Source: Thalia democratica
Lineage: Eukaryota
Reading direction: 5' to 3'
Assembly: GCA_965202585.1 (NCBI GenBank)
Contig: OZ241829.1
Coordinates: forward strand, 72,726,001-72,790,000
Length of the DNA stretch: 64,000 bases
Part shown: positions 1 through 64,000 of the stretch, in pieces
Layout of the letters: every line of letters starts with the position of its first letter
How positions within the stretch are numbered: position 1 is the stretch's first letter
Position numbers and translations under genes: made by a program
Notes under the pieces: generated by a model
The model's input: the letters and a program-made list of their open reading frames with translations, nothing else
What the model was told of the DNA's origin: nothing
The model's database searches: none

Positions 1-1648
1 TACTTTTTGTAACTGATTTGATTTTATGCATGTTAAACCAAATCTAAATTTTTAAGACTTTATCGTTTCAAAGTTTATAAATATAAATAAGGTTCTTTAT
101 AATAAATCATTTAAAAGGATTTTTTTAAGTTTAATTTTTAAACAGCAAGTTAGGTGGTTTCCTATCATTTGTTAATATGAAAACTTTTAGCGTTGAATAC
201 AGTTAAAAGAATATTAAAATAGATTGAAATCATTCATAAAAATTCTAAAAACTTTTTTTTTTAGTTTTAAAACAGTAAAACACGGAGTATTTTAAACGTA
301 AAAATGTGTTTTCAGTTTATATAACAAAATTGTAAGGTTTTTACTTGCTAAGTCTTAAATGTTCAAAAATAAAACTATTCATAAAAACATTTGTTATATT
401 AATAAATGTATATCTTCAGGTATGTTGAAAACAAAAATAAAGTTTTTATTTCAAATTATAAGTTTTTAGTCAATAACTATTAAATTATTTAATAATCAAT
501 TATACTCAAGTAAAAACTTGATTAAATGAAAATCCTTAATTAATAAATTCTTAATAAATACTTAATAAATTATTTGTTTTGCAAATTTTATTTTTATTTG
601 AATAAGCAACTTACAATTCAGTAGGTCGAGCAATTTTTTTTAGTTAAGACAATAACTATATAAATTTGAGATTAAAGATAAGTTTAATGATATACTTTTT
701 TGTAAAAAAAATGTTTTATTTGGATTACTTCTTTAATTTTTAATAACTGTCAAACATTCTTTACAACTTTATGCATTTATAGTTCTTTAGAATTTATTTT
801 TTTTAAGTTTTGTATTGACTTACACCTTGGTATTACCAACTTTTTTTTAATTATCATTTAAATTTATTGACAAAAACAGCTTTTAAATTACTTAAAGCAT
901 ATAAAAATTTACAATTTTTTTTTGTATTATACACTCGTTTTATATAAAAACAGTAGTTAATGACATAAACTTTATCGTTTAATCAAACTAAGGTATCTTA
1001 CTAAAAACTGTAAAATAGTTATGATGAATATATAAGAGAGATGGATAAGATACTCAATATATTTGTTGTATAATTTTTCAACAACTTCATGATATTTTTT
1101 AAACAAATAAAGATAAATAAACGTAATATGATACTTCTTGCTTTTGGTTTTTAAGTTTAATGAAGTCCAAAACCTTTTTTAGTAATAATATATTTTAATT
1201 TTAAGTACGAAAAAAATTTAACTTTAGTTTACAATTGATAGTTTAAATGTATAGTCAATAATAAATATATTATTTTCAAAAAAAATCAAAATTAAATCTG
1301 AATAGAATAAAGATTAGTCTTAATTTTATTACCATATTTAGCTAATTATTACAAATACACTAAATCTTTACATCACATTTATTACTTAAAAATGATTTTC
1401 AATAGGCAGAAATGTTTATTACTAAATAAAAAAGTTTTATGTTTTAGTTATCGAGTAAAAAATAAAAAAGTTTCAGTTAAACTATTAAACGTTTAATTTA
1501 ATATATTTTATTTTAATAAAAATAGCTGCTAGCTTACCTCTTTTAAATGAAAGTTTAGAAAAACTTATTATTTATATCTGTAAAGGTTTATTGAAAACAG
1601 TTGATAAATGTCATAAAATAAAGGTTAGTAGTTATTAAAACTGGTAAT

Positions 1649-2204
1649 ATGATAAAACTTCGACTACGTTTTGATGTCAGTTGGAGGAAAATTATTCTGG
1701 GTGTAGCTGGTATATCTGCTACTATTTTTGCATTGCAATATTTCACTTTTAAAAACAATAAACTGAAAGGCTGTTTGATATATGATGTTGTACAAAATAA
1801 AACAGACTCAAAGAAAAACAACAAAATGTCATACGTAGTTTCTGCAAAACCATAAAAATATTATGGATATGTATGTAATTTTTAAGGCTATTATATCTAA
1901 CAGTAGGGATGTATTTAAAACTACTTTGAAAACAATTGGCTTTATGCTGAAGTATATGGATGAAACAGACAAAAATAAAATAATCATTATCTTTAATACA
2001 CTAAGAATATTAAAAAAAGATGACGATGATAATGGGAAGATGTGTTTTAAAATATTGTGTGAATTTGCAAACCAAAATAGTTCTTTAGAAGATGATGCAA
2101 AAAAACTTTTAAAAAGTTACTCAATCTTGTTTGAAAAGTTTAATTACATTAGAATTAATAACTACAAAACTTTTGTTGAAGATAAAAATAAATGCTTGCT
2201 TTAA
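1649..2204 (+). pseudogene. Array copy A1: leader-type gene with a ~1-kb frameshifting internal deletion
   Basis: ORF 1649-1855 carries the family leader and ends at VSAKP*. ORF 1863-2204 is in another frame and matches the C-terminal third of copy 46479 (FMLKYMDE, LFEKF). The junction gcaaaacca|taaaaatattatggatatg joins sequence equivalent to ~46682 and ~47682. Confidence 0.9.
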
Positions 2205-3301
2205 GAAGATACTGATTAAAAAGCGCTTTATGTTAAGTTGTATTTGTTTACATGACTTTAGTTTTCGTGTATCATAATAACATATTTTTGTTATAACTAA
2301 TAAATAAATGCACAAAAGAATGACTTTTTTATAGAATAAGATAGTTAATTCGTTGAAATACTTAAAAGAAATATTTAATAACTTAAAAAATTATTATTAA
2401 CCGAAAGGTTAATTTGAGATTAAATTAAACTCGAAAGTAATATTCAAAGTTTGAAATACTTTTATAAGGTTAAAACAAAACTTAACATTGATGGTAAAAC
2501 TATAATAGATAGTATGTCATAAAATACTAAAATATTAAGATGTAACTTAGACCATACTGAAAAAAGATTTTTTTTTATTTTTTCTAAATGAATTTATACT
2601 TATCACCATAATTGTCTAGTTTTAAGCGCTACACTAAAATAAACGCTAAACAAACTACACATTAACAATTTATTTTAAACCACATTAAAAATGATGGAAA
2701 CAAAACATCTAGAAAAGTTATAATTAATCGATAAAATTAAAGCAAGACAAGTTTTGATTACCAGTTGAATTTTAATTAATTTAACATATTCTAAAATTGA
2801 CTCAATTAGTCTTATTAAAACACAACGGAATTTTAGTTATAAAAGAAAAATAACTACTAATTTTTTGCTTCTAAAGCTTAAAAACAATAATTATTAAAAA
2901 ATATAATTTTAGTTTTTTTAGTTATATCAAAATTTTTATAAAGTAATACATATTCACAGTAAATAGATAATGACTAGTAGTTTATATTTGTATAAGTACA
3001 GCGTACTAATATTGGTGTGAAATACGAATTTATACGGATTTATAATTAGCGTTGTGAAACAAACTACCATGCTTTTCAGCTGTTTGAGTATTTGTTTAAT
3101 GGATATTTATTTATTAATATCCTTATTTTTTATTGATAAATGTATTAACTTATGTTTTATTAAGTATAGTTTGCAATATTAAAATGAACACTGCTTATTT
3201 TATTATTAAAAAAAGCGATATAGTGTTCTTACGACACGTGAAAATACCGGCGTTGGATTTGATAAGTGTCGGCTATATATCCTTGATTATATGGTTTACA
3301 C

Positions 3302-4242
3302 TAGGGATGGGCAACGTACGGCCCGCAGGCCGGATCCGGCCCCCGGAGTCAAAATGACCGGCCCCCAAACCTTTTTTAAATATAAACGGAATCTGGCCTG
3401 CGGACAAAATTTATCCGGCCCGCGAGTGGATGATTCGGCCCGTTAGCCATTTTCAAAATTTATATGAAATCCTACAAGCCAATGTATGTGTTACAAAATT
3501 TGTATAAAACATTTTAAAAATTATTTTCACAAAATAAACTTTAAGACTTTAACCTAAAAACGTTTTTAAAAGTTATTTTTAACTTTTGTAGTAATAAAAA
3601 CACTCTTTTGTTGTAGTACCTTGTTCTGTTTCAAGTAAATTGAATTAATTCTATCACAAATTATCCAAAAACATTGTTTACTGTACTAACTTAGATGATC
3701 TTACCTATCATAATGATTTTCTTAAAAAATGACATGTAAAAAATTGATGTCTTTGCTAGATATGTAGTGAGCTGTTCTTATAAATGTTAAAAAAAGTAGT
3801 ATAATTTCGAATAGTGAAAAACTTTTAATGTTTTAGTTTGAAATCTTAGGCTCGAGAAACTTAATTATTGTTTTTATAAAACAAACTAGTATTAATTCGT
3901 TTCAGAGTTGTAATAAATACAAAATTATGAATACTTTATAAAATTTAACTTAAAGTTTTATACTTAAGAACCTTGGTAATTAAAAAATTGATTAAAAGTT
4001 TTAAAACACCAGATAAATTAGCATCCAGCCAAGTTCAAGTCTTTTGAAGTTTATTCTATTCGGATACGAACCTTGTCTAAAATTAGTATTTAGCCGGATC
4101 TGGATAACATTTTTGAATAAAGATCCGGATTTAAAAAAGGATCCAACTGAATCCGGTAGATCACTTATTCGAAATGCTTCGGCCCGCTAAGGACTAATTT
4201 TTTTAGATCCGGCCCATTAACTATTTACGTTGCCCACCCTTA
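3302..4242. mobile_element. Non-autonomous hAT-type DNA transposon (MITE)
   Basis: 17-bp TIRs TAGGGATGGGCAACGTA / TACGTTGCCCACCCTTA (2 mismatches). 8-bp TSD GTTTACAC (3294-3301) / GTTTACAT (4243-4250). GGCCC and CCGGATCC subterminal motifs. The paralogous site near 51050 is empty. Confidence 0.88.
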
Positions 4243-6317
4243 GTTTACATGTAAATCGAGTTAAATAACTTACTGTGACTAACGGCTTAAATTTATTAGT
4301 TAGTTTTTATTTTCTTTAGGTTTTTATAATAACTAAGTTTAAACTGACTTGTCTTATTAAGTTAAATTCAAGTTCAATTTGTGCATACAACAAAAAAACT
4401 AAACCCTGCTCACAACTTTGCTTATGTAAATATTATAAAATGTTTTTGTTTAGTACTGGTACTGTCTCTTAAGTAAAATTATTTATAAGATGCTCAAAGT
4501 ATGAGTAAAATAAATAGCTTAGAAGTTTGACAACATCTACTTCATGCCTTTTTACAATATGCTCAATTAAATCTGACTATTTTAAAATCTACACTTCTTA
4601 GATCTTAACACTAACATCTTGACAAACTAAGTACGAACATCTTTAGTATCAATAACCGCTTTATTTACCACATACTTTAACTTTTTGTTTTAAAGTATAT
4701 CATAAAACAAGTAAATCATCTTAGGGATGGTAAACTTCTGTAGTCAAAGGACGAGATTTATACCAAGCTATAGTACCTTTATGTGCACAGTTGATGACTT
4801 TCAAACTAATTATTTAACACTTGATTACTTATTTGGTAATGTTTGCTTTGTAAGCTAAATACTTAACGACTATCATTATTTCTACAAGCATTTTGAAAAT
4901 TATTATAATAATAAATTAAGGCTTAAAAAATACAGTGAGTATGTTTTACAAACAGAAAGTCCTATAAAACGCAATACGTACTACATTTAAATCATCGTTA
5001 CTATAACCTATAATTAATTTTAAACAACGGTAACTTTTATTGCGGAGAAGTAGTCATTTATATCAACTTTTCCATGTTAGACCACAGCTCTATGTATCAA
5101 AATACACTAATCAATTACTCTTCTGATACTTTAAAAATGCAGCATTTAAAGTGATACAGACAGCTACTGAAAAGTTTAAAAAGACAACAACATAAATAAA
5201 ATTTTAGTCGAAAGTTTTTTACAAAAAAAATACACTTAAAACATACAACGACAAAATAAAATAAATAAAAATGACAAAATTTATGTCTAATAAAATGTAA
5301 TATTACAGTTTTCTGAATATGTTATACTGAATTGTTTCAAACGTTAATGTTTTCTTCTAACATAAAATTTATTATAGTTTGACTCTTTCGGGTAAACATT
5401 AAAAATAAAAATAATTTTTGAATATTTATACAAAAACAAATATTTCTAAATCTCATTATGTTAGAACTTGTGAGTTAGTATTAAAAAAAGTATATATTAA
5501 CAATATAATTAAAAAAAAATACTTTTTTTTTTCTTTCTTTTAAAAAAATACTTACAGGTAAAACAAATAAATTCTAAAACTAAAAACTATTAATAAGTGA
5601 TAAAATATAACGAAAATGAGTTTCATTTTTTCATCAATAGTTATACATTTTTGTTTAATTAAGTTCAAATACATATAAATTTGTAAATTATTTAAAGAAA
5701 TTTTAATTTTCAATCAAAATTAATGATTAAATTTACTTTTATGTCAGTAAAAAAATAACATATGTATTTACTTAACTTATACGTTCATTAGACTTAAAAC
5801 TGAGCTTAAAAATAAACTAATTTCATAGTGATTTAGCATTTTTCCTTCTACTTTACTAAGTGTTATGTTATGTCTTAAGTTTGTTAAAGTTCAAATCTTT
5901 CTAAAATAAGTATATTTATGTTTCGATTTTAATAAAAAAAAAAATTTTAATTTTTAATTTTGCTAAATTTTAGATATTGCAATAAAAATGAAGTATTTAC
6001 TCAAAAAACTACCAAATCAAAAGCTAAATAAAATAATAATGCTCAGTCTTAATCTTATAGCCTTTAAAAAATTTAAATATGAATATTCAGTATGTTTTAA
6101 TGTTTCTTAAAATAAAAAACAATAAAGTTTTTGTTTTGATAATAAAGTTTTAAAATAAAACATTATAAATTTATTTTTTTATGGATACTTTTTTAAAATA
6201 AAAGGCTGCTAGCTCATCTCTTTTATTTAAAAGTTATGGAAAAGTGTATTGTTAATTATTAATAATTTTATTAAAAACAATAGATTAATAATTTGTTAAC
6301 AGGTGAGTAGTTGTAAA

Positions 6318-7928
6318 ATGATAAAACTTCGATTAAGTTTTGATTTCAGTTTAAGCAAAGTTATTCTGGGTGTAGCTGGTATATCTGCTACTACTTTTGC
6401 ATTTCAGTATTTCATTTCAAAGAACAATAAATTAAACGGATTGTTAGAAAATTATTTTGGTTTGAAGAAAGGCATTTTAGTGTCAACTTTAGTTTCTTCA
6501 AAAACTTTGGTTGAGCCTGAAATCGGTAAAGATAATTTAGCTAAAAATGAGTTCAAAAACAGCAAAACTGAAAATGATTTAAAATTGTTTACAAGTAAAA
6601 GTAAAAGTGTTTCCCCCCCAGTTGTAAGTAAGGAAGTAATCCGAAAGATAACGGTAAGTAACCGTGAATTCAATTCAAAAAGTGATAAGTCAATACCAAA
6701 ATCTGATCCAAACTGCGAAGAAACTATTTCAAAAACCGAATCAAGCTATGAAAAGTCAGCCTCGAAAATCGACTCAAACTGTGAGAAGTTAGTATCAAAA
6801 ACTGAATTGAACTGTAAAATGCCAATCCCAGAAACTGATTTAGATTGTAGAAAATCAACTTTAAAGTTTGATTTAGACAACACAAACGTTGATGAAGGAA
6901 GTTTAAACCAATTGAAAAACAAAAGTACAGAATTTCATTACAGTAAAGTTTCAAGTGGGTTTAAGAAGATAGGTAACATAAAAGATGGTAGCCAATTTAA
7001 AATGACGGATAAAAATACTGATATGTTTAATAAGAATATTGATATAAACTATAAAAATTCAGTCTCAAAAACTGATACAAACTGCAAAAAGTCTATTTCA
7101 AAGTCTGTCCAAGACAAAACGAATATCAATAAGGAAAGTCAAGACCAATTGTCAATTAAAAGTGTAAAAATTCTTGACAATAAAAATATTATAGGAGCAA
7201 GTGCAAGTACATTAAAGGAGGATTTTCAAACTTTTGAGAAAAAATCTAACGTGCATATTAAAAAAAAGCCTGAAAATAATAAAGTTGAAAAACTTCGTAA
7301 TGAATTAAATGAGCAGTATTTATTTTTTGAGAAGACCTTAAAACTTATAAATGCTGAACAAAAAGCACATGAGAATAATATTGGTCAATTGGAGACAAAT
7401 ATTTCTGTTGCTTCATTGTATAAAGTAATATCAAACCGTAAAAATACAATTTTAGAAAATCTAAATAAACCAAAGGGTAACAGAATTTTGAAACAGTTTT
7501 TTCAAAGTATATTTAGTTTACAGCTAAAGGTTTGGAAAAAAGCGAGTGTATGTTTAAAATACAAAAGTAAATTATCCGATGAAAAAAATGAAAGTATTAA
7601 GGATACGTTTGATAATATAAAAGCTTTATTAGACATATGTGATGATACATTAAAAAACACTTTAAAAAGAATTAATATAGTGCTAAAGTATATTGATGAA
7701 ACTGATAAAATTGAAATAAATAATATTAATAAGTCACTTAATGAGATAAAAATGAATATAATGATGCAGAAGTTGAAAAATACATTCCAAGAGTTAGGAA
7801 AAGAAAATATTATTTTAGATGATGATATAAATGACATTTCAGATAGCTTGAAAAACTTGTTTTGCAAGTACAATCAAGTTTGTTCTAATTTCTACAAAAT
7901 TTTAGCTAAAGGTTTTATCACTAAATAA
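6318..7928 (+). CDS. Array copy B1, intact, 536 aa: signal-anchor leader, 11-aa repeats, 49-aa-type repeat, helical C-terminal domain
   Basis: Uninterrupted ORF. ATG 6318 aligns with the start of all paralogs (the ORF track uses an upstream GTG at 6303). Preceded by AACAG at 6298-6302 and followed by AATAAA at 8076. Confidence 0.88.
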   Translation: MIKLRLSFDFSLSKVILGVAGISATTFAFQYFISKNNKLNGLLENYFGLKKGILVSTLVSSKTLVEPEIGKDNLAKNEFKNSKTENDLKLFTSKSKSVSPPVVSKEVIRKITVSNREFNSKSDKSIPKSDPNCEETISKTESSYEKSASKIDSNCEKLVSKTELNCKMPIPETDLDCRKSTLKFDLDNTNVDEGSLNQLKNKSTEFHYSKVSSGFKKIGNIKDGSQFKMTDKNTDMFNKNIDINYKNSVSKTDTNCKKSISKSVQDKTNINKESQDQLSIKSVKILDNKNIIGASASTLKEDFQTFEKKSNVHIKKKPENNKVEKLRNELNEQYLFFEKTLKLINAEQKAHENNIGQLETNISVASLYKVISNRKNTILENLNKPKGNRILKQFFQSIFSLQLKVWKKASVCLKYKSKLSDEKNESIKDTFDNIKALLDICDDTLKNTLKRINIVLKYIDETDKIEINNINKSLNEIKMNIMMQKLKNTFQELGKENIILDDDINDISDSLKNLFCKYNQVCSNFYKILAKGFITK

Positions 7929-9800
7929 CTAAATATGTTGATATATAAGACTATAAAACATTCTGTTTCGTTCTTTTTTGCTGTTTCGTTCTGTTTTTTG
8001 TTTACTCGTATTATTAAAAAAATTTTGCTTTTGTTTATAAATTCAATGCACAACAAGTGTAACTCAATTTGGTAGAATAAATAATGGTTATTTAAAGACA
8101 TTTTCGTCACATAAGTCAACGATTACAAAAATATAAATACTTTAGATACTTTACATAAATTTAAATTATACTTAAATATGATCTTCAACATCGAGAATAT
8201 TTTCTTAAACTCAACATAATTTATAATTTAGGTTTAAGTAGAAATAAACATTTTAATCTCTAGTTATGATATATAAATATTATTAAATAACATCTTTGTG
8301 ATGATTCTTTAGTTAAGTTTGTTTATTTTAAATTTTAATTGTTTACTAACTAGGTTCCATAAAATTAAAACATATCATCTTAAAAATAATGGCATTTTGT
8401 GTAACTACGCTTATAACAATTAGAAACTACAGAAAATAAATAATCATAAAACAATAAACATTAATAGTTGTCAAAAAATCAAAACATACTTTTTCAAAAT
8501 GCATTTGATTTTAAAATGAGTAATTGAAATTTTAGTTTTAATAAGAATGATGTTAATTCAATATTTGCTTTATACTTAAATAGTGAGTTTGGTGAAAAAT
8601 AAAATAGTGTTTATAATTTTCATTTATTAAATATTATGGATAATTTATGGGCAGTATGATATGAAGCGAGTCGATATTGTACTAGTGTTCGAATAAAGAC
8701 AATAAAATTATTTTTTTAACACTGATCTAGGTTAAATTTATTTTCAAGAGTTATAATTGTTTAGTTATTAGTTTGAAGAGTAAACTATTGATAAATGCTT
8801 TGACTTCTTTTCTTACTTGACGTCTAAATAAATATATCTTTCTTTGTTTAGTTTATTCACAAACTAAATACAAGAATGATAAAGTATGTAATACAAAACA
8901 TATAAACTTACAAAAATAATAAAAGAATTAAATTTTTTATCCAAAACACTTTTTGAGACTTCGATTTTTTTGTTAATAGAAGCTGTATTATAAATGAATA
9001 TTTTTTACTGTCACAATATTGTAATATATACCCAGGTGTTCTTTTTTAATTAAATTCAAATTACCTTTGATATGTGCGCCCTATAAAAAACTATTTAAAT
9101 ACTGAATTTTCAGAACTTTATTTGCTATGTAACCATGGACAACTGTCTACTAAAGTGTTATAGTTTAAAAATTTACTCTCAGTGAAAAAAAATTAAATTG
9201 TTTAGTTTTTATCAAACAATACTTGTAAAAATCTTCTTATTATTATGTTTGATGGAACATGTAATAGTTATTTAAAACTGTTAAAAAATAGTTCTAAATA
9301 TATATTCATTTGTAAACTAGCACAACATTAAAATTCTGTTCTAAAGTACCATGCAGAATTTTGTAAGTAAATATTTAAAAACAAAAAGTATAATTTATTG
9401 ATTTATCTCAGACAAGGCTAAGTACGCTGAAAAATAAAGCTAATTTATTTAAAAAAATATTTTAAACATTAAGATAAGGATTTAAAAAGTTCATTTTTTG
9501 ATTCAATAAATAATTTAATCTTAAGGTATTTATATGTTTTTTTATAGAATTTCAATCAGTAGACTACAGGTATAAATTACTCATAAAAGTGTACAAAACG
9601 CACATCAAAATTTTTATCAAAGTTTAAGTTTTTCAGAGTTTTTTCGTATATAGGTAAGCTTCAAAATCTTAATAATTTATCTATTAAAAGATTTTTTTTT
9701 GATGTGTCAGTAGCTTTTTTAACGTTAGCCAAGAAATTTTAAAAATATAAATTAGTTTAAAGCTTCATGTTACAGGTGAGCAGTTAGTAAAACTTTTATA

Positions 9801-11517
9801 ATGATAAAACTTAAATTTTGTTTTGATGTCAGCTTTACCAATGTTATTCTGGGTGTAGCTGGTATATCTACTACAGTTTGTGGATTTCAGTATTTCATTT
9901 TAAACAAAAGTAAGCTAAAAGATTTTTAAAGAACGATATTGTACGGAATAAAACACACTCAGAGAAAGAGAGTAAAGTGTCAAACCTAGTTTCTGCAAAA
10001 CCAACAATTGTGTCAAAACTTAGTAAAAACAAATCAGCTACAGATGCCTTCAAAAACAACAAACCTCAGGTTGGCTTAGATAAGTTTTCAAATAAATATA
10101 AAGGATATATCACTCCTACTAACGAAATCTTTAGAAAGACATCAGATTGTAGAGGTGAATATAACTCAAACTATGAAAAAACAATCTAGAAATCTGATTT
10201 AAACTATGTAGGACTAATTCCTTGAAATATATCATGCAAAGCGAATATTACTGAAGTACGTTTAGGTCAAGTAAAAGATAAAAGCATAAAGGCTCTTGAT
10301 AAGATAGCTGGGATTAGAACTAATGCAACTAATTCTAATGACGATTTACAAACTGTTGAGGAAAAATCTAAAGTAAATATTAAAAAGGAGCCTGTAAAAA
10401 AAGTAAGTCCAGACCAATTGAACGATGAAAGAACTCAGGTTCTTGATAAGGAAAATAGTTTAGAAGCTGATAGAAATACCTCTAATGACGATTTGCAAAA
10501 TGTTGAGGAAACATCAAAAGTAAAAATTGAAAATGAGCCTTTGAATGAAGGAAGATTAGAAAAATTAAAAGATGAAAATGTAAAAGTTCTTGACGAAGGA
10601 GCAAGTTCAGAAGCAGACACAAGTACTACAAGTAATGACGATTTTCAAATGTCAAGGTAAAATATAAAGTGTGTATTAAAAAGAAGCCTATAAATAAAAA
10701 TAGTTCAGACCATTTGATAGATAAAAATATAAAAGTTCTTGGCAAAAATGCTAGATTCAAAAATATTGAAAGTTCTACAAAAGACGGTTTGCAAACTGTT
10801 AAGGTCATACCTTAGGAGAAAAAATAAAAGGATCTGAAAATAGAATAGAACAACTACGTAACGATTTACTTCAACGGCAACAATTTTTTGAGGAGATTCT
10901 TAGATTAATAAAAACTGAAGAGTTTGAACTTGACCAAAACCTCGATCAGCTGAGAAAAGGGACATCAGCAATTTCTTTGTATAAAAAAGTTTGCAATCGT
11001 CAAACTGAAATCCGTGAAAAGAAGACCGATCAAATTTACAATAAAAATATGAAAGATTATTTTAAAGATGTTTGTGATTTAAAGGAAAAAGTATGGAAAG
11101 AAGCGGGTAATAAACCAATACATGCCACTACTTAATTATCAAACAAAAAACAGAAGAATCTCAAGGACAAGTTTGATTGTATACAAGATGTGTTAGAAAA
11201 TTGTGGAGGCTTAGTTGAGCTTTATTTTAAAACAGTTAAGTCTATGGTCGAGTTTATGGAAGTTAATGAATCTAAAACTGAACTTTTTTTTTGAAGTGTC
11301 TGATCATTTTCTTTCTGAAAATGAGGAGTATCAGAAGAAAATTCTCATAATGTTTTGCCGTTTTAAAAATAAATTTAGCTGTGATGCTATATGGTCAACT
11401 TTAGATACTACAAAGAAAAATTTTGGTTGTTTGTTTCGTAAGTTTTACTGTATTTGTAGAAATAGTTATAAGACTTTAGTTGAAGATGAGTATGAAAAAT
11501 ATGATGATAAAAATTAG
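9801..11517 (+). pseudogene. Array copy C1, multiple frameshifts and stops
   Basis: Leader at 9801 ends at TAA 9927-9929 after a 1-nt loss in a T run. Fragments 9977-10189, 10418-10660 and 11215-11517 are colinear with the intact C-type copy at 22844. Four 49-aa-type repeats. Confidence 0.9.
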
Positions 11518-11519
11518 AA

Positions 11520-14494
11520 TATACTCAATTCAAAACGCTTTTGGTTTGTTATTTATCTTTGTTTTTGTTGTTTCTTTTCGTGTTTTTACGTTGTTTTGTT
11601 TTAAGAAAAACACTATTTTGTCGTTTTAGTAGTTAAGAGCACAATAAACATAGATAAATATAGTTAGCTTAATTACTTTAAATATAATTTTGAAAAGTTG
11701 AGTTTCAAAGACTTAGTCAGTGTAGTTAAATTTAAAATATACTATAGTGTTAGCTTTAACACTAATTACATTGCTAAAATTACAGTTAAACTTAAAGTAT
11801 TATAAAATATAAAGATGTTTAAAATTAAGTAACCAGATGAAGATTGATCTAAAAACTACAAGTTATTGTTATGATAAACTTGATTACATTGAATATACGA
11901 ATGAATCGTTACTAATGTTTTTCAAATGATTATTAAGCTTGACAAGTCTTATTAAAAATCCTTTACACCAAAATAATAAAATATTCTTTCCATAATAATT
12001 GAAAAGAACTACATGAATTAAAAATACTACTTGTATAAAAAAATATTTAATTAACCCTTTGAAAAATACTTTATGAATAAAAATTTGTTTTCGCAACTTT
12101 ATGCATAAAGCTCACTTCTTACTCTATAAAAAAATTATTATAAAATTTGTCTTTATACTTACAATTACTACCACGTACTTAAATCTTAAATTGATGGTAT
12201 AAACGAATCGATTTTCTATAACTAGGTTTCTTTATAAAACCTAAAGTTGCTGTTCAATGAAAAAATAAATAAAACTGTGGTTTTAATTTGTTTAACACTT
12301 TTTTTTTCTTCATTTGTCTTATCAGGAAAACAATATCTTTCAAAATAGTTTTTCTAGCTTGTAAGATATTTATTTTTTTACGGTTTTGTCAAAACTCTTC
12401 ACTAAATAACACTAAAAGAAAGAGTTTTTCAAATTTATTGTAAATAACAAAACTCAAACATAGTTTAGATCTTATGAATATAATAAAAGATAAGAATGGT
12501 TTTTATAAATAAAAATGCACCTTTTTACAAATTTGAATCTTAACAACAAGATTAGTAGCAACATCGGTTAGTTTTAGATTAACTTAGTCGAATGTAAAAG
12601 TAAATGTTGTTTTTAATAAAAAATTTTAAAAAATTGACACTCTTAAAAGAATAAAAAATCACAAACATACTACTATCAACAAAATAACTTAATACGTTTA
12701 GTTTCTTTATGATAACGACAAAAAATATATAGCTTTGAATTAAGACGACTAAAAAATGTTAAATAAAAACATTTAAGCTTTTAAATTCAAACAAATTACA
12801 TTTTGAGTAAAACTTCTTAAATTTAAAATAAACTGTAGAACTATTTTTCGAAATTCAATGAATTTATGAAATAACTATCACCGTCTTAACATTTAATACC
12901 TAGGAATTTTACCTTCACTGTTTTGTTAAACTGAAGTTTAACATAAAAAACACCATTAAGTTCGAGTAGTTTCGGACAACTATTACCGCAATCGTAAAAG
13001 GTAATGATAAATGTAAAAGCTTTACAAATTTATACTTATGCATATATTGACTGTTTAATCGTACGATGATTATCAATCCTTACAAGTTTTCTAACTAAAA
13101 TCAATAAACATTTTTCTTGCTCTGTTTAATTTCAAGGTTAAGTTTGTTGCTCAGAGCGTAATGGTAATTTGTACCTTTATTTTTTATTTGTATTCTTGAA
13201 CTATAAACTTTCTGATGGTGATTCAATTTGTTGGTTATAAGAGTGAGATAGTTTATATATTATAACTATATGTGTTAAAATAAGAATTAAAAAAATTAAG
13301 ATAATTAAGATATTTCTTATACTTCAATATATGGCCTCTCTATTAAATTTTATTTTTCATTTACTTGAAACATTATCAGTTTATAAGTTTCAATAAAATT
13401 TTAATAACAAACTACAAGTAATGATCATAATAGAACGATATATTTATAAAAAAAAAATCAAAAAGTAAAATTTCTTACGGTACGTTAAATCTTTTTTTTT
13501 TAAATAATGTTTTAACTGTTGAAATGTAGTTCCATAGTTTAAATTATTTCATTGATTTTTTATCTAATTAACCGATTAAATCAAAACATTTTTATACTTT
13601 TAATAGTATTCAAACTTTTTAACCTGACTTTTTACATAAAAAAAATAACAAAAAAAATTAAAATTTTATTTAACGTTTAGTTATCGTTTGCTTACGACAA
13701 CATTTTTTAGTATATCAGTTATTATTAAACCCGACGTTAATTTTTAGTAACAAAATTATTAATTATATAATTTACCTTAATTACGAACTTTTTTTTCAAA
13801 ACAGCTTAACAAATTACAATATAAATGAAAAATCAAAGTTCCATAGTACTTTTCATATTAAAATTCAAAAAAAGTTTTAAGTGTTATAAATAACTATTAT
13901 AAACAAACTTATCTGATTAGTTCTAAATACATACAGAACTGAAAAAACAGTATCTAATTAAATCTAAACTTATAGCTAATTAATTAGCTATAAGTTTATT
14001 AAATCTAACTATATTTTCACAAAATATATCCGCTGTTTCAACTAAACACCTATCAATTTACTATTTCTCCGTATAAGAACTTGTTAAAAAGTGTTATTAG
14101 TGGCCTTCTCCGAGAAAAGAAAAACACAGATTTAGTTTAAATATTTAACGTTGCTCTGCAAAACTTAGATAGATTTTTGAAACTTTTCATTTAATTTTAA
14201 TAAATAGTATTTGACTTATTTATTTTATACTGGCTTATAAATACTTGTACAAAAGATTCTTGTTATAAACGTTCTACAAACTCGTATTTAAGAAGAAAAG
14301 AACTTAAGCTTAAAATTTAATTTCCTTATTTGATAACCTAATAACTAATAAAATTTTATTCAATCAACGATATTTACTGATGTGTCACTAGTCTTTATAA
14401 CAGTAATCACAAACATCTTTTCAAATCTTATTTACTCATAACCTTTTCATTAAGGTTTAAAATTACAAGAAAGAACTTTATTAAAACAGGTAAA
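11520..14494 (+). repeat. C-to-D intergenic spacer, present in three copies (also ~24910-27772 and ~59370-63457)
   Basis: Colinear shared blocks, e.g. ttagtagcaacatcggttagttt, gtgattcaatttgttggttataagagt and tatctaattaaccgattaaatcaaaacatt, occur in all three spacers. Confidence 0.92.
13965..13998. repeat. Perfect 34-bp palindrome
   Basis: TAAACTTATAGCTAATTAATTAGCTATAAGTTTA equals its own reverse complement. It is absent from the paralogous spacers near 27320 and 62950. Confidence 0.9.
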
Positions 14495-15976
14495 ATGATA
14501 AAATTTCGATTAAGTATTGATGTCAGTTTGAGCAAAGTTATTCTTGGTGTAGCTGGTATATCTGCTACAATTTGTGCATTTCAGTATTTTACTTCGAAGA
14601 AAACAAAACTAAAATGCTCTTCAAACATTGATTTTGTACAAAATGGAATGGAATCACAGATAGCTAACAAAGTGTCGAATTTTATTTCAACAAAACCTAC
14701 CGTTGAGCCCAAAATCACTAAAAACACATCATCTAAAGATGAGCTGAAAAACATAAAAGTTGAAAAAAATTTACTTGCTTACAAAAATAAAGGTTTCAGT
14801 CCAATTGAAGAAGTCGTCAAAAATCCGTCAGTTAGCAAAAGTAAGCCCAAACTATACTGTGAAGAGTTAGTATCGAAAACCGATTCGAAACGTAAAAGGA
14901 AATTACCGAAAACTGAATCAAACTGTGAAAAGTCTATCATAAAAACTTCTCTTAACTGTGATAAGTCAACTTCAAAAAACAAACCACACTGTGAAAAAAC
15001 AACCTTAATATTCGAATCAAAATGTGAAAAATCAATCTCAAAAGTCGACTCAAACTGTGAAAAGCAAATATCAAAAACTAGCTCAACTTATGAAAATACC
15101 ACCTTAAAACCTAATTTTAGTTTTAAAGAAACCATCTCAGAAAATGAATCAGAAATAGTGAATATTGATGAAGTAAGTCCAGGGCAACTGGCTGATAAGA
15201 GTATAAAGCATTCTAGACAACAAGTTAGCTTGGAAGTTAATAGTTTAAATGGTAATTCTCAAACTGATGTAGAAAAAAATAAACTTGAGACTAAAAATCA
15301 AACTGAGTATAAACTTAAAATATTACGTAAAGATTTAAAACAGCTTGAAAGGCTATTGAATCAGATATTTAAACTCATAAAAAAAGAAAAGGATGAACTT
15401 GAGAAAAATCTTGATTTGTTGGAAAAGGGTACATCAGTTGCTAAATTAAATAATAGCATTTGCTATCGACTCGATAAAATCCGTAAAAAGTTGGATGATT
15501 AAAAATGCAATGAGTATTTGAAACAGATTACTTTGAGTTTTTGCAATTTAAAACAATTAGTATGGAAAGTATCAGTAAACAGTTTAAAACATTTTGCTAG
15601 ATTGTCGGATGATAAACATAAAACTACTAGGGAAATGTTTGATTGTATTAAAACTATAATGAACAATTTTGGAGATTTTGTTGGGAATACTTTGAGATCA
15701 ATTAAGTTTATGCTGGAATATATGAACATGAATGTTTCTAAAGCAAACAAGTATTTCAAAACACTTGAAGATCTAAAAGCTTGTGAACTAAAATGTTTTG
15801 AAACATTTTTTAATTATGAAAATTCAAGCCAATATAATATTGTAAAAGACATTGTAATAAAAATAGAAGATAGTTTGAAGGAGTTGATCGATTGCAAAGG
15901 AGTTTTTGAAAGTTATAAAACATTAGTTGGAAATGAATATCAAAAGTATGTTGACAATGAGAAAATTACTGAATAG
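14495..15976 (+). pseudogene. Array copy D1 with a single in-frame TAA at 15500-15502 (335-aa truncated product; 493 codons if read through)
   Basis: ORFs 14495-15502 and 15518-15976 are in the same frame. D1 gat gat TAA aaa tgc aligns with D2 aat aat CGA aaa tgc. No other lesion seen. Confidence 0.85.
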
Positions 15977-16767
15977 GAAATATTTTTAGTTAAGAAGTTG
16001 TTTATGTTCGTTTCGTTTTCGTTGAGTTTAGTTTTTGTGCTTTTTGTTGAAAAGTTTTTAGTTGTCATGTGAACAATAAATATTGCTATCTGAAACGCCT
16101 TGAGTTTTTGATTGTTGAGTTTCATAATATATTTAAATAAAATACAACATATCTCTAATGATAAATCGAATCAAAAAGTAAAATATAACAAGATAAAAAG
16201 ATGAATATGCGTATTTTCTAAATAAAGGCCTAAATTTTATAATATCAATAACTATCAGTAATATATTTTAAAGCTTGTGTCGTTAGGATCTTTGTTGTCA
16301 AAATATTATCAAATATAAAAAATCTAAACGAATTTTTTTAATTTTATATATATTGATATTGATACATTTTTATGTGTTTACTTAAAACCTAAACCACAAA
16401 TAATGTATTAGATAATTTTTTTTTCTTATATTCTATAAAACAACTGATTTGTTATTTTTAATTTATCGCATATTAGAATAAACTTAATATATCAAATGTG
16501 TTAGTTTACAACATCATTATTAATCATACTTATCTCTAATTGCCACACCTTTAAACATATAAAAACTTATTGTAATTATATTTAATGAACTTAACTACAA
16601 CTTAATTAACTAAGTTTATAACAAAAATAGATAAAACAAGTTTTTATTGATGCCAAAGGTAAAATAAATGACAGTTTTCAATTTTTTGATCCGAAGTTAG
16701 ATAAGCGATGTATATACTATTTTTAAATAAGATGTAACGTTATAAGGCGTTAAATCCTGGAGATCCT

Positions 16768-16868
16768 GATAAGCTAAGCTTATCGGAATGTATATCACAG
16801 ATGTTCTTGTGCTAAAACTTTATTTAAAACGCCGTTAGTTGAAATAAAGTTTTAGCACAAGAACATCT
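16768..16868. repeat. 17-bp palindrome followed by a 70-nt hairpin with a perfect 27-bp stem
   Basis: GATAAGCT-A-AGCTTATC at 16768-16784. Arms AGATGTTCTTGTGCTAAAACTTTATTT (16799-16825) and AAATAAAGTTTTAGCACAAGAACATCT (16842-16868) enclose a 16-nt loop. Confidence 0.9.
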
Positions 16869-17548
16869 ATTTTTAAATAAATATTTAAACACTTGATAGT
16901 AGAAAAAAATATCTTAATAACAAATAAAAGCTACCTTTACTATTAGGCATTCAAAAGTTAAAATAAATAAAAAATACTCACTCTCTTAAAATTTAATTAC
17001 AAGTTATGTTTTAATTAAAGTGTCAATGTACTAAACAATGTTAAGATCTTTATTAACCAACTATTAACAAACACTTTAATACTTAAACAAAATCAATGGA
17101 TTATTAAAAAATAAACATTTGTTTTAAACATAAACTCAACTTGCGCTAATAAAATAAAATTTTTATATTTTTTTTTAAACAGCACATATACAAACTTCAA
17201 CTTTACCCATACCAGAATTAAACTTATCGTTTAAACATTGTATTTATTATTGTATTAGACATTGGTGTTAACATTATAGTATTTGCATGTAAAAAAAAAC
17301 ATTTATAAAAGAGCTAGTTTTTACATTTTCAAATACTTTTTATACCTTTTTATAGAAAAACATAATTTATAATCAAAATATTTAATTCGAGAAACTTTTT
17401 GATAAAAATAAACAGTATTTATTGGTTTAAAAATAAAAACATTTTCACAAAAAATATAGAATAAAACAGTTGTTTAGTCATACCGAAACATCACTCAACT
17501 GTCATGTCTAACTTAACTCTAGAATACTATAATTTTACATTAGTCTTT

Positions 17549-18205
17549 CTAAAGTTTTATTTTTTTTTTCTCAATTTTAACTTTAATACTCTCAATATGT
17601 TCTTCAATTTTTAAATTTTTTTTTATCAACTCATCTTGTTCAATTTGTAATTTATTTAAAAATTTCACTTTGAGGTTCAACCTGCTCTGTTTCATTGCTA
17701 GTAGTTTGATAAACTCTTGAATTAACTTTTATTGAATTTTTCTGAGAATCAGTATGGGTGCTTACTTTTGCAAGTTGTCTATCATCAGTTGTTTCAACCT
17801 GATGGGTTAATTGATGGTTGTGTTTTATCTTAAAATAGATTTTTTTTCTTTCTGCTGTTGGTCTCTTAATTTACAACAGTCACAGACCAAATGACATTCT
17901 GGTGCCTGTTAAACCTCTGGTTATACCTTGGCCATCTATATGGGGCATATTTCGAACCCTTAACTGGTCTGAAATTGGGTCCTGTTACGTGTGTAGCTTG
18001 TGGCATATTTTTTGTACTCATTACTACATTAAATTGAACAGCCTCACCTTGTGCTAGTGACCTAAAAAACTTTTTAGGTATGGTTTCAGTAATTTCAGTG
18101 TGATGAACAAATACATTACTGTCCTTATCATCACGATGAATGAATCCATAGCCCATGAATTTAGTTATTTTTAGCTAAAAGTTTCTCTGGTTTTAAAAAA
18201 GACAT
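17549..18205 (-). pseudogene. Decayed intronless Y-box-type cold-shock-domain gene with a low-complexity/coiled-coil tail
   Basis: ORF 17866-18156 has RNP1 GYGFI, RNP2 VFVH, and TGPNFRPVKGSKYA, like the Y-box TGPGGxPVxGSKYA. The upstream ATG at 18205 gives MSFLKPEKLLAKNN* in another frame. The beta1 VKWFN strand is missing. A frameshifted tail continues to ~17549 (LNKLQIEQDELIKKNLKIEEHIESIKVKIE). Confidence 0.8.
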
Positions 18206-18399
18206 CGCTGTGTAATGTTAGTAAATTAGTATACTCCAATTTATAAGTTGCTCAATTGTAAAAAAAAATAAGTTTTATTTATCAAAAAGCTTTTGCATGC
18301 TCGTTATTGTTGAAATGACGTAAAATTTAAATTATCTGATTCGCAATTTTTTTTTTATTCCTTTTTGTATTAGAACATAACAAGTTTTTTCTTTATCTT

Positions 18400-19830
18400 T
18401 CAAATTAACTGTTTTGATTTTATCTTTAAATGAGTAAGTTATTTTAGTTATACATGATAATCAAACTCTTGTAAAAAAATGCTTAATGTTTTTATTAAAT
18501 TATATACTTACTTTAAGTTTATAAAACTAAATTGTATAAAAAACATCGAATTTTGTTTGAGCTTTAATAATAAAACAGTATTGTATTTGTGTAACATTTT
18601 TTTTTGTTGTTATCTTTGTTTGAAACAGTTGTTGCGATAACATGTTTTAAGTTACTTAAATTGAAGTTATTTTGCTGTTTTATACATATACCACTATTAC
18701 CAGTGACTAAAACTAAAACTCTACCCTGACAAATTGGAATTACAGTTTTAATACTCTTACACATATCATTGACGTCATGAATAAAGTTATTGTTATATTA
18801 AAACGTCACGAAGAAAACACTAACGCTCGTGTTTATGATAGTATTTAGTTTCAAGCAAGATACCTACTTTTTCAACACAACGATTTGTAGTTTTTCGTCT
18901 GTCATTTTCTTCTAAACTTTAAAAGCCGTCTATGTACGGCTAAAAATATGTTTATTTAAATCTGAAGCTTCTTATAGATTTATTTGCTAAGTAAGTATAA
19001 ACTTTCAAAGCTTTAGGAACAAAATACTAGCAACTGATAAGTTGTAACACTACAATTTTTTTCTTTATGATTCCAATGAATTGTTTTGATCCTGTTTTTA
19101 AATGAGTAAGTTTTTTTAGTTATAATTGAACAATAAAAACCTTGAAAAAATCTGCTTATATTTTATATTTATTTACTTACTTTAAGTTTATAAAAAATAA
19201 AACTTATGACTTGTTTTACTAGTTATTGATAAACAAACATTGTCTTTAAGATTTTCTTCAAGTATCATCGTTTATTAAGTGAACTGTCTTTGAAAAGTAT
19301 AAAAACATCAATGTTTGTTTCATGTTGTATTTATATATTACTTTATCCTATAATATTTTTTAAAAGAAATATTGACTCACGATGCAATTTAATCTTAGGA
19401 GCTTAATGATAAAACAGTATTGTTTTATTGTAACACAAATATTTTATTATTATCTTTGCTTGAAACAGCTGTTGCGATAATATGTTTATTTTAAGTTACT
19501 TAAATTAAATTGAGTTTGCTGTTGTATACATGTACCACTAGTAGAAGTGACTAAAAATAAACTGCTTAATTGGACTTCCAGTTTTAATACTCTCTCAAAT
19601 ATTTGTGACGTCATAATAAAAACTGTAAATATAAACAAATTAAAAACGATCATGATAGTATTTAGATTCAAGGTAGATATCAATTTTTTCAACACAACGA
19701 CTTGTAGTGGTTTATCTGTCATCTTTCTTTTAAACTTTAAACATTTATCGATGTACGGCAATAAATGTGTTTATTTAAGTCTGAAGCTTCTTCTAGATTT
19801 ACTTGCTAAATAAGTATAAACTTTCAAAGT
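18400..19830. repeat. Diverged direct tandem duplication (~18400-19020 and ~19075-19830), one TGACGTCA in each copy
   Basis: Shared colinear blocks such as taaatgagtaagtt, tgaaacag(t/c)tgttgcgataa, ttttcaacacaacga and ctgaagcttctt. About 75-80% identity by eye. Confidence 0.85.
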
Positions 19831-20639
19831 TTTAGGATTAAATTGTTATCCAGTGATAGTTTAGGCTATTTTAAGTGAACTCCAAACTGTAGAAAATAGT
19901 TTAAGTTAGACTAAAACTACTAAGTTACAATTTCTTAGAAGACTTACATATATCTATCTATCTAACTTATAACAAAATTAAATGATTAAAGACGTTTAGG
20001 CGCTCACTACAAAATAAAAGTGTTGCAAGTGATGTTTTAATCTGTGTATTTACTTTAAGAGGTATTATAATTATAACTGTATAGAAAAATGTACTAAAAA
20101 AGTTTTGTAGTAAAAAACTTTTTGCGGTCGAATCATTATTTTGTTAATCTTTTAGATCAAAAAATTTGCTATAAGTTATCACAAAGTTATCAAGTTCTTT
20201 GAAAATCCCGTAAAAAAATATTTCTATTAAGTTAGGACTTTTTTTTCGCAGAAAGATCTTCTTCTTAATCTTGCCTTCTGACTAATATGTTTTTAACGTT
20301 TAGGATAATAAAAAATAGAAAATTAAAAATAAAAAAGATTGTATACATAGTTTAACAGAATCGTGTTCACGGTGTGCATAAAACATTTAGTATTTTGGTG
20401 CACGAAACTTAAGTATGGGTATCAAAAGATAATATTTTTCCTTATACTAAAATCATTTTGAAGCTTTTGATGAAGAACAAAAATGCTCGGAATAATTTGT
20501 GAGGTATACAAAAAAATTTAAAGCAGTCTAGTGTGCAAAGATTTTAATCTCCGTTGAGATTTACACATTAAAGTATAACAAACGGAACTTAATTTTAAAC
20601 TCAACTTCAAATAAATACTTTTAGACCTATCTTAATTTT

Positions 20640-20983
20640 TCATGTTGGTACGGACCCCGTAGAATAATAACTCTTAATAATAAATATTTTCAAACCTGTC
20701 GAAAACCAGTTCATAGTTACATATATATAAATTTCAATCAGCAGTTTCAATTTTAATTTTATTCTTCGTAGCATTTTCAAGTTTAAATTTAAAAAAAAGT
20801 ACAACGAATTTTAAAAGCTTTATGGCGTTAGTAAATGTGCTTTAATAATTTTTTTTTTTCATGATTAAGTAAAAGTAAACTAAAGTAAATTTTAACTACT
20901 TTTATGGCATATGTCAGTGAAATCAACGACGTTACAACGAATCCGCATTGAACCAAGGTGACGTCACAAACAATCACAGTTAG
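20640..20983 (+). promoter_or_regulatory. Conserved non-coding block with a CRE site (TGACGTCA 20959-20966), homologous to 42958-43380
   Basis: Shared blocks gaaaaccagttcata, ttcttcgta, gctttatggcgttagtaaatgtg and cattgaacca. Both copies lie 2-3 kb upstream of an array gene. The regulatory role is inferred. Confidence 0.5.
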
Positions 20984-22843
20984 TTTGGGGTCGGTCGTTT
21001 TATAAGTATCCTTTTATGGGTATCCTAGTTGCAACAAAATGATACCCATAATAAGACCGACCAGAAGGTGTCCTTTTAAAAAATTGTACAATTTTATATT
21101 GATGTTACGTATTTTTTGTTTTTTTTTTTACAATTAAAAATTAAATTGTTTTTACGTATATTTTTTCATAAGTTTATTCAATTTCTTAAACTTAAGTTTA
21201 ATTAAAATGACTTTGATAACTTGTTTAGACTGTTCAGATGTTAAATTTTAAAGTAAACCCATGAAAAGGCGAAACACAGCTTTATAACTTTTTATGGGTA
21301 TCCTTTTAAATTTAGTTTAAATATCTCATATTAACTTTTATTTAAGTTCAAGTTTAACATTAATTAAAGGCTACTTAAGTTAAAAAAATTTTTTTTTTTT
21401 TTAAACTTCTATCAAAACTGCAAAATATAATTCAAGTATTTCTCTAAAAACATAACTAAAAACGAGATATGACTTTATTTACTTTACAAGCACAACTTAG
21501 TTGATAAAGCTAAGGTTTTCCAACTAATAAATTTTTTTTAAATTATATAAACTGCGTTGCCTGACCCCGTAGTAGATTTAGATAATAAACCGCGTTCGTC
21601 GGCTCCACCTAAGAGTCGTGCAGTAGCGTCAGTCGACCGTGACAACAGATCTTATTAATATACCTCAGAAGCTTTAGTTGTATGCTTTATAACTAAATAA
21701 ATGCTGCTTAAAATATAGAGCTTTAACCAAATTATGATTTAAAACTCTTTTAAAATGAATTTATGGTAATTAACTTGCCTGGTAACAATTTTTCAAAGTA
21801 AAACTTTATGCTGATTTAAAAAAAAATCTATAACTAGACTTAATAAATATGTATATTCAAATAATTGTCTTTTACTTACAAACTGTTCTTGTTTATAAAT
21901 TTCAGAAGCTTGAAATGTAAAAAAAATAACAACGTTTAAGAATAAAAGGAATTTATGCATTTCCTCAGATGTAGTTATTTTGCTAGAATTTAAACAAACA
22001 GTAAAATTTTACAAAAACTAGTGGAAAAAAAGTAATTAAATTTGGTCAAAATGACTTAGTTAGTTTTTGTAAAAGTATTTACCTAATTTTAGTTATGTTT
22101 TGTATTACAGACTTTATCATTTTTGTATTAGTTTTTGAATAAACTTAACAAAGTAAGATATATTTATTTAGTTTTGACATTTTATGTATATTAAATTTAC
22201 AAAAATGTCTAATAATAAACTAATTAAACAAATCAAAAAAAATAGTATAACTTTGTTTGCTTGGTAAAATGTTTTTTAACAAAATAAATGCTTGGTTTAG
22301 ATGTTACAACTAAAACTACATAAAGATTGCTTTAAAAATGAAGTGAAAATTCTGAAGTTTCCACTTTATTCCGATTTAACTTAAAATAACTTTTTACTAA
22401 CGAACTGTAACAACTGTATATATTTTAAATAAAATATAGCACATTTTAAGAGGCCTAGCCAAAACTTTTTGCACATTGTAATAGCATTTTATACATAAAC
22501 AACAAACTTTAAAACTTGGCTGAGACATAGATATTTAAATAATTTTTATCATGAAATCATAAAAAAGTATTTCAAATTCTATTTCTCAAAAGATTTTAAA
22601 GGCTTGGCCAGAACTTTTTAAACTAAAGTAGCATTTATCAAGTAACAAATAAGCTCTTATACATATAAAATTTTAAATTGAGCTAAAAGACAAATTTTAA
22701 ACATTTTTAAAGCATTTAAATGAACATAATATACCATAAATAATTTTCTAATAGTAATTTTTTTTAGATTAACTGTATAAACTTTATTACAAACAATTGA
22801 CTAGTATTCTACTTACAGGTTAGTAGTTCGTAAAACTGGTAAA

Positions 22844-24907
22844 ATGATAAAACTTCCTTTAAGTTTTGATATCAGTTTGAGCAAAGTTATTCTGGGTGTA
22901 GCTGGTATATCTGCTACAATTTGTACATCTCAGTATTTCATTTCAACGAACAGCAAGCTAAAAGGCTCTTTAAAGAACGATGTTGTACAAAATAAAACAG
23001 ACTCAAATAAAGACAATAAAGTTTCAAACGTATTTTCCGCCAAACAAACAGTTGAGTCAAAACTCAATAAAGAAAAAACTGCTAGTGATAATTTGAAAAA
23101 CAGCAAACCTAAAAATGGCTTGAGAGTTTGGATCGGAGCTAATGCAAGTACTTCTAATGACGATTGTCAAAATGTTAAGAAAAAGTTCAAAGTGGATATT
23201 TACAAAGAGCTTATAAGTAAAGGAGGACAACATCAATTGAATGATGGAAGAACAAAAGTTTTTAACAAAAAAGCTAGTTTTAAACCTAATGAAAGTACAT
23301 CTAATGACGATTTGTCAACTTTTGAGGAAAGTTCTCAAGTGGATGTTAGAAAAAAGCCTGTAAATGAAGGAAGTCAAAATCAATTAAAAGATGAAAGTAT
23401 AAAAGTTCTTAACCAGGAAATAATTTTAGGTAATAACGCAAGTACTTCTAATGACGACTTGCAAACTGTTGAGGAAAAATCTAAAGTGTATACTAAAAAG
23501 GAGCGTGTAAATGAAGGAAGTCAAGATCAATTTAAAGATGAAAGTATAAAAGTTCTTAATCAGGAAACTAGTTTTGAAGCTAATGCACATACTTCTAATG
23601 AAGACATGCAAACTGTTAAAGAAAAATCTGATGTGAATATTAAAAACGAGACTGTAAATGAAGGAAGTCCAGACCATTTGAAAGATGAAAGTATAGAAGC
23701 TCTTAAGCAGGAAGTTATTTTAGGAGCTAATGCAAGTACTTCTAAAGACGACTTGCAAACTGTTGAGGAAGAGTCTAAAGTGGATATCATAAAGAAACCT
23801 CCTTATAGAGGAATTTTAGACCAATTGAATGAAAAAAATATAAAAGCTCTTGATGATGAAAATAGTTTAAAAGGTAATGCAAATACTTCTAACGATGATT
23901 TGCAAAATGTTGAAGAAAATTCTAATGTGGATATTAAAAACGAGACTGTAAACGAAGGATGTCAAGATCAATTAAAAGACGAAGGTACAAAAGCTGTTGG
24001 TAAAAAATCTAATTTTAAATGTAATGCAAGCTCATCTACTGATTATTTGCAAACTGTTGAGGATAAAACTAAAGTAGGTAATAAAAAGGAGTTTGTAAAT
24101 GAAGAAATTCCAGAGCAAAGTATACAAGTTCTTGGTAATGAAGCTAGTTTAATAGGTAATGTAAGTACTTCTAATGATGATTTGCAAACTGTTAAGGAAA
24201 ACTCTAAGAAGAACAAAAGTAAAACTTCCGATAACAAAATTGGTAAATTTCGTAACGATTTACTTCAGCAGCAACGTTTTTTTGAGGAGACTCTTAAACT
24301 AATAAAAATTGAAGAAAATGAACTCGACCAAAACCTCACTCAGCTGAAAAAGGGAACATCAGCAGTTTCTTTGTATAATAAAGTTTGCAATCGTCAAATT
24401 GAAATCCGTGAAAATAAGACCGACCAAAACTACAATGAAAATATGAAAGCTTATTTTAAAGATGTTTGTGATTTAAAGGAGAAAGTATGGAAAGAAGCGG
24501 GAAATAAACTTATATATGCCACTACTAAGTTATCAAACAAAAAACAAAAAAATCTCAAGGAAAAGTTAGATTGTATTCAAAATGTGTTAGAAAAATGTTG
24601 GGGCTTGGTTGAAATTAATTTGAATACAATTAAATTTTTGCTTGAATATTTGGAAGTTGATGAATCTAAAACAAAACTTTCCTTTGAAATTTCTGATGAT
24701 TTGTACAATGAAAATAAGGAACATCAGAAGAAAATGCACATAATGTTTGATGGTTATGAAAATAAGTTTAGCGGTGATGATTTATGTTCAACTTTAGAAA
24801 CTATAGAGAATAACTTTACTTATTTGTTTGGTAAGTTTTACTTTATTTGTAAAGATAGCTATAAAATTTTAGTTGAAGATGAGTATAAAAAATATGATGA
24901 AAATTAG
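22844..24907 (+). CDS. Array copy C2, intact, 687 aa, with an expanded 49-aa repeat tract
   Basis: Uninterrupted ORF with the family leader and C-terminal domain. TTACAG at 22813-22818 upstream and AATAAA at 25029 downstream. Confidence 0.9.
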   Translation: MIKLPLSFDISLSKVILGVAGISATICTSQYFISTNSKLKGSLKNDVVQNKTDSNKDNKVSNVFSAKQTVESKLNKEKTASDNLKNSKPKNGLRVWIGANASTSNDDCQNVKKKFKVDIYKELISKGGQHQLNDGRTKVFNKKASFKPNESTSNDDLSTFEESSQVDVRKKPVNEGSQNQLKDESIKVLNQEIILGNNASTSNDDLQTVEEKSKVYTKKERVNEGSQDQFKDESIKVLNQETSFEANAHTSNEDMQTVKEKSDVNIKNETVNEGSPDHLKDESIEALKQEVILGANASTSKDDLQTVEEESKVDIIKKPPYRGILDQLNEKNIKALDDENSLKGNANTSNDDLQNVEENSNVDIKNETVNEGCQDQLKDEGTKAVGKKSNFKCNASSSTDYLQTVEDKTKVGNKKEFVNEEIPEQSIQVLGNEASLIGNVSTSNDDLQTVKENSKKNKSKTSDNKIGKFRNDLLQQQRFFEETLKLIKIEENELDQNLTQLKKGTSAVSLYNKVCNRQIEIRENKTDQNYNENMKAYFKDVCDLKEKVWKEAGNKLIYATTKLSNKKQKNLKEKLDCIQNVLEKCWGLVEINLNTIKFLLEYLEVDESKTKLSFEISDDLYNENKEHQKKMHIMFDGYENKFSGDDLCSTLETIENNFTYLFGKFYFICKDSYKILVEDEYKKYDEN
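23132..24205 (+). repeat. Coding tandem repeat, 147-bp/49-aa unit, about 7.5 copies
   Basis: Units of the form NEGSQDQLKDESIKVLNQExxLxxNASTSNDDLQTVEEKSKVDIKKExV read directly from the translation. Confidence 0.92.
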
Positions 24908-27772
24908 AATACAATGAATTCAAAACGTTTATGGTTTGTAACTTACTTTGTTTTTGCTGTTTTTTTTTGTTTGTTGCAGTTTTTTTTGTTACAAGAATTT
25001 TTTTTGTTGTTTTAGTAGTTAAATGCAAAATAAATATAGATATATATATAATTAGCTTATTTGTTTGAAATATAATTTTGAGAAGTTTAGTTTCAAAAAC
25101 TTTGTGAGTGTAGTTAAAAATATACTGGAGTATTAGCTTTAACACAAAATTCATTGCTTAAATTACAATTAAATTTAAAGTTTTTAAAATATAAAGATGT
25201 TTAAAAATAAGTTACTAGATGAACATTGATCTAAAAAACTACAAGTAATTATTACAATAAACCTTTTTTACATTAAATAGAAATATGAATCGTTACTAAC
25301 GTTTTTAAAATAAAAATTATGCTTGACCAGTCTTATTAAAAATCCTTTACGCCTCGTTTACATGTTTAACTACATGATTTAAAACTACTTGAGTAGGAAA
25401 TATTATCTAATTAATCGTATAATAAATACTTTGTGTACGGGAAACTCAAATGTTTATTTTCGCAGCTAAATTCATCAAGCTCAGTCCTTTTTTAATAATA
25501 AATTATTTTTAAATGTGTCTTTATACTTAAACTTTAGAACAACGTATCTTAATCTTAAGTTGACGAATTAAACGAATGGATTTTCTATAACTAGGTTTCT
25601 TTATTAAGCTAAAGGCAATGTTTAATGAAAAAATAATAAAACAGTAGTTATATTTTGCTTAACACTTTTTATTGTCTACATTTGACATACCGAAAAAAAA
25701 ATATCTTTCAAAATAGTTTTATAACTTTTAAAATAGTTAATATATTTATGTTTTTGTCAAAACTCTTCACTAAATATCACAAAAAAAAAGATTTTTTCAA
25801 ATTAATTATAAATAACTAAACTAAAACATAGTTTAGATATTACGAATATAATAAAAGAGAAGAATGATTTTTATAAATAAAAATGCATCTTTTTTTCAAG
25901 TTTGAAACTTAATAACAAGATTAGTAGCAAAATCGGTTAGTTTTGGATTAACTTAGTCGAATGTAGAAGTAAATGTTGTTTTTTAATAAAAAAGCAAAAT
26001 AAATTAACTTTCTTATAAGAATAAAAAATCACAAACATAACACTATCAAAATAATAACTTAATACGTTTAGTTTGTTTATGATAACGACAAAAAATATAT
26101 ATATAGCTATGAATTAAGACTAAAATATGTTAAATAAAATTATTTAAGCTTTTAAATTCAAACAAATTACATTTTGAGTAAAGTTTCCTAAATTTAAAAT
26201 AAATTATAGAATTATGTTTTTTTGAAATTCAATGAATTAATGAAAATGATTATCAACGTCTTAATATTAAAAACTAGGAATTTCACCTCCACAATTTTGT
26301 TAAACTGCAGTTTAACATAAAAAAAAACACTATCAAGTTTTATTAGTTTTGGACAACTATTGCCGTAATCGTAAACGGTTATGAAAATTAAAAATAGTTA
26401 CAAATTTATACTTAAGCAAATATTGATTAGTTTGTGTACTATGATTATCAATCCTTACAAGTTTTCTTATTAAAATCAACAAATATTTATCTTGCTCTTT
26501 TTTATTTTTAAGTTTAAGTTTGTTGTTCAGAACGTAATGGTATTTTGTACCTTTATTTTTTTTGTATTCTTGTATTATAAATTTTCTGTAAGTGATTCAA
26601 TTTGTTGGTTATAAGAGTTAAGAATTTATATATTATAAGTTTATGTGTTAAAATTACAAAATTTAAGATAATTGAGATATTTCTTATACTTCAATATATG
26701 GCCTCTCTAATAATTTTTATTTTTCATTTACTTAAAACATTATTAGTTTATAAGTTTCAATAAGTTTTTAACAACAAACTACAAGTAATTGTCATAATAA
26801 AACGAAATAGAAAAAAAAAATCAAAATGTAAACTTTCTTACGGTACGTTCAATCAAATGTTTTTTAATAATGTTTCAACTGTTTAGATATAGTTTCATAG
26901 TATAAATTACTTTATTGATTTTTTTATCTAATTAACCGATTAAATCAAAACATTTTAATATTTATACTAGTATTCAAACTCTTAAGTCTGACTTAAAACC
27001 TAAAAAAATAACAAAAAGAGTTAAACTTATATTTAATGTTTGCTAATCGTTTGCTAATGACAATATGTTTTTAGTTTCTCAGTTATTATTAAACCTTACA
27101 TTACTTTTTATTTACAATATTATTAATTATAAAATGTACCTAAAATATGAACTTTTTTTTCAAAACAGCAAAACAAATTACATTGTAAAAAAAAATCAAA
27201 GTTCCATTGTAGTTAAAAAAATTCAAAACATTTTGAAGTGTTTTAAACAATTTCATAGACAAACTTATCTGATTAATTTTAAATACATAAAGAACTGAAA
27301 AAATAGTAAATGCCTAAAAAACTGTTATAAGTTTTATTAAATCTAACTATGTGTTCATAGAACATATTTACTGATTTTAATTAACAATTTACTACTCTAC
27401 CGTATTAATTTTTTTTAGAAATATTTAACATTGCCTTGAAAACTTTGGTAGATGTTCAAAACTTTTCATTTATTAAAATAAATTGTATTAGATTTATTCA
27501 TTTTATATTTAATTATAAATAACTGTATAAAATATTCTTGTTATAAACGTTCTACAAATTCGTATCACTCAAGAAAAGAACTAATGCTTTAAAGTTAATT
27601 TCGTTATTAGATAACCTATAAACTTATAAAATTTTGTTCAATAAACGATATTTACTGATGTGTCACTAGTCTTTATAACAGTAATCACTAACATGTTTTT
27701 AAACTTTATTTACTCATAACCTTTTCATTAAAGTTTAAAATTACAAGAAAGTACTTTGTTAAAACAGGTAAA

Positions 27773-29323
27773 ATGATAAAACTTCGATTGAGTATTGATA
27801 TCAATTTGAGCAAAGTTATTCTTGGTGTAGCTGGTATATTTGCTACAATTTGTGCATTTCAGTATCTCATTTCGAAGAAAACAAAACTAAAATGCTCTTC
27901 AAACATTGGTTTTGTACAAAATGAAATGGAATTACAAATAGCCAACAAAGTGTCGATTTTTATTTCAACAAAACCTAACGTTAAGCCCAAAATCACTAAA
28001 AACACAACATCTAAAGAAGAGCTGGAAAACAAAAAAGTTGAAAAAAATTTACTTGCTTACAAAAGTAAAAGTGTCAGTCCAATTGAAGAAGTCGTCAAAA
28101 ATTCGTCAGTTAGCAAAAGTAAGCCCAAACTATACTGTGAAGAGTTAGTATCGAAAACCGATCCGAAACGTGAAAGGAAATTACCAAAAACTGAATCAAA
28201 CTGTGAAAATTCTATCATAAAAACTTCTCTTAACTGTGAAAAATCAATCTCAAAAACTGACTCTAACTATAAAAAATCAGATTTAAAAATCGACTCAAAA
28301 TGTGAAAAAACAATCTCAAAATCTGACTCAAACTATGAAAAACCAGCTTTAAAAATCGAATCAAAATGTGAAAAGTCAATCTCAAAAGTCGACTTAAACT
28401 GTGAAAAGCAAATATCAAAAACAAGCTCAATTTATGAAAATACCACCTTAAAACCTAATTTTAGTTGTAAAGATACCATCTCAGAAAATGAATCTGAAAT
28501 AGTGAATACTGATGAAGTAAGTCCAGGGCAACTGGCTGATAAGAATATAAAGCATTCTAGACAACAAGTTAGTTTAGAAGTTAGTAGTTTATATGGTAAT
28601 TCTCAAACTGATATAGAAAACATCAAACTTGAGACTAAAAAGCAAACTGAGTATAAACTTAAAGTATTACGTAAAGGTTTAAAACAGCGCGAGAGGCTAT
28701 TGAATCAGACTTTTGAACTCATAAATAAAGAAAAAAATGAACTTGAAAAAAATCTTGATTTGTTGGAAAAGGGTACTTCAGTTGCAAAACTGAATAATAA
28801 CATTTGCTATCGACTCGATAAAGTCCGTAAAAAGTTGAATAATCGAAAATGCAACGAGTACTTGAAACAGATTACTTTGAATTTTTGCGATTTAAAGCAA
28901 TTAGTATGGAAAATATCAGTAAACCGTTTAAAACATTTTTCTAGACTGTCGGATGACAAACATAAAACTACTAGGGAAATGTATGATTGTATTAAATCTA
29001 TGATGAACAATTTTGGAGATTTAGTTGGGATTGCTTTGAGATCAATTAAGTTTATGCTGGAATATATGAACATGGATGTTTCTAAAGCAAACAAGTATTT
29101 CAAAACATTTGAAGATCTAGAAGCTTGTGAGCTGAAGTGTTTAGAAACAATTGATAGTTATAAGAATTCAAACCAATACTATTTTGTTGAAAGCAGTATT
29201 AACAAAGTAGAAGATAGTTTGAAGAAATTGTTCAGTGAATTTAACGACATTATTGAAAGTTATAAAACGTTAGTTGGATGCGTATATCATAAGTATGCTT
29301 GCAATAAAGAAATGACTGAATAG
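27773..29323 (+). CDS. Array copy D2, intact, 516 aa, with eleven 11-aa repeats
   Basis: Uninterrupted ORF. AAAACAG|GTAAA before the ATG and AATAAA at 29439. Confidence 0.9.
   Translation: MIKLRLSIDINLSKVILGVAGIFATICAFQYLISKKTKLKCSSNIGFVQNEMELQIANKVSIFISTKPNVKPKITKNTTSKEELENKKVEKNLLAYKSKSVSPIEEVVKNSSVSKSKPKLYCEELVSKTDPKRERKLPKTESNCENSIIKTSLNCEKSISKTDSNYKKSDLKIDSKCEKTISKSDSNYEKPALKIESKCEKSISKVDLNCEKQISKTSSIYENTTLKPNFSCKDTISENESEIVNTDEVSPGQLADKNIKHSRQQVSLEVSSLYGNSQTDIENIKLETKKQTEYKLKVLRKGLKQRERLLNQTFELINKEKNELEKNLDLLEKGTSVAKLNNNICYRLDKVRKKLNNRKCNEYLKQITLNFCDLKQLVWKISVNRLKHFSRLSDDKHKTTREMYDCIKSMMNNFGDLVGIALRSIKFMLEYMNMDVSKANKYFKTFEDLEACELKCLETIDSYKNSNQYYFVESSINKVEDSLKKLFSEFNDIIESYKTLVGCVYHKYACNKEMTE
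28127..28489 (+). repeat. Coding tandem repeat, 33-bp/11-aa unit, 11 copies, mostly with Cys or Tyr at a fixed position
   Basis: 363 bp = 11 x 33. Units such as ESNCENSIIKT, SLNCEKSISKT, DSNYKKSDLKI, DSKCEKTISKS. Confidence 0.9.
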
Positions 29324-30672
29324 GAAATATTTATTAAATTTTTATTTTGAGTTAAGAAATTATATTTGTTCATTTCGTTTTCGTTGAGTTCAGTATTTGT
29401 GTTGTACGTTGAATATTTTTTTTAGTAATTATTTAAACAATAAATATTGATTTCTGTAACGCCCTGAGATTTTGATTGTTTAGTTTCATAATAATTTTAT
29501 ATAATTTCTAATATTTTTACAGTGTAACTCTAAGTCAAAAAAAAAAAAAAAACTAAATAAAATATGTATTCGCATATTTACTAAATAGAAGTCATAGAAA
29601 TAACATGTGAATAACTAACAGTAATTTTTTGATTTGCTATTTCAATTAGTTTTTGACAAGCCTGTTACGTTAAGATCTTAATAATAAAAAGATAAGCGAG
29701 TAATTCTTCAATAAACAAAATATTTTTTTTTTATACAATTTTAATCTGTATTATGCATTTATTTAAAAAGTACACCACTATTGATGTATAAAAGTATCAT
29801 TTTTTTTTTCATATTTAAAATATCTGATTTATTATTTTAAACTAATCGCATACTACAAAAAATTTTATGTAATAAAAAATATTTTAGTTAACAACATCAT
29901 TAATACTTTATTAACATCTGATTTCCACACGTGTTTAATATATATGTTATAATATAAATTATAATTTTTTTATTTTACAAATAATAGTCAAAAACTTTAA
30001 CTTATTTTTTAAAGAAGGGTAGTAGAAACGTTAAACACTAAGAGTAGCTCTGGAATCTTAGAGTTATTATCAAAACAGGAAAATTAAAATTGTAAATGAA
30101 AATTTATCCAAATTCGTACTTCTTTAATTTTAACTGTCATGCTTTATACTAAAATTTATCAACGCATACAATTTTTTATTCTATTTTTCAAAACCATAAT
30201 TTTTGCTAGTTTCGATTTGACCGAAGTTGCTACTCCGAATGTAATGTAATTTTGTACTTAACTTTTCTTAACTTTTTTTTTCAAGTTTTCTTTTTGTAAT
30301 TAAATTTATGGGTAATAATAATTAAATAGCTTGTTTATAACAAATAATACTTCTAAAATTAGTCTTGTAAATAAAAAAAACTAAATATTTTATCTGACTT
30401 TCAATACATGCAAAATACAAACAGTTAAAAAATATATGAAATTAAAAATTATATTGTTTATAAGTTTTGAGTTATTGTGTTTCAAAGCCAAAACTACTTA
30501 AAAGTAAAAAAATAAGATTTATCTTTGGTTATTTTGATAATACATTGTTTTCACAAACGTAATTAAAACTTTTTTTACATGAATAAAATGTTAAAGATAT
30601 TTTTCATTGCTTTAATTTTTTCAATATTTTGAATAAAAATAGCGTCAATTAAAATTTAGCTTATATTTTAAT

Positions 30673-32352
30673 TAGTGATGTACCGGACTCACAAACCGGG
30701 TCCGGGTCCGGCCAGATTCTAATTTGAAAATAAAGTCCGGATCCGGTTCCGGCCGGATTCTATTTTGAAAAAAAAGTCCGTATCCGGGTCCGGCCGGATC
30801 TAGTTAGTAAAAATTAGCATACTGAAAAGTATTTTTCAAAAACAAACCCTGTGTAAATTAATAAGAGTCATCTTCCTCACTTAAAATTAAACACCTACCG
30901 TGATTGGCTCATTTTGTACACGTGACAAATTTACACTTGTTTACATGCAAACTATGAAATAAACATTTCAGAAATGCAACTCTTTACAAATGTTGTAAAG
31001 TTGAAAACTTTGGAATGAATACTTGCATTTTTTGTTGTTTAAAGTTGAGCTCAGAGAATATTTAGAGTTAATACGGTTGATTGTACGAGCCAATGAGAAT
31101 CATATGACGAAATGTTTTAAACTAAATACTGATGCAACAAAACATCAGAACATGACAGGCAGTTTATATGTAAGCAGTTAGTTAGTTTGGTGTGCAGCTT
31201 GAAGCAACAAAATATCTTGAGCTTTTTGTGAATGCTTATTGTAAGTAGTGTTTTGTTTTAAAAGTGAATATTTCAACTGGTGTTTAATTGTTTAAACATT
31301 TAAGCCAGGTTTATAGTTTAATAGTTTATGAAAAGTTTTACAGTTTGTAGTTTATTAAAAGTTTTATTTAATTTTTAGTATATTGTTTTGAGTCTTTTGA
31401 TATAGATTTAAATAGCTTCCAGTTTTTAAAGTGTTACCAAATAATTAATAATTTTGTATATGCTAGTATTTCTTGTTGTGTTTTATATAAAAGATTCATC
31501 ACTCAAAACTGCCGTGTCTGATTAAAGAAAGTAGTCTCAGTTTGAATTTAGTGTTTGTTAGATATTAATTAAATAAGGTAGGATTTAATTATGATGGGTA
31601 GTACTAATATGTTAAGTGTACCACAATTAGATCACAAATTTACTACCAAATTGTCAACCTTTGCTAGCTGTTATCTGATTATTAGATTAAAGTAATTTTT
31701 TCAGTTTTTAAAAAAATCATTCTGACTCAGGCTTGTTTATACTCACTCTAGCTAGTTTTATTGACTTAAACAGTGGCAACCTTGCTAGTTTGAAAATTTT
31801 TGGGAAGTTTAGAACATTTTGAACTGCCTCAAGCTAGTTAAGTTTTTTATAAAAACTGAGGCTAGTTTTATTTTAGATTTTGAATGAGTTTGAGCTGATC
31901 CAGTTTTCAATATTTTGTAATTTTCTAGTGTATTTTGTTCAAGAACTTGATTTCAGATTTTTAATTGTAAATAACAACTAAATTTGTAAACCTTGTGGCT
32001 AGCTGTTCTACTTATTATTATATTAAAGTTCTTTTTTTTAGTTTTTAAAAAACTCATTCTGACTCAGGCTAGTTTATACTAATGATGTACGGGACTCACT
32101 ATCCAGGTCCGGGTCCGGCCGGATATTGCCATTTTTGTCTGATATCCGGATCCGGCCGGACTCTAATTTGAAAAAAAAGTCCGGATCCGGTTCGGCCGGA
32201 TTCTAATTTGAAAAGAAAGTCCGAATCCGGTTCCGGCCGGATTATAATTTGAAAAAAAATCCGGATCCGGTTCCGGCCGGATTCTGATTTGAAAAAAAAA
32301 GTCCGGATCTGGGTCCGGCCGGACCCGAAATTGTGTGTCCGGTACATCACTA
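30673..32352. mobile_element. Non-autonomous hAT-type transposon, 1680 bp
   Basis: Perfect 16-bp TIR TAGTGATGTACCGGAC and perfect 8-bp TSD ATTTTAAT (30665-30672, 32353-32360). CCGGATCCGGTTCCGGCCGGATTC subterminal repeats at both ends. A second copy of the left terminus sits internally at 32080. Confidence 0.95.
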
Positions 32353-32521
32353 ATTTTAATAAACATGATTGTTGAATTACTACATTAAGTTTTATAAAAC
32401 AACAATTGTTAACATTAAGCTTTTAGTATTAATACAAACCAAAATATTTTATCAGTTATTTTTCTTCGTAAACTATGAATGTAAGTTAAATTACAGCATA
32501 TTTACATAGGTAGATACTAAT

Positions 32522-35500
32522 AAGGGGTCAGCAAACTGCGGCCCGCGGGCCAATTGCGGCTCGCGAAGGGTAAATCTGCGGCCCGCGAGCACGTTATTTT
32601 TTTGAATGGAATGCGGCCCGCGAAAGAAAATTTTGTGGCCCGCGAGAATGTAAAAGTGGCCCGCTGAGCAAAAATATATTTCAAGTTAAATTTTTTTTTG
32701 GTAATTTGATTTAACTTGATCAGTTTGGTTTTAAGTCTCTGTATAAGATTTAAAAATAATTAAAAGAAGTTACTATTTTAATTTAAAAATGTGAAAAAGA
32801 CAGATTAGCATTCTAATAGGATATTTTTCTGAGTTTCATAATAACTTCTATTTTACAACAGCAAGTAATTATCTTAAAAAAGAGTGCTTGAATTCAATAA
32901 GTTAGTTATATTATACCTATTTATCAAATAAACTAAATGCAAATGTTTTCCATTTTGTACAAAAGTAATGCACAGTAATTAACTAAAGTGTCATTTTTTT
33001 ATAGCTTAGATATTCTTTCCAATACTTTTTATACCTAAGTTTCTTTTATATATTTTTTATTTGTAAATGTTATGTTTTAGTGTAAAAACTTTTAAAATAA
33101 CATAGTAATAAGAAAAAAAGGTTTATTTAAGTTTTGTTTTGACACGTTTTAATTTTTTAGAAGTTTTCTTTGCACTTAAACTAATTTATGTGCACACCAA
33201 CTTAAAAAATGCTTATATTTTAAACCACTTTTTATAAAATACGTTAGTTAGTTTAAGTTTAGTTTATGCATAATTTTCTAAGTTTGTTTTTTCTACATGT
33301 AATATCTAAATTTGTACAGAAACAGTTAAAACAATATATATGACATAAACTAATATAGTTTTTGTTAGGTATACATTTTCATTTTTCAAACATTAATTTT
33401 GTCAAACTAAGTTAACTTTTATGCTTTGCATATCAATACACACATTTGCTGTTTTTTTGAGCTACCTATTTAATAAAAACTAGACTTAGGGATAGTTTAT
33501 AAACATTGACACACACTCAGACTATCACTATTTGAAGACTTCAAATCTCAGGCTAACTAAGTCATTTTATAAGTCTTTGGCTAGAATTGTTTTATGTACA
33601 CAAAAATATTAGGAATGTTTTTGTTAATTCAGGCTGGCTTTTTTGCTTAAAAGAGTGGCAAATTAAACTTATGATGTAAGTTTTGCTCAACCCAAAGTGT
33701 TAATTTCAGTAATAATATATGTTATAATATATCAAGTTCAAGCTTTGAAATTTTGCTTAAAAATTTTGGAAAAAACTTGAATTTGAGAATTTTTGAAAAA
33801 GCCTGAGTTTCAAACAATTTTTACATGTAAAGTAGTGAAATTTCGATTTGACACAAAAAATTTAGCAAATAAACATTTCTTTATTAAAAGATATACTAAA
33901 GTAACTTAACAGTGTTTTTTAATATTGATATGGTTTATAAGACACTTTTTAAACTTTAATTAAACTTTATAATAAAAATAATAGAAGGAATTGTACTTCT
34001 AAAAACTTATTGTGCATTGCACCTTTACTTGTAAAATTTCACCGATTGTTGTGCTTCGTGTTTGAATTAAACCAAGAAATTATACTAAAGTGTCAAAGTT
34101 AAAAAAACATCTCTAATAAAAATTCTCAGATGAGCAATAGTTTTTCTATCAGTGCTCTCATCTTAACATATTGATTAAAGTCATAATTTGATTTATGCGA
34201 CTTTATAACCTTAATGCATTTCATAAATAGGACTTTTTGTTGTCATTGAAGAAATAAACAAAAGTTTTTCATTACTGCCAACAAAAATTCTTTAAAAAAG
34301 TTTTCAATTATAAACGGTATCTCATTATTAATAATAAATTTTGCTACTTTATAACTTGCCTTAACAAATTTTTTCTGATAATTCTTTAGTTACTGAAGAT
34401 AATCATGTGCTTTGTTGGAACTGACTTTGGTGATTTGTTTTTTTATCGTTTCTCACAATAACTCCTAACTAACGTTTTTTTTGTTGCTCGTCTTTTATTT
34501 TACAACTAATATTTTTAAATTCTTATTGCAGATAAAGAATTGCTTTAATGCTTAATAAAAAAGAGGTTTTTCTTTTCGCTAATGACTCAATTAAGTTTTA
34601 TACTTTTGTTAGAAATGTTTAAGAAAGTTAATTGTCCATTCCAGCTGACTTATATTTTTTGGCATGTAATTTGTTTACTGTTAATAAGTTTCGTTATTTC
34701 TTTATGTTGTGAAATTTATTTCAACTGGGTTGCTACACAAACAGGCTATTTCAAAAGCTTGAAAACTCAGATGTGTGTGAAACTTTTATTTCAAACACTT
34801 TAAATAAATCTTATAATTCCTAGAATATTTTTTATGACTGTAGTGTAGTTTACTAGTTGTAGTTTTTTTCTTGTTTTTTTACACTTTGTGTACTTTTTAA
34901 TGATGATGATATTTTTACTAGGTACTTAAGCTTGATTTAGAACGATTTACTAACTTTTTAATCTTTTAATGAACTTAGGCTGTTTTGATACAACTCAGAC
35001 ATTTTTGCTTTTTAAGTGACAACCATATAAAAGAATAGTTACTAATAAGATATTTTATTTAAGTATTCGAGAATTAATTATGTTAAAAAAATCGTTCTAG
35101 CTTTCTATAATACAAACAGGTATTAATTTTATTAAATTAACTAATTACTAAATTTTTTAATGAATGTAAACTATTTAACACGCTTAAACTTTTTTTTGAA
35201 GTTAATATTCTTAGAAACATGAAAAAAGGGGTTATTAATATAACAAATATGTAAAAGTAACTAATAAATTGTCTTTCAAGTTTGGTTTTTATAGAGAGTT
35301 AAACTGTATGTAAAATTACAAAAGTATTAAATTTAACTCAGTAAGTGCTTATGAAAGTACATAGTTTACCAACACTTAAGTATATTAGTCAATGTAAATT
35401 TTATTCTAATTTAATTTAATTTAATTTAAATAGTCATTCTATTTATAGCTAAAACTTATTTAAAATGATAAGGTGAATAAAAGTAAAACTTTTCTCTAGT

Positions 35501-35618
35501 GTGACTAAAAGTAAAACCAAAAGATTATTCAGATGTCACTAAAACTAAAACTGCGGCCCGCGAAGACTTTGTAAACTTAAAATTTGGCCCGCGACCATCA
35601 ACTTCCTGCCGACCCCTG
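32522..35618 (-). mobile_element. Decayed hAT transposon (~3.1 kb) with a Charlie/GTF2IRD2-like transposase remnant
   Basis: Termini AGGGGTCAGCA / TGCCGACCCCTG with GCGGCCCGCG subterminal repeats. TACTAAT on both flanks (imperfect TSD). Minus-strand remnant at ~34250-34380, EKFVKASYKVAKFIINNEIPFIIENFFKEFLL, resembles the AxKASYxVAxxIAKxxKPFxxGEFxKECL segment of Charlie-type transposases. Confidence 0.78.
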
Positions 35619-36134
35619 TACTAATTAAATAAAAATTTAACTATATTTTGTCATGCTGGTCATAATAATGAATATTATAGCTCTATTTATCCATAAACAA
35701 TTTTAAAAGTTATTAGTTTCAAATGAATTCATGTTCGAGCAATAAGTTATTGATAACGACTTTATTAGTTTACATTTTTGCTGAAATTTCATAGATTCAG
35801 CATTCATTATTTTTTTTACATTTTTTTTTTTTTGAACTTTTATCGTTTAAAGAACGGTTATCAGTGTTTAAATTCTGAGCAAATTTAAATGAAAGATATA
35901 TTTTCTATAAGTTTTTTAAAAAATGCATAAATAGTTTTATATAAATAGCTTTTATATAACTTAACGAAATTTATGAAAAAAGAAAAATACTTTTCAAATT
36001 TATTTATACTTTTTAGATACTGAATAATTGGTGTTGTTGCTTGAATTTTATCAAATTTATTTAATGAATATATTTCATTTAATAGCATATTTTAGTTTTA
36101 AGTTGCAAGTCAATAGTATAGTATAAATGTTAAA

Positions 36135-37241
36135 ATGATAAAACTTGGAATTCGTTTTGATGTCAGTTTGAACAAAGTTATTTTGGGTGTAGCCAGTATA
36201 TCTGCTAAAGTTTGTGTACTTCAGTATTTTTCTTCTAAAAACGGTAGACTAAAAGGTTTTTAAAGACTGAGTTTGTAAAAAACGGAAAGAGTTCAAGAGT
36301 AACAATAAAGTGTCAAGTTTTATTATATCAAAACCTACAGTTAATTTCAATTTTATATACATAAATCAGCTATAAATGAGTTCTAAAACTAAAAAACTGA
36401 AAATGGTTTATAATTATTTACAGACAAAAGTAAAACTTTAAATCTTTGTAACAAATATTCAGAAAGTTCTCTGTTCTTGAAAATAAAATAAATTTCAAAT
36501 GTAAAAGGTCTGTATCGTAAAATAATCTAAATCCTTTTTAGTCCAGATTCGAACTGTGAAAATTTAATTTCAAAATCTTATTTAAATTTTTAAAAGTTAA
36601 TATTAAAAACTGGTTGAAATCTGAAAATTCTATCGCAAAAATCGATTTAAACTGTGAAAAGGCAATCTAAAAAACTAATTCAAAATGTGAAAATAAGCCT
36701 CAAAAGCTGATTCAAATTGTGAATAGCCAATCTGAAAATCTAATTAAAACTGTAGAAAGTCAAACTCAAAATGTAATGAAGCCAAAGAAAATATCAATGA
36801 TGGTAGTCTATTAGAATTGAAACATTAAAGTATAAAAGTTCTTGACAAGAAAGTTAGCTTGGGAGCTAATGCAAGTATTTCTAATGACAACCTGCAATAT
36901 GTTAAGGAAAAGTCTAAAGCGTCTAAAAAAGAGCCGGAAAACAATAAAGTTACAAATCTTCGTAATGATATAAATGAGCAGCAAAATTTATTAACAAATG
37001 TCTTAAAACTCATAAATGATAAACATAAAAATCATGTAAACAATGTTGGTCAGTTGGAGACAGATATTTTAGTTGTTTTATTGTGCAATAAACATCCAGT
37101 TGTCTAAATAAAGTTAATGAAGATATAAATAAACAAAAGTGTAATGAAATTTTGAAACAGTTTCATCAAAATTATTTTAATTTACAGCTAAAAGATTGAA
37201 AAAAAGCTTATAATTCTTTAAGACATAAAAGCGAGTTAGAT
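36135..37241 (+). pseudogene. Array copy E, heavily decayed and 3'-truncated (A/B-like)
   Basis: Leader MIKLGIRFDVSLNKVILGVASISAKVCVLQYF ends at codon 43. 11-aa repeat remnants at ~36540-36780. ORF 36859-37107 has NNKVTNLRND. Homology is lost after the QLKD*KKA segment. Confidence 0.88.
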
Positions 37242-38311
37242 ATTTAAATGAATATTATAAGATTTTGACAAAAAATTTTTATAATTAAGTTAGACTTTCA
37301 AATTTTTTTTTTTAAAGTATTAGCAACAATTACAAAAATGTTTATTTGTTTAAAACAAATTAGATGAACTGTATTTTTTTTAATATACAACGTTTTCTAT
37401 TTACAACGAATTCAAAAAAAAATCATTTAAAACAAGTGCTGCATTAGTGTTAAAAATTTATTTTTGTAAGATACTCTTACTTTTAGTTTTTATTTAAATA
37501 AACTATTTTAATAGTTTATTAATTAAGAAACCTGAACTTTTTAAGAATGAATTTTACGCTCAAGTATAAGGTAATAAAAAAAAAACATATAGTCTTAGTT
37601 AAAATAATTAAAAACATACAACTTAGATATTGTAGAACTAAACAGTGTTACACCAGCTTTCTGTTAATTCATCTTAAATTTTGCTGATAACACTTTTATG
37701 TTATCAAATTTTCTCAACCTAGTTGCTCTGTTGCTTTAGTGATCATTCAGCAAACTACTTTTTAACTGTTTTACATCGACAATTATGTACTCACAAAGGA
37801 TGATTAAATTGTAAAACAAATAATAAAAGTAAACTTGGACTTGTTATAATTTTGTTTTTCTTTAAACTTGTTTGTTTCCTTTGTTGTTTAAACTTTACCC
37901 TCGAATTGCAGTTTTTTTTGTCGACACTTTAATTATTGATAGCAGTGGCTTCGCGTGGTCTTTTTGTTAAGGAATGATGCAGATTGACATTGTTAAAGTA
38001 AAAAATATCCTAGATTAAAACATTTAGATTTAAATCATAAAGGTAATAAGAAGAAAAAGCAAATTTTTCAGAATAATTGATGAACATGTATTTATGGTTA
38101 AATAATAAATAAATATAAAAAACTAAAAACACATATCTCATACCCATGTATATCATCAACCTTTCTTAACAACTGTAAATACTTTTATTTTATTTATGTC
38201 GATGTAAGTTTGTGTATTTGCAGAATTATAAATTTACTAATTTACTTTATGACTTGTCTAACTAGTAATAAAAAACAAAAAAATGCAAGTAACTTTAAAA
38301 AACGATGTTGG

Positions 38312-38764
38312 CCCTGCTTGAGTTTTTCCTGTTTAAGTTATTCCTGCTCGAGTTGCCCCTACTCGTATTTTTACTGCTCGAGTTGCTCCTGCTCGAGTTT
38401 TCCCTGCTTGAGTTGCCCCTGTTCGAGTTGTTCCTGCTCGAGTTTTCCCTGATCGAGTTTTCCTGCTTGAGTTGCCCCTGCTCGAATTTTTCCTGTTCGA
38501 GTTAAACCTGCTCAATTTGCATTTGTTCGAGTTTTCCTTGCTTGAATTGTCCTGCTCGAGTTTTCATTGTTCGATTTTATTCCTTTTCGAGTTACCCCTG
38601 ATCAAGTTGTTTCTACTCGAGTTTCTCCTGCCCGAGTTTTCTCTGCTCGAGTTTTCTCTGCTCGAGTTTATTCCTTCTCGAGTTTTCCCTGCTTGAGTTT
38701 TCTCTGCTCGAGTTTTACCTGCTCGAGTTTTTTCCTCCTCGAGTTTCTTCTGCTCGAGTTCAAC
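38312..38764. repeat. 15-bp minisatellite, about 30 degenerate units (consensus CCTGCTCGAGTTTTC)
   Basis: Regular CTCGAG-centred periodicity. It explains the cluster of overlapping low-complexity ORFs at 38210-38803. Confidence 0.92.
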
Positions 38765-38986
38765 TTGTCTTTTTGCCCTCGTTTTGTAGTAAAGTTTTAA
38801 CAATGATCATGATATAATTCACATGGTTCTGAAAGTTCATGCAGCTCAAGAACTTAACTTTTCATCATTTTTTGTATTGAAAACTTGTAAAAATTTAAGA
38901 TGCAGCTGACACAGATTGAGCTTGCAGCTCTATCGTTACGAACATTTTTAACATCAAATACAAAAGTTAAAAAAAAACTAATTTAG

Positions 38987-39279
38987 CAGGGATGTTAACG
39001 ACGTTCATGTACACTATTGGCTGTATTTTTTGTAAAACTTCATGATAATATAACTTCCTTATTTTCATATACAATTCTTTTCATATCATTTTCTCAGCTC
39101 TATTCCTCAGCTTTAAAATAAAGTTACTTTAACGTAGTTTGGTGTTGTACAGCTGAAGCAGGAGCCCATTTAAAGCAGCGTGTTTAAAGGCTTAAACTCT
39201 AAAATAAATTAAAAAAATTAGCATTATTTTTTATTTTTTAGCTGGAGCTGCAGCTCCAGCGTTCCACGCGACGTCCCTG
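38987..39279. mobile_element. Possible small hAT-like MITE containing a perfect 20-bp palindrome
   Basis: Ends CAGGGATGT / ACGTCCCTG (8 of 9 match). GCTGGAGCTGCAGCTCCAGC at 39241-39260. No TSD found. Confidence 0.4.
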
Positions 39280-42200
39280 GTTGATAGTATCTTGTTGAGT
39301 TTAACTTCTCTTGTGTCTATTTTAGTCAATTCTTTAGCTAATGGAGGTTTTTCTTATGTTTAAGCAACACAAATTATGAGGATCTCTTTTTAAATATAGC
39401 TAGTTTCTTCTTGTTGTCTGATTTTACAACTACAGTTGATACTTTATCTTCTGATTTTTCATTGTTAGTTTTATTATTATTTATACCAGAGAGCCATACA
39501 CATCTAAAGTAAACTCATTTACTTTGTGTAAAATTTGCTTTAGTATTAATCGGCTGTAGAATATTTTCTAAACTTTAAATTACTTCACATGCAAAGTTTG
39601 TTTTTTAGTGATTATTTTAAACATGTAGCTTGATAATATATGAAGCAGTTTTTTATTTCTTATATTCTAACCTTGCTTTTTTACCATGAAACCTACCAGC
39701 TTTTAATTTCTCCTGTTGATAAATAGCTTCACAATATTTTAACGTTAAATGCTTTATTAATCATGATTGAACATACTTTTCTTTAGAGGTCAGTTTAATT
39801 TGTTTTCAGTTCATTTTATCAAAAGAAATTAGAAACTTTCTACACTAAGACCTTTTGAATGATCACACCTTATAAAAAGCTATATTTGACATTGTTATTA
39901 TATAAACAATGTAAACATTAAACGTAGTATGACCCTACACTGTAAGTAAGGGTTGGGTGAAGTTTTTAGTTTTTATCTGCCGGAACATTTTATTTCAGTT
40001 CTATTTTAATTGGCGAAATTACCAAAATGTTTATTTTGTTTTGAAAAACTCTATGTGAACTTTTAATACTGTATTTTTCTATTGTATATTCTCTTAAATT
40101 TTACCTTAAACCATTTTTTATCTTTATTAAAAATTCCAAATAGTAAAAATAGTATTAATAATTTGATTAAGCAAACAAATTTTATGCTTGCGGAGAGCAG
40201 TTTTTACTATTGCGGAAAAATTTTGTAAATATTGGCTTAGCGATCGTTTTCACTATTGTGTAGTAATTCTCTGATTTATAGATAATTAAAGAATACTTTT
40301 CTTTATTAATCGGATGTATTTTTTAAAACTGTAGTTGAACTTTATAATGCGCTTTACCTACATGCAGCGGTAGACCATCTTTATAAGGAAGTTCTATAAA
40401 AAATTGAAAATACATTGTTCATATTACTTTTTATAAAATTTAATTATTAAATTTGTTTTAAATCCAATGACAGAATAGACATAATTTATAAAGTATTAAT
40501 TGTTTTTATTATATATTAAATATATTAATTTTATGTAGCTAAAAGCACGTCAATGGCAAAGTTTTTTCGATTTCGACTATTAAAAGAAATTTTTTAAGTT
40601 AATATCAAAATAGGTTTATAGTTAATCTACTGTTAAAATTTAGTTTCTTTTAAGAAAGTTAATTTTAAACATTTACTTAAGCAGTTTGATAAAGATATTT
40701 AAACCAGTACATTAAGTTTTATTTTTTATTTTTCATTTTATATTTATTTTTTCAACTTATTATAAAAATAACAACAAAATAGAAAAAGAAATAAAAAACT
40801 TAATCAAATTACATTAATTGTTAGACTTTTTCCTTAGAAATAAATTGCAAATTTATTGAACTGTTAAATTTAAGTTTTTTACTTTTATAAAAAACCATTC
40901 AAGGCTGTAAAGCGTTTATGAAAACGTGATTATTTATAAGTAACTATATGTTAAGTTAGCGTAAAAATGTTCATAATTTGAATTTTTGTTATATAAAAGC
41001 TTGTTTCAGGTTATTTTTTTTAAACTACTAAATTATTTGTAAATTGAGACTTTGTAAATTTGTAGAGTAACAAGACTTTTTAATTTTGCGGTATGTTTTT
41101 CCTTGATTGTTTTATTCTTACTCTGAGCTGACAATTGTATATATACAAGCGTTTTTTTGTTACTGACTTTTATTGTATTTATTTGATGCTTCGAACGCAA
41201 ACTTTGCTTGTGACGTAACATGACATTATTTTAGTAACAACTTAAACATCACGTGTTAATTGTTGTAATGTTATTTTATTACTTAAGTAGAAATTACAAC
41301 CTCATCCTTTTTATTTTTATGGTGTAACAGTCCATTTGTTAGAAAACAATTTACTGTATTTTGTCATTTATTTGCAGTGTATATTTATCTTCGGTATTAT
41401 GAAGTTAAATTTTATTCAATTAACGATAACAACTTTAGGCGGCAATTACAAAATCCTTCTTATATTTCGTATTTTGAAAGTTTATTTTTTTTCAACAAAT
41501 ATTATTTATTATGTATGATTGTTTGAAGGTTTTTTTGTCGTAAGTAAATACCTTTTGCAGCTAAAAAGTAAAATAGTTTTATTCATTGTTAATTCGAAGC
41601 TTTTCGTCTTATTTCCATAAAACTATCTACATTTATTAAAATTTCAAATCTAAAATATCTTTTGTTTACGTCATAATATTACAAGTTACAAACTTATTGC
41701 AAAATTAACCACTCTTGATATAGTTTTATGGAAGTAAGACGAAAGGTCTCGAATTAATAATGGATAGAACTATATTAAAATTTATTTCATTTTTTATTTT
41801 CCCCACAATAAAAGGGAAGAGGAACCTTTTTTTTAATGTGGGTTAACACTGAAAAGTCTTTTGTGGGCTCGACTTCTTAAAAAGAAATTATTGTAGGCTC
41901 AGTAATTTGATATATTTTCTTTAAACTTTGAAACACTTTTAAAAGCAGAACTGTACTAAAATATTTGTTTTCAAATTAAAATTTATACTGTTTGTTAATA
42001 AAAAGGTCTACCTGAATTGTTTCCCCAACTTGTTAACTAACTAAAAATTAGATCTGATTAACTTATCTTATAATATATATTATAAAAATAAACTTACCTA
42101 AAAACTGAAAAAGTAGTATATGACGTAACAATAATTTTTCGACTTTGCGGTCAGTTTTTTCCGCAATTTTTTGTACTTATTCTCAACTGTCAACTGTGTA

Positions 42201-43217
42201 TATAAGCGATGTTTTTGATTGGACTTTTTTTGTTTATTTTACACTTCTTTAAATATTGTAAAGATGTAGTCTATCATAATAAACCATTTTTTATTTCTTT
42301 AATTCATTTTTCATTGCTTTAAAGTTATAACTATAACTGCTTTAGACTGTGTACAAATTTCAAGTTTTACTGTTTCCGATAATTGTTGTATTTCAATGAG
42401 TATTATCATCTTAATGAACGGTTTATAATTAAAATTTTTGTAATTTCTATAGCAACAGTAAAGATAAAAATAATTTTTAAATCGTAGTTTATTCTTGAAA
42501 TTGTAATGTGCTCGATAGACAACGGACAAAACTTTTTTTTCTAAATTATAAAGCTACCTGTTTTATCGTAGTTTTTAAAAAAGTCTTATTGTATAATATT
42601 ATGATATAACTTTTAAAAAAAATTTCATAAAATGTTACAAAATTTATTACTAATATCTTTTTTAGGTGCTGAAGACCTAACTTTTAAGCATCAGATAAAG
42701 GAAAACACAATGCCGTTATATATAAATTAGGTTAGATATTGGTGATTAAATATTTTTGTGTAGCTTCTATTATTTTTAATATTTCAGGAAGGACCCACGA
42801 ATTTTTCAGAATGTATTTTTACACAATTTTCAAAAATTCTTACAAACTATTTACTTACCAATAATGAAGAACTTCTCCAACAGTTGGCTCGTTATCTGAT
42901 AATTTTTGTTGGATGTGTGGATACGAATACCCTCCGGCCGAACCTTAATTTTTAAATTGGTTCGAATACGCTAAATAAATAACTAAAATTCCAAGTATAA
43001 AAGATCCAATCGAAAACCAGTTCATAATAACATAATTAGTAGTTTTATATTAAGTTTCATTCTTCGTACCATTTTCAAGATTGAATTGTAAAAAAGTACA
43101 ATAAATTTTAATAGCTTTATGGCGTTAGTAAATGTGATTTAAAAAAGTTTTTTTCATTATGTAAAAGAATGTTTTTTCTAAACTATGTAAAGGAGTGAAA
43201 CCATTATTAACTACTTT

Positions 43218-43372
43218 TACGTCACAGGTCAGTTAAATCATTGACGTCACACTGAAGCCTCATTGAACCAACAATGACGTCACACCGAAGCCTTATTGAA
43301 CCAATAATGACGTCATTAACAGTTAAATCATTGACGTCACACTGAAGCCTCATTGAAACAACAATGAAGTCA
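43218..43372. promoter_or_regulatory. Tandemly amplified CRE (TGACGTCA) cluster
   Basis: Perfect sites at 43242, 43275, 43308 and 43332; variants TTACGTCA (43218) and TGAAGTCA (43365). Built from a 33-bp unit, TGACGTCACACTGAAGCCTCATTGAACCAACAA. Confidence 0.6.
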
Positions 43373-46300
43373 TTGAACAGTTAGCTGAGTATGAACTCTT
43401 TCAACTGACTGTACTTATGTAGTTTTTTGTTAAATATAAGCTATACTTTTTGAAAATAAACATAAAAATTGTGTACAAGTTGATTATACTTTAACTAAAA
43501 AATTTTAAAACATGATTAAAACTTTTTTTTTAAAGTTTCAGAAAAATTTCAAAAGGCATTTAGTAAATATAGTTGTGTACAATTTATCGTTAAAGTTTTG
43601 ATTAAAATTTTTTATTGCAGGTTCATTGACCGGAGGTTGTGCTGTGAAAGTTATAAAAAACACCAGAGTGTTGTGAATCATCAGGAGTATGGCGTTATCT
43701 GCAAACAAAATTTTCATACTTATTATTTGGAGTTAAATTGAAGAAATACATAAGCAATTGTCACTACTGTTCTTAATACTTCATATTAAGAAAATAATCA
43801 AAAAAAAGGGAATTCAATATGCTTTTTTTAAATCCTTCCAATTTTTTTTTTTTCATAAAATTAACAATAATGAACAGAAGTGCTAATAATAATTACTTTA
43901 AACAATTTTTTATGATGAAATTAAAGATACTTAAGTGTAAAACTTACAATGTTGTGTTTTGAAAAATTATTTGTGTAGTATAACTGAAAATTTTGAACTG
44001 TAACAAAACTTTGTATAAAATAAAAAATTACTTACTAGCAATAAAAACTTTGTTACAAACTAAATAAAGTTAAATAACAAAAATAATACTGCATTCATTT
44101 CACTTTTAAACACCTTTTTATAAGACTTTTTTTATGTATTTGTTTTAACTGTGAATAATGTTATATGAATTTTTATAGCAAAAACTTTTTTTTGACCATA
44201 AAATTGTCAAAAAATAACAAAAAAAGTATCAATTCTAAGTTTTTTTTTTGTTTTTTCTAACGTTGTTATTTATTTCTAAGCATTATTTTTTCTTAGCTTT
44301 TTTTAACTCTTAAGTGGACATGATTGTATATATTTTTTATATTTTAAGACAGCTTTACCATGTTTATAAAACATCAGTTATGCTAACAAAATATCTAATA
44401 TAAAATATTATCTAATCTCATTTTTAAAGTTTGTTAGAATCTGATTAAAATAATTTTCAAAATTTCTATGTACATTTGTTTTTATTGTTATTGGTCCTTT
44501 AACCTTTTCGAAAATTATACATTTATTGTTGTTGGTGTATTGTGTGTTGTTATTAATGATTTATAAGTTTTCAAATCTTTTATTTTATCTGTTTCAAAAA
44601 TAATCATTTAATTTTTACAATTGAGTCATTATAGATTAGGTCAATGCAAACTAATGACATCGAACGGTTTTTAATAAAAGTAATTATTTTTAATAGCATT
44701 AATAAGTTTATAAAAAATAAATTGTATTAGGAAGTAAATAGGTTGTATCATTACTATATAACTTTTAGAAATTTATTAAAAGCTAATAATAAAGTTTAAA
44801 ACACACTTTATGTCTAATTAAAAAAGAAAAAATATACTTTAAAGTTTTTTTTATTTTAAGTTTTTATAAATACGCATACTAATCAAATTTATGGATTTTA
44901 AACGTTTATAGTATTAATTGTAACTAGTTTAACTTTAAGCTTGTTAGTTTTTCACTTTTATTATTAAGTTATTGCTTTAAAGTTTATAAGTAGAGAATAG
45001 TACTATAATTGAATTATTTAAAAGTAAAATCTTTTAAAGTTCATTTTAACAAGTTATATGATTTCCCATTAATTTTTTATATGACAACTTTTAGCTTTGA
45101 ATATAATAAAAAGAAAGTAAAGGGTTTTAATAGCGATACTCATCAACATTTTAAAAACTGTTTTTTGTATAGCTTAGTAGACAATAAACCATGTTGTATG
45201 AAAGACTTAACATTTTGTTTTAGTTTTTATAACAAATTTTGTAACCTTTGACTAAAATACTCTAAAATACTCAAAAAAAAAAAAGTTACTATAAACACTT
45301 GTTATCTTTTGAAATTTAGGTCTTCAGTTTTTTAAAGAGCTTAACATCAAATTGTGACTTTAAATGATAAGTTTTTAGTTAAAGTTTACTAACGTATAAA
45401 AAAACTTACATTTTACTCAATTTAAAAAATTAAATTAAATGAAGTTTTAAGAATGACTTTGAAATAAATTTAATTGTTAAATTTATTTGAGAAAAAATAA
45501 AGTTTTAACATTTGAACTTTTTGATCATTTTTATTTTAAACTAACTATCAAACATTTGGTACAAATTATTGCAATAATAGTTTTTAAAAAGTAAAATTAC
45601 ACTTACAACTAAATATATTACTTACTTTAACTTAAATAGAAAGTTTAACCACTTTTTTCAGTGAATAATATTAAAAAAATTTGTTCAAACAAAACAGCTT
45701 TTAAATAAAATGAAGTTTTAAAAAATTTAAAAACATAGTTTTTTGTAGTCCACATTTGTTTGATATGAAAGTTAGATAATGACGTTATCTCTATGTTTTA
45801 AAGAAGCCTAGGTATTCTACCAAAACGCTTTAAAATATATTTTTATTAATCAATAAATAAGGTACACTAACCGATAAGATACCCAATAAAATTCTTGTAT
45901 AATTTGTTCAAGAGACTTTTAATGAAGTTCATGGTGTTTTTTTACAAATTAAAATAAATCAGAAAATACAATACATCTTGCTATAAATTATCTTTTATGT
46001 TTATTATAATTCTATTTTTTTTTAAAAAGATTAATTGTATATAAATATTTTATACACAAACTATTTTAAACTATTAAGTAGATGTGAAAAATTATTAGCT
46101 TTTTTGTAAGTTTATAAAAATGCTGGTATATGAAAGCAAGTTAATACTTGATATTCCTTAACCTAAATATGTACCCTAGTTAGCTTATTATTACGAACAA
46201 ACTACAACATAAATTAATATTTTGTAATTTAAATATGAGTATTAAATAGGTTTAGATATTCGTTATACTTAAACACAAAAAGGTACTCTGCTTTGCTAAA

Positions 46301-46478
46301 CTTAAAAATAAACTTTTACAGTTTTATTTTATTTTAAATATTTTTATCGGAAATAAATACTAGCTTACGTCTTTATTTAAAAGTTTTTAAAAGTTTTATC
46401 GTTTTTCTTGTAACGTTTTACTTAAACGAGTTAATTAACAATTTAAATTACAGGTGAGTAGTTAGTGAAGTTAGTAAA

Positions 46479-47894
46479 ATGATAAAAGTTCGATTAAGTT
46501 TTGATGTCAGTTTAAGCAAAGTTATTCTGGGTGTAGCTGGTATATCTGCTACAATTTGTGCATTTCAGTATTTCACTCCAAAGAACAATAAACTAAAAGG
46601 CTATTTGAAATATAATGTTGTACAAAATAAAATAGACTTTAAGAAAGACAATAAAATGTCAAGTTTAGTTTCTGCAAAACCAAACGTTGAGCCCAAACTC
46701 ACTAAGGATAAATCTGCTAAAGATGACACCATAAACAGCAAACCTGAAAACAGCTTAGATAAATTTCAAACTCAAAGTAAAGGCTATATATGTTTTAGTA
46801 AACCAGTCTTCAGAAAAAGATCAAATTCTAAAGGTGAATACAATTTAAACTGTGAAAGATCAATCTCAAAGTCTGATTTAAACTGTAAAAGACAAATCTT
46901 AGAAAAGGAAGCTTACAAAGCGAGTATTAACAAAGAAAGTTTAAACCTATTGGTAGAAAAAAGTGTTAAAGTTCTTAACAAAAATGTTAATTTGAGATCT
47001 AATAAAACTACTTCTGATGACAACTTGCAAGCTATTGGACAAAAATCTAAAATGTGTAGAAAAAACGAGCCTGTTAATGAAAAAAGTCCAGACCAATTAA
47101 AAGAAGAAAATATAAATGTTCTTGATAAGGAAAATAGCTTAGAAGCTGATACAAGTATTTCTAAAGACGATTTGCAAACTATTGAGGAAAAATCTAAAGT
47201 AGATATTAAAAAATTGCTTGTAATTGAAGAAAGCCCAGACCATTTGAACGATGAAGTTATAAAATTTCTTGACAAGAAAGCTAGTACAAAAGGTAATACA
47301 AGTACTTCCAATGATAATTTGCAAACTTATAAAATTAAGCCCAAAGTGGATGATAAAAAGAAGCCTGAAAATAATAAAGTTACAAAACTTCGTAATGATT
47401 TAAATCAGCAGCACAAGTTATTTGTAGACACTTTGAAATTAATAAATGATGAACTAAAAGAGCTGAAGAATGACCTTGGTCAATTGAACAACATTATTTC
47501 CATTGCTTCATTATATAATAAAATATTGAATCGTAAAATGGAAATCCTTGAAATTTTGAATAAACAAAAATGTAATGAACGCTTGAAACAGTTTATCTCA
47601 AATATTTTCAGTATACAGCTAAAAGTTTGGAAAAAAGCCAGTAACCGTTCGATACTTTATGGTAAAAATACTATTGAAAGAAATAAAAACATTATTGATA
47701 TGTTTGCAATTGTAGAGGCTATTTTATCAAATATTAAGGACTTATTTACGACAACTTTAAAAAGAATTAGCTTTATGCTGAAGTATATGGATGAAATAGA
47801 CAAAAACAAAACAATTATTATCTATTATACACTAGAAAAGCTTAAAAAGGATGATGATGAATGTCAAAAGATGTGTTTAAATACATTGCGGTAA
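46479..47894 (+). CDS. Array copy A2, 471 aa, shortened by one premature TAA (homologous frame continues to 48026)
   Basis: cgg TAA ttt gca aac aligns with tgt GAA ttt gca aac in A1. 43 further sense codons (FANLNSSL...SYRILVEDQKK*) match the family C-terminus. Three 49-aa repeats. Confidence 0.75.
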   Translation: MIKVRLSFDVSLSKVILGVAGISATICAFQYFTPKNNKLKGYLKYNVVQNKIDFKKDNKMSSLVSAKPNVEPKLTKDKSAKDDTINSKPENSLDKFQTQSKGYICFSKPVFRKRSNSKGEYNLNCERSISKSDLNCKRQILEKEAYKASINKESLNLLVEKSVKVLNKNVNLRSNKTTSDDNLQAIGQKSKMCRKNEPVNEKSPDQLKEENINVLDKENSLEADTSISKDDLQTIEEKSKVDIKKLLVIEESPDHLNDEVIKFLDKKASTKGNTSTSNDNLQTYKIKPKVDDKKKPENNKVTKLRNDLNQQHKLFVDTLKLINDELKELKNDLGQLNNIISIASLYNKILNRKMEILEILNKQKCNERLKQFISNIFSIQLKVWKKASNRSILYGKNTIERNKNIIDMFAIVEAILSNIKDLFTTTLKRISFMLKYMDEIDKNKTIIIYYTLEKLKKDDDECQKMCLNTLR

Positions 47895-49905
47895 TTTGCA
47901 AACCTAAATAGTTCTTTAAAAGAAGATGTCAATAAATTTTTAGAAAGTTTTTCAAACTTGTTTGAAAAGTTGTATTACATATGTGCTAACAGCTACAGAA
48001 TTTTAGTTGAAGATCAAAAAAAGTAACTATGTTTTATCGTTACGCTCTATGTTAGTTTAGTTTGTTTTCGTTCATACCGTTTAGTTTTGTTTGTTAATTG
48101 ACTTTAGTTTTCGTGTATCATGAAAAAATATTTTTGTATAAATTAATAAATCAATGCACTAAGGTCTGACTTTATATAGTGAAATAAAAATAAATTAATA
48201 TATTATTTCTTAACTAAACATCCAACTTTTTTTAATAAAAGGTAAACATGAACTTAAGTTGAGCAGAAACTTTATCTTTAACATCTAAAATAATGGAAAA
48301 AAACTATAATAAAACTTTTGATAAAATAATATGTCTTAAAAAATATAATATATATAGTAATAATATAAAATAATATGTCTTAATATGTGCTTTAGTTTCT
48401 TAAAGTTAGATGTAAACTTTATAAAAATAAAAATGTAACTTTTTGTATACAGCTATTGAAATAACTTAATAATAACTTAACAACTAATATTAAGTTAGTA
48501 ATCATAGTTTCCGGGTAATCAGTAAGAAGCTCTATTTTAAAATAAACGTTTGGTAAATTACGAAAATAAAACTAAACAGTTTCTCTTAAATCTATATTAA
48601 AAAATGCTGCAAATTAAACATATTAAAAGGTTAAGAAAATAAAATTTTGTTTACCAATTACATTTTAGTAACTTTAATTAAGATTGATTCTACTTGTCTT
48701 GTCAAACAAAAAGGAATTAATGCTTAAATCAAGTAAAAACTATGTTTTGCTTTTAAAATTTCGAAATGATAAATTGTTGAAAACTACTGTAGAAACCTTT
48801 TATATATAAAAAACTTCAGCAAGTAGATAAAACATCTTCGTCTTTAGACTATCGACAGTGGTTTTTATATAAAAAACTTATATTTGTAAAAATTAAATGA
48901 AATTCTACAGTTTATAAAATTGGTGACTAAACTTAAGCTTTTTAATAAAGTTAATATTTATAAAAAAGGGTAATAATAAGATTTGATTAAAAATGTTTCA
49001 AAATATATATTTTATAGCATTTAATTTAAATAACATTATTAATTATGTTAAAATATTATTATAAACTGTTGTGTTACTCTTGTAATTTATTACTCAGTAA
49101 TATTTAAAATCTCCATAATGTTTGTTTCATAATTTAAAAAATAATAATTGAAATACTATCATTTAATAGTATTAGAAGTTGTTCTAAAATAATTTTGCAT
49201 TTAGTTTAAAGCACTTTACTGTTTATAAAGATTCGATACTCAGCAAGTTTTTATACTTTGAAAATTTAATTTCATTGTTTTTAAAAGATCATAACTAGGA
49301 CACTAATAAAAGGATACCCATAAAAAACCTGCCGATTTGTTCGAACACGAACTATTACGTCACAATGAAGACAGTTAACCAGGTATGACCTTTTTAAGTT
49401 GATCGTACGGTTTGCAATATAAACATAAAAATGGTATATAAGTTAATTATATTTTAATCTACAAAATTTTACAAAATTTTTATTTGTTTTTTAAGGTTTT
49501 AGAAAAAAATTCGAAAGGCTGCAGATGTTTATACTCGTGTACATTATATCGTAAGTTTTTAATAATTAAATTATTATTGCAGTTTCATTGAACGGGTTTA
49601 TATTGTTTATTGAGAGATAAAAAAGCGCTTTTATTAACTAAAGAAGAGAAGTTCGGACTAAAGACCTGGTGTACAAAGGAACCTTTCGGTTTTTGAGTCG
49701 TACACCATATACTTGTAACATTTCTTACGAGTTATTGAATTTATTTTTATCATTTAAATATTTAATCTTTAGTAATAAAACAGTCAGTTTAAAAAAAAAA
49801 TTAAATGAATTTTGTGTATAAAAACATACTTAAAACCTTGTTTAGTAAGATAAAAACTAAAAAATAGATATAACTTGAAATCCACTTATTAAAGGAGATA
49901 CACAA

Positions 49906-49995
49906 TACTCATTACTGTTTGAAAAGTTTAATTCCATTATAAGTAATAGCCACAAAACTTTGGTTAAAGAGGAAAAAGAAAATACTTGCACTTAG
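49906..49995 (+). pseudogene. 3'-terminal remnant of a twelfth, A-type copy
   Basis: YSLLFEKFNSIISNSHKTLVKEEKENTCT* aligns with the A1 end YSILFEKFNYIRINNYKTFVEDKNKCLL*. The downstream 50000-52040 is colinear with 2204-5190. Confidence 0.75.
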
Positions 49996-52061
49996 AGCGT
50001 TTTCAAATCAGTATCTTCTATGTTATTTTTGTTGTTGTTTATACCGTTTAGTTTTGTTTGTTAATTGACTTTAGTTTTCGTGTATCATAAAAACAGTTTC
50101 TGTTTCAACTAATAGATCAATGCACAAAAAATGACTGTATATAATAAAATAAGATACTTAATAGCTTAAAACACACAAAAAATATTTAATAACTTCAAAT
50201 CTCTTTATTAACCGAAAGGTTAATTTTAGTTTAAATTAAACTGGAAAGTGATATTTTAAGTTGGAAATACTTTTATATGTCTAAAATAAAATTTAACATT
50301 GACGTTAAAATTAAAAGAGAATAATTTGTTTTACAATGTTAAAAAATCCAGGTGTAAAATAAATAAATTGATAAAAAGAGTTTTTTTTCATGAACTTTTA
50401 CTTATAACCATAAATGCCTTGTTTTAAGCGCTACACTAAAAAACCCTTAGCACGCTACAAATTTAGCAGTCTAACAATTTATTTCGAACCACATTAAAAA
50501 TGCTGCAAACTAAACATCTGGAAAAATGAAAATTAATCGATAAAATTTAAGATAGGTAAGTTTTGATTACCAATTGGATTCTAGGTAACTTAAATAAAAA
50601 TTGATTCAACTTGTTTTGTCAAAAAACAAAGGAATTTTAGTTATAAACGGGGAAAAACAACTAATTTTTTGCTTATAAAGCTTTAAAACATAATTTCTTT
50701 ATTCTAGTTTTTAAAACTACAGTAATTTAACACATATACATAGTAAATGGATAATGAGTAGTATTTTATATTTAAAGAAAAATCGTACTAATATTTGTAC
50801 AAAATACGCACTTATACGGATTCTATAGTTAGTGTTGGTAAAATTTAGTGCTATAAAATTTAGTTGTTTAAATATTTGTTTAAAACGTAATATTGTTTCT
50901 TGATAAATTTCTTGAAATACAAATTGTATAAAATAGTTTGCAAAATTGCTTATTTTGATATATAAAAGCGGTATAGTGGTCTTACGACACATGTAAATAT
51001 AGGCGTTGGCTCTAATAAGTGTCGCAAATGTTTTCTTTGACTATTTGATATACGTATTAAAATAGTTAATTAATTTAGTGTTAATTGTTACGGCCAGCTC
51101 AAATTTATAAGCTTATTGTTAAGTTTTTTAGGTTTTTATAATATCTAAGTTTAAACTGACTTGACTTAACAAGTTAATAACCAATTCAATTTGTTTATTC
51201 AGCATTAAACTAAACCCTTCCAACAACTCTGCTTATGTAAATAATATAATATTTTTTTTGTATAAGTAGTGACTACAAAGTAAGTGCATTTATAAGAAGC
51301 TTAAAGTATGAGTAGAATAAAAAGCTTAGTAGTTTAAAAATATCTACTTTATTTCGTTATGCCTTAAGTTCAAATAAATAAACTTGTTTTGAATCTACAC
51401 TTCTTAGATCTTAACTCGATTACACTAAACGCTCGACAATTTAATTTAGTATCAATAACCGCTAGATTTTTGACATAATGTTGTTTTAGCAACTATGCTC
51501 TACGAGCTTAAATTTTTTGTTTTAAAATATATCATTAAGCAAATGAATCATCTTAGGGATAGGAAACTACTATAGTAGAAGGACGAGATTTATACCTTTT
51601 GGTACTTTTCTCTGCACATTTTGAGTTGTGGTAATTTTCTGTGCACAAAATAAATTTTTAACACTTGAATACTTCTTTGGTAACGCTTGCTATGGAAGCT
51701 AAATATTTAACAACTTTCATTATTTATACAAGTATTTTGAAAATTATTATAATAATAAACTAAGGCTTAAAAACTACAGTGAATGTGTTTTACACATAGA
51801 AAGTCCTATAGAAAACAATAAATACAATATTTAAAAACATACTTGCTAATAAACTATAATTAAGTGTTTAAACAACGGTATTATATTGTATATATATCTT
51901 TCTTTTTAACTTTTATTGCGGAAGTGGTCATTCATATCAACTTTTTCATGTTAGACCAGAGCAGTATGTATTAATGTAGATTAATCAACTACTCTTCTGA
52001 TACTTTTAAAATGTAGCATTCAAAGTGATACGGACAGCTACTAAAAAGTTTTAATAGATAA

Positions 52062-53074
52062 CAGTGGCGTAGCGTGGTATTTTGGTCAGGGGGTGCGCAA
52101 ATTTTTTTCTCAAAAAATCCTCTAAATTAAAACTTTTCTAATTAGCTATAAAAAAAACTTTTTATAAGTAATATAATTGAAATAAATTTATTAAGTAAAA
52201 TAAGTTCGTTAACTGTTTTAAAAAATATTTATATATTACAAAATTAAACAATTAAATAAAAGTATAAATTTCATTAGAATTACTTATACTTGCAAAAATA
52301 TAAACTTACTAAATAAAAATTGTTTTTATTACTTATAGTAAACTTTACATCTTTAAAATATAATATATTCAATAAAACGAAAGCATCTGTTTTATTTACG
52401 AAAAAAATATCAATCTCTCTAATATACAATACAACAGTGATAACAACACCTCATTGCACATAACTTTAATAAAGTTACAGAGAAGTTAAAACAGACCAAC
52501 TTTATAACTGTTGTTAAAAGTATACTTTTTAAATTCAATTAACTTGATTGTATTTGTTTAAAATAAAAATCATAAACAAAGTTTATTTCTCATAGGCCAA
52601 CACGCTTATCTTGTAGGTTTACAAAATAAAGTTCAGAAATTTAGCAGTAGTCTTAACAATGTAGCATAAAAAAAAATTGTAAAATTGTTTAATTTTTCTT
52701 TAAGCGTGATGTATTTTTGTAAACTTTTTGTAGAAAAATAATTTGCCATAAGGATATACTACACTGGTGCGCTATATTAATTGTGTACTTTTTGAGTCTA
52801 AATTCTTATGAAGTTGATGAACTTATAAAAATTTTTCCTTATGGAGTTTTTCATCTACATCGGTGCGCATTTGCAATTACGCACCGAATCAGTATATTGA
52901 GTAATAACATGTACTTTCCTAACTTGTCACTAATTGGTATTCAAAATTTCGTTTAACTTTTTGAATACTAGATAAACATAGTTGAAAAAAGACAGATTAA
53001 GCAGAAAAAATAAACTATAAAGGATAAAGATGTTACATTCTTTTTTTTACATTTTTCTTTTTTTGGGTGGCACG
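52062..53074. mobile_element. One-ended hAT-like insertion
   Basis: Starts CAGTGGCGTAGCGTGG. Absent from the paralogous site near 5190. Right TIR and TSD not found. A related left end occurs at 37943. Confidence 0.6.
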
Positions 53075-54190
53075 AAATTTTAATTGAAACTTTTTTACCA
53101 AAACATTACACTTAAAACATACAACAACAAAATAAAATAAATAAAGATGAAAAAATTTATGTCTGTATTTATTTATTAAAATGTAAAAGTAAATTTTAAT
53201 TTGTTATACTGAATTATTTCAAACGTTAACGATTTCTTGTAACATAAAATTAATTATAGTTTGACTCTTATGGGTAAAACGTTAAAACTAAAAAAATATT
53301 TTTGTATATTTTTACAAAAACTAATATTGCTAAATGTCATTATGTTAAAACTTGTGAGTTAGTTTTAAAAAAAGTATATATTTACAATATAATTAATAAA
53401 ATCTTTTTTTTTTTTTTTTTTTTTAATACTTACAGGTAAAAAAATTAATTCTAATGCTTAAAACTACTAATAAGTGTTAAAATATAAGGCATATAAGTTT
53501 AATTTTTTCATTAATAGTTATACATTTTTGTTTCATTTAAGTTCGAATACATATAAATTTGTAAATGCTTTAAAAACTTTCAATTTTTAATCAAAATCAA
53601 TGATTAAATTTACTTTTCTGTCAGTAAAAAAATGATGTATGTACTTTTTTAACTTATATGTTCATTTGACTTAAAACTGAGCATAAAATTTAAACTAATT
53701 TCATAGTGATTTAGCATTTTTCCTTCTACTTCACTAAGTTATGTCTTAAGTTTGTTAAAATTCAAAACTTTTTCAAAATAAGTAATTTTATGTTTCGATT
53801 TTGATTAAAAAAAAAACTTATAAATTTCGGATTAATTTTGCTAGATATTATGTATTGCAATAAAAATGTAGTATTTATTCGAAAAACTACTAAATCAAAA
53901 GCTAAATAAAATAATTATTCTCAGTCTTAACCTTTAAAAAATTTAATTATGAGTATTCAGAATTTTTTAATGTTTTTTAAAATAAAAGAAATTAAGGTTT
54001 TTGTTTTGATAATAAAGTTTTAAAATAAACTGTTATAAGTTTAGTTTTTTATGGATACTTTTTAAATCTGCTAGCTTATGTCTTTAATTTAAAAGTTTTG
54101 AAAAAGTTTATCGTTAATTATTGTCACGTTTTATTAAAAACAATAAATAATTAATTTATTAACAGGTGAGTAGTTAGTACCACTTGTAAA

Positions 54191-55755
54191 ATGATAAAAC
54201 TTCGACTAAGTTTTGATCTCAGTTTGAGCAAAGTTATTCTGGGTGTAACTGGTATATCTGCTACTACTTTTGCATTTCAGTATTTCATTTCAAAGAACAA
54301 TAAACTAAACGGGTTGTTAGAGAATGATTTGAGTTCTAAGAAAGACATTATAGTGTCAAATTTAGTTTCTCCAAAAACTTTGGTTGAGCCTGAAATCGGT
54401 AAAGATAATTTAGCTAAAAATGAGTACAAAAACAGCAAAGCTGAAAATGATTTAAAATTGTTTACAAATGAAAGTAAGAGTGATGCCGTTCCAATTGTCG
54501 GTAAGGAAGTAATCCGAAAAATAACGAATTCAGTTCAAACAGTGATAATTCAATCTCAAATTCTGATCCAAACTGCGAAGAAACTATTTCAAAAACCGAA
54601 TCAAGCTATGAAAAGTCAGCCTCGAAAATCGACTTAAACTGTGTGAAGTTAGTATCAAAAACTGAATTGAATTGTAAAATGCCAAACCCAGAAACTGATT
54701 TAGATTGTAGAAAATCAACTTTAAAGTTTGATATAGACAACACAAACAAAAGTACAGAAATTCTTTGCAGGAAAGTATCAAGTGGGTTTAAGAAGATAGG
54801 TAACATAAAAGATGATATCCAATATAAAATGACGGATAAAAATACTGAATTGTTTGATAAGAATACTGATATAAACTATAAAAATTCAGTCTCAAAAACT
54901 GATTCAAACTACAAAAAGTCTATTTCAAAGTCTTTTCAAGACAAAACGAATATTAATAAGGAAAGTCAAGATCAATTGTCAATTAAAAGTGTAAAAATCC
55001 TTGACAATAAAAATATTATAGGAGCAAATGCAAGTACTTCAAATGAGGGTTTTCAAACTTTTAAGAAAAAATCTAATGTGCATATTAAAAAAAAGCCTGA
55101 AAATAATAAAGTTGTAAAACTTCGTAATGATTTAAATGAGCAGTATGTATTTTTTGAGAAGACCTTAAAACTTATAAATGCTGAACAAAAAGAACATGAA
55201 AATAATATTGGTCAGTTGGAGACAAATATTTCTGTTGCTTCATTGTATAAGGTAATATCAAACCTTAAAAATGCAATTTTAGAAGATCTAAATAAACCAA
55301 AGGGTAACAGAATTTTGAAACAGTTTTTTCAAAGTGTATTTAGTTTACAGCTAAAGGTTTGGAAAAAAGCGAGTGCATGTTTAAAATACAAAAGTAAATT
55401 ATCTGATGAAAAAAATGAAAGTATTAAGGAAACTTTTGATAAAATAAAAGCTTTATTAGACATATGTGATGATACAATAAAAAACACTTTAAAAAGAATT
55501 AATATAGTGCTAAAGTATATTGATGAAACTGATAAAAATGAAATAAATAATATTAATAAGTCACTTAATGAGATAAAAATGAAGATTATGATGCAGAAGT
55601 TGGAAAATACATTTCAAGAGTTAGGAAAAGAAAATATTATTTTAGACGATGATATAAATGACATTTCAGATAGTTTAAAAAACTTATTTTGCAAGTACAA
55701 TCAAGTTTGTTCTAATTTCTACAAAATTGTAGCTAAAGGTTTAATCACTAAATAA
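54191..55755 (+). pseudogene. Array copy B2 with a 13-nt frameshifting deletion
   Basis: B1 ataacg-GTAAGTAACCGTG-aattc versus B2 ataacg-aattc near 54527. The downstream frame 54643-55755 is open. An additional in-frame 33-nt deletion. 17 differences in the last ~223 aa versus B1. Confidence 0.9.
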
Positions 55756-57627
55756 CTAAATGTGTTAATATATTATACTATAAAACGTTCTGTTTCGTTC
55801 TTTTTTGCTGTTTCGTTCTGTTTTTTGTTTACTGGTATTATTACAAAAATTTTGCTTTTGTTTATAAATTCAATGCACAATAAGTGTAACTTAATTTGTT
55901 AGAATAAATAATGGTTATTTAAAGACATTTTCGTCACATAAGTCAACCATTACAAAAATATAAATACATTAGATACTTTACATAAACTTAAGTTATAATT
56001 AAATATGATCTTCAACATCGAGAATATTTTCTTAAACTCACATAATTTATGGTTTAGGTTTAAGTAGAAATAAACATTTTAATCTTTAGTTATGATATAT
56101 AAATATTATTAAATAACATCTTTGTGATGATTCTTTAGTTAAATTTGTTTATTTCAAATTTTAAATGTTTACTAACTAGGTTCCATAAAATTAAAACATA
56201 TCATCTCAGAAATAATGGCATTTTGTGTAACACGCTTATAACAATTAGAAACTACAGTAAATCAATAATCATAAAACTATAAACATTAATAGTTGTCAAA
56301 AAATCAAAACATGCTTTTTCAAAATGCATTTGATTTAAATTGAGTCATTAAAATTTTTGTTTTAATTAGAATAATGTTAATTCAATATTTGCTTTATAAT
56401 TTACAAATAGATGAGTTTGATGAAAATAAAATAGTGTTTATAATTTTCATTTATTAAATATTATGGATAATTTATAGGCACTATGATATGGAGCGGGTCA
56501 ATATTGTACTAGTATTCGAATAAAGAAAACAAAGTAATTTTTGACACTGATCTAGGCATAATTTATTTTCATGAGTTATAATTGTTTAGTTATTAGTTTG
56601 AAGAGTAAAATATTGATAAATGCTTTGACTTCTTTTCTTACTTGAAATCTAAATAAATATATCTTTCTTTGTTGAGTTTATTCACAAACTAAATACAAGA
56701 ATGATAAAGTATGTAATACAAAACATATAAACTTACAAAACTAATAAACAATTAATGTTTTTATCCAAAACACTTTTTGAAACTTGGATTTTTTTGTTAA
56801 TAGAAGCTGTCTTATAAATGAATATTATTTACTGTCACAGTATTGTAATATATACCTAGTTGTTCTTTTTTTATTAAATTTAAATTACCTTTGATATGTG
56901 CGCCCTTTTAAAAACTATTAAAATATTGAATTGTCAGAAATTCAATTGCTATGTAACCATGGACAACTGTCTACTAAAGTATTATAGTTTTAAAATTTAC
57001 TCTCAGTAAAAAAAAGTAAATTGTTTAATTTTAATCAATTACTACTTAAAAAAAACTTCTTATTATTATATTTAAATGTACATTTAATAATTGTTTAAAA
57101 CTAAATTAAAAAAATAGTTCTAAAGATATATTCATATAAAAGCTAGCACAACTATCAAAATCTGTTCTAAAGTACCATGGAGAATTTCGTTAGAAAATAT
57201 TTAAAACAAAAAGTATATTTGATTGATTTATCTCAAAAAAAGTAAAGTACGTTGAAAAAAATGAAACAATTTAAATAAAAAAAAAATTTAAACATAAAGA
57301 CAAAGGTTTAAAGATTTAATTTTTTATTTTATAGAATAGTTTAAATCTGAAGGTTTATCTGTGTTGTTTTATAAAACTTCAATCAGTAGACTACCGTTAT
57401 AAGTTACTCATAAAAGTGTACAAAATGCACATCAAAATGTTTTTAAACGTATGAGTTCCATAGTATTCATTTTGTTTGAAGGTAAGCTTTAAAATCTTAG
57501 TAGTTTATCTGTTTAACATTTCTTTAGTGTGTCAGTAGCTTTTTTAACGTTAGCAAACAAAATTTTAAAAAAGATAAACTACTTTAATGCTAAATGTTAC
57601 AGGTGTGTAGTTAGTAAAACATGTAAA

Positions 57628-59367
57628 ATGATAAAACTTCAAATAAGTTTTAATGTCAGTTTGAGCAAAGTTATTGTAGGTGTAGCTGGTATATCTGCTA
57701 CAGTTTGTGCATTTCAGTATTTCATTTTAAACAAGAGCAAGCTAAAAGGCTTTTTGAAGAACGATGTTGTACGGAATAAAACAGACTCAGAGAAAAAGAG
57801 TAAAGTGTCAAACCTAGTTTCTGCAAACCAACTATTGTGTCAAAACTCAGTAAAATTAGATAAGCTACAGATGACTTAAAAAACAAAAAACCTGAAAATG
57901 ACAAAGATAAGTTTTCAAATAAAAATAAAGGCTATATCACTCCTATTAACGAAATCTATAGAAATACATCAGATTGTAAAGGTGAATATAATTCAAACTA
58001 TGAAAAATCAATCTCAAAATCTGATTTAAACTATGTAGGACCAATTTCTGAAAATAAATCATGCAAAGCGAATATTACTAAAGTGCATTCAGGTCAAGTA
58101 AAAGATAAAAGCATAAACGCTCTTGATAATAAATCTGGGATTGGAGCTAATGCCAGCTATCTTCTAATGACGGTTTACAAACTGTTGAGAAAAAATTTAA
58201 ATTAGATTATAAAAAAGAGCCTGTAAATAAAAAAAGTCTAAACCAATTGAAAGATGAAAGAATTGAGTTTCTTGATAAGGAAATAAGTTTAGATGCTGAT
58301 ATAAGTACGTACCTCTATTGACGATTTGCAAAATGTTGAGGAAAAATCTATTGTAAATGTTGAAAAGGAGCACGTAAATGAAGATATTATAGTACAATTA
58401 AAAGATGAAAATGTAAAAGTTCGTGTCAAAGAAGTTAGTTCAGAAGCTGATACAAGTACTACAAGTACTTCTGGTGACGGTTTTCAAAAAGTATAATAAA
58501 ATGTTAAGGTAAAATATAAAGTTTGTATCAAAAAGAAGCTTGTATGTAAAAAATGTCCAGACTATTTGATAGATGAAAATAAAAAAGTTCTTGGCAAAGA
58601 TGCTAGATTAAAAGGTAATGCAAGTACTCTAAATGACGGTTTGCAAACTGTTAAGGTGAAACCTAAGAAGAATAAAAGAAAAAGATCTGAAAATAAAATA
58701 AATAAGCTTCGTAAAGATTTACTTCAGCAGCAAAGTTTCTTTGAGGAGACTCTTAGATTAATAAAAATTGAAGAAAATGAACTCGATCAAAACCTCGATC
58801 AGCTGAAAAAAGGGACATCAGCAATTTCTTTGTATGATAAAGTTTGCAATCGTTAAATTAAAATCCGTGAAAAGAAGACCGACCTAAATTACAACGAAAA
58901 TATGAAAGCTTATTTTAAAGATGTTTGTGTTTTAAAGGAAAAAGTATAAAAAGAAGCGGGAAAGAAACCAATATATGCCACTACTAAGTTAACAAACAAA
59001 AAACAGAAGAATCTTAAGGAAAATTTTGATTGTATACAAGATGTGTAAGAAAATTGTGGGGGTTTAGTTGATATTGTTTTGAGAAGAATTAGATTTATGC
59101 TTGAATATTTGGAAGTAGATGAACCTAAAACAAAATTTTTCTTTGAAGTGTATGATAATTTGTACATTGAAAATGAGGAATATCAGAAGAAAATTCACAT
59201 AATGTTTTGTGGTTATAAAAATAAATTTAGCAGTGATGCTATATGGTCAACTTTAAATACTATAAAGAATAATTTTGGTTGTTTGTTTTCCAAGTTTTAC
59301 TGTATTTGTAAAACTAGCTACAAGACTTTAGTTGAAGATGTTTAGATAAAATATATGATAAAATTAA
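57628..59367 (+). pseudogene. Array copy C3, multiple frameshifts and stops
   Basis: Leader at 57628 with a 1-nt loss near 57825. In-frame stops replace CAA (cgt TAA att) and TGG (gta TAA aaa). Fragments 58566-58856 and 59079-59345 match C2. Confidence 0.9.
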
Positions 59368-59597
59368 GAATATACTCAATTCAAAACGTTTTTGGTTTGT
59401 TATTTAGCTTTGTTTTTGTTGTTTCTTTTCGTTTTTTACATTGTTTTGTTTTAATAAAAACACTCTTTCGTTATTTTAGTAGTTAAATGCACAATAAACA
59501 TAGATAAATATAATTAGCTTAATTGTTTTAAATATGATCTTGAAAATTTGACTGTCAAAGACTTAATGAGTGTAAATAAATTTAAAATTTACTATAG

Positions 59598-60734
59598 CAG
59601 TGGTTCCCAACCATTTTGATGTCCCACACCCCTAAAGTCTCTTAATTTGATTTCGCACCCCTAACACTATATGCTATAACTATTTATTAATAATTTGATT
59701 ATAAAATCATTGGTTTGATTAATTAATAATTTGTATTTTAATTCTTATGATAGTGTACTATATTATCAAAAATAAAATTCTTGAAAACTTATAAAACATA
59801 GCAAACTATATTCGAACAAGTTTTATCTTTTTTTTATAAGGTAGAAAACATCAGCTGTTATAAATTAAGAAAATGTTAAGTTTTATTTACAAAAGTATTA
59901 GCAGCTAGGAATTTTCAAAATAATAAAGGTTTGAGTTAAGATTTTTAAAATTTAAAAGATATGTATAAAAGCAAATACAAATTAAAATGCTTGCTTACAA
60001 CATAAATAAAAAAAAAGTAGATTGAAAAAGGTAAAGTATTTAGGTTCAAAAAAGGAATGAATAGAAACAAAGTTGATGCATAGAATACTTTTGCTGATCT
60101 ATTAAAATTGGTTTTACTATAGCTAAAAACATACAGTAATTGCTGTGAACTTTACAATTTACTGATGTTAAATCTTTAAGCACCACTTTCTGCACAACGA
60201 AGCTTAATAAAAGAATATATTATAAATGTAATAAACTTAACAGAACCAATTTAGAACCAGTTTTAAACAATTAATGGCCACTTAAGAAACTAGAATATTT
60301 AAAAAATAGATGATTAAAATTCACAAGTGTAAAACTCTAAGAAAGCTTTACTGAAGTGTTAATTCTAAACTAACAGCTATTAAATGAAATTAGTAAAATG
60401 AATTTACTTCTAAAAAAAGGGCTCTTGCTCTATGACGTATTAGTAAAATTAATTTATTCAGAAAATAAGCGCCAACTTCTTTTTATAAAAAAATGCACTT
60501 TTTGTGAGAATGTGAAAGTGAAAATCTCGTTATTTATAATTCAAAAATTAAAAGCCATTCCGCACCCCCAAGGGGTGTGAGCTAGACTTGTTAAAATGCT
60601 AACAGTTACTATGGTAATTCAGCAATGAAGCGTATAAACTTTGGTTTGTTTTAAGTTGGTAATTTCACGCTCGAGTAAACAAAGCAGAGCTTTATAACAT
60701 GTCTGGTGTGAGCACCCCTGGTTGGGAACTCATG
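59598..60734. mobile_element. Non-autonomous hAT-type transposon
   Basis: TIRs CAGTGGTTCCCAACC / GGTTGGGAACTCATG. TSD TACTATAG / TACTATAC. The paralogous site near 11740 has a single tactatag followed by tgttagctttaac. Confidence 0.9.
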
Positions 60735-63457
60735 TACTATACTGTTGGCTTTAGCACTTATTACATTCCCAAAATTCCAGTTAAATTTAAAGTATTATAA
60801 AATATAAAGATGTTAAAAAATAAGTAACCAGATGAAGGTTGATCTAAAAAACTTAGCTATTGTTACAATAAACCTTTTTACATTAAATAGGCGAATAAAT
60901 CGTTACGTTTTTCAAATGATTATTATGCTTGACAAGTCTTCTTAAAAATCCTTTACGCCTAAATAATAAAATATTCTTTTCAAAATAATTTATTATTTAT
61001 TATTTTAATTTATAAGAACTACATGATTTTAAATTACTACTTGTATAAGAAAAATTATTTCATTAATCCTTTAAAAAATATTTTATGAATAAAAAACCAA
61101 ATGTTTGTTTTCGCAACTTTATGCATAAAGCTCAGTTCTTACTCAATAAAGAAATATTTTAAAATTTGTCTTTATACTTACAATTTATACTAACAATTAC
61201 AACCACGTACTTTAATCTTAAATTGATGAATTAAACGTATGGATGTTATTTAACTAGGTTTCTATATAAATCTGAAGGTAATGTTTAATGAAAAAAAAAA
61301 ACAAAAAAATAGCTATATTTTGCTTAACACTTTTTATTATCTACATTTGTTAAAACAGAAAAAAATATCCTTGAAAATAGTTTTTCTAATTTTTAAAACA
61401 GTTAATTTATTTATGTTTTCGTCAAAACTTTTCACTATATAACACTAATAAAGAGTTTTTCAAATTAATTATAAATAACAAAACCGAAACAGTTAAGATC
61501 TTATAAATATAATAAAATATATGAAGGAGTTTATAAATCAAAATACATGTTTTTTTTACAAATTTTAAATTCTATAACAAAATTAGTAGCAACATCGGTC
61601 AGTTTTGGATTAAGTTACTCAAAAGTAAAAGTAAATGTTGTTATATAATAAGAGAGAAAAAGAAAATAACACTCAAAAAATAATAAAAAATCACAAACAT
61701 ATTACTATCAAAAAAAAAATTATGTTCAGTTTCTGAACGAAATTGACAAAAAATTTATAAAGCTATGGATTAAGACTGAAGAATGCTAAATAAAGTATTT
61801 AAGCTTTTAGAGAAAAATTTTTAACTTAAAATAAACTGTAGAACTATTTTTTAAAATTCAATGGATTTGATAAAATAATTATCTATATCTAAACGTTTTA
61901 AAACTAGGAATCACACCTCAACAGTTTTGTTAAACTGCAGTTTATCATAAAAAACACGACTAAGTTTGAGTAGTTTTGGACAACTATTGCCGTAATCGTA
62001 AACAGTTATGAAAAAATAAAAACAATTACAAATGATACTTAAGCAAATATTGATTAGTTTGTGTACTATGATTATCAATCCTTACAAGTTTTCTAATTAA
62101 AGTTCATAAATATTTTTCTAGCTCTTTTTTATTTTTAAGTTTAAGTTTGTTGTTCAGAACGTAATGGTATTTTGTACCTTTATTTTTTTTTTATATTCTT
62201 TAAGTTCAAATTTTCTGTAAGTGATTCAATTTGTTGGTTATAAGAGTTAAGAATTTATATATTATAACTTTATGTATTACAATTACAAAATTAAGAAAAT
62301 TAAGATATTTCTTATACTTTAATATATGGCCTCTCTGGTAGTTTTTATTTTTAATTTACTTGAAACATTATCAGTTTATAAGTTTCAATAAATATTGAAC
62401 AAGAAACTGCAAGTTGTGATCGTAATACAACGTTATAATTATAATAACATTTTTAAAGCATAAAATTTTTCGGTACTTTTAACCAATATTTTTCAAAAAT
62501 GGTTCAATTGTTGAGATAGAGTTTCATAGTTTAAATTATTTCATTGATTTTTTATCTAATTAACCGATTAAATCAAAACATTTTAACACTTGTACTAGTA
62601 TTCAAACTCTTTAATCTGACTTATAACCTAAAAAATAAAAAAGATAATTAAACTGATATTTAATGTTTGCTGATCATTTACTTATGACAATGTTTTTTTT
62701 AGTATTTCATTTATTATCAAACCCTACATTACTTTTTATCTACGATACTTTTAATTATATAATTTACTTAAAATATGAACTTTTTTTTACAAAACAGCTT
62801 AACAAATTACATTGTAAATAAAAAATCAAAGTTCCATTGTAGTTTAAAAAAAAATTATAATTATTTTGAAGTGTTTTAAACAATTTCATAGACAGACTTA
62901 TCTGATTAATTTTAAATACATACAGAACTGAAATAATAGTATATGCTTCAAACTGTTATAAATTTTATTGAGACTAACTATGTGTTCATAGAACGTATTT
63001 GCTGATTTTAACTAACATTTTACTACTTTTCCGTATTAAAATTATTTTTGAACTATATTTAGTGGCCTTCCCCGAGAAAAGAAAAAAAAAACAGATTTAG
63101 TTTAAGTATTTAACAATGCCTTGAAAACTTTGGTAGATGTTTAAAACTTTTCATTTATTTTAATAAATGGTATTAGATTTATTCATTTTACATTTAATTA
63201 TAAATACTTGTACAAAATACTTTTGTTATAAACGTTCTACAAATTCGTATCACTTATGAAAAGAACTAATGCTTCAAAGTTAATTTCTTTATTAGATAAC
63301 CTATAAACTTATAAAGTTTTATTCAATAAACGATATTTACTGATTTGTAACTAGTCTTTACAACAGTATTCACTAACATGTTTTTAAATCTTATTTACTC
63401 ATAACCTTTTCATTAAGGTTTAAAATTACAAGAAAGTACTTTATTAAAACAGGTAAA

Positions 63458-64000
63458 ATGATAAAACTTCGATTGAGTATTGATGTAAGTTTGAGCAAAG
63501 TTATTCTTGGTGTAGCCGGTATATCTGCTACAATTTGTGCATTTCAATACTTTACTTCGAAGAAAACAAAACTAAAATGCTCTTCAAACACTGATTTTGT
63601 ACAAAATGAAATGGAATCACAGAAAGCCAACAAAGTGGCGATTTTTATTTCAACAAAACCTTACGTTAAGCCCAAAATCACTAAAATCACATCATCTAAA
63701 GACGAGCTGGAAAACAAAAAAGTTGAAAAGAATTTACTTGCTTACAAAAGTAAAGGTGTCAGTCAAGTTGAAGAAGTCGTTAAAAATCCGTCAGTTAGCA
63801 AAAGTAAGCCCAAACTATACTGTGAAGAGTTAGTATCGAAAACCGATCCGAAACATGAAAGGAAATTACCAAAAACTAAATCAAACAGTGAAAAGTCTAT
63901 CATAAAAACTTCTCTTAACTGTGATAAGTCAACCTCAAAAAACGAACAACACTGTGAAAAATTAACCTCAAAAATCGACTCAAAATGTGAAAAGTCAATC
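63458..64000 (+). CDS. Array copy D3, 5' part (181 open codons, runs off the window)
   Basis: Manual translation from ATG 63458 is open to 64000 and matches D1/D2. It is missing from the ORF track because no stop is reached. Confidence 0.85.
   Translation, partial: MIKLRLSIDVSLSKVILGVAGISATICAFQYFTSKKTKLKCSSNTDFVQNEMESQKANKVAIFISTKPYVKPKITKITSSKDELENKKVEKNLLAYKSKGVSQVEEVVKNPSVSKSKPKLYCEELVSKTDPKHERKLPKTKSNSEKSIIKTSLNCDKSTSKNEQHCEKLTSKIDSKCEKSI

Follow-up and report, generated by a model that had tools for sequence, protein, structure and literature searches.

A tandem array in Thalia democratica encoding an orphan family of putative membrane-tethered proteins with a near-invariant leader, a repeat stalk and a helical head

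This locus raises the question of what is encoded by a run of similar, mostly damaged reading frames, and where the products would act. The window, i.e., the whole 64,000-nucleotide stretch analysed here, carries a genuine new orphan family that is lineage-restricted, protein-coding and under selection. Its members are most likely membrane-tethered binding proteins, a putative assignment that is weighed against other explanations below.

Copies, gene starts and duplication

A tblastn search of the 64-kb window with the intact ORFs located 11 leader-bearing copies, starting at 1649, 6318, 9801, 14495, 22844, 27773, 36135, 46479, 54191, 57628 and 63458. All of these lie on the + strand, and no minus-strand match was returned. 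Three copies are intact. Of the others, two are each interrupted by one in-frame TAA, a further copy has lost 13 nt, another continues past the window end, and the rest are badly decayed. The earlier note had counted 11 starts plus one remnant, all on the + strand, with only three clearly intact copies, and the tblastn results and the ORFs at 6318, 22844 and 27773 confirm this. Its remnant is probably the leaderless scrap at 49906-49980, a weak protein match (tblastn E 0.08) that gains support at the DNA level, where 2118-3271 and 49906-51024 are 72% similar. Five subtypes, as in the earlier count, are recognised and named here A, B, D, E and F; they match the duplication blocks.

1649..2204 (+): E-type remnant, with the leader (1649-1852) fused to the last ~115 head codons (1851-2204); stalk and most of the head deleted; ORF 1863-2204; identified by tblastn and DNA homology (860-1852 with 45677-46682; 1852-2327 with 47683-48173)
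6318..7928 (+): A-type, intact; 536 aa when counted from the conserved ATG; the ORF as listed opens at an upstream GTG, 6303
9801..11517 (+): B-type pseudogene, codon-42 stop, four or more frame changes; 10334-10699 holds 2.5 units of the 147-nt repeat
14495..15976 (+): D-type, open except for one in-frame TAA at 15500-15502; 33-nt repeats at 14909-15079
22813..22843 (+): example of the upstream TTACAG motif, ~25-30 nt 5' of the ATG, read directly from the sequence
22844..24907 (+): B-type, intact, 687 aa; in the stalk, 23137-24118 holds 6.7 units of the 147-nt (49-aa) repeat
27773..29323 (+): D-type, intact, 516 aa; leader in codons 1-33, head in about codons 277-516; in the stalk, 28186-28407 holds 6.7 units of the 33-nt repeat with its single Cys
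36135..37240 (+): F-type, decayed; codon-42 stop, frame changes, truncated inside the head
46479..48026 (+): E-type, open except for one in-frame TAA at 47892-47894
49906..49980 (+): leaderless scrap, the last ~25 head codons
54191..55755 (+): A-type, broken by a 13-nt deletion near 54526 that shifts the frame; one 33-nt repeat lost; head ORF 54643-55755 still open
57628..59357 (+): B-type pseudogene, one frame change and ten in-frame stops ahead of its own terminal stop
63458..64000 (+): D-type, 181 codons open, cut by the window end

A chance origin of these reading frames is excluded, because ORFs of 516-687 codons stand in stop-rich DNA of 24% GC and the head dN/dS is significantly below 1. 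Each gene has its complete coding sequence in one exon. The TTACAG motif precedes most copies, as well as the metagenomic relatives, and is probably a 3' splice acceptor (cis or spliced-leader) followed by a short 5'UTR. Several copies have an in-frame TGA after TTACAG, which identifies the ATG as the start codon.

Segmental duplication of a unit of several genes has enlarged the array. The block 5199-11747 corresponds to 53075-59597 (87%), 10274-16561 to 23681-29944 (80%), and 860-5189 to 45677-52063. The only relatives found are ~45 unnamed fragments in marine metagenome assemblies of the ENA, and the contigs that were looked up are all from Tara Oceans. In a tree of four types (F being absent), A, B, D and E form clades, and the metagenomic members fall in types D, B and A/E; the types are therefore old. 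The locus evolves by birth and death, and its many pseudogenes agree with the high turnover proposed in the earlier note. At least four head types, already old, would have existed before the multi-gene block was copied about three times, most of the copies now decaying.

Leader, stalk and head

Alignment, repeat analysis and AlphaFold bear out a single architecture, as first proposed from the letters: a hydrophobic N-terminal module that hardly varies, a stalk of repeats that differs in length, and a head made of helices. The full-length AlphaFold model has a helix at residues 11-36, the stalk at residues 37-276 with a pLDDT of about 25, and the helical head. Within the searches run, every leader-bearing protein found also has the seven-helix head.

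The leader is a 33-residue module that opens with 12 residues alternating between hydrophobic and polar (MIKLRLSFDVSL), followed by a helix of moderate hydrophobicity in which small residues abound, VILGVAGISAT(I/V)CAFQYF, and a Lys-rich flank. The columns L17, G18, V19, A20, I22, A24, T25 and Q30 are invariant among 10 full-length members with an overall identity of 27-39%. The conserved block begins exactly at the ATG and includes the synonymous sites, which are 5-10 times less diverged than elsewhere: between types, the leader dS is 0.05-0.21 versus 0.64-1.55 (about 1.2) in stalk and head, and its third-position identity is 0.86. Since the synonymous conservation is seen within the genome, part of the invariance of the leader may result from gene conversion or nucleotide-level constraint rather than helix packing. 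Constraint at the protein level is evident in the comparison with the most divergent relative, with pN of 0.10 versus pS of 0.32-0.42.

The stalk comprises 230-430 disordered residues rich in Lys, Ser, Asn and Glu. It is built from expandable 33-nt units (11 aa, one Cys each), 147-nt units (49 aa) or both, the copy number of which differs among paralogues. Its evolution is near neutral, with dN/dS of 0.59-0.84 that is inseparable from 1 in close pairs. Being Lys-rich and Pro-poor, it differs from stalks of the mucin type, and its N-x-S/T sequons are about as frequent as expected.

Only the leader is better conserved than the head, for which dN/dS is 0.32-0.50 and the 95% CI stays below 1 in all eight comparisons. 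The "diversifying" head of the earlier note is thus contradicted by every pair. In the "hypervariable" tail of the D-type, dS is raised along with dN, so this tail resembles a tract that was replaced or is highly polymorphic rather than one under positive selection. The three intact copies have 4, 6 and 8 head Cys residues, even numbers as disulfide pairing would give. No Cys column is conserved among 17 heads, and two semi-conserved positions never co-occur.

Modelling of the ~220-residue head, a step already suggested for it, gave a confident bundle of seven helices (pLDDT 84, pTM 0.77). No Pfam, PDB-sequence or significant fold match was obtained, in keeping with the initial view that the family has no recognisable domain; all Foldseek E-values exceed 0.01 (at least 0.016). 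The best structural resemblance is to PhoU/UPF0111-like bundles, with 3l39_A at Z 11.6 over 165 residues, other PhoU chains at Z 9.6-10, and an Atlas PhoU_div cluster at TM 0.55. However, the structure-comparison tool places the noise level for helical bundles at Z ~13, the identities to the head are 11% for 3l39_A and 5-9% for the other PhoU chains, and the Pfam PhoU profile does not match the family. A PhoU-like fold was rejected on these grounds, and the resemblance in the model would be a shared helix arrangement at most.

Membrane anchor or signal peptide

We hold with moderate confidence that this is a real, lineage-restricted tunicate family in which a membrane anchor, an adjustable spacer and a type-specific binding head are combined at a birth-and-death locus. 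The N-terminal helix would insert into the membrane and remain there as the anchor, the stalk would act as a spacer of adjustable length, and the head would be the type-specific binding domain. The invariance of a small-residue face (G18, A20, G21, S23, A24, T25) suggests that this face may pack against a common partner helix. The best 19-mer has a Kyte-Doolittle mean of only 1.6-2.2 and is followed by 2-4 Lys in 12 residues; the flank charges give no single consistent orientation across types, and ICA|F would suit signal-peptide cleavage. As a sequence, the leader is compatible alike with a mitochondrial outer-membrane anchor, a cleaved signal peptide of ~28 residues and an ER anchor. We weakly favour a placement on an organelle membrane (that of the ER or the peroxisome, or the mitochondrial outer membrane), from which the head would face the cytosol and not the outside. 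The lack of a conserved head Cys column, the stalk composition and sequon rate, and the hydrophobicity and Lys values given above bear on this, though weakly.

The ER proteins RRBP1 (p180) and kinectin have an N-terminal membrane anchor, short basic tandem repeats of variable number and an alpha-helical C-terminus facing the cytosol. The present proteins would resemble them in this plan, a comparison of architecture. In contrast to RRBP1 and kinectin, the family has no Pfam match to RRBP1/kinectin domains, its head is a compact seven-helix bundle rather than a long coiled coil, and its genes, with single-exon coding sequences, stand in tandem alongside pseudogenes.

It is possible, if tentative, that the leader is instead cut after about residue 28 and that stalk and head are exported as part of the mucus, the net or the tunic, or as a humoral recognition factor, in which the single-Cys 11-aa repeats could cross-link molecules. 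The modest hydrophobicity, the small residues at -3 and -1, the conserved block starting at the ATG, the low leader dS, the one Cys per stalk repeat and the even Cys counts of the intact heads are all consistent with this. A signal region conserved at silent sites ahead of a faster-evolving mature part is known in cone-snail toxin superfamilies and of mollusc and frog antimicrobial peptides. Conserved signal peptides in variable secreted families are described, for example, in PMC5577615 and PMC10138031. The family resembles conotoxin superfamilies, mussel myticalins/CRP-I and frog skin peptides in that conservation, silent sites included, is much higher in the N-terminal targeting segment than in the remainder, and in tandem organisation with presence/absence and pseudogene turnover. 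It differs from them in the size of the proteins (450-690 aa), in a cleavage that is putative, in the missing Cys framework, and in a mature part under purifying rather than positive selection: neither head nor stalk reaches a dN/dS above 1, as a conotoxin-like pattern would have. Export is also opposed by an n-region that is 14 residues long and itself conserved, and by conservation that runs ~60 residues beyond any cleavage site. Moreover, the Lys/Glu-rich, Pro-poor composition of the stalk is more typical of intracellular disordered regions.

A narrower reading, which is a subset of the membrane-tethered one rather than exclusive of it, takes the leader as a Tom20/Tom70-type signal anchor on the mitochondrial outer membrane, with a cytosolic head and a role in genetic conflict, e.g., in the germline or in mitochondrial inheritance. 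We consider it unlikely. PMC4010795 lists a single N-terminal TMD, moderate hydrophobicity and at least three basic residues in the C-flank for signal-anchored proteins of this membrane. Moderate hydrophobicity is defined there, after Lee et al. 2011, by a Wimley-White value below 0.4, and the leader is moderate on the Kyte-Doolittle scale instead. AlphaFold predicts one N-terminal helix, and the most hydrophobic 19-mer begins at residue 10-15. Within the 12 residues after the TMD, there are 4 basic residues in the D-type, 3 in the E-type, and 3 and 4 in the relatives P0004 and P0054, and only 2 in the A-type (net charge just +1), the B-type and the relative P0037. The leader would therefore match all three features at least partly, in a non-specific manner, as PMC4010795 itself calls moderate hydrophobicity too ambiguous a criterion. 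The variable, unpaired-looking head Cys residues suit a cytosolic head. Like the Tom20, Tom70 and OM45 class, the proteins have a single predicted N-terminal helix, moderately hydrophobic and with many small residues, then a basic flank, and their bulk lies C-terminal to it. Unlike in that class, the helix begins at residue 15 behind a conserved 14-residue segment, the A-type flank is weak, localisation is putative and the remainder of the protein is unrelated in sequence or fold. An Atlas feature search with residues 1-60 returned weak, mixed leads, the best named match being Peroxin-3 (score 0.59). A conflict-driven function is speculative for the family, and against it stands the lack of any sign of positive selection in dN/dS.

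A distinctly improbable extension would make the leader a nucleotide-level constant module on a large family, probably reaching far beyond the window, of membrane-tethered recognition proteins. The shared RNA or DNA tag could then serve family-wide control (single-copy expression choice, small-RNA regulation or co-translational mRNA targeting), and the family would be a tunicate-specific system of self/non-self or gamete recognition in these chain-forming animals.

State of the array and its meaning

Transposon- or virus-encoded ORFs were rejected as a source: no transposon or viral domain was found by Pfam in or beside the copies, no relative in IMG/VR and no significant viral fold match in a BFVD fold search, and the copies sit within large segmental duplications rather than as discrete insertions. 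That a formerly useful family, or a set of mobile or viral ORFs, is now uniformly decaying and unexpressed is very improbable: damage is visible in 8 of the 12 members if the scrap is counted (3 being intact and 1 cut by the window end), metagenomic relatives are commonly broken too (L001 by a stop after the leader, L004 by a frameshift), no RNA run was found to contain the gene and the run X6 (possibly RNA) has essentially zero cover over 25000-30900, but long ORFs persist in AT-rich DNA, relatives include intact full-length members (P0004, P0052, P0053), and heads are under purifying selection even between two intact genes (the 22844 copy versus the relative L002: 0.49, CI 0.30-0.77). With only three copies intact, the whole array could nonetheless be on its way out, and if it is not expressed it would be an ordinary decaying array.

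To the pelagic tunicates, a group with scarcely annotated genomes, the family contributes a protein domain not described before and a clear example of birth and death. Its anchor or targeting segment is near-frozen, within the genome at silent sites too, and identity elsewhere in the proteins is only 20-35%. Copies that are intact adjoin others that a single mutation has broken and others that died long ago, which makes the locus a good site for measuring turnover between individuals. If the heads are true organelle-surface adaptors or recognition receptors, the family would represent a lineage-specific invention.

Copies of the family and their architecture

Tblastn of the long open reading frames against the window located the leader, the N-terminal ~33 codons of the family, in 11 copies, all on the + strand and none on the opposite strand. 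This bears out the tandem family described in the earlier note. The copies, identified by the position of the ATG (c27773, for instance) and assigned to sequence types A, B, D, E and F, are as follows.

1649, + strand, E-type; stalk and most of the head gone
6318-7928, + strand, A-type; intact copy
9801, + strand, B-type; codon 42 is a stop, with frame changes besides
14495, + strand, D-type; a single in-frame TAA at 15500-15502, otherwise open
22844-24907, + strand, B-type; intact copy
27773-29323, + strand, D-type; intact copy
36135, + strand, F-type; codon 42 is a stop, with frame changes besides
46479, + strand, E-type; a single in-frame TAA at 47892-47894, otherwise open
49906-49980; leaderless scrap of a head C-terminus, the twelfth member
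54191, + strand, A-type; deletion of 13 nt
57628, + strand, B-type; ten in-frame stops upstream of its own terminal stop
63458, + strand, D-type; extends past the window end

Intact, single-lesion and broken copies are present within one window, and the high turnover that had been proposed for the family is real. Judged from the sequence, some of the frameshifts and stops across the array could be null alleles or mistakes of the assembly, and the two copies with a single TAA may have been knocked out very recently, may be null alleles or may reflect assembly errors.

The architecture of leader, variable repeat stalk and helical head, also put forward in the earlier note, is real, as established by alignment, repeat analysis and AlphaFold models. 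The alignment of ten full-length members, in which the identity to the first sequence is 27-39%, reveals invariant columns at L17, G18, V19, A20, I22, A24, T25 and Q30, while M1, K3, L12, K14, V15, G21, S23, C27, A28 and Y31 are nearly invariant. Direct reading of the sequences further shows an alternation of hydrophobic and polar residues at leader positions 2-13. In the AlphaFold model of full-length c27773, a helix at residues 11-36 is followed by an unstructured region at 37-276 (pLDDT about 25) and the helical head; modelled alone, the head consists of seven helices (pLDDT 84, pTM 0.77). The stalk is composed of tandem repeats of 33 nt (11 aa, one Cys each) and 147 nt (49 aa), the numbers of which vary among paralogues. 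Its composition is rich in Lys, Ser, Asn and Glu, and its net charge ranges from +15 to -10 by type.

In most copies the motif TTACAG is situated about 25-30 nt upstream of the ATG. The metagenomic relatives L003 and L004 have it as well, while the variants TTACTG and TTACAAG occur in a third relative, L002, and in the D-type, respectively. We infer that the motif is a putative acceptor for cis or spliced-leader splicing, with a short 5'UTR after it. An upstream coding exon is ruled out by an in-frame TGA downstream of the acceptor-like AG in several copies.

The window is gap-free with a G+C content of 24%, and tRNA and Rfam scans of it gave no match. An isolated open frame of 102 codons with a cold-shock domain (PF00313, E 1e-14) is located at 17869-18174 on the - strand, between family copies and opposite to their strand. 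Tandem units of 40-41 nt (CCGGATCCGG...GGATTCTAATTTGAAAAAAAAGT) are present at 30516-30900 and 32144-32324; the short-read contigs over them sum to a depth of 1e5-1e6, compared with about 400 nearby, and this repeat is thus very high-copy in the genome. A minisatellite at 38313-38760, with about 30 copies of the 15-nt unit CCTGCTCGAGTTTTT, is the G+C-richest stretch of the window and gives spurious open reading frames on both strands. The long inter-copy spacer contains tandem 33/57-nt units at 43242-43383, each with the palindrome TGACGTCA (CRE-like site).

Origin, relatives and selection

Self-comparison of the window reveals block duplications that take in several genes plus spacers: 5199-11747 matches 53075-59597 (87%), 10274-16561 matches 23681-29944 (80%), 11737-15037 and 25120-28315 match 60732-64000 (about 82%), and 860-5189 matches 45677-52063 (68-74%). 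The window therefore contains an older unit, in which the genes follow the order E, A, B, D, roughly three times over, together with a lone F-type gene. In a maximum-likelihood tree of the heads, the D, B and A/E types of the window form separate, well-supported clades, each of which also contains metagenomic members, and one deeper clade has metagenome members only. The types are therefore old, and the recent copies, with dS of about 0.1-0.25 within types, are young. The DNA upstream of the B-type metagenomic gene of L003 (L003:301-789) is 80% identical to a repeated spacer element of the window at 18563-19043 (also 19399-19858), which means either that the neighbourhood is conserved or that both stretches contain one dispersed repeat.

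When 1.8 billion representative proteins were searched exhaustively with an HMM, 42 matched, and those looked up are all ENA-only and without names. Word-indexed profile and leader-only searches added three further members and no new head type, and every match to the leader alone is a protein that has the family head too. The sole relatives are in marine metagenome assemblies of ENA, from Tara Oceans for every contig looked up; two scans of JGI metagenomes and a search of IMG/VR gave no relatives of the family.

Scanning four proteins of the window and seven relatives against Pfam yielded sub-threshold noise alone, and a profile search against PDB sequences gave no meaningful match to the family. 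The head fold had no significant match in PDB, AFDB clusters, Swiss-Prot models, BFVD, ESM Atlas or the VIA-align wide search, the resemblances being generic, helical-bundle and BAR-like. The best of them is PhoU-like at Z 11.6, below the stated noise level for helical bundles. Readings of the head as a BAR domain, as a talin rod or as an alpha-pore-forming toxin (AhlC, PaxB, Cry domain I; Z 7.7-9.7) were each rejected as common helix arrangements. A long hydrophobic hairpin is absent from the head. The best results of the Atlas feature search, SPACA9 (0.51) for the head and, among named proteins, Peroxin-3 (0.59) for residues 1-60, are far under a usable score.

Selection was assessed as dN/dS by the Nei-Gojobori method with bootstrap, which in AT-rich DNA should err, if at all, on the conservative side. 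The head gave 0.32 for the A pair, 0.44-0.50 for the D pairs, 0.49 for B compared with a metagenomic gene that is intact, and 0.37-0.44 across types, with 95% intervals below 1 in all comparisons. The heads are thus under moderate purifying selection, and the diversifying head of the earlier note has to be abandoned. The corresponding values for the stalk are 0.59-0.84, and for close pairs the intervals span 1. In c27773, the final ~60 codons (29141-29320) diverge from those of the two other D copies, at silent sites as well as at replacement sites (dS 0.42-0.46, dN 0.28), while those two agree mutually over the same codons. In 29154-29231, where the depth dips, the assembly disagrees at 11 or more sites with short-read contigs from the same organism. 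This tail has the look of a tract that was replaced or is highly polymorphic, or of a very divergent allele.

Among the sequencing runs compared with the locus, X1-X3 cover genes and spacers evenly, in a DNA-like manner, and X6, from the same sample, gives next to no cover; no RNA run was found to carry the gene. The locus is also present in X3, a run labelled as another organism, where its share of sampled words is lower (0.12) and the contigs show more differences, about 5-8 per 100 letters across the pieces listed. For X1 and X2, the bin with the leader stands at about sevenfold the summed contig depth of the adjacent bins; such depth does not equal copy number, and it is a hint of many further copies with the leader elsewhere.

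Conservation of the leader at silent sites

Between types, dS is 0.05-0.21 over codons 1-33 compared with 0.64-1.55 over stalk and head, and the third-position identity of the leader is 0.86. The conserved block starts at -3 and maintains 84-90% identity to about +87, beyond which identity declines, by way of 76% at +88 to +117, as far as about +270. Upstream of the block, identity over 300 nt is only 29-57%. Comparison of the leader with L004, the most divergent relative, gives pN of 0.10 and pS of 0.32-0.42, which indicates that protein-level constraint on the leader is real. The surplus of silent-site conservation within the genome requires gene conversion or constraint at the nucleotide level. 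D-type leaders retain type-specific changes, so conversion, if any, is not very recent. RNAalifold detected no covariation in the region -30 to +120 of 13 copies (energy -8.3 kcal/mol), which leaves the account by RNA structure without support.

Topology and nature of the product

On the Kyte-Doolittle scale the most hydrophobic 19-mer reaches 1.6-2.2, the N-terminal flank has a net charge of +0 to +2 (the amino terminus being extra), and 2-4 Lys/Arg are found in the 12 residues after the helix. This hydrophobicity and these flank charges fit, at least in part, signal-anchored outer-membrane proteins (criteria reviewed in PMC4010795), and the leader may have a mitochondrial address. Alternatively, it could serve as a signal peptide about 28 residues long.

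The lack of a conserved Cys column or a co-occurring Cys pair among 17 heads compared, the Lys-rich, Pro-poor stalk and the occurrence of sequons at the expected rate point weakly to a cytosolic head. The even Cys counts of intact heads and the single Cys of each stalk repeat point, also weakly, to a non-cytosolic one. We lean slightly toward a retained anchor with a cytosolic head. Since the pointers are weak both ways, we commit no further than to a predicted binding protein that is tethered or targeted to a membrane. These genes make up a new orphan family whose general kind is familiar: anchored proteins with stalk and head, encoded in a tandem array that evolves by birth and death. Its one unusual feature is a leader frozen even at silent sites.

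Follow-up and report, generated by a model that had tools for sequence, protein, structure and literature searches.

The 64,000 nucleotides of Thalia democratica DNA analysed here (the window) belong to a tandem array of single-exon genes that spans roughly 1.3 Mb of one chromosome. The array contains at least 70–100 copies, 46 of which we analysed, and 29 of these 46 (63%) are broken; it also contains a 14-kb multi-gene block duplication with 97.9% identity, which indicates that the array grows in blocks. Within the window, ten places match a previously noted 32-mer with at most one mismatch, as compared with none expected from shuffled sequences, and an eleventh and more decayed copy starts at position 36135 (Table 1).

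Structure of the array and of its products

At its N-terminus the encoded protein has a signal peptide or a membrane anchor of consensus MIKLRLSFDVSLSKVILGVAGISATICAFQYF, followed by a Lys/Ser/Asn/Cys-rich repeat region and then by a six-helix C-terminal domain of ca. 225 aa. ORFs of 471–687 aa start at the leader ATG and are uninterrupted up to the stop codon; the leader, thus, does not have an exon of its own. Family proteins retrieved no match at threshold in Pfam, and an Atlas search gave no usable match. The structure model of the C-terminal 235 aa of copy 6 (28616–29320) is a six-helix bundle, for which Foldseek retrieved no match at E ≤ 0.001; the best structural match was a PhoU-like six-helix bundle, with a Z of 12.3 that falls below the bar of about 13 for helical bundles. 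A profile search among 1.84 billion proteins yielded 49 matches, and the eight that we inspected are family members or divergent relatives. The family is a lineage-restricted orphan of anchor, repeat and helical-bundle proteins. The consensus peptide of the anchor also starts proteins from other public assemblies (relatives that we compared as proteins), whose best match in the T. democratica genome is only 32–81% identical, and the residues that the last five untranslated codons would encode recur in them as well. Long-term selection clearly acts on the anchor peptide.

Table 1. Leader block copies in the window (window positions) and junctions of chimeric copies of the array (positions relative to the ATG)
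Feature	Position	Strand	ATG	Remarks
Leader block copy 1	1614..1744	+	1649	Deletion derivative, leader fused to the final part of the C-terminal domain; remnant ORF 1863–2204; stop after codon 68
Leader block copy 2	6283..6413	+	6318	Intact 536-aa gene, 6318–7928; 10-nt deletion within the untranslated part of the block
Leader block copy 3	9766..9896	+	9801	Broken gene, stop at codon 43; C-terminal homology in two frames, to about 11508
Leader block copy 4	14460..14590	+	14495	Interrupted by a stop at 15500–15502; resumes at 15518–15976
Leader block copy 5	22809..22939	+	22844	Intact 687-aa gene, 22844–24907; 147-nt coding repeat, 6.7 copies, at 23137–24118
Leader block copy 6	27738..27868	+	27773	Intact 516-aa gene, 27773–29323; 33-nt coding repeat at 28186–28407
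Leader block copy 7	36100..36230	+	36135	Heavily decayed pseudogene with many stops; leader with about twice the usual number of changes, yet 41 codons open
Leader block copy 8	46444..46574	+	46479	471-aa ORF to 47894; C-terminal homology extends past the ORF to about 48023
Leader block copy 9	54156..54286	+	54191	Broken at 54637; resumes at 54643–55755
Leader block copy 10	57593..57723	+	57628	Broken past codon 83; C-terminal homology at 58686–59354
Leader block copy 11	63423..63553	+	63458	Gene exceeds the window; intact 516-aa ORF in the genome
Junction g29803	-6..+24
Junction g122830	-33..+12
Junction g15618	+35..+72
Junction g183019	+74..+97
Junction g135399	-33..+142
Junction g112516	-15..+45
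Junction L029	+50..+140

Conservation of the 5' block at silent sites

The conserved block covers ca. 130 nt, approximately from -35 to +96 with respect to the ATG, and is common to the eleven copies of the window and to the wider array. Its 5' part consists of ca. 35 nt of untranslated sequence, which is conserved too and starts at a splice-acceptor-like TTACAG located about 30 nt before the ATG. Nucleotide identity between types is 0.81–0.92 from +1 to +80, goes down to 0.63–0.70 by +100 to +270, and is about 0.4–0.5 upstream of -60; inside the block, identity between types equals that found within types. For comparison, the C-terminal domains of the deep types show 29–47% protein identity among seven representatives.

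The near-identity of the leader in the eleven copies, silent sites included, had been noticed in a first-pass annotation of the window; our analysis of 46 copies confirms it and extends it beyond the window. The description is accurate for the consensus, which is fixed, but 73% of the leader positions are variable among the copies, in the form of rare private variants. Likewise, the annotation had every copy retaining the ATG and an intact anchor, and this holds for the window, where the first 32 codons are open from each of the eleven ATGs, but not for the wider array, where four of the 46 copies contain a stop or an indel within the first 34 codons.

It is extremely improbable that assembly or polishing homogenised this short repeated segment. 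The array is indeed repetitive and many copies contain frameshifts, although nothing specific points to an artefact. In independent unitigs from three runs and two samples, depth on the leader was about 2,000–2,400, versus 37–63 for single-copy pieces (about 40–60 times higher), indicating that the shared sequence is present in the raw reads; additionally, copies retain private and type-specific leader variants.

To quantify silent conservation we used seven representatives, one intact copy per deep cluster. Fourfold third positions were identical in 94.5% of cases in the block (bootstrap interval 0.87–1.0) versus 66.5% in the next 194 nt (0.54–0.80), with non-overlapping intervals. Between types, pS was 0.15–0.19 in the leader (codons 1–32), 0.42–0.45 in codons 33–95 and 0.52–0.59 in the C-terminal domain. 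The corresponding pN/pS values were 0.55–0.9 for the leader and 0.42–0.72 for the downstream segment and the C-terminal domain; because pN/pS in the leader is no lower than elsewhere, ordinary selection at the protein level is insufficient to explain the pattern. Wherever amino acids were identical, the rate at which the same codon was used fell from 0.88 in the leader to 0.74 in the segment that follows it, and was 0.63 for the C-terminal domain.

These values bear directly on the null proposed in the annotation, ordinary purifying selection in a young family, taken here as acting on the anchor peptide and combined with codon bias, which would be indicated by equal dS in leader and C-terminal domain together with congruent trees. 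The long-term selection on the peptide fits this null, and the genome is extremely AT-rich, which leaves few effective states for third positions. Nevertheless, a single codon bias does not account for three different rates of codon identity at identical residues, most leader residues have fourfold codon boxes, for which identity by chance is at its lowest, and the rare codon CTG is retained in most types. With pS in the leader far below the 0.42–0.59 of the rest of the gene, and with the excess of fourfold identity, the null is contradicted and we regard it as very unlikely.

Divergence and recombination at the block

The behaviour of the block over time was also different from that of its flanks. 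Between recent duplicates, block and flank diverge at equal speed, and leader distance follows flank distance up to about 0.1; from there it reaches a plateau at 0.12–0.13, while the flank reaches 0.39. This behaviour is the same for intact and broken pairs, and the 29 broken copies retain the block to about the same degree as intact copies. Similarly, leader pS stays at 0.12–0.18 while C-terminal pS spans 0.09 to 0.59, and the ratio of leader to flank branch lengths, on the flank topology, is 0.81 for terminal, 0.56 for shallow and 0.14 for deep branches. Leader variants occur at all three codon positions and at rare frequency, and the high proportion of variable sites rules out a mutational cold spot as well as a simple model in which some sites are invariant and the rest free; the cold spot is also excluded because recent duplicates change at the flank rate and plateau only later. 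Part of the variants on terminal branches could be slightly deleterious polymorphisms that are still segregating, a situation that would look like erasure. The divergence of the leader is, then, decoupled from that of the rest of the gene, as predicted by concerted evolution.

We found seven chimeric copies, representing at least five events, whose junctions lie inside the block or at its edge, from -33 to +142 (Table 1); four of the seven arose between close relatives, with flanks 85–97% identical. Upstream regions and gene bodies thus reassort at the block, which bears out the idea that the leader serves as a crossover substrate. In an unbiased scan, four out of 14 junctions fell in the 130-nt block, which represents 9% of the scanned length, an enrichment of about 4-fold (hand-calculated binomial p of about 0.03). 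The same annotation had proposed that gene conversion is restricted to the leader, and here only the role of the leader stands, through the junctions and the decoupled divergence: a second junction zone lies at +460 to +940, within types the four-gamete test fails pervasively, and short patches are found all over the array. Conversion is, consequently, active across the array in general.

AU tests showed that the leader rejects the flank trees (4e-5 to 1e-3), but the upstream and downstream partitions also reject each other; as the tree of each partition is rejected by every other, incongruence among trees does not single out the leader. In the leader tree, well-supported shallow clades mostly match those of the flanks, and type-specific leader substitutions persist, indicating that homogenisation is incomplete. 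Rare variants common to several clusters were not in excess in the leader over the flanks. Two classical footprints of conversion were absent: GC3 was not raised in the block (0.19 versus 0.28, 0.21 and 0.25 in other parts), and leader distance among unrelated copies was independent of how far apart the copies lie, from 0 to 300 kb.

The reading that we favour, and that we consider somewhat likely, is that the uniformity of the block results from identity-dependent gene conversion and unequal crossing-over that, between types, are confined to an island of homology seeded by selection on the anchor. An island of high identity would be seeded by selection acting on the 5' end and its anchor peptide, and on this island non-allelic, homology-dependent conversion and unequal crossing-over would act between types otherwise too diverged to exchange sequence. 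Mutations would enter each copy at the ordinary rate and be erased or replaced before becoming old, which may be why divergence is capped at about 12%. The silent-site excess, the divergence cap, a short-term rate that is normal, dead copies that behave as intact ones do, and the junctions inside the block speak for this reading, and the flat GC3, the absent distance effect and the recombination beyond the leader speak against it.

A tentative alternative, on the unlikely side, is a functional constraint at the nucleotide level, with silent changes selected against in each surviving lineage. The block would then be a candidate cis-element read as DNA or RNA, such as a region for trans-splicing or translation control, a small-RNA target common to the family, or a promoter-proximal element coordinating or restricting expression of the array; the annotation had suggested one small RNA or a splicing enhancer. 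This fits the conservation of all three codon positions on deep branches without a reduced pN/pS, the TTACAG start and the conserved untranslated part, as well as the recurrence in other assemblies of the consensus peptide and of the translated last five untranslated codons; the lack of a GC3 rise and of a neighbour effect also suits selection better than conversion. However, the block changes at flank speed in recent duplicates, both intact and dead, nearly three quarters of its sites are mutated in some copy, and broken copies equal intact ones in conservation. Moreover, the leader showed no stable or covarying RNA fold (mean MFE z-score of -0.04; alifold consensus of -1.3 kcal/mol), and Rfam gave no match in the window at the gathering score. 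Selection on silent sites across ca. 100 redundant copies, mostly pseudogenes, would also need to be implausibly effective. With slightly more doubt still, the block may be a control element located in the 5' untranslated and initial coding sequence of each gene, which could serve a small RNA, or else a DNA-binding factor, as common target. By analogy with stochastic choice in clustered protocadherins, which is driven by conserved elements of promoters and exons, such an element could coordinate or restrict which of the ca. 100 genes are expressed, and the recombination at the block would follow from its being conserved.

Alternatively, a single 5' module could have spread in one past wave of recombination or chimeric duplication, at a date equivalent to about 6% divergence along each lineage, and have evolved neutrally since. 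A sharp plateau at about 0.12 with equal leader and flank rates below it, the star-like spectrum of rare variants, and the restriction of type-specific leader substitutions to clusters younger than the plateau are consistent with such a wave, and the 14-kb duplication shows growth of the array by blocks. We think this quite unlikely, because many independent exchanges would still be needed for more than ten deeply diverged types over 1.3 Mb, because the mapped junctions involve young relatives, so that exchange continued, and because the same peptide consensus in other assemblies would be left unexplained.

Comparison with other gene clusters

A uniform segment within an otherwise diverged cluster is a pattern already known from other gene clusters. 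In the tandem protocadherin clusters of fugu and zebrafish there is regional gene conversion, for which raised GC3 argues in fugu (PMC1852091, which cites Noonan et al. 2004). As in the Thalia array, tandem paralogs there have one coding segment homogenised, synonymous sites included, while the remainder is diverse, and the argument is also alike, in that selection on the protein cannot yield synonymous identity. However, the homogenised part of protocadherins is long, more than 99% identical and with raised GC3, whereas the Thalia block has 130 nt, about 88–92% identity and no raised GC3; the former lies at the 3' side of a variable exon and the latter is a 5' end that includes untranslated sequence. 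The protein families themselves are unrelated.

Conserved flanks act as recombination anchors in the antigenic variation of trypanosome VSG and Anaplasma msp2 genes. Segmental gene conversion also operates in the antigenic variation of Babesia ves genes (PMC7485966). These systems resemble the Thalia array in that short conserved ends around diverged bodies provide homology for exchange within the family, but they are programmed systems of somatic switching, found in bacteria or unicellular parasites, that have an expression site. In the Thalia array we found neither an expression site nor a 3' anchor, and the exchange that we show is germline and evolutionary only.

Precursors of conotoxins combine a conserved signal sequence with a hypervariable mature region (PMC3823881). 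The likeness lies in a near-constant, hydrophobic N-terminal leader on paralogs diverged beyond easy alignment, with conserved silent sites of debated cause. Conotoxin signal regions are reportedly low in synonymous change too (Conticello et al. 2001). This silent-site conservation of leaders in fast-diverging families of secreted and membrane proteins is an old puzzle, of which the array is a clean and quantifiable case. It separates the usual causes, since protein-level selection, a mutational cold spot and an RNA fold can each be set aside, and its ca. 100 copies on one chromosome, over half of them dead, constitute a natural experiment on non-allelic conversion versus selection, with junctions that can be mapped inside the block itself. 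The Thalia genes differ from conotoxin-like families in being single-exon, the leader not forming a separate exon, in products of 470–690 aa with repeats and a helical bundle instead of small Cys-rich peptides, and in a gene body whose pN/pS, unlike the mature region of those families, gives no indication of positive selection (dN/dS above 1). Finally, and unlike the conotoxin-like case, the mapped junctions of the Thalia array supply a concrete mechanism.

Architecture and growth of the array

The window has a G+C content of 24%, within a genome of 802-Mb, and carries eleven single-exon copies of one gene family (copies 1-11, in order of ATG). Products of intact copies are 471-687 aa long and start with a hydrophobic signal or anchor, followed by a Lys/Ser/Asn/Cys-rich region built from coding tandem repeats and by a C-terminal domain of about 225 aa. 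The repeats in the middle of the gene differ among the types into which the copies fall. The family extends well past the window: the conserved gene start, or leader, matches at least 69 candidate places and the proteins match more than 100 stretches, almost all of them in an array of about 1.3 Mb (72.43-73.74 Mb of contig OZ241829.1, hereafter C5), with the remainder on two small contigs. Our analyses cover 46 copies, about half of the array, of which 33 lie in 264 kb assembled around the window and 13 come from further loci; 17 keep a reading frame open over at least 440 aa and the other 29 are broken.

Stops are shared within some pairs of broken copies, such as the one at 36135 and a relative lying 30 kb downstream of it, which were therefore already dead when duplicated. 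A three-gene block of 14 kb that includes copies 1 and 2 recurs 154 kb downstream with 97.9% identity, which shows that the array expands by duplication of segments with several genes. Copy 1 arose by deletion, and an identical copy of it is carried by the duplicated block. Within the intergenic DNA there is also a GC-rich island, with similar stretches nearby, whose 160-nt core occurs only once in the window and which resembles a piece of a mobile element.

Features of the array, with positions as window coordinates unless given on C5 or relative to the ATG
Feature	Position	Description
ATGs of copies 1-11	1649, 6318, 9801, 14495, 22844, 27773, 36135, 46479, 54191, 57628, 63458	single-exon genes, all on the same strand
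Copy 1	1649-2204	leader and ~65 codons, followed with almost no gap by the last third of the C-terminal domain
Duplicated block, part in window	1-9000	copies 1 and 2
Duplicated block, downstream copy	C5:72,875,000-72,889,000	loci L043-L044
GC-rich island	3286-3445	GGCCCG/CCGGAT-rich; surrounding intergenic DNA 20-25% G+C
Similar GC-rich stretches	near 4080-4200	
TTACAG then GTGAGT	-35..-30 from ATG (e.g. 22809-22820)	opening of the leader block in most types
Coding tandem repeat, copy 5	23137-24118	147-nt units x 6.7
Coding tandem repeat, copy 6	28186-28407	Cys-containing 33-nt units x 6.7
Junction in g29803	-6..+24 from ATG	
Junction in g122830	-33..+12 from ATG	
Junction in g15618	+35..+72 from ATG	
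Junction in g183019	+74..+97 from ATG	
Junction in g135399	-33..+142 from ATG	
Junction in g112516	-15..+45 from ATG	
Junction in L029	about +50..+140 from ATG	

Extent and silent-site conservation of the leader block

The first-pass annotation had described the first ~100 nt of all copies as nearly identical amid a diverged remainder, and this was borne out. In 30-nt windows, nucleotide identity between types is ~0.4-0.5 upstream of -60, then 0.73-0.83 at -29..-1, reaches its maximum of 0.92 at +41..+70 and is 0.63-0.70 over +100..+270; from this profile we place the block at about -35..+96. Inside it, identity between types equals that within types, and the protein identity of the C-terminal domains is 29-47% between types versus 65-92% within them. 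At the 5' edge stands TTACAG, which resembles a splice acceptor. As judged from its motifs, the start of the block can be read both as a putative 3' splice acceptor and, shifted by one base, as the consensus of a 5' donor plus a CAGGTG E-box; D-type copies have lost this start. The untranslated part is neither a retro-copied spliced leader nor a dispersed repeat, because a 25-mer from it is confined to the array (11 matches with up to 2 mismatches). An assembly artefact was also ruled out by the depth at which unitigs pile up on the leader, ~2,000-2,400 versus 37-63 for single-copy pieces, in contig sets, apparently of DNA, from three public runs of two samples. These three were the runs in which the locus turned up, none of them of RNA.

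The block is also conserved at silent sites. Between-type pS was 0.19 for codons 1-32 and 0.44-0.45 for codons 33-95. In codon-level pairwise alignments of 33 copies, restricted to pairs whose C-terminal domains are less than 40% identical, pS and codon identity at identical residues were 0.18 and 0.88 in the leader, 0.42 and 0.74 in the next segment, and 0.59 and 0.63 in the C-terminal domain, so that silent divergence in leader and C-terminal domain, the comparison proposed at first pass, is unequal. The scarcity of variation noticed at fourfold-degenerate positions was likewise confirmed using one intact representative for each of seven deep clusters, which avoids pseudo-replication: at fourfold third positions, 208 of 220 leader comparisons were identical (0.945; bootstrap over codons 0.87-1.0), versus 135 of 203 in the next 194 nt (0.665; bootstrap 0.54-0.80). 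Codon bias does not explain the difference, because it is alike in both segments, and the silent-site conservation of the leader is real.

Persistence of leader changes and exchange among copies

Purifying selection on the protein as the sole cause was ruled out, since leader pN/pS (0.55-0.9) is not below that of other segments. A mutational cold spot was also discarded because the short-term rate is the same in the block and in its flank, chiefly the next 194 nt (+97..+290): in recent duplicates the leader is as divergent as the flank, and between the intact D-type genes at 27773 and 63458, for example, there are differences at 9 of 96 leader positions and at 12 of 194 next door. Leader distance tracks that of the flank up to ~0.1 and then stays at a plateau of 0.12-0.13, while the flank reaches 0.39, and intact and broken pairs behave alike. 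In pairs of dead copies, taken as a neutral control, leader divergence is half of that of the flank in two pairs, and the five pairs pooled give a leader/flank ratio of ~0.84, like other recent pairs. In at least one of 43 copies, a change is seen at 73% of the positions in the leader and at 67% of those in its 36-nt core. All three codon positions are affected, and a model with a few free sites and the rest invariant is ruled out; positions with a common minor allele make up 8% of the leader versus 37% of the flank. When branch lengths of the leader are fitted to the topology given by the 194 nt next to it, they amount to 0.81 of those of the flank on terminal branches, 0.56 on shallow internal ones and 0.14 on deep ones. 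New leader changes arise at a normal rate but fail to persist.

GC3 in the block is 0.19 versus 0.21-0.28 elsewhere, and comparison across gene segments revealed no footprint of GC-biased conversion in it. Neither was there any effect of neighbourhood on leader similarity between <10 kb and 300 kb, with a distance between unrelated copies of 0.19 at every spacing. Both absences would fit a nucleotide-level cis-element constraining the block, an explanation that we consider unlikely, because the normal short-term rate, the high proportion of variable sites and the equal conservation of dead copies all fit it poorly. A conserved RNA fold was ruled out (mean MFE z-score -0.04; consensus fold -1.3 kcal/mol), and no Rfam family matched in the window.

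Upstream (-300..-41) and downstream (+97..+290) partitions define mostly the same clusters, with exceptions. From these exceptions we mapped junctions in seven chimeras, comparing each at informative sites with its two best parents, although picking candidates by upstream/downstream discordance biases junctions to the middle. In g29803, g122830, g15618 and g183019 the parents are close relatives with flanks 85-97% identical, so their junctions were not forced into the block by missing homology elsewhere. Some of the seven may share an event, and at least five independent events lie behind them. Because of the selection bias, the interval -200..+1300 was also covered by an unbiased two-parent scan, which called 14 junctions: four at 0..+120 and ten at +460..+940, where the repeats lie and the C-terminal domain begins, and none at -200..-10 or +130..+450. 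Enrichment in the block is about four-fold (binomial p about 0.03, hand-calculated, with events partly non-independent). The leader is, hence, one of two junction zones and not the sole one; of the initial proposal of leader-restricted conversion, with the leader as crossover substrate, the substrate is supported by both sets of junctions and the restriction is not. These young junctions also fit badly with a single past wave that would have spread a 5' module, which agrees with the sharp plateau but seems to us quite improbable.

Among copies of one cluster, four-gamete failures and short alternating patches are pervasive from one end of the gene to the other, and close relatives commonly exchange short tracts. 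The suggested comparison of separate trees did show a leader tree incongruent with the others, but in AU tests the tree of each partition was rejected on every other partition; the tests are therefore uninformative on the leader specifically, and we dropped them as proof of leader-specific exchange. Well-supported shallow leader clades are mostly concordant with the flanks, type-specific leader substitutions persist, and sharing of rare variants across clusters, a sign of transfer, is not in excess in the leader over the flanks. Like the GC3, spacing and dead-pair results, these observations are at odds with conversion in its simplest form.

Relatives of the gene products, proposed mechanism and known systems

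The encoded proteins are orphans, with no informative relative by Pfam, ESM Atlas, Foldseek, VIA-align or profile searches. Pfam gave nothing at threshold and the Atlas no usable match, and a word-indexed search of 5.8 billion proteins retrieved three matches, all unnamed. A profile of the C-terminal domain yielded 49 matches, mostly short fragments, among 1.84 billion protein representatives, P0036 and P0042 being long and multi-stretch; eight others were read and are family members or divergent relatives. The domain is confidently predicted as a six-helix bundle (pLDDT 82.7, pTM 0.74), for which Foldseek found nothing at E <= 0.001 and the top VIA-align match was a PhoU-like bundle with Z 12.3, the bar of the tool for helical bundles being ~13; as modelled, the fold appears to be a generic helical bundle.

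The consensus leader also heads seven proteins from other public assemblies (P0002, P0003, P0008, P0010, P0034, P0047 and P0048). The top matches in this genome of the four relatives searched are 81% (P0001), 49% (P0003), 32% (P0034) and 28% (P0033) identical, and with no near-identical match here, these proteins most likely come from another species. P0034 keeps 27 of 32 leader residues despite its low overall identity; given that probable origin, the peptide consensus would then be under long-term selection. P0033 and P0012, likewise from other public assemblies, are distantly related to the C-terminal helical domain and do not have the conserved leader; they are either partial gene calls or indicate that the domain also occurs without the anchor. 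Scans of metagenome contigs with a degenerate-codon pattern and with protein guidance were both blank for family nucleotides.

We lean towards explaining leader uniformity by an identity island kept by selection together with homology-dependent non-allelic conversion and crossing-over. The island, at the gene start, would owe its persistence to selection acting on both the anchor peptide and the 5' end. Within types, conversion and crossing-over would act along the entire gene; between types, exchange would still be possible only on the island, and for this reason silent sites would be carried along and divergence capped at ~12%. The same exchanges would reassort upstream regions with gene bodies.

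In conotoxin-type families, the signal region is conserved at silent sites too. The layout of array genes resembles the conserved signal and divergent body of those families (PMC3823881), and the leader block is the same kind of phenomenon as the regional gene conversion of tandem protocadherin clusters (PMC1852091). In fugu protocadherins, regional conversion is argued from a raised GC3 (PMC1852091), whereas the block shows no such rise. In comparison with both systems, the array stands apart by the shortness of its block, which lies at the 5' end and takes in untranslated sequence, by single-exon genes with no GC3 rise, and by a body without positive selection. The phenomenon itself is already known from protocadherin clusters, and the array adds another case.

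Follow-up and report, generated by a model that had tools for sequence, protein, structure and literature searches.

In the 64,000-nt stretch of the Thalia democratica genome analyzed here (the window, to whose positions all coordinates refer), we found 11 copies of an orphan, intronless gene family. These are fast-evolving tandem genes of a pelagic tunicate, whose genome has an AT content of 75%; the tandem array of the family extends over 1.16 Mb, with strand flips, copies keeping one strand over long stretches, and about half of the family copies read are pseudogenes. Spacers, measured from the end of one ORF to the next ATG, range from 1,873 to 9,061 nt, and a block of three copies, A-F-D, is present as a duplicated unit. 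An AATAAA or ATTAAA hexamer is found 10–148 nt past each ORF, and the AT-rich ORFs themselves contain from 2 to 13 AATAAA hexamers each. Family ORFs are complete and collinear, and DNA contigs aligned to the window are collinear with it across positions 22500-22901. The 13 relatives recovered from databases were all found in ENA assemblies, mostly with a marine metagenome label; each of them reads as genomic DNA, and neither an RNA run nor a transcript contig of the family turned up. Exact-protein look-ups of two window ORFs gave no match, and no family relative was found in a scan of JGI metagenomes; the protein has no Pfam family, no atlas lead and no PDB sequence match, nor does any PDB fold match it with E at or below 0.001. 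Copies resemble each other in large part because they diverged recently or underwent gene conversion.

In 6 of the 11 window copies, the motif TTNCAG/GTNAGTA (the slash marks the junction) is found 25 nt before the ATG, or 15 nt in one copy. The first-pass annotation had placed CAG/GT junctions at six sites, and all of them are where it put them, the G of CAG lying at 6302, 9775, 22818, 46453, 54165 and 57602; these, and all other sites described below, are on the + strand. Copy A features TAACAG/GTGAGTAG (6297..6310), matching 10 of 11 positions of the U1 complement, 15 nt before the ATG at 6318 because of a 10-nt deletion in the leader; its intact ORF of 536 aa (6318..7928) reads as an N-terminal membrane helix, a disordered repeat region and a C-terminal helical bundle. 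The same junction recurs in a second copy A (54160..54173), before the ATG at 54191 of an ORF frameshifted near codon 113. Copy C, with TTACAG/GTTAGTAG (22813..22826) 25 nt before the ATG at 22844, has an intact ORF of 687 aa (22844..24907), and copy B, with TTACAG/GTGAGTAG (46448..46461) 25 nt before the ATG at 46479, an ORF of 471 aa (46479..47894). Both F copies are broken: TTACAG/GTGAGCAG (9770..9783) precedes the ATG at 9801 of an ORF frameshifted at codon 42, and TTACAG/GTGTGTAG (57597..57610) the ATG at 57628 of an ORF which is interrupted and has an ATG-TAA in its leader.

The D copies had been counted with the others, as carriers of CAG/GTAAA directly followed by ATG. The three sites do exist (14489, 27767 and 63452), but they are not the same site as the motif of the other copies, because in the alignment this CAG/GT sits 17 nt downstream of the homologous place, where other copies read CTGGTAAA. 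In the leader at 14465..14494 the homologous site reads ACAAGAAAGA, the AG/GT being lost, and a new CAG/GTAAA is found at 14487-14494; in the leader at 27743..27772 it reads ACAAGAAAGT, with CAG/GTAAA at 27765-27772, and the following ORF of 516 aa (27773..29323) is intact despite loss of the ancestral AG/GT. A third D leader (63428..63457) has the same layout as that at 27743. Copies A1 and E had both been described as degenerate. This is correct for E, a decayed copy featuring GCAAGTCAAT (36105..36114) before the ATG at 36135; the AAAG/GTTAGT of A1 (1620..1629), found before the ATG at 1649 of a truncated copy, is instead the normal form of a whole subfamily, which includes intact genes (L015, 517 aa).

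When the window copies are pooled with those found elsewhere in the genome and in marine metagenome relatives, at least 44 of 51 carry the motif at the same offset. The exact motif recurs at this offset in 12 more array copies, and five further metagenome copies keep CAG/GTNAGTAG, while other leader bases vary. In the window, the pattern WACAGGTKWRY has 6 matches, all of them 15–25 nt upstream of a family ATG, against 1.08 expected, a number reached in none of 100 shuffles; this excess mostly reflects the shared ancestry of the copies, so that constraint is the real test. Among 16 alignable copies, parsimony assigns 0.82 changes per column to the 11 motif columns, against 1.96 far upstream and 2.0 at third positions of codons 34-50: the motif changes 2.4 times less often than neutral flanks. 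Conservation is unusually high at third positions of codons 1-33 as well (0.79 vs 2.0). In 33 unique copies the base counts are T30 T28 A27 C27 A33 G28 before the junction and G32 T30 N A30 G26 T30 A29 after it; the AG is in place, or 1 nt off, in 37 of 38 copies, the sole exception being a broken copy. Upstream ATGs are depleted past the junction, with 14 found in the -50..-27 interval and 2, both in broken copies, in -25..-4 (Fisher p 0.0045, copies not being independent). As judged from this pattern of conservation, the motif is most likely a selected compound signal. It is not an E-box, CAGGTG, since only 14 of 33 copies have G as the sixth base, and no conserved RNA structure including it was found, the only hairpin, of 6 bp, lying inside the CDS and showing no covariation.

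The suggestion that the junction looks like an acceptor and a donor at once holds at the sequence level: TTNCAG/G corresponds to a 3' splice-site core and MAG/GTNAGTA to a U1-type 5' splice site, and both are constrained. On the donor side, the motif fits the consensus MAG/GTRAGT, with 10 of 11 U1-complement positions matched in 13 of 33 copies and a mean of 8.6 over all 33, while in background sequence 10 or more matches occur at a rate of 6e-5 per position; the base at -3 is always C or A, never T. The hexamer GTTAGT, carried by copy C, is also used as a donor by Hsp90 introns of the same genome. GT is not kept wherever the gene works: it is lost in the intact D lineage, with its 516-aa ORF, and in L038, hence U1 pairing is not indispensable. 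In vertebrate cells, a 5' splice-site motif retained in mature mRNA is usually harmful.

On the acceptor side, the YNCAG/G core is recognizable, with TT at -6/-5 in 28–30 of 33 copies and a conserved AG; AAG acceptors, too, are used in Hsp90 genes of this genome. Pyrimidines make up 0.52 of the bases before the AG, which is the background level, although values for six real acceptors span 0.41–0.82. ATTAAY is conserved 14 nt upstream of the AG, in a genome where AT content is 75%; in copy B it corresponds to AATTAAC (46433..46439), a yUnAy-like candidate branch point 14 nt before the AG (T in 31/33, T in 31/33, A in 25/33 and A in 27/33 copies). Trans-splicing is plausible here, because the 16-nt spliced leader of Ciona, exact and with GT next to it, is present 358 times in the genome and absent from the control. 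The Ciona Sm-site pattern after the leader had no match in the genome, and Hydra SL-B1 is absent from it. The search for leader-tagged retrocopies of the family gave none, the leader-to-family-ATG pattern having 2 unrelated matches against 4 in the control. One leader-tagged repeat, in which leader/GT is followed by an ATG 22 nt on, speaks for a leader acceptor close to the ATG; it was discarded as a route to a parent gene, being present in at least 40 copies.

Conservation upstream of the ATG is a property of every single copy, over 125 to about 400 nt, identity being 0.7–0.87 out to -125. The most conserved upstream block of the A/B superfamily (46360..46383) features CTAGCTTAC, then TATTTAAAAG at -105 from the ATG, with identities of 0.73–0.87, compared to 0.45–0.6 farther upstream; together with its TATA-like box, it is a candidate promoter. 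A genuine box at -105 would leave room for an outron of no more than about 50 nt. Ciona outrons are most often close to 100 bp long, and one trans-spliced Ciona gene depends on a TATTTAAG box as its driver (PMC4691747, PMC3074122). We considered whether an AG farther upstream, at about -96, and the motif might delimit an exon of 70 nt, and rejected this, the upstream AG being missing in L009, L013, L018, L023, L037 and the copy at 36135.

Motif, constraint, fit to both consensus sequences, presence of the leader in the genome and per-copy upstream conservation are directly observed. The explanation we prefer, to which we assign a probability of roughly 0.4, is that these are autonomous intronless genes in which AG may serve as a leader acceptor and GTNAGTA as a selected U1-binding element within a 25-nt 5' UTR. 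Each copy would be a transcription unit of its own, provided with its conserved 125–400 nt upstream region; the gene-derived part of the mature mRNA would start at the AG, most likely an acceptor for the 16-nt spliced leader, and GTNAGTA would remain within the short 5' UTR and pair with U1 snRNA instead of working as an ordinary donor. U1 could help to define an acceptor with a weak tract, in a gene lacking a downstream intron, and could also shield an AT-rich ORF containing 2–13 AATAAA from premature polyadenylation. The background-level pyrimidine fraction before the AG, the distance of only 14 nt from the candidate branch point to the AG, the lack of a leader-tagged family retrocopy in the genome and the loss of GT in the intact D lineage and L038 count against this explanation, as do the short outron implied by a real box at -105, the recent origin of much of the similarity between copies, and the harm that such a motif usually does in mature mRNAs of vertebrate cells.

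Alternatively, the junction might mark a transcription start, the invariant A of TTACAGG being the +1 of a CA initiator, with a TATA-like box about 30 nt upstream, and the 25 nt an unspliced leader containing downstream promoter or translation elements. The A at -27 is indeed the sole invariant base of the motif (33/33), preceded by C at -28 in 27 of 33 copies, Ciona start sites are mostly CA or TA (PMC4691747), and several subfamilies have either TATTAAAAAC or TATAAATTA 28–33 nt farther up; the scarcity of ATGs past the site is equally compatible with this reading. AT-rich boxes are, however, ubiquitous in a genome of 75% AT, six copies have AA, and thus no pyrimidine-purine step, the base at -2 is A instead of the usual pyrimidine, and a start site leaves unexplained both the 10/11 match to U1 and the fact that +3 is the sole free position; we regard it as doubtful. 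It is improbable, to a greater degree, that the motif has no function and simply rides along in a leader whose copies resemble each other through recent duplication and gene conversion. Many copies are recent, and the conservation of third positions in codons 1-33 (0.79 vs 2.0) is what gene conversion predicts; yet the probability of a chance 10/11 match to U1 within a 28-nt block is about 0.002, metagenome relatives keep the motif while adjacent leader bases diverge, and the pattern of free and fixed positions is specific to the motif. A true donor is the least probable of all readings considered: a short non-coding first exon would end at CAG and be spliced past the ORF start, to a TCAG at +31 or to a later copy, yielding a non-productive or non-coding isoform. 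The donor half is the strongest signal, and TTTTGATGTCAG at +20..+31 is acceptor-like, but no partner acceptor gives both a viable intron and a translatable mRNA. The only candidate within the copy is the one at +31: splicing there removes the ATG, leaving no in-frame start, so that the resulting 57-nt intron is ruled out on coding grounds; its AG is missing in three copies (L009, L020 and the intact D copy), and the segment has no indels and varies in a codon-like manner.

The first-pass annotation had envisaged that a leader or shared 5' exon joins CAG, and that the donor rebuilt in this way is either left alone, keeping the ORF, or jumps to the CAG of the next copy, so that one of many copies is chosen. 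The motif does equal the consensus of recursive sites (YNCAG/GTRAGT), with juxtaposed halves both constrained, addition of the leader would rebuild AAG/GTNAGTA, copies keep the same strand over long stretches, and the D lineage, having lost its old AG/GT, has a new one 17 nt away. The structure of the array argues against a host intron, since each copy has a conserved upstream region of its own and the 1.16 Mb array changes strand; against the model there also stand the spacers of 1.87–9.1 kb between copies, the death of about half of the copies, and the AATAAA or ATTAAA following each ORF within 10–148 nt. Besides, the strong pyrimidine tract is absent, no shared 5' exon was found for the array, and several broken copies (9801, 57628 and 36135) carry deviant versions of the motif, which ties it to the expression of the copy itself. 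Choice among copies from a shared exon is thus unsupported at the level of the array, and we give it little credence. A variant in which the 16-nt leader, once added at CAG, rebuilds AAG/GTNAGTA, and this donor passes the leader to the next CAG on read-through, with one ORF per transcript, appears slimmer still. The same low standing is given to the other option put forward in that annotation, a polycistronic array resolved by trans-splicing, which we considered as blocks, such as A-F-D, with leader addition at every CAG. In its favor, the genome contains the leader, A-F-D is duplicated as one unit and its copies are on the same strand; on the other hand, a conserved upstream region is also found for the downstream copies, the F copy is broken in either block, and the spacing is not that of tunicate operons, intercistronic gaps being 1.87–3 kb, and spacers in general 1,873–9,061 nt, while those of Ciona operons are shorter than about 100 bp (PMC7986045).

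Were the leader to be joined at the AG, and the U1 site to be functional, the family would provide, in a chordate relative, a family-wide 5' splice-site signal supporting intronless trans-spliced genes, and a direct test, outside vertebrates, of U1 aid to trans-splice acceptor choice or of protection from early polyadenylation. A recursive site, if real, would be a new way of picking one gene from an array. Should the leaders prove to be capped and unspliced, the motif would amount to no more than a conserved element of the 5' UTR, and the finding would be an ordinary one.

Among known systems, protocadherin and UGT1A clusters resemble the array in that variable units follow each other on a single strand, and each unit may have a promoter of its own; their donor, however, ends each variable coding exon and joins it to shared downstream constant exons, while here the donor-like site comes before the entire ORF and a constant exon was not seen. 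Recursive sites, such as Drosophila ratchet points and vertebrate RS sites, and dual-specificity AG/GURAG sites share with the motif the juxtaposition of 3' and 5' consensus, a zero-length exon and purifying selection, but the known ones are located far inside long introns of a single gene, next to strong pyrimidine tracts, whereas here the site recurs once per tandem copy, 25 nt ahead of the ATG of an intronless ORF. Non-splicing U1 sites, as in telescripting or in the HIV-1 major donor, which silences the 5' LTR poly(A) site, are similar in that a strong promoter-proximal U1 site stands before many poly(A) hexamers in an intronless gene. Such activity is known from vertebrate cells and viruses, and we know of no demonstration in tunicates or beside a trans-splice acceptor. 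The spliced-leader acceptors of Ciona intestinalis are alike in several respects: the same 16-nt leader is present in this genome, the AG precedes the ATG by a few tens of nt, a branch-point-like element is found 14–18 nt upstream (Ciona troponin I has it at 18 nt; PMC3074122), and a short AT-rich outron is possible. They differ in that here the family is known from DNA only, the pyrimidine tract is at background and a near-perfect U1-type 5' site abuts the AG family-wide.

In the whole genome (801.8 Mb), the family's array on contig C5 extends from 72.43 to 73.59 Mb, on the plus strand until 73.04 Mb and on the minus strand from 73.14 Mb onward; further copies lie on one unplaced contig. Within the window, tblastn identified 11 copies on the same strand, each a collinear single ORF, with ATGs at 1649, 6318, 9801, 14495, 22844, 27773, 36135, 46479, 54191, 57628 and 63458. 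Of the 35 copies read, about half are disrupted by one nonsense or frameshift mutation each, the position differing between copies. The window contains no N runs and features a higher-order repeat, block 5199-16561 recurring at 53075-64000: the trio A-F-D was duplicated together, its two instances lying about 48 kb from each other, with a C-D pair (22770-29944) between them, and neither block has an unbroken F copy, the breaks being at different places. A cold-shock domain ORF found between array copies (17866-18156, minus strand; Pfam E 1.5e-14) lacks the first 12 domain residues, shows no visible acceptor, and is probably a gene fragment or a retrocopy.

The array protein matched no Pfam family, and exact-protein look-ups of two window ORFs returned no match. 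Its predicted structure has a membrane helix at the N terminus, a disordered part of about 280 residues rich in repeats (the middle 280 in copy A) and a C-terminal helical bundle. In copy A the bundle, formed by the C-terminal 215 residues (residues 320-536, window 7275-7928), is predicted confidently (pLDDT 85-95); no PDB relative was found by sequence, nor by fold at E 0.001 or better. Database relatives all come from ENA assemblies, the majority labelled as Tara Oceans marine metagenome, and a JGI metagenome scan gave none.

The first-pass annotation had described, ahead of the ATGs, a junction readable as both splice acceptor and splice donor, and its six main examples (6302, 9775, 22818, 46453, 54165 and 57602) are all present at those coordinates on the plus strand, each ahead of the start codon of one of the repeated ORFs. 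The pattern WACAGGTKWRY has 6 matches in the window, against 1.08 expected by shuffling, and the motif-to-ATG distance in the six sites is 25 nt, except at 6302, where a 10-nt deletion reduces it to 15 nt. The CAG/GTAAA sites assigned to the same class in D copies (14489, 27767, 63452) do exist, but alignment indicates that they are not homologous to the junction of other copies: the homologous place reads ACAAGAAAGT, and CAG/GTAAA sits 17 nt farther downstream, where other copies have CTGGTAAA. The A1 junction, taken there as degenerate, is not so: its AAAG/GTTAGT is shared by an entire subfamily.

In 33 unique 5' regions, positions -31 to -18 read T30 T28 A27 C27 A33 G28 / G32 T30 N A30 G26 T30 A29 G21. 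The left half, TTNCAG/G, is a 3' splice-site core and the right half a U1-type 5' splice site: the complement of the textbook U1 sequence is matched at 10 of 11 positions in 13 of the 33 copies, with a window background of 6e-5 per position. At position -3 only C or A occurs, T being absent just as it is from donors, and position +3 is unconstrained. The pyrimidine fraction in the 17 nt before TTNCAG/G, 0.52, is not above background; it ranges from 0.41 to 0.82 in six real acceptors of the same genome's Hsp90 gene, whose acceptors include an AAG and whose donors use GTTAGT twice. ATTAAY, conserved 14 nt before the AG, fits a candidate branch point; no conserved RNA structure involving the motif was found. 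All but one of 38 copies (37) have an AG, either at the expected position or one base away. The GT was lost twice among lineages whose ORFs are open, namely the D lineage and L038. Several broken copies (9801, 57628, 36135) have a deviant motif.

A tree built from 16 alignable copies gives 0.82 changes per column for the motif versus 1.24 for the rest of the stretch before the ATG, the neutral comparisons being 1.96 (columns -400 to -201) and 2.0 (third positions, codons 34-50). Third positions of codons 1-33 (6318-6416 and the corresponding stretch of all copies) show 0.79. Either nucleotide-level constraint or homogenisation through gene conversion acts on the ORF's first 100 nt. The exact 14-mer recurs at identical offset in twelve further array copies and has 41 matches genome-wide, against 9 in the control, 18 of the 41 falling inside the family. 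Outside it, TTACAGGTNAGTAG has A, T or C at N, never G, and lies 19 times on the plus and 4 times on the minus strand, an unexplained asymmetry which may be a search-tool artefact.

The genome contains 358 instances of the 16-nt Ciona spliced leader (PMC7986045) with GT directly after it, versus 0 in the reversed control, and many leader copies stand at the head of repeated retroelements; the Hydra SL-B1 primer sequence (PMC3273482) does not occur. One repeat (L041:1300-1518; G000:C1:34991248-34991466) starts with the full leader, then GTTTTG, the ATG following 22 nt later. It has 40 copies or more, which are 98-99% identical, and is a young retroelement whose RNA was trans-spliced. Both the geometry and the GT after the leader are thus documented in RNA-derived copies. 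Genome searches found no leader-tagged retrocopies of the array family.

We favour, with a probability of about 0.4, a reading in which each copy would be an autonomous intronless gene, the AG would accept a spliced leader, and GTNAGTA would stay within the 25-nt leader, under selection for U1 pairing. U1 is linked to acceptor definition and to poly(A) suppression in vertebrates, viruses and nematodes; here it could help define the acceptor where the gene has no downstream donor, and could suppress poly(A) hexamers internal to the ORF (2-13 AATAAA in each). Upstream ATGs number 14 in -50 to -27 versus 2 in -25 to -4, both of the latter in broken copies (p = 0.0045, Fisher's test, on copies which are not independent). 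This distribution is consistent with a mature mRNA that begins at the AG or close to it, through leader addition or through transcription start there; a start at the CA seems unlikely. That the motif is a passenger of gene conversion is doubtful indeed: CAG/GTNAGTAG is kept in five additional metagenome copies, with divergent adjoining bases. A true donor, giving a non-productive isoform, we hold to be highly improbable.

Identity upstream of the CAG in the A/B superfamily is 0.70-0.87 to -125 and about 0.55 to -390, in a region where a block reading CTAGCTTAC and, at -105, a TATTTAAAAG box are found. Copy C has a metagenome ortholog that matches it at about 90% identity between -300 and +400 and is unrelated outside that interval; each copy therefore has its own upstream region. 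CTAGCTTAC (46360-46368 and A/B counterparts), located about 115 nt upstream of the ATG, has the highest conservation of any upstream block (identity 0.87) and is a candidate factor-binding site in the family promoter. The ortholog lies on a Tara Oceans contig (L037:1-2903), has an ORF of just 297 aa, hence a different repeat content, and comes from a close relative or another population. Spacers measure 1,873-9,061 nt, and AATAAA or ATTAAA follows every ORF within 10-148 nt. Per-copy upstream regions, spacers, poly(A) hexamers, the strand flip and dead copies argue against a shared 5' exon on one long transcript, as proposed initially, and a recursive splice site, choosing one of many copies, is quite unlikely. 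The same evidence tells against polycistrons, which we regard as very improbable: Ciona operons have gaps under about 100 bp (PMC7986045), far below those observed here. No description was found in the literature of intronless genes in which an acceptor directly adjoins a near-perfect U1 site that is constrained across the whole family; a trans-splice acceptor close to the ATG is ordinary in a tunicate.
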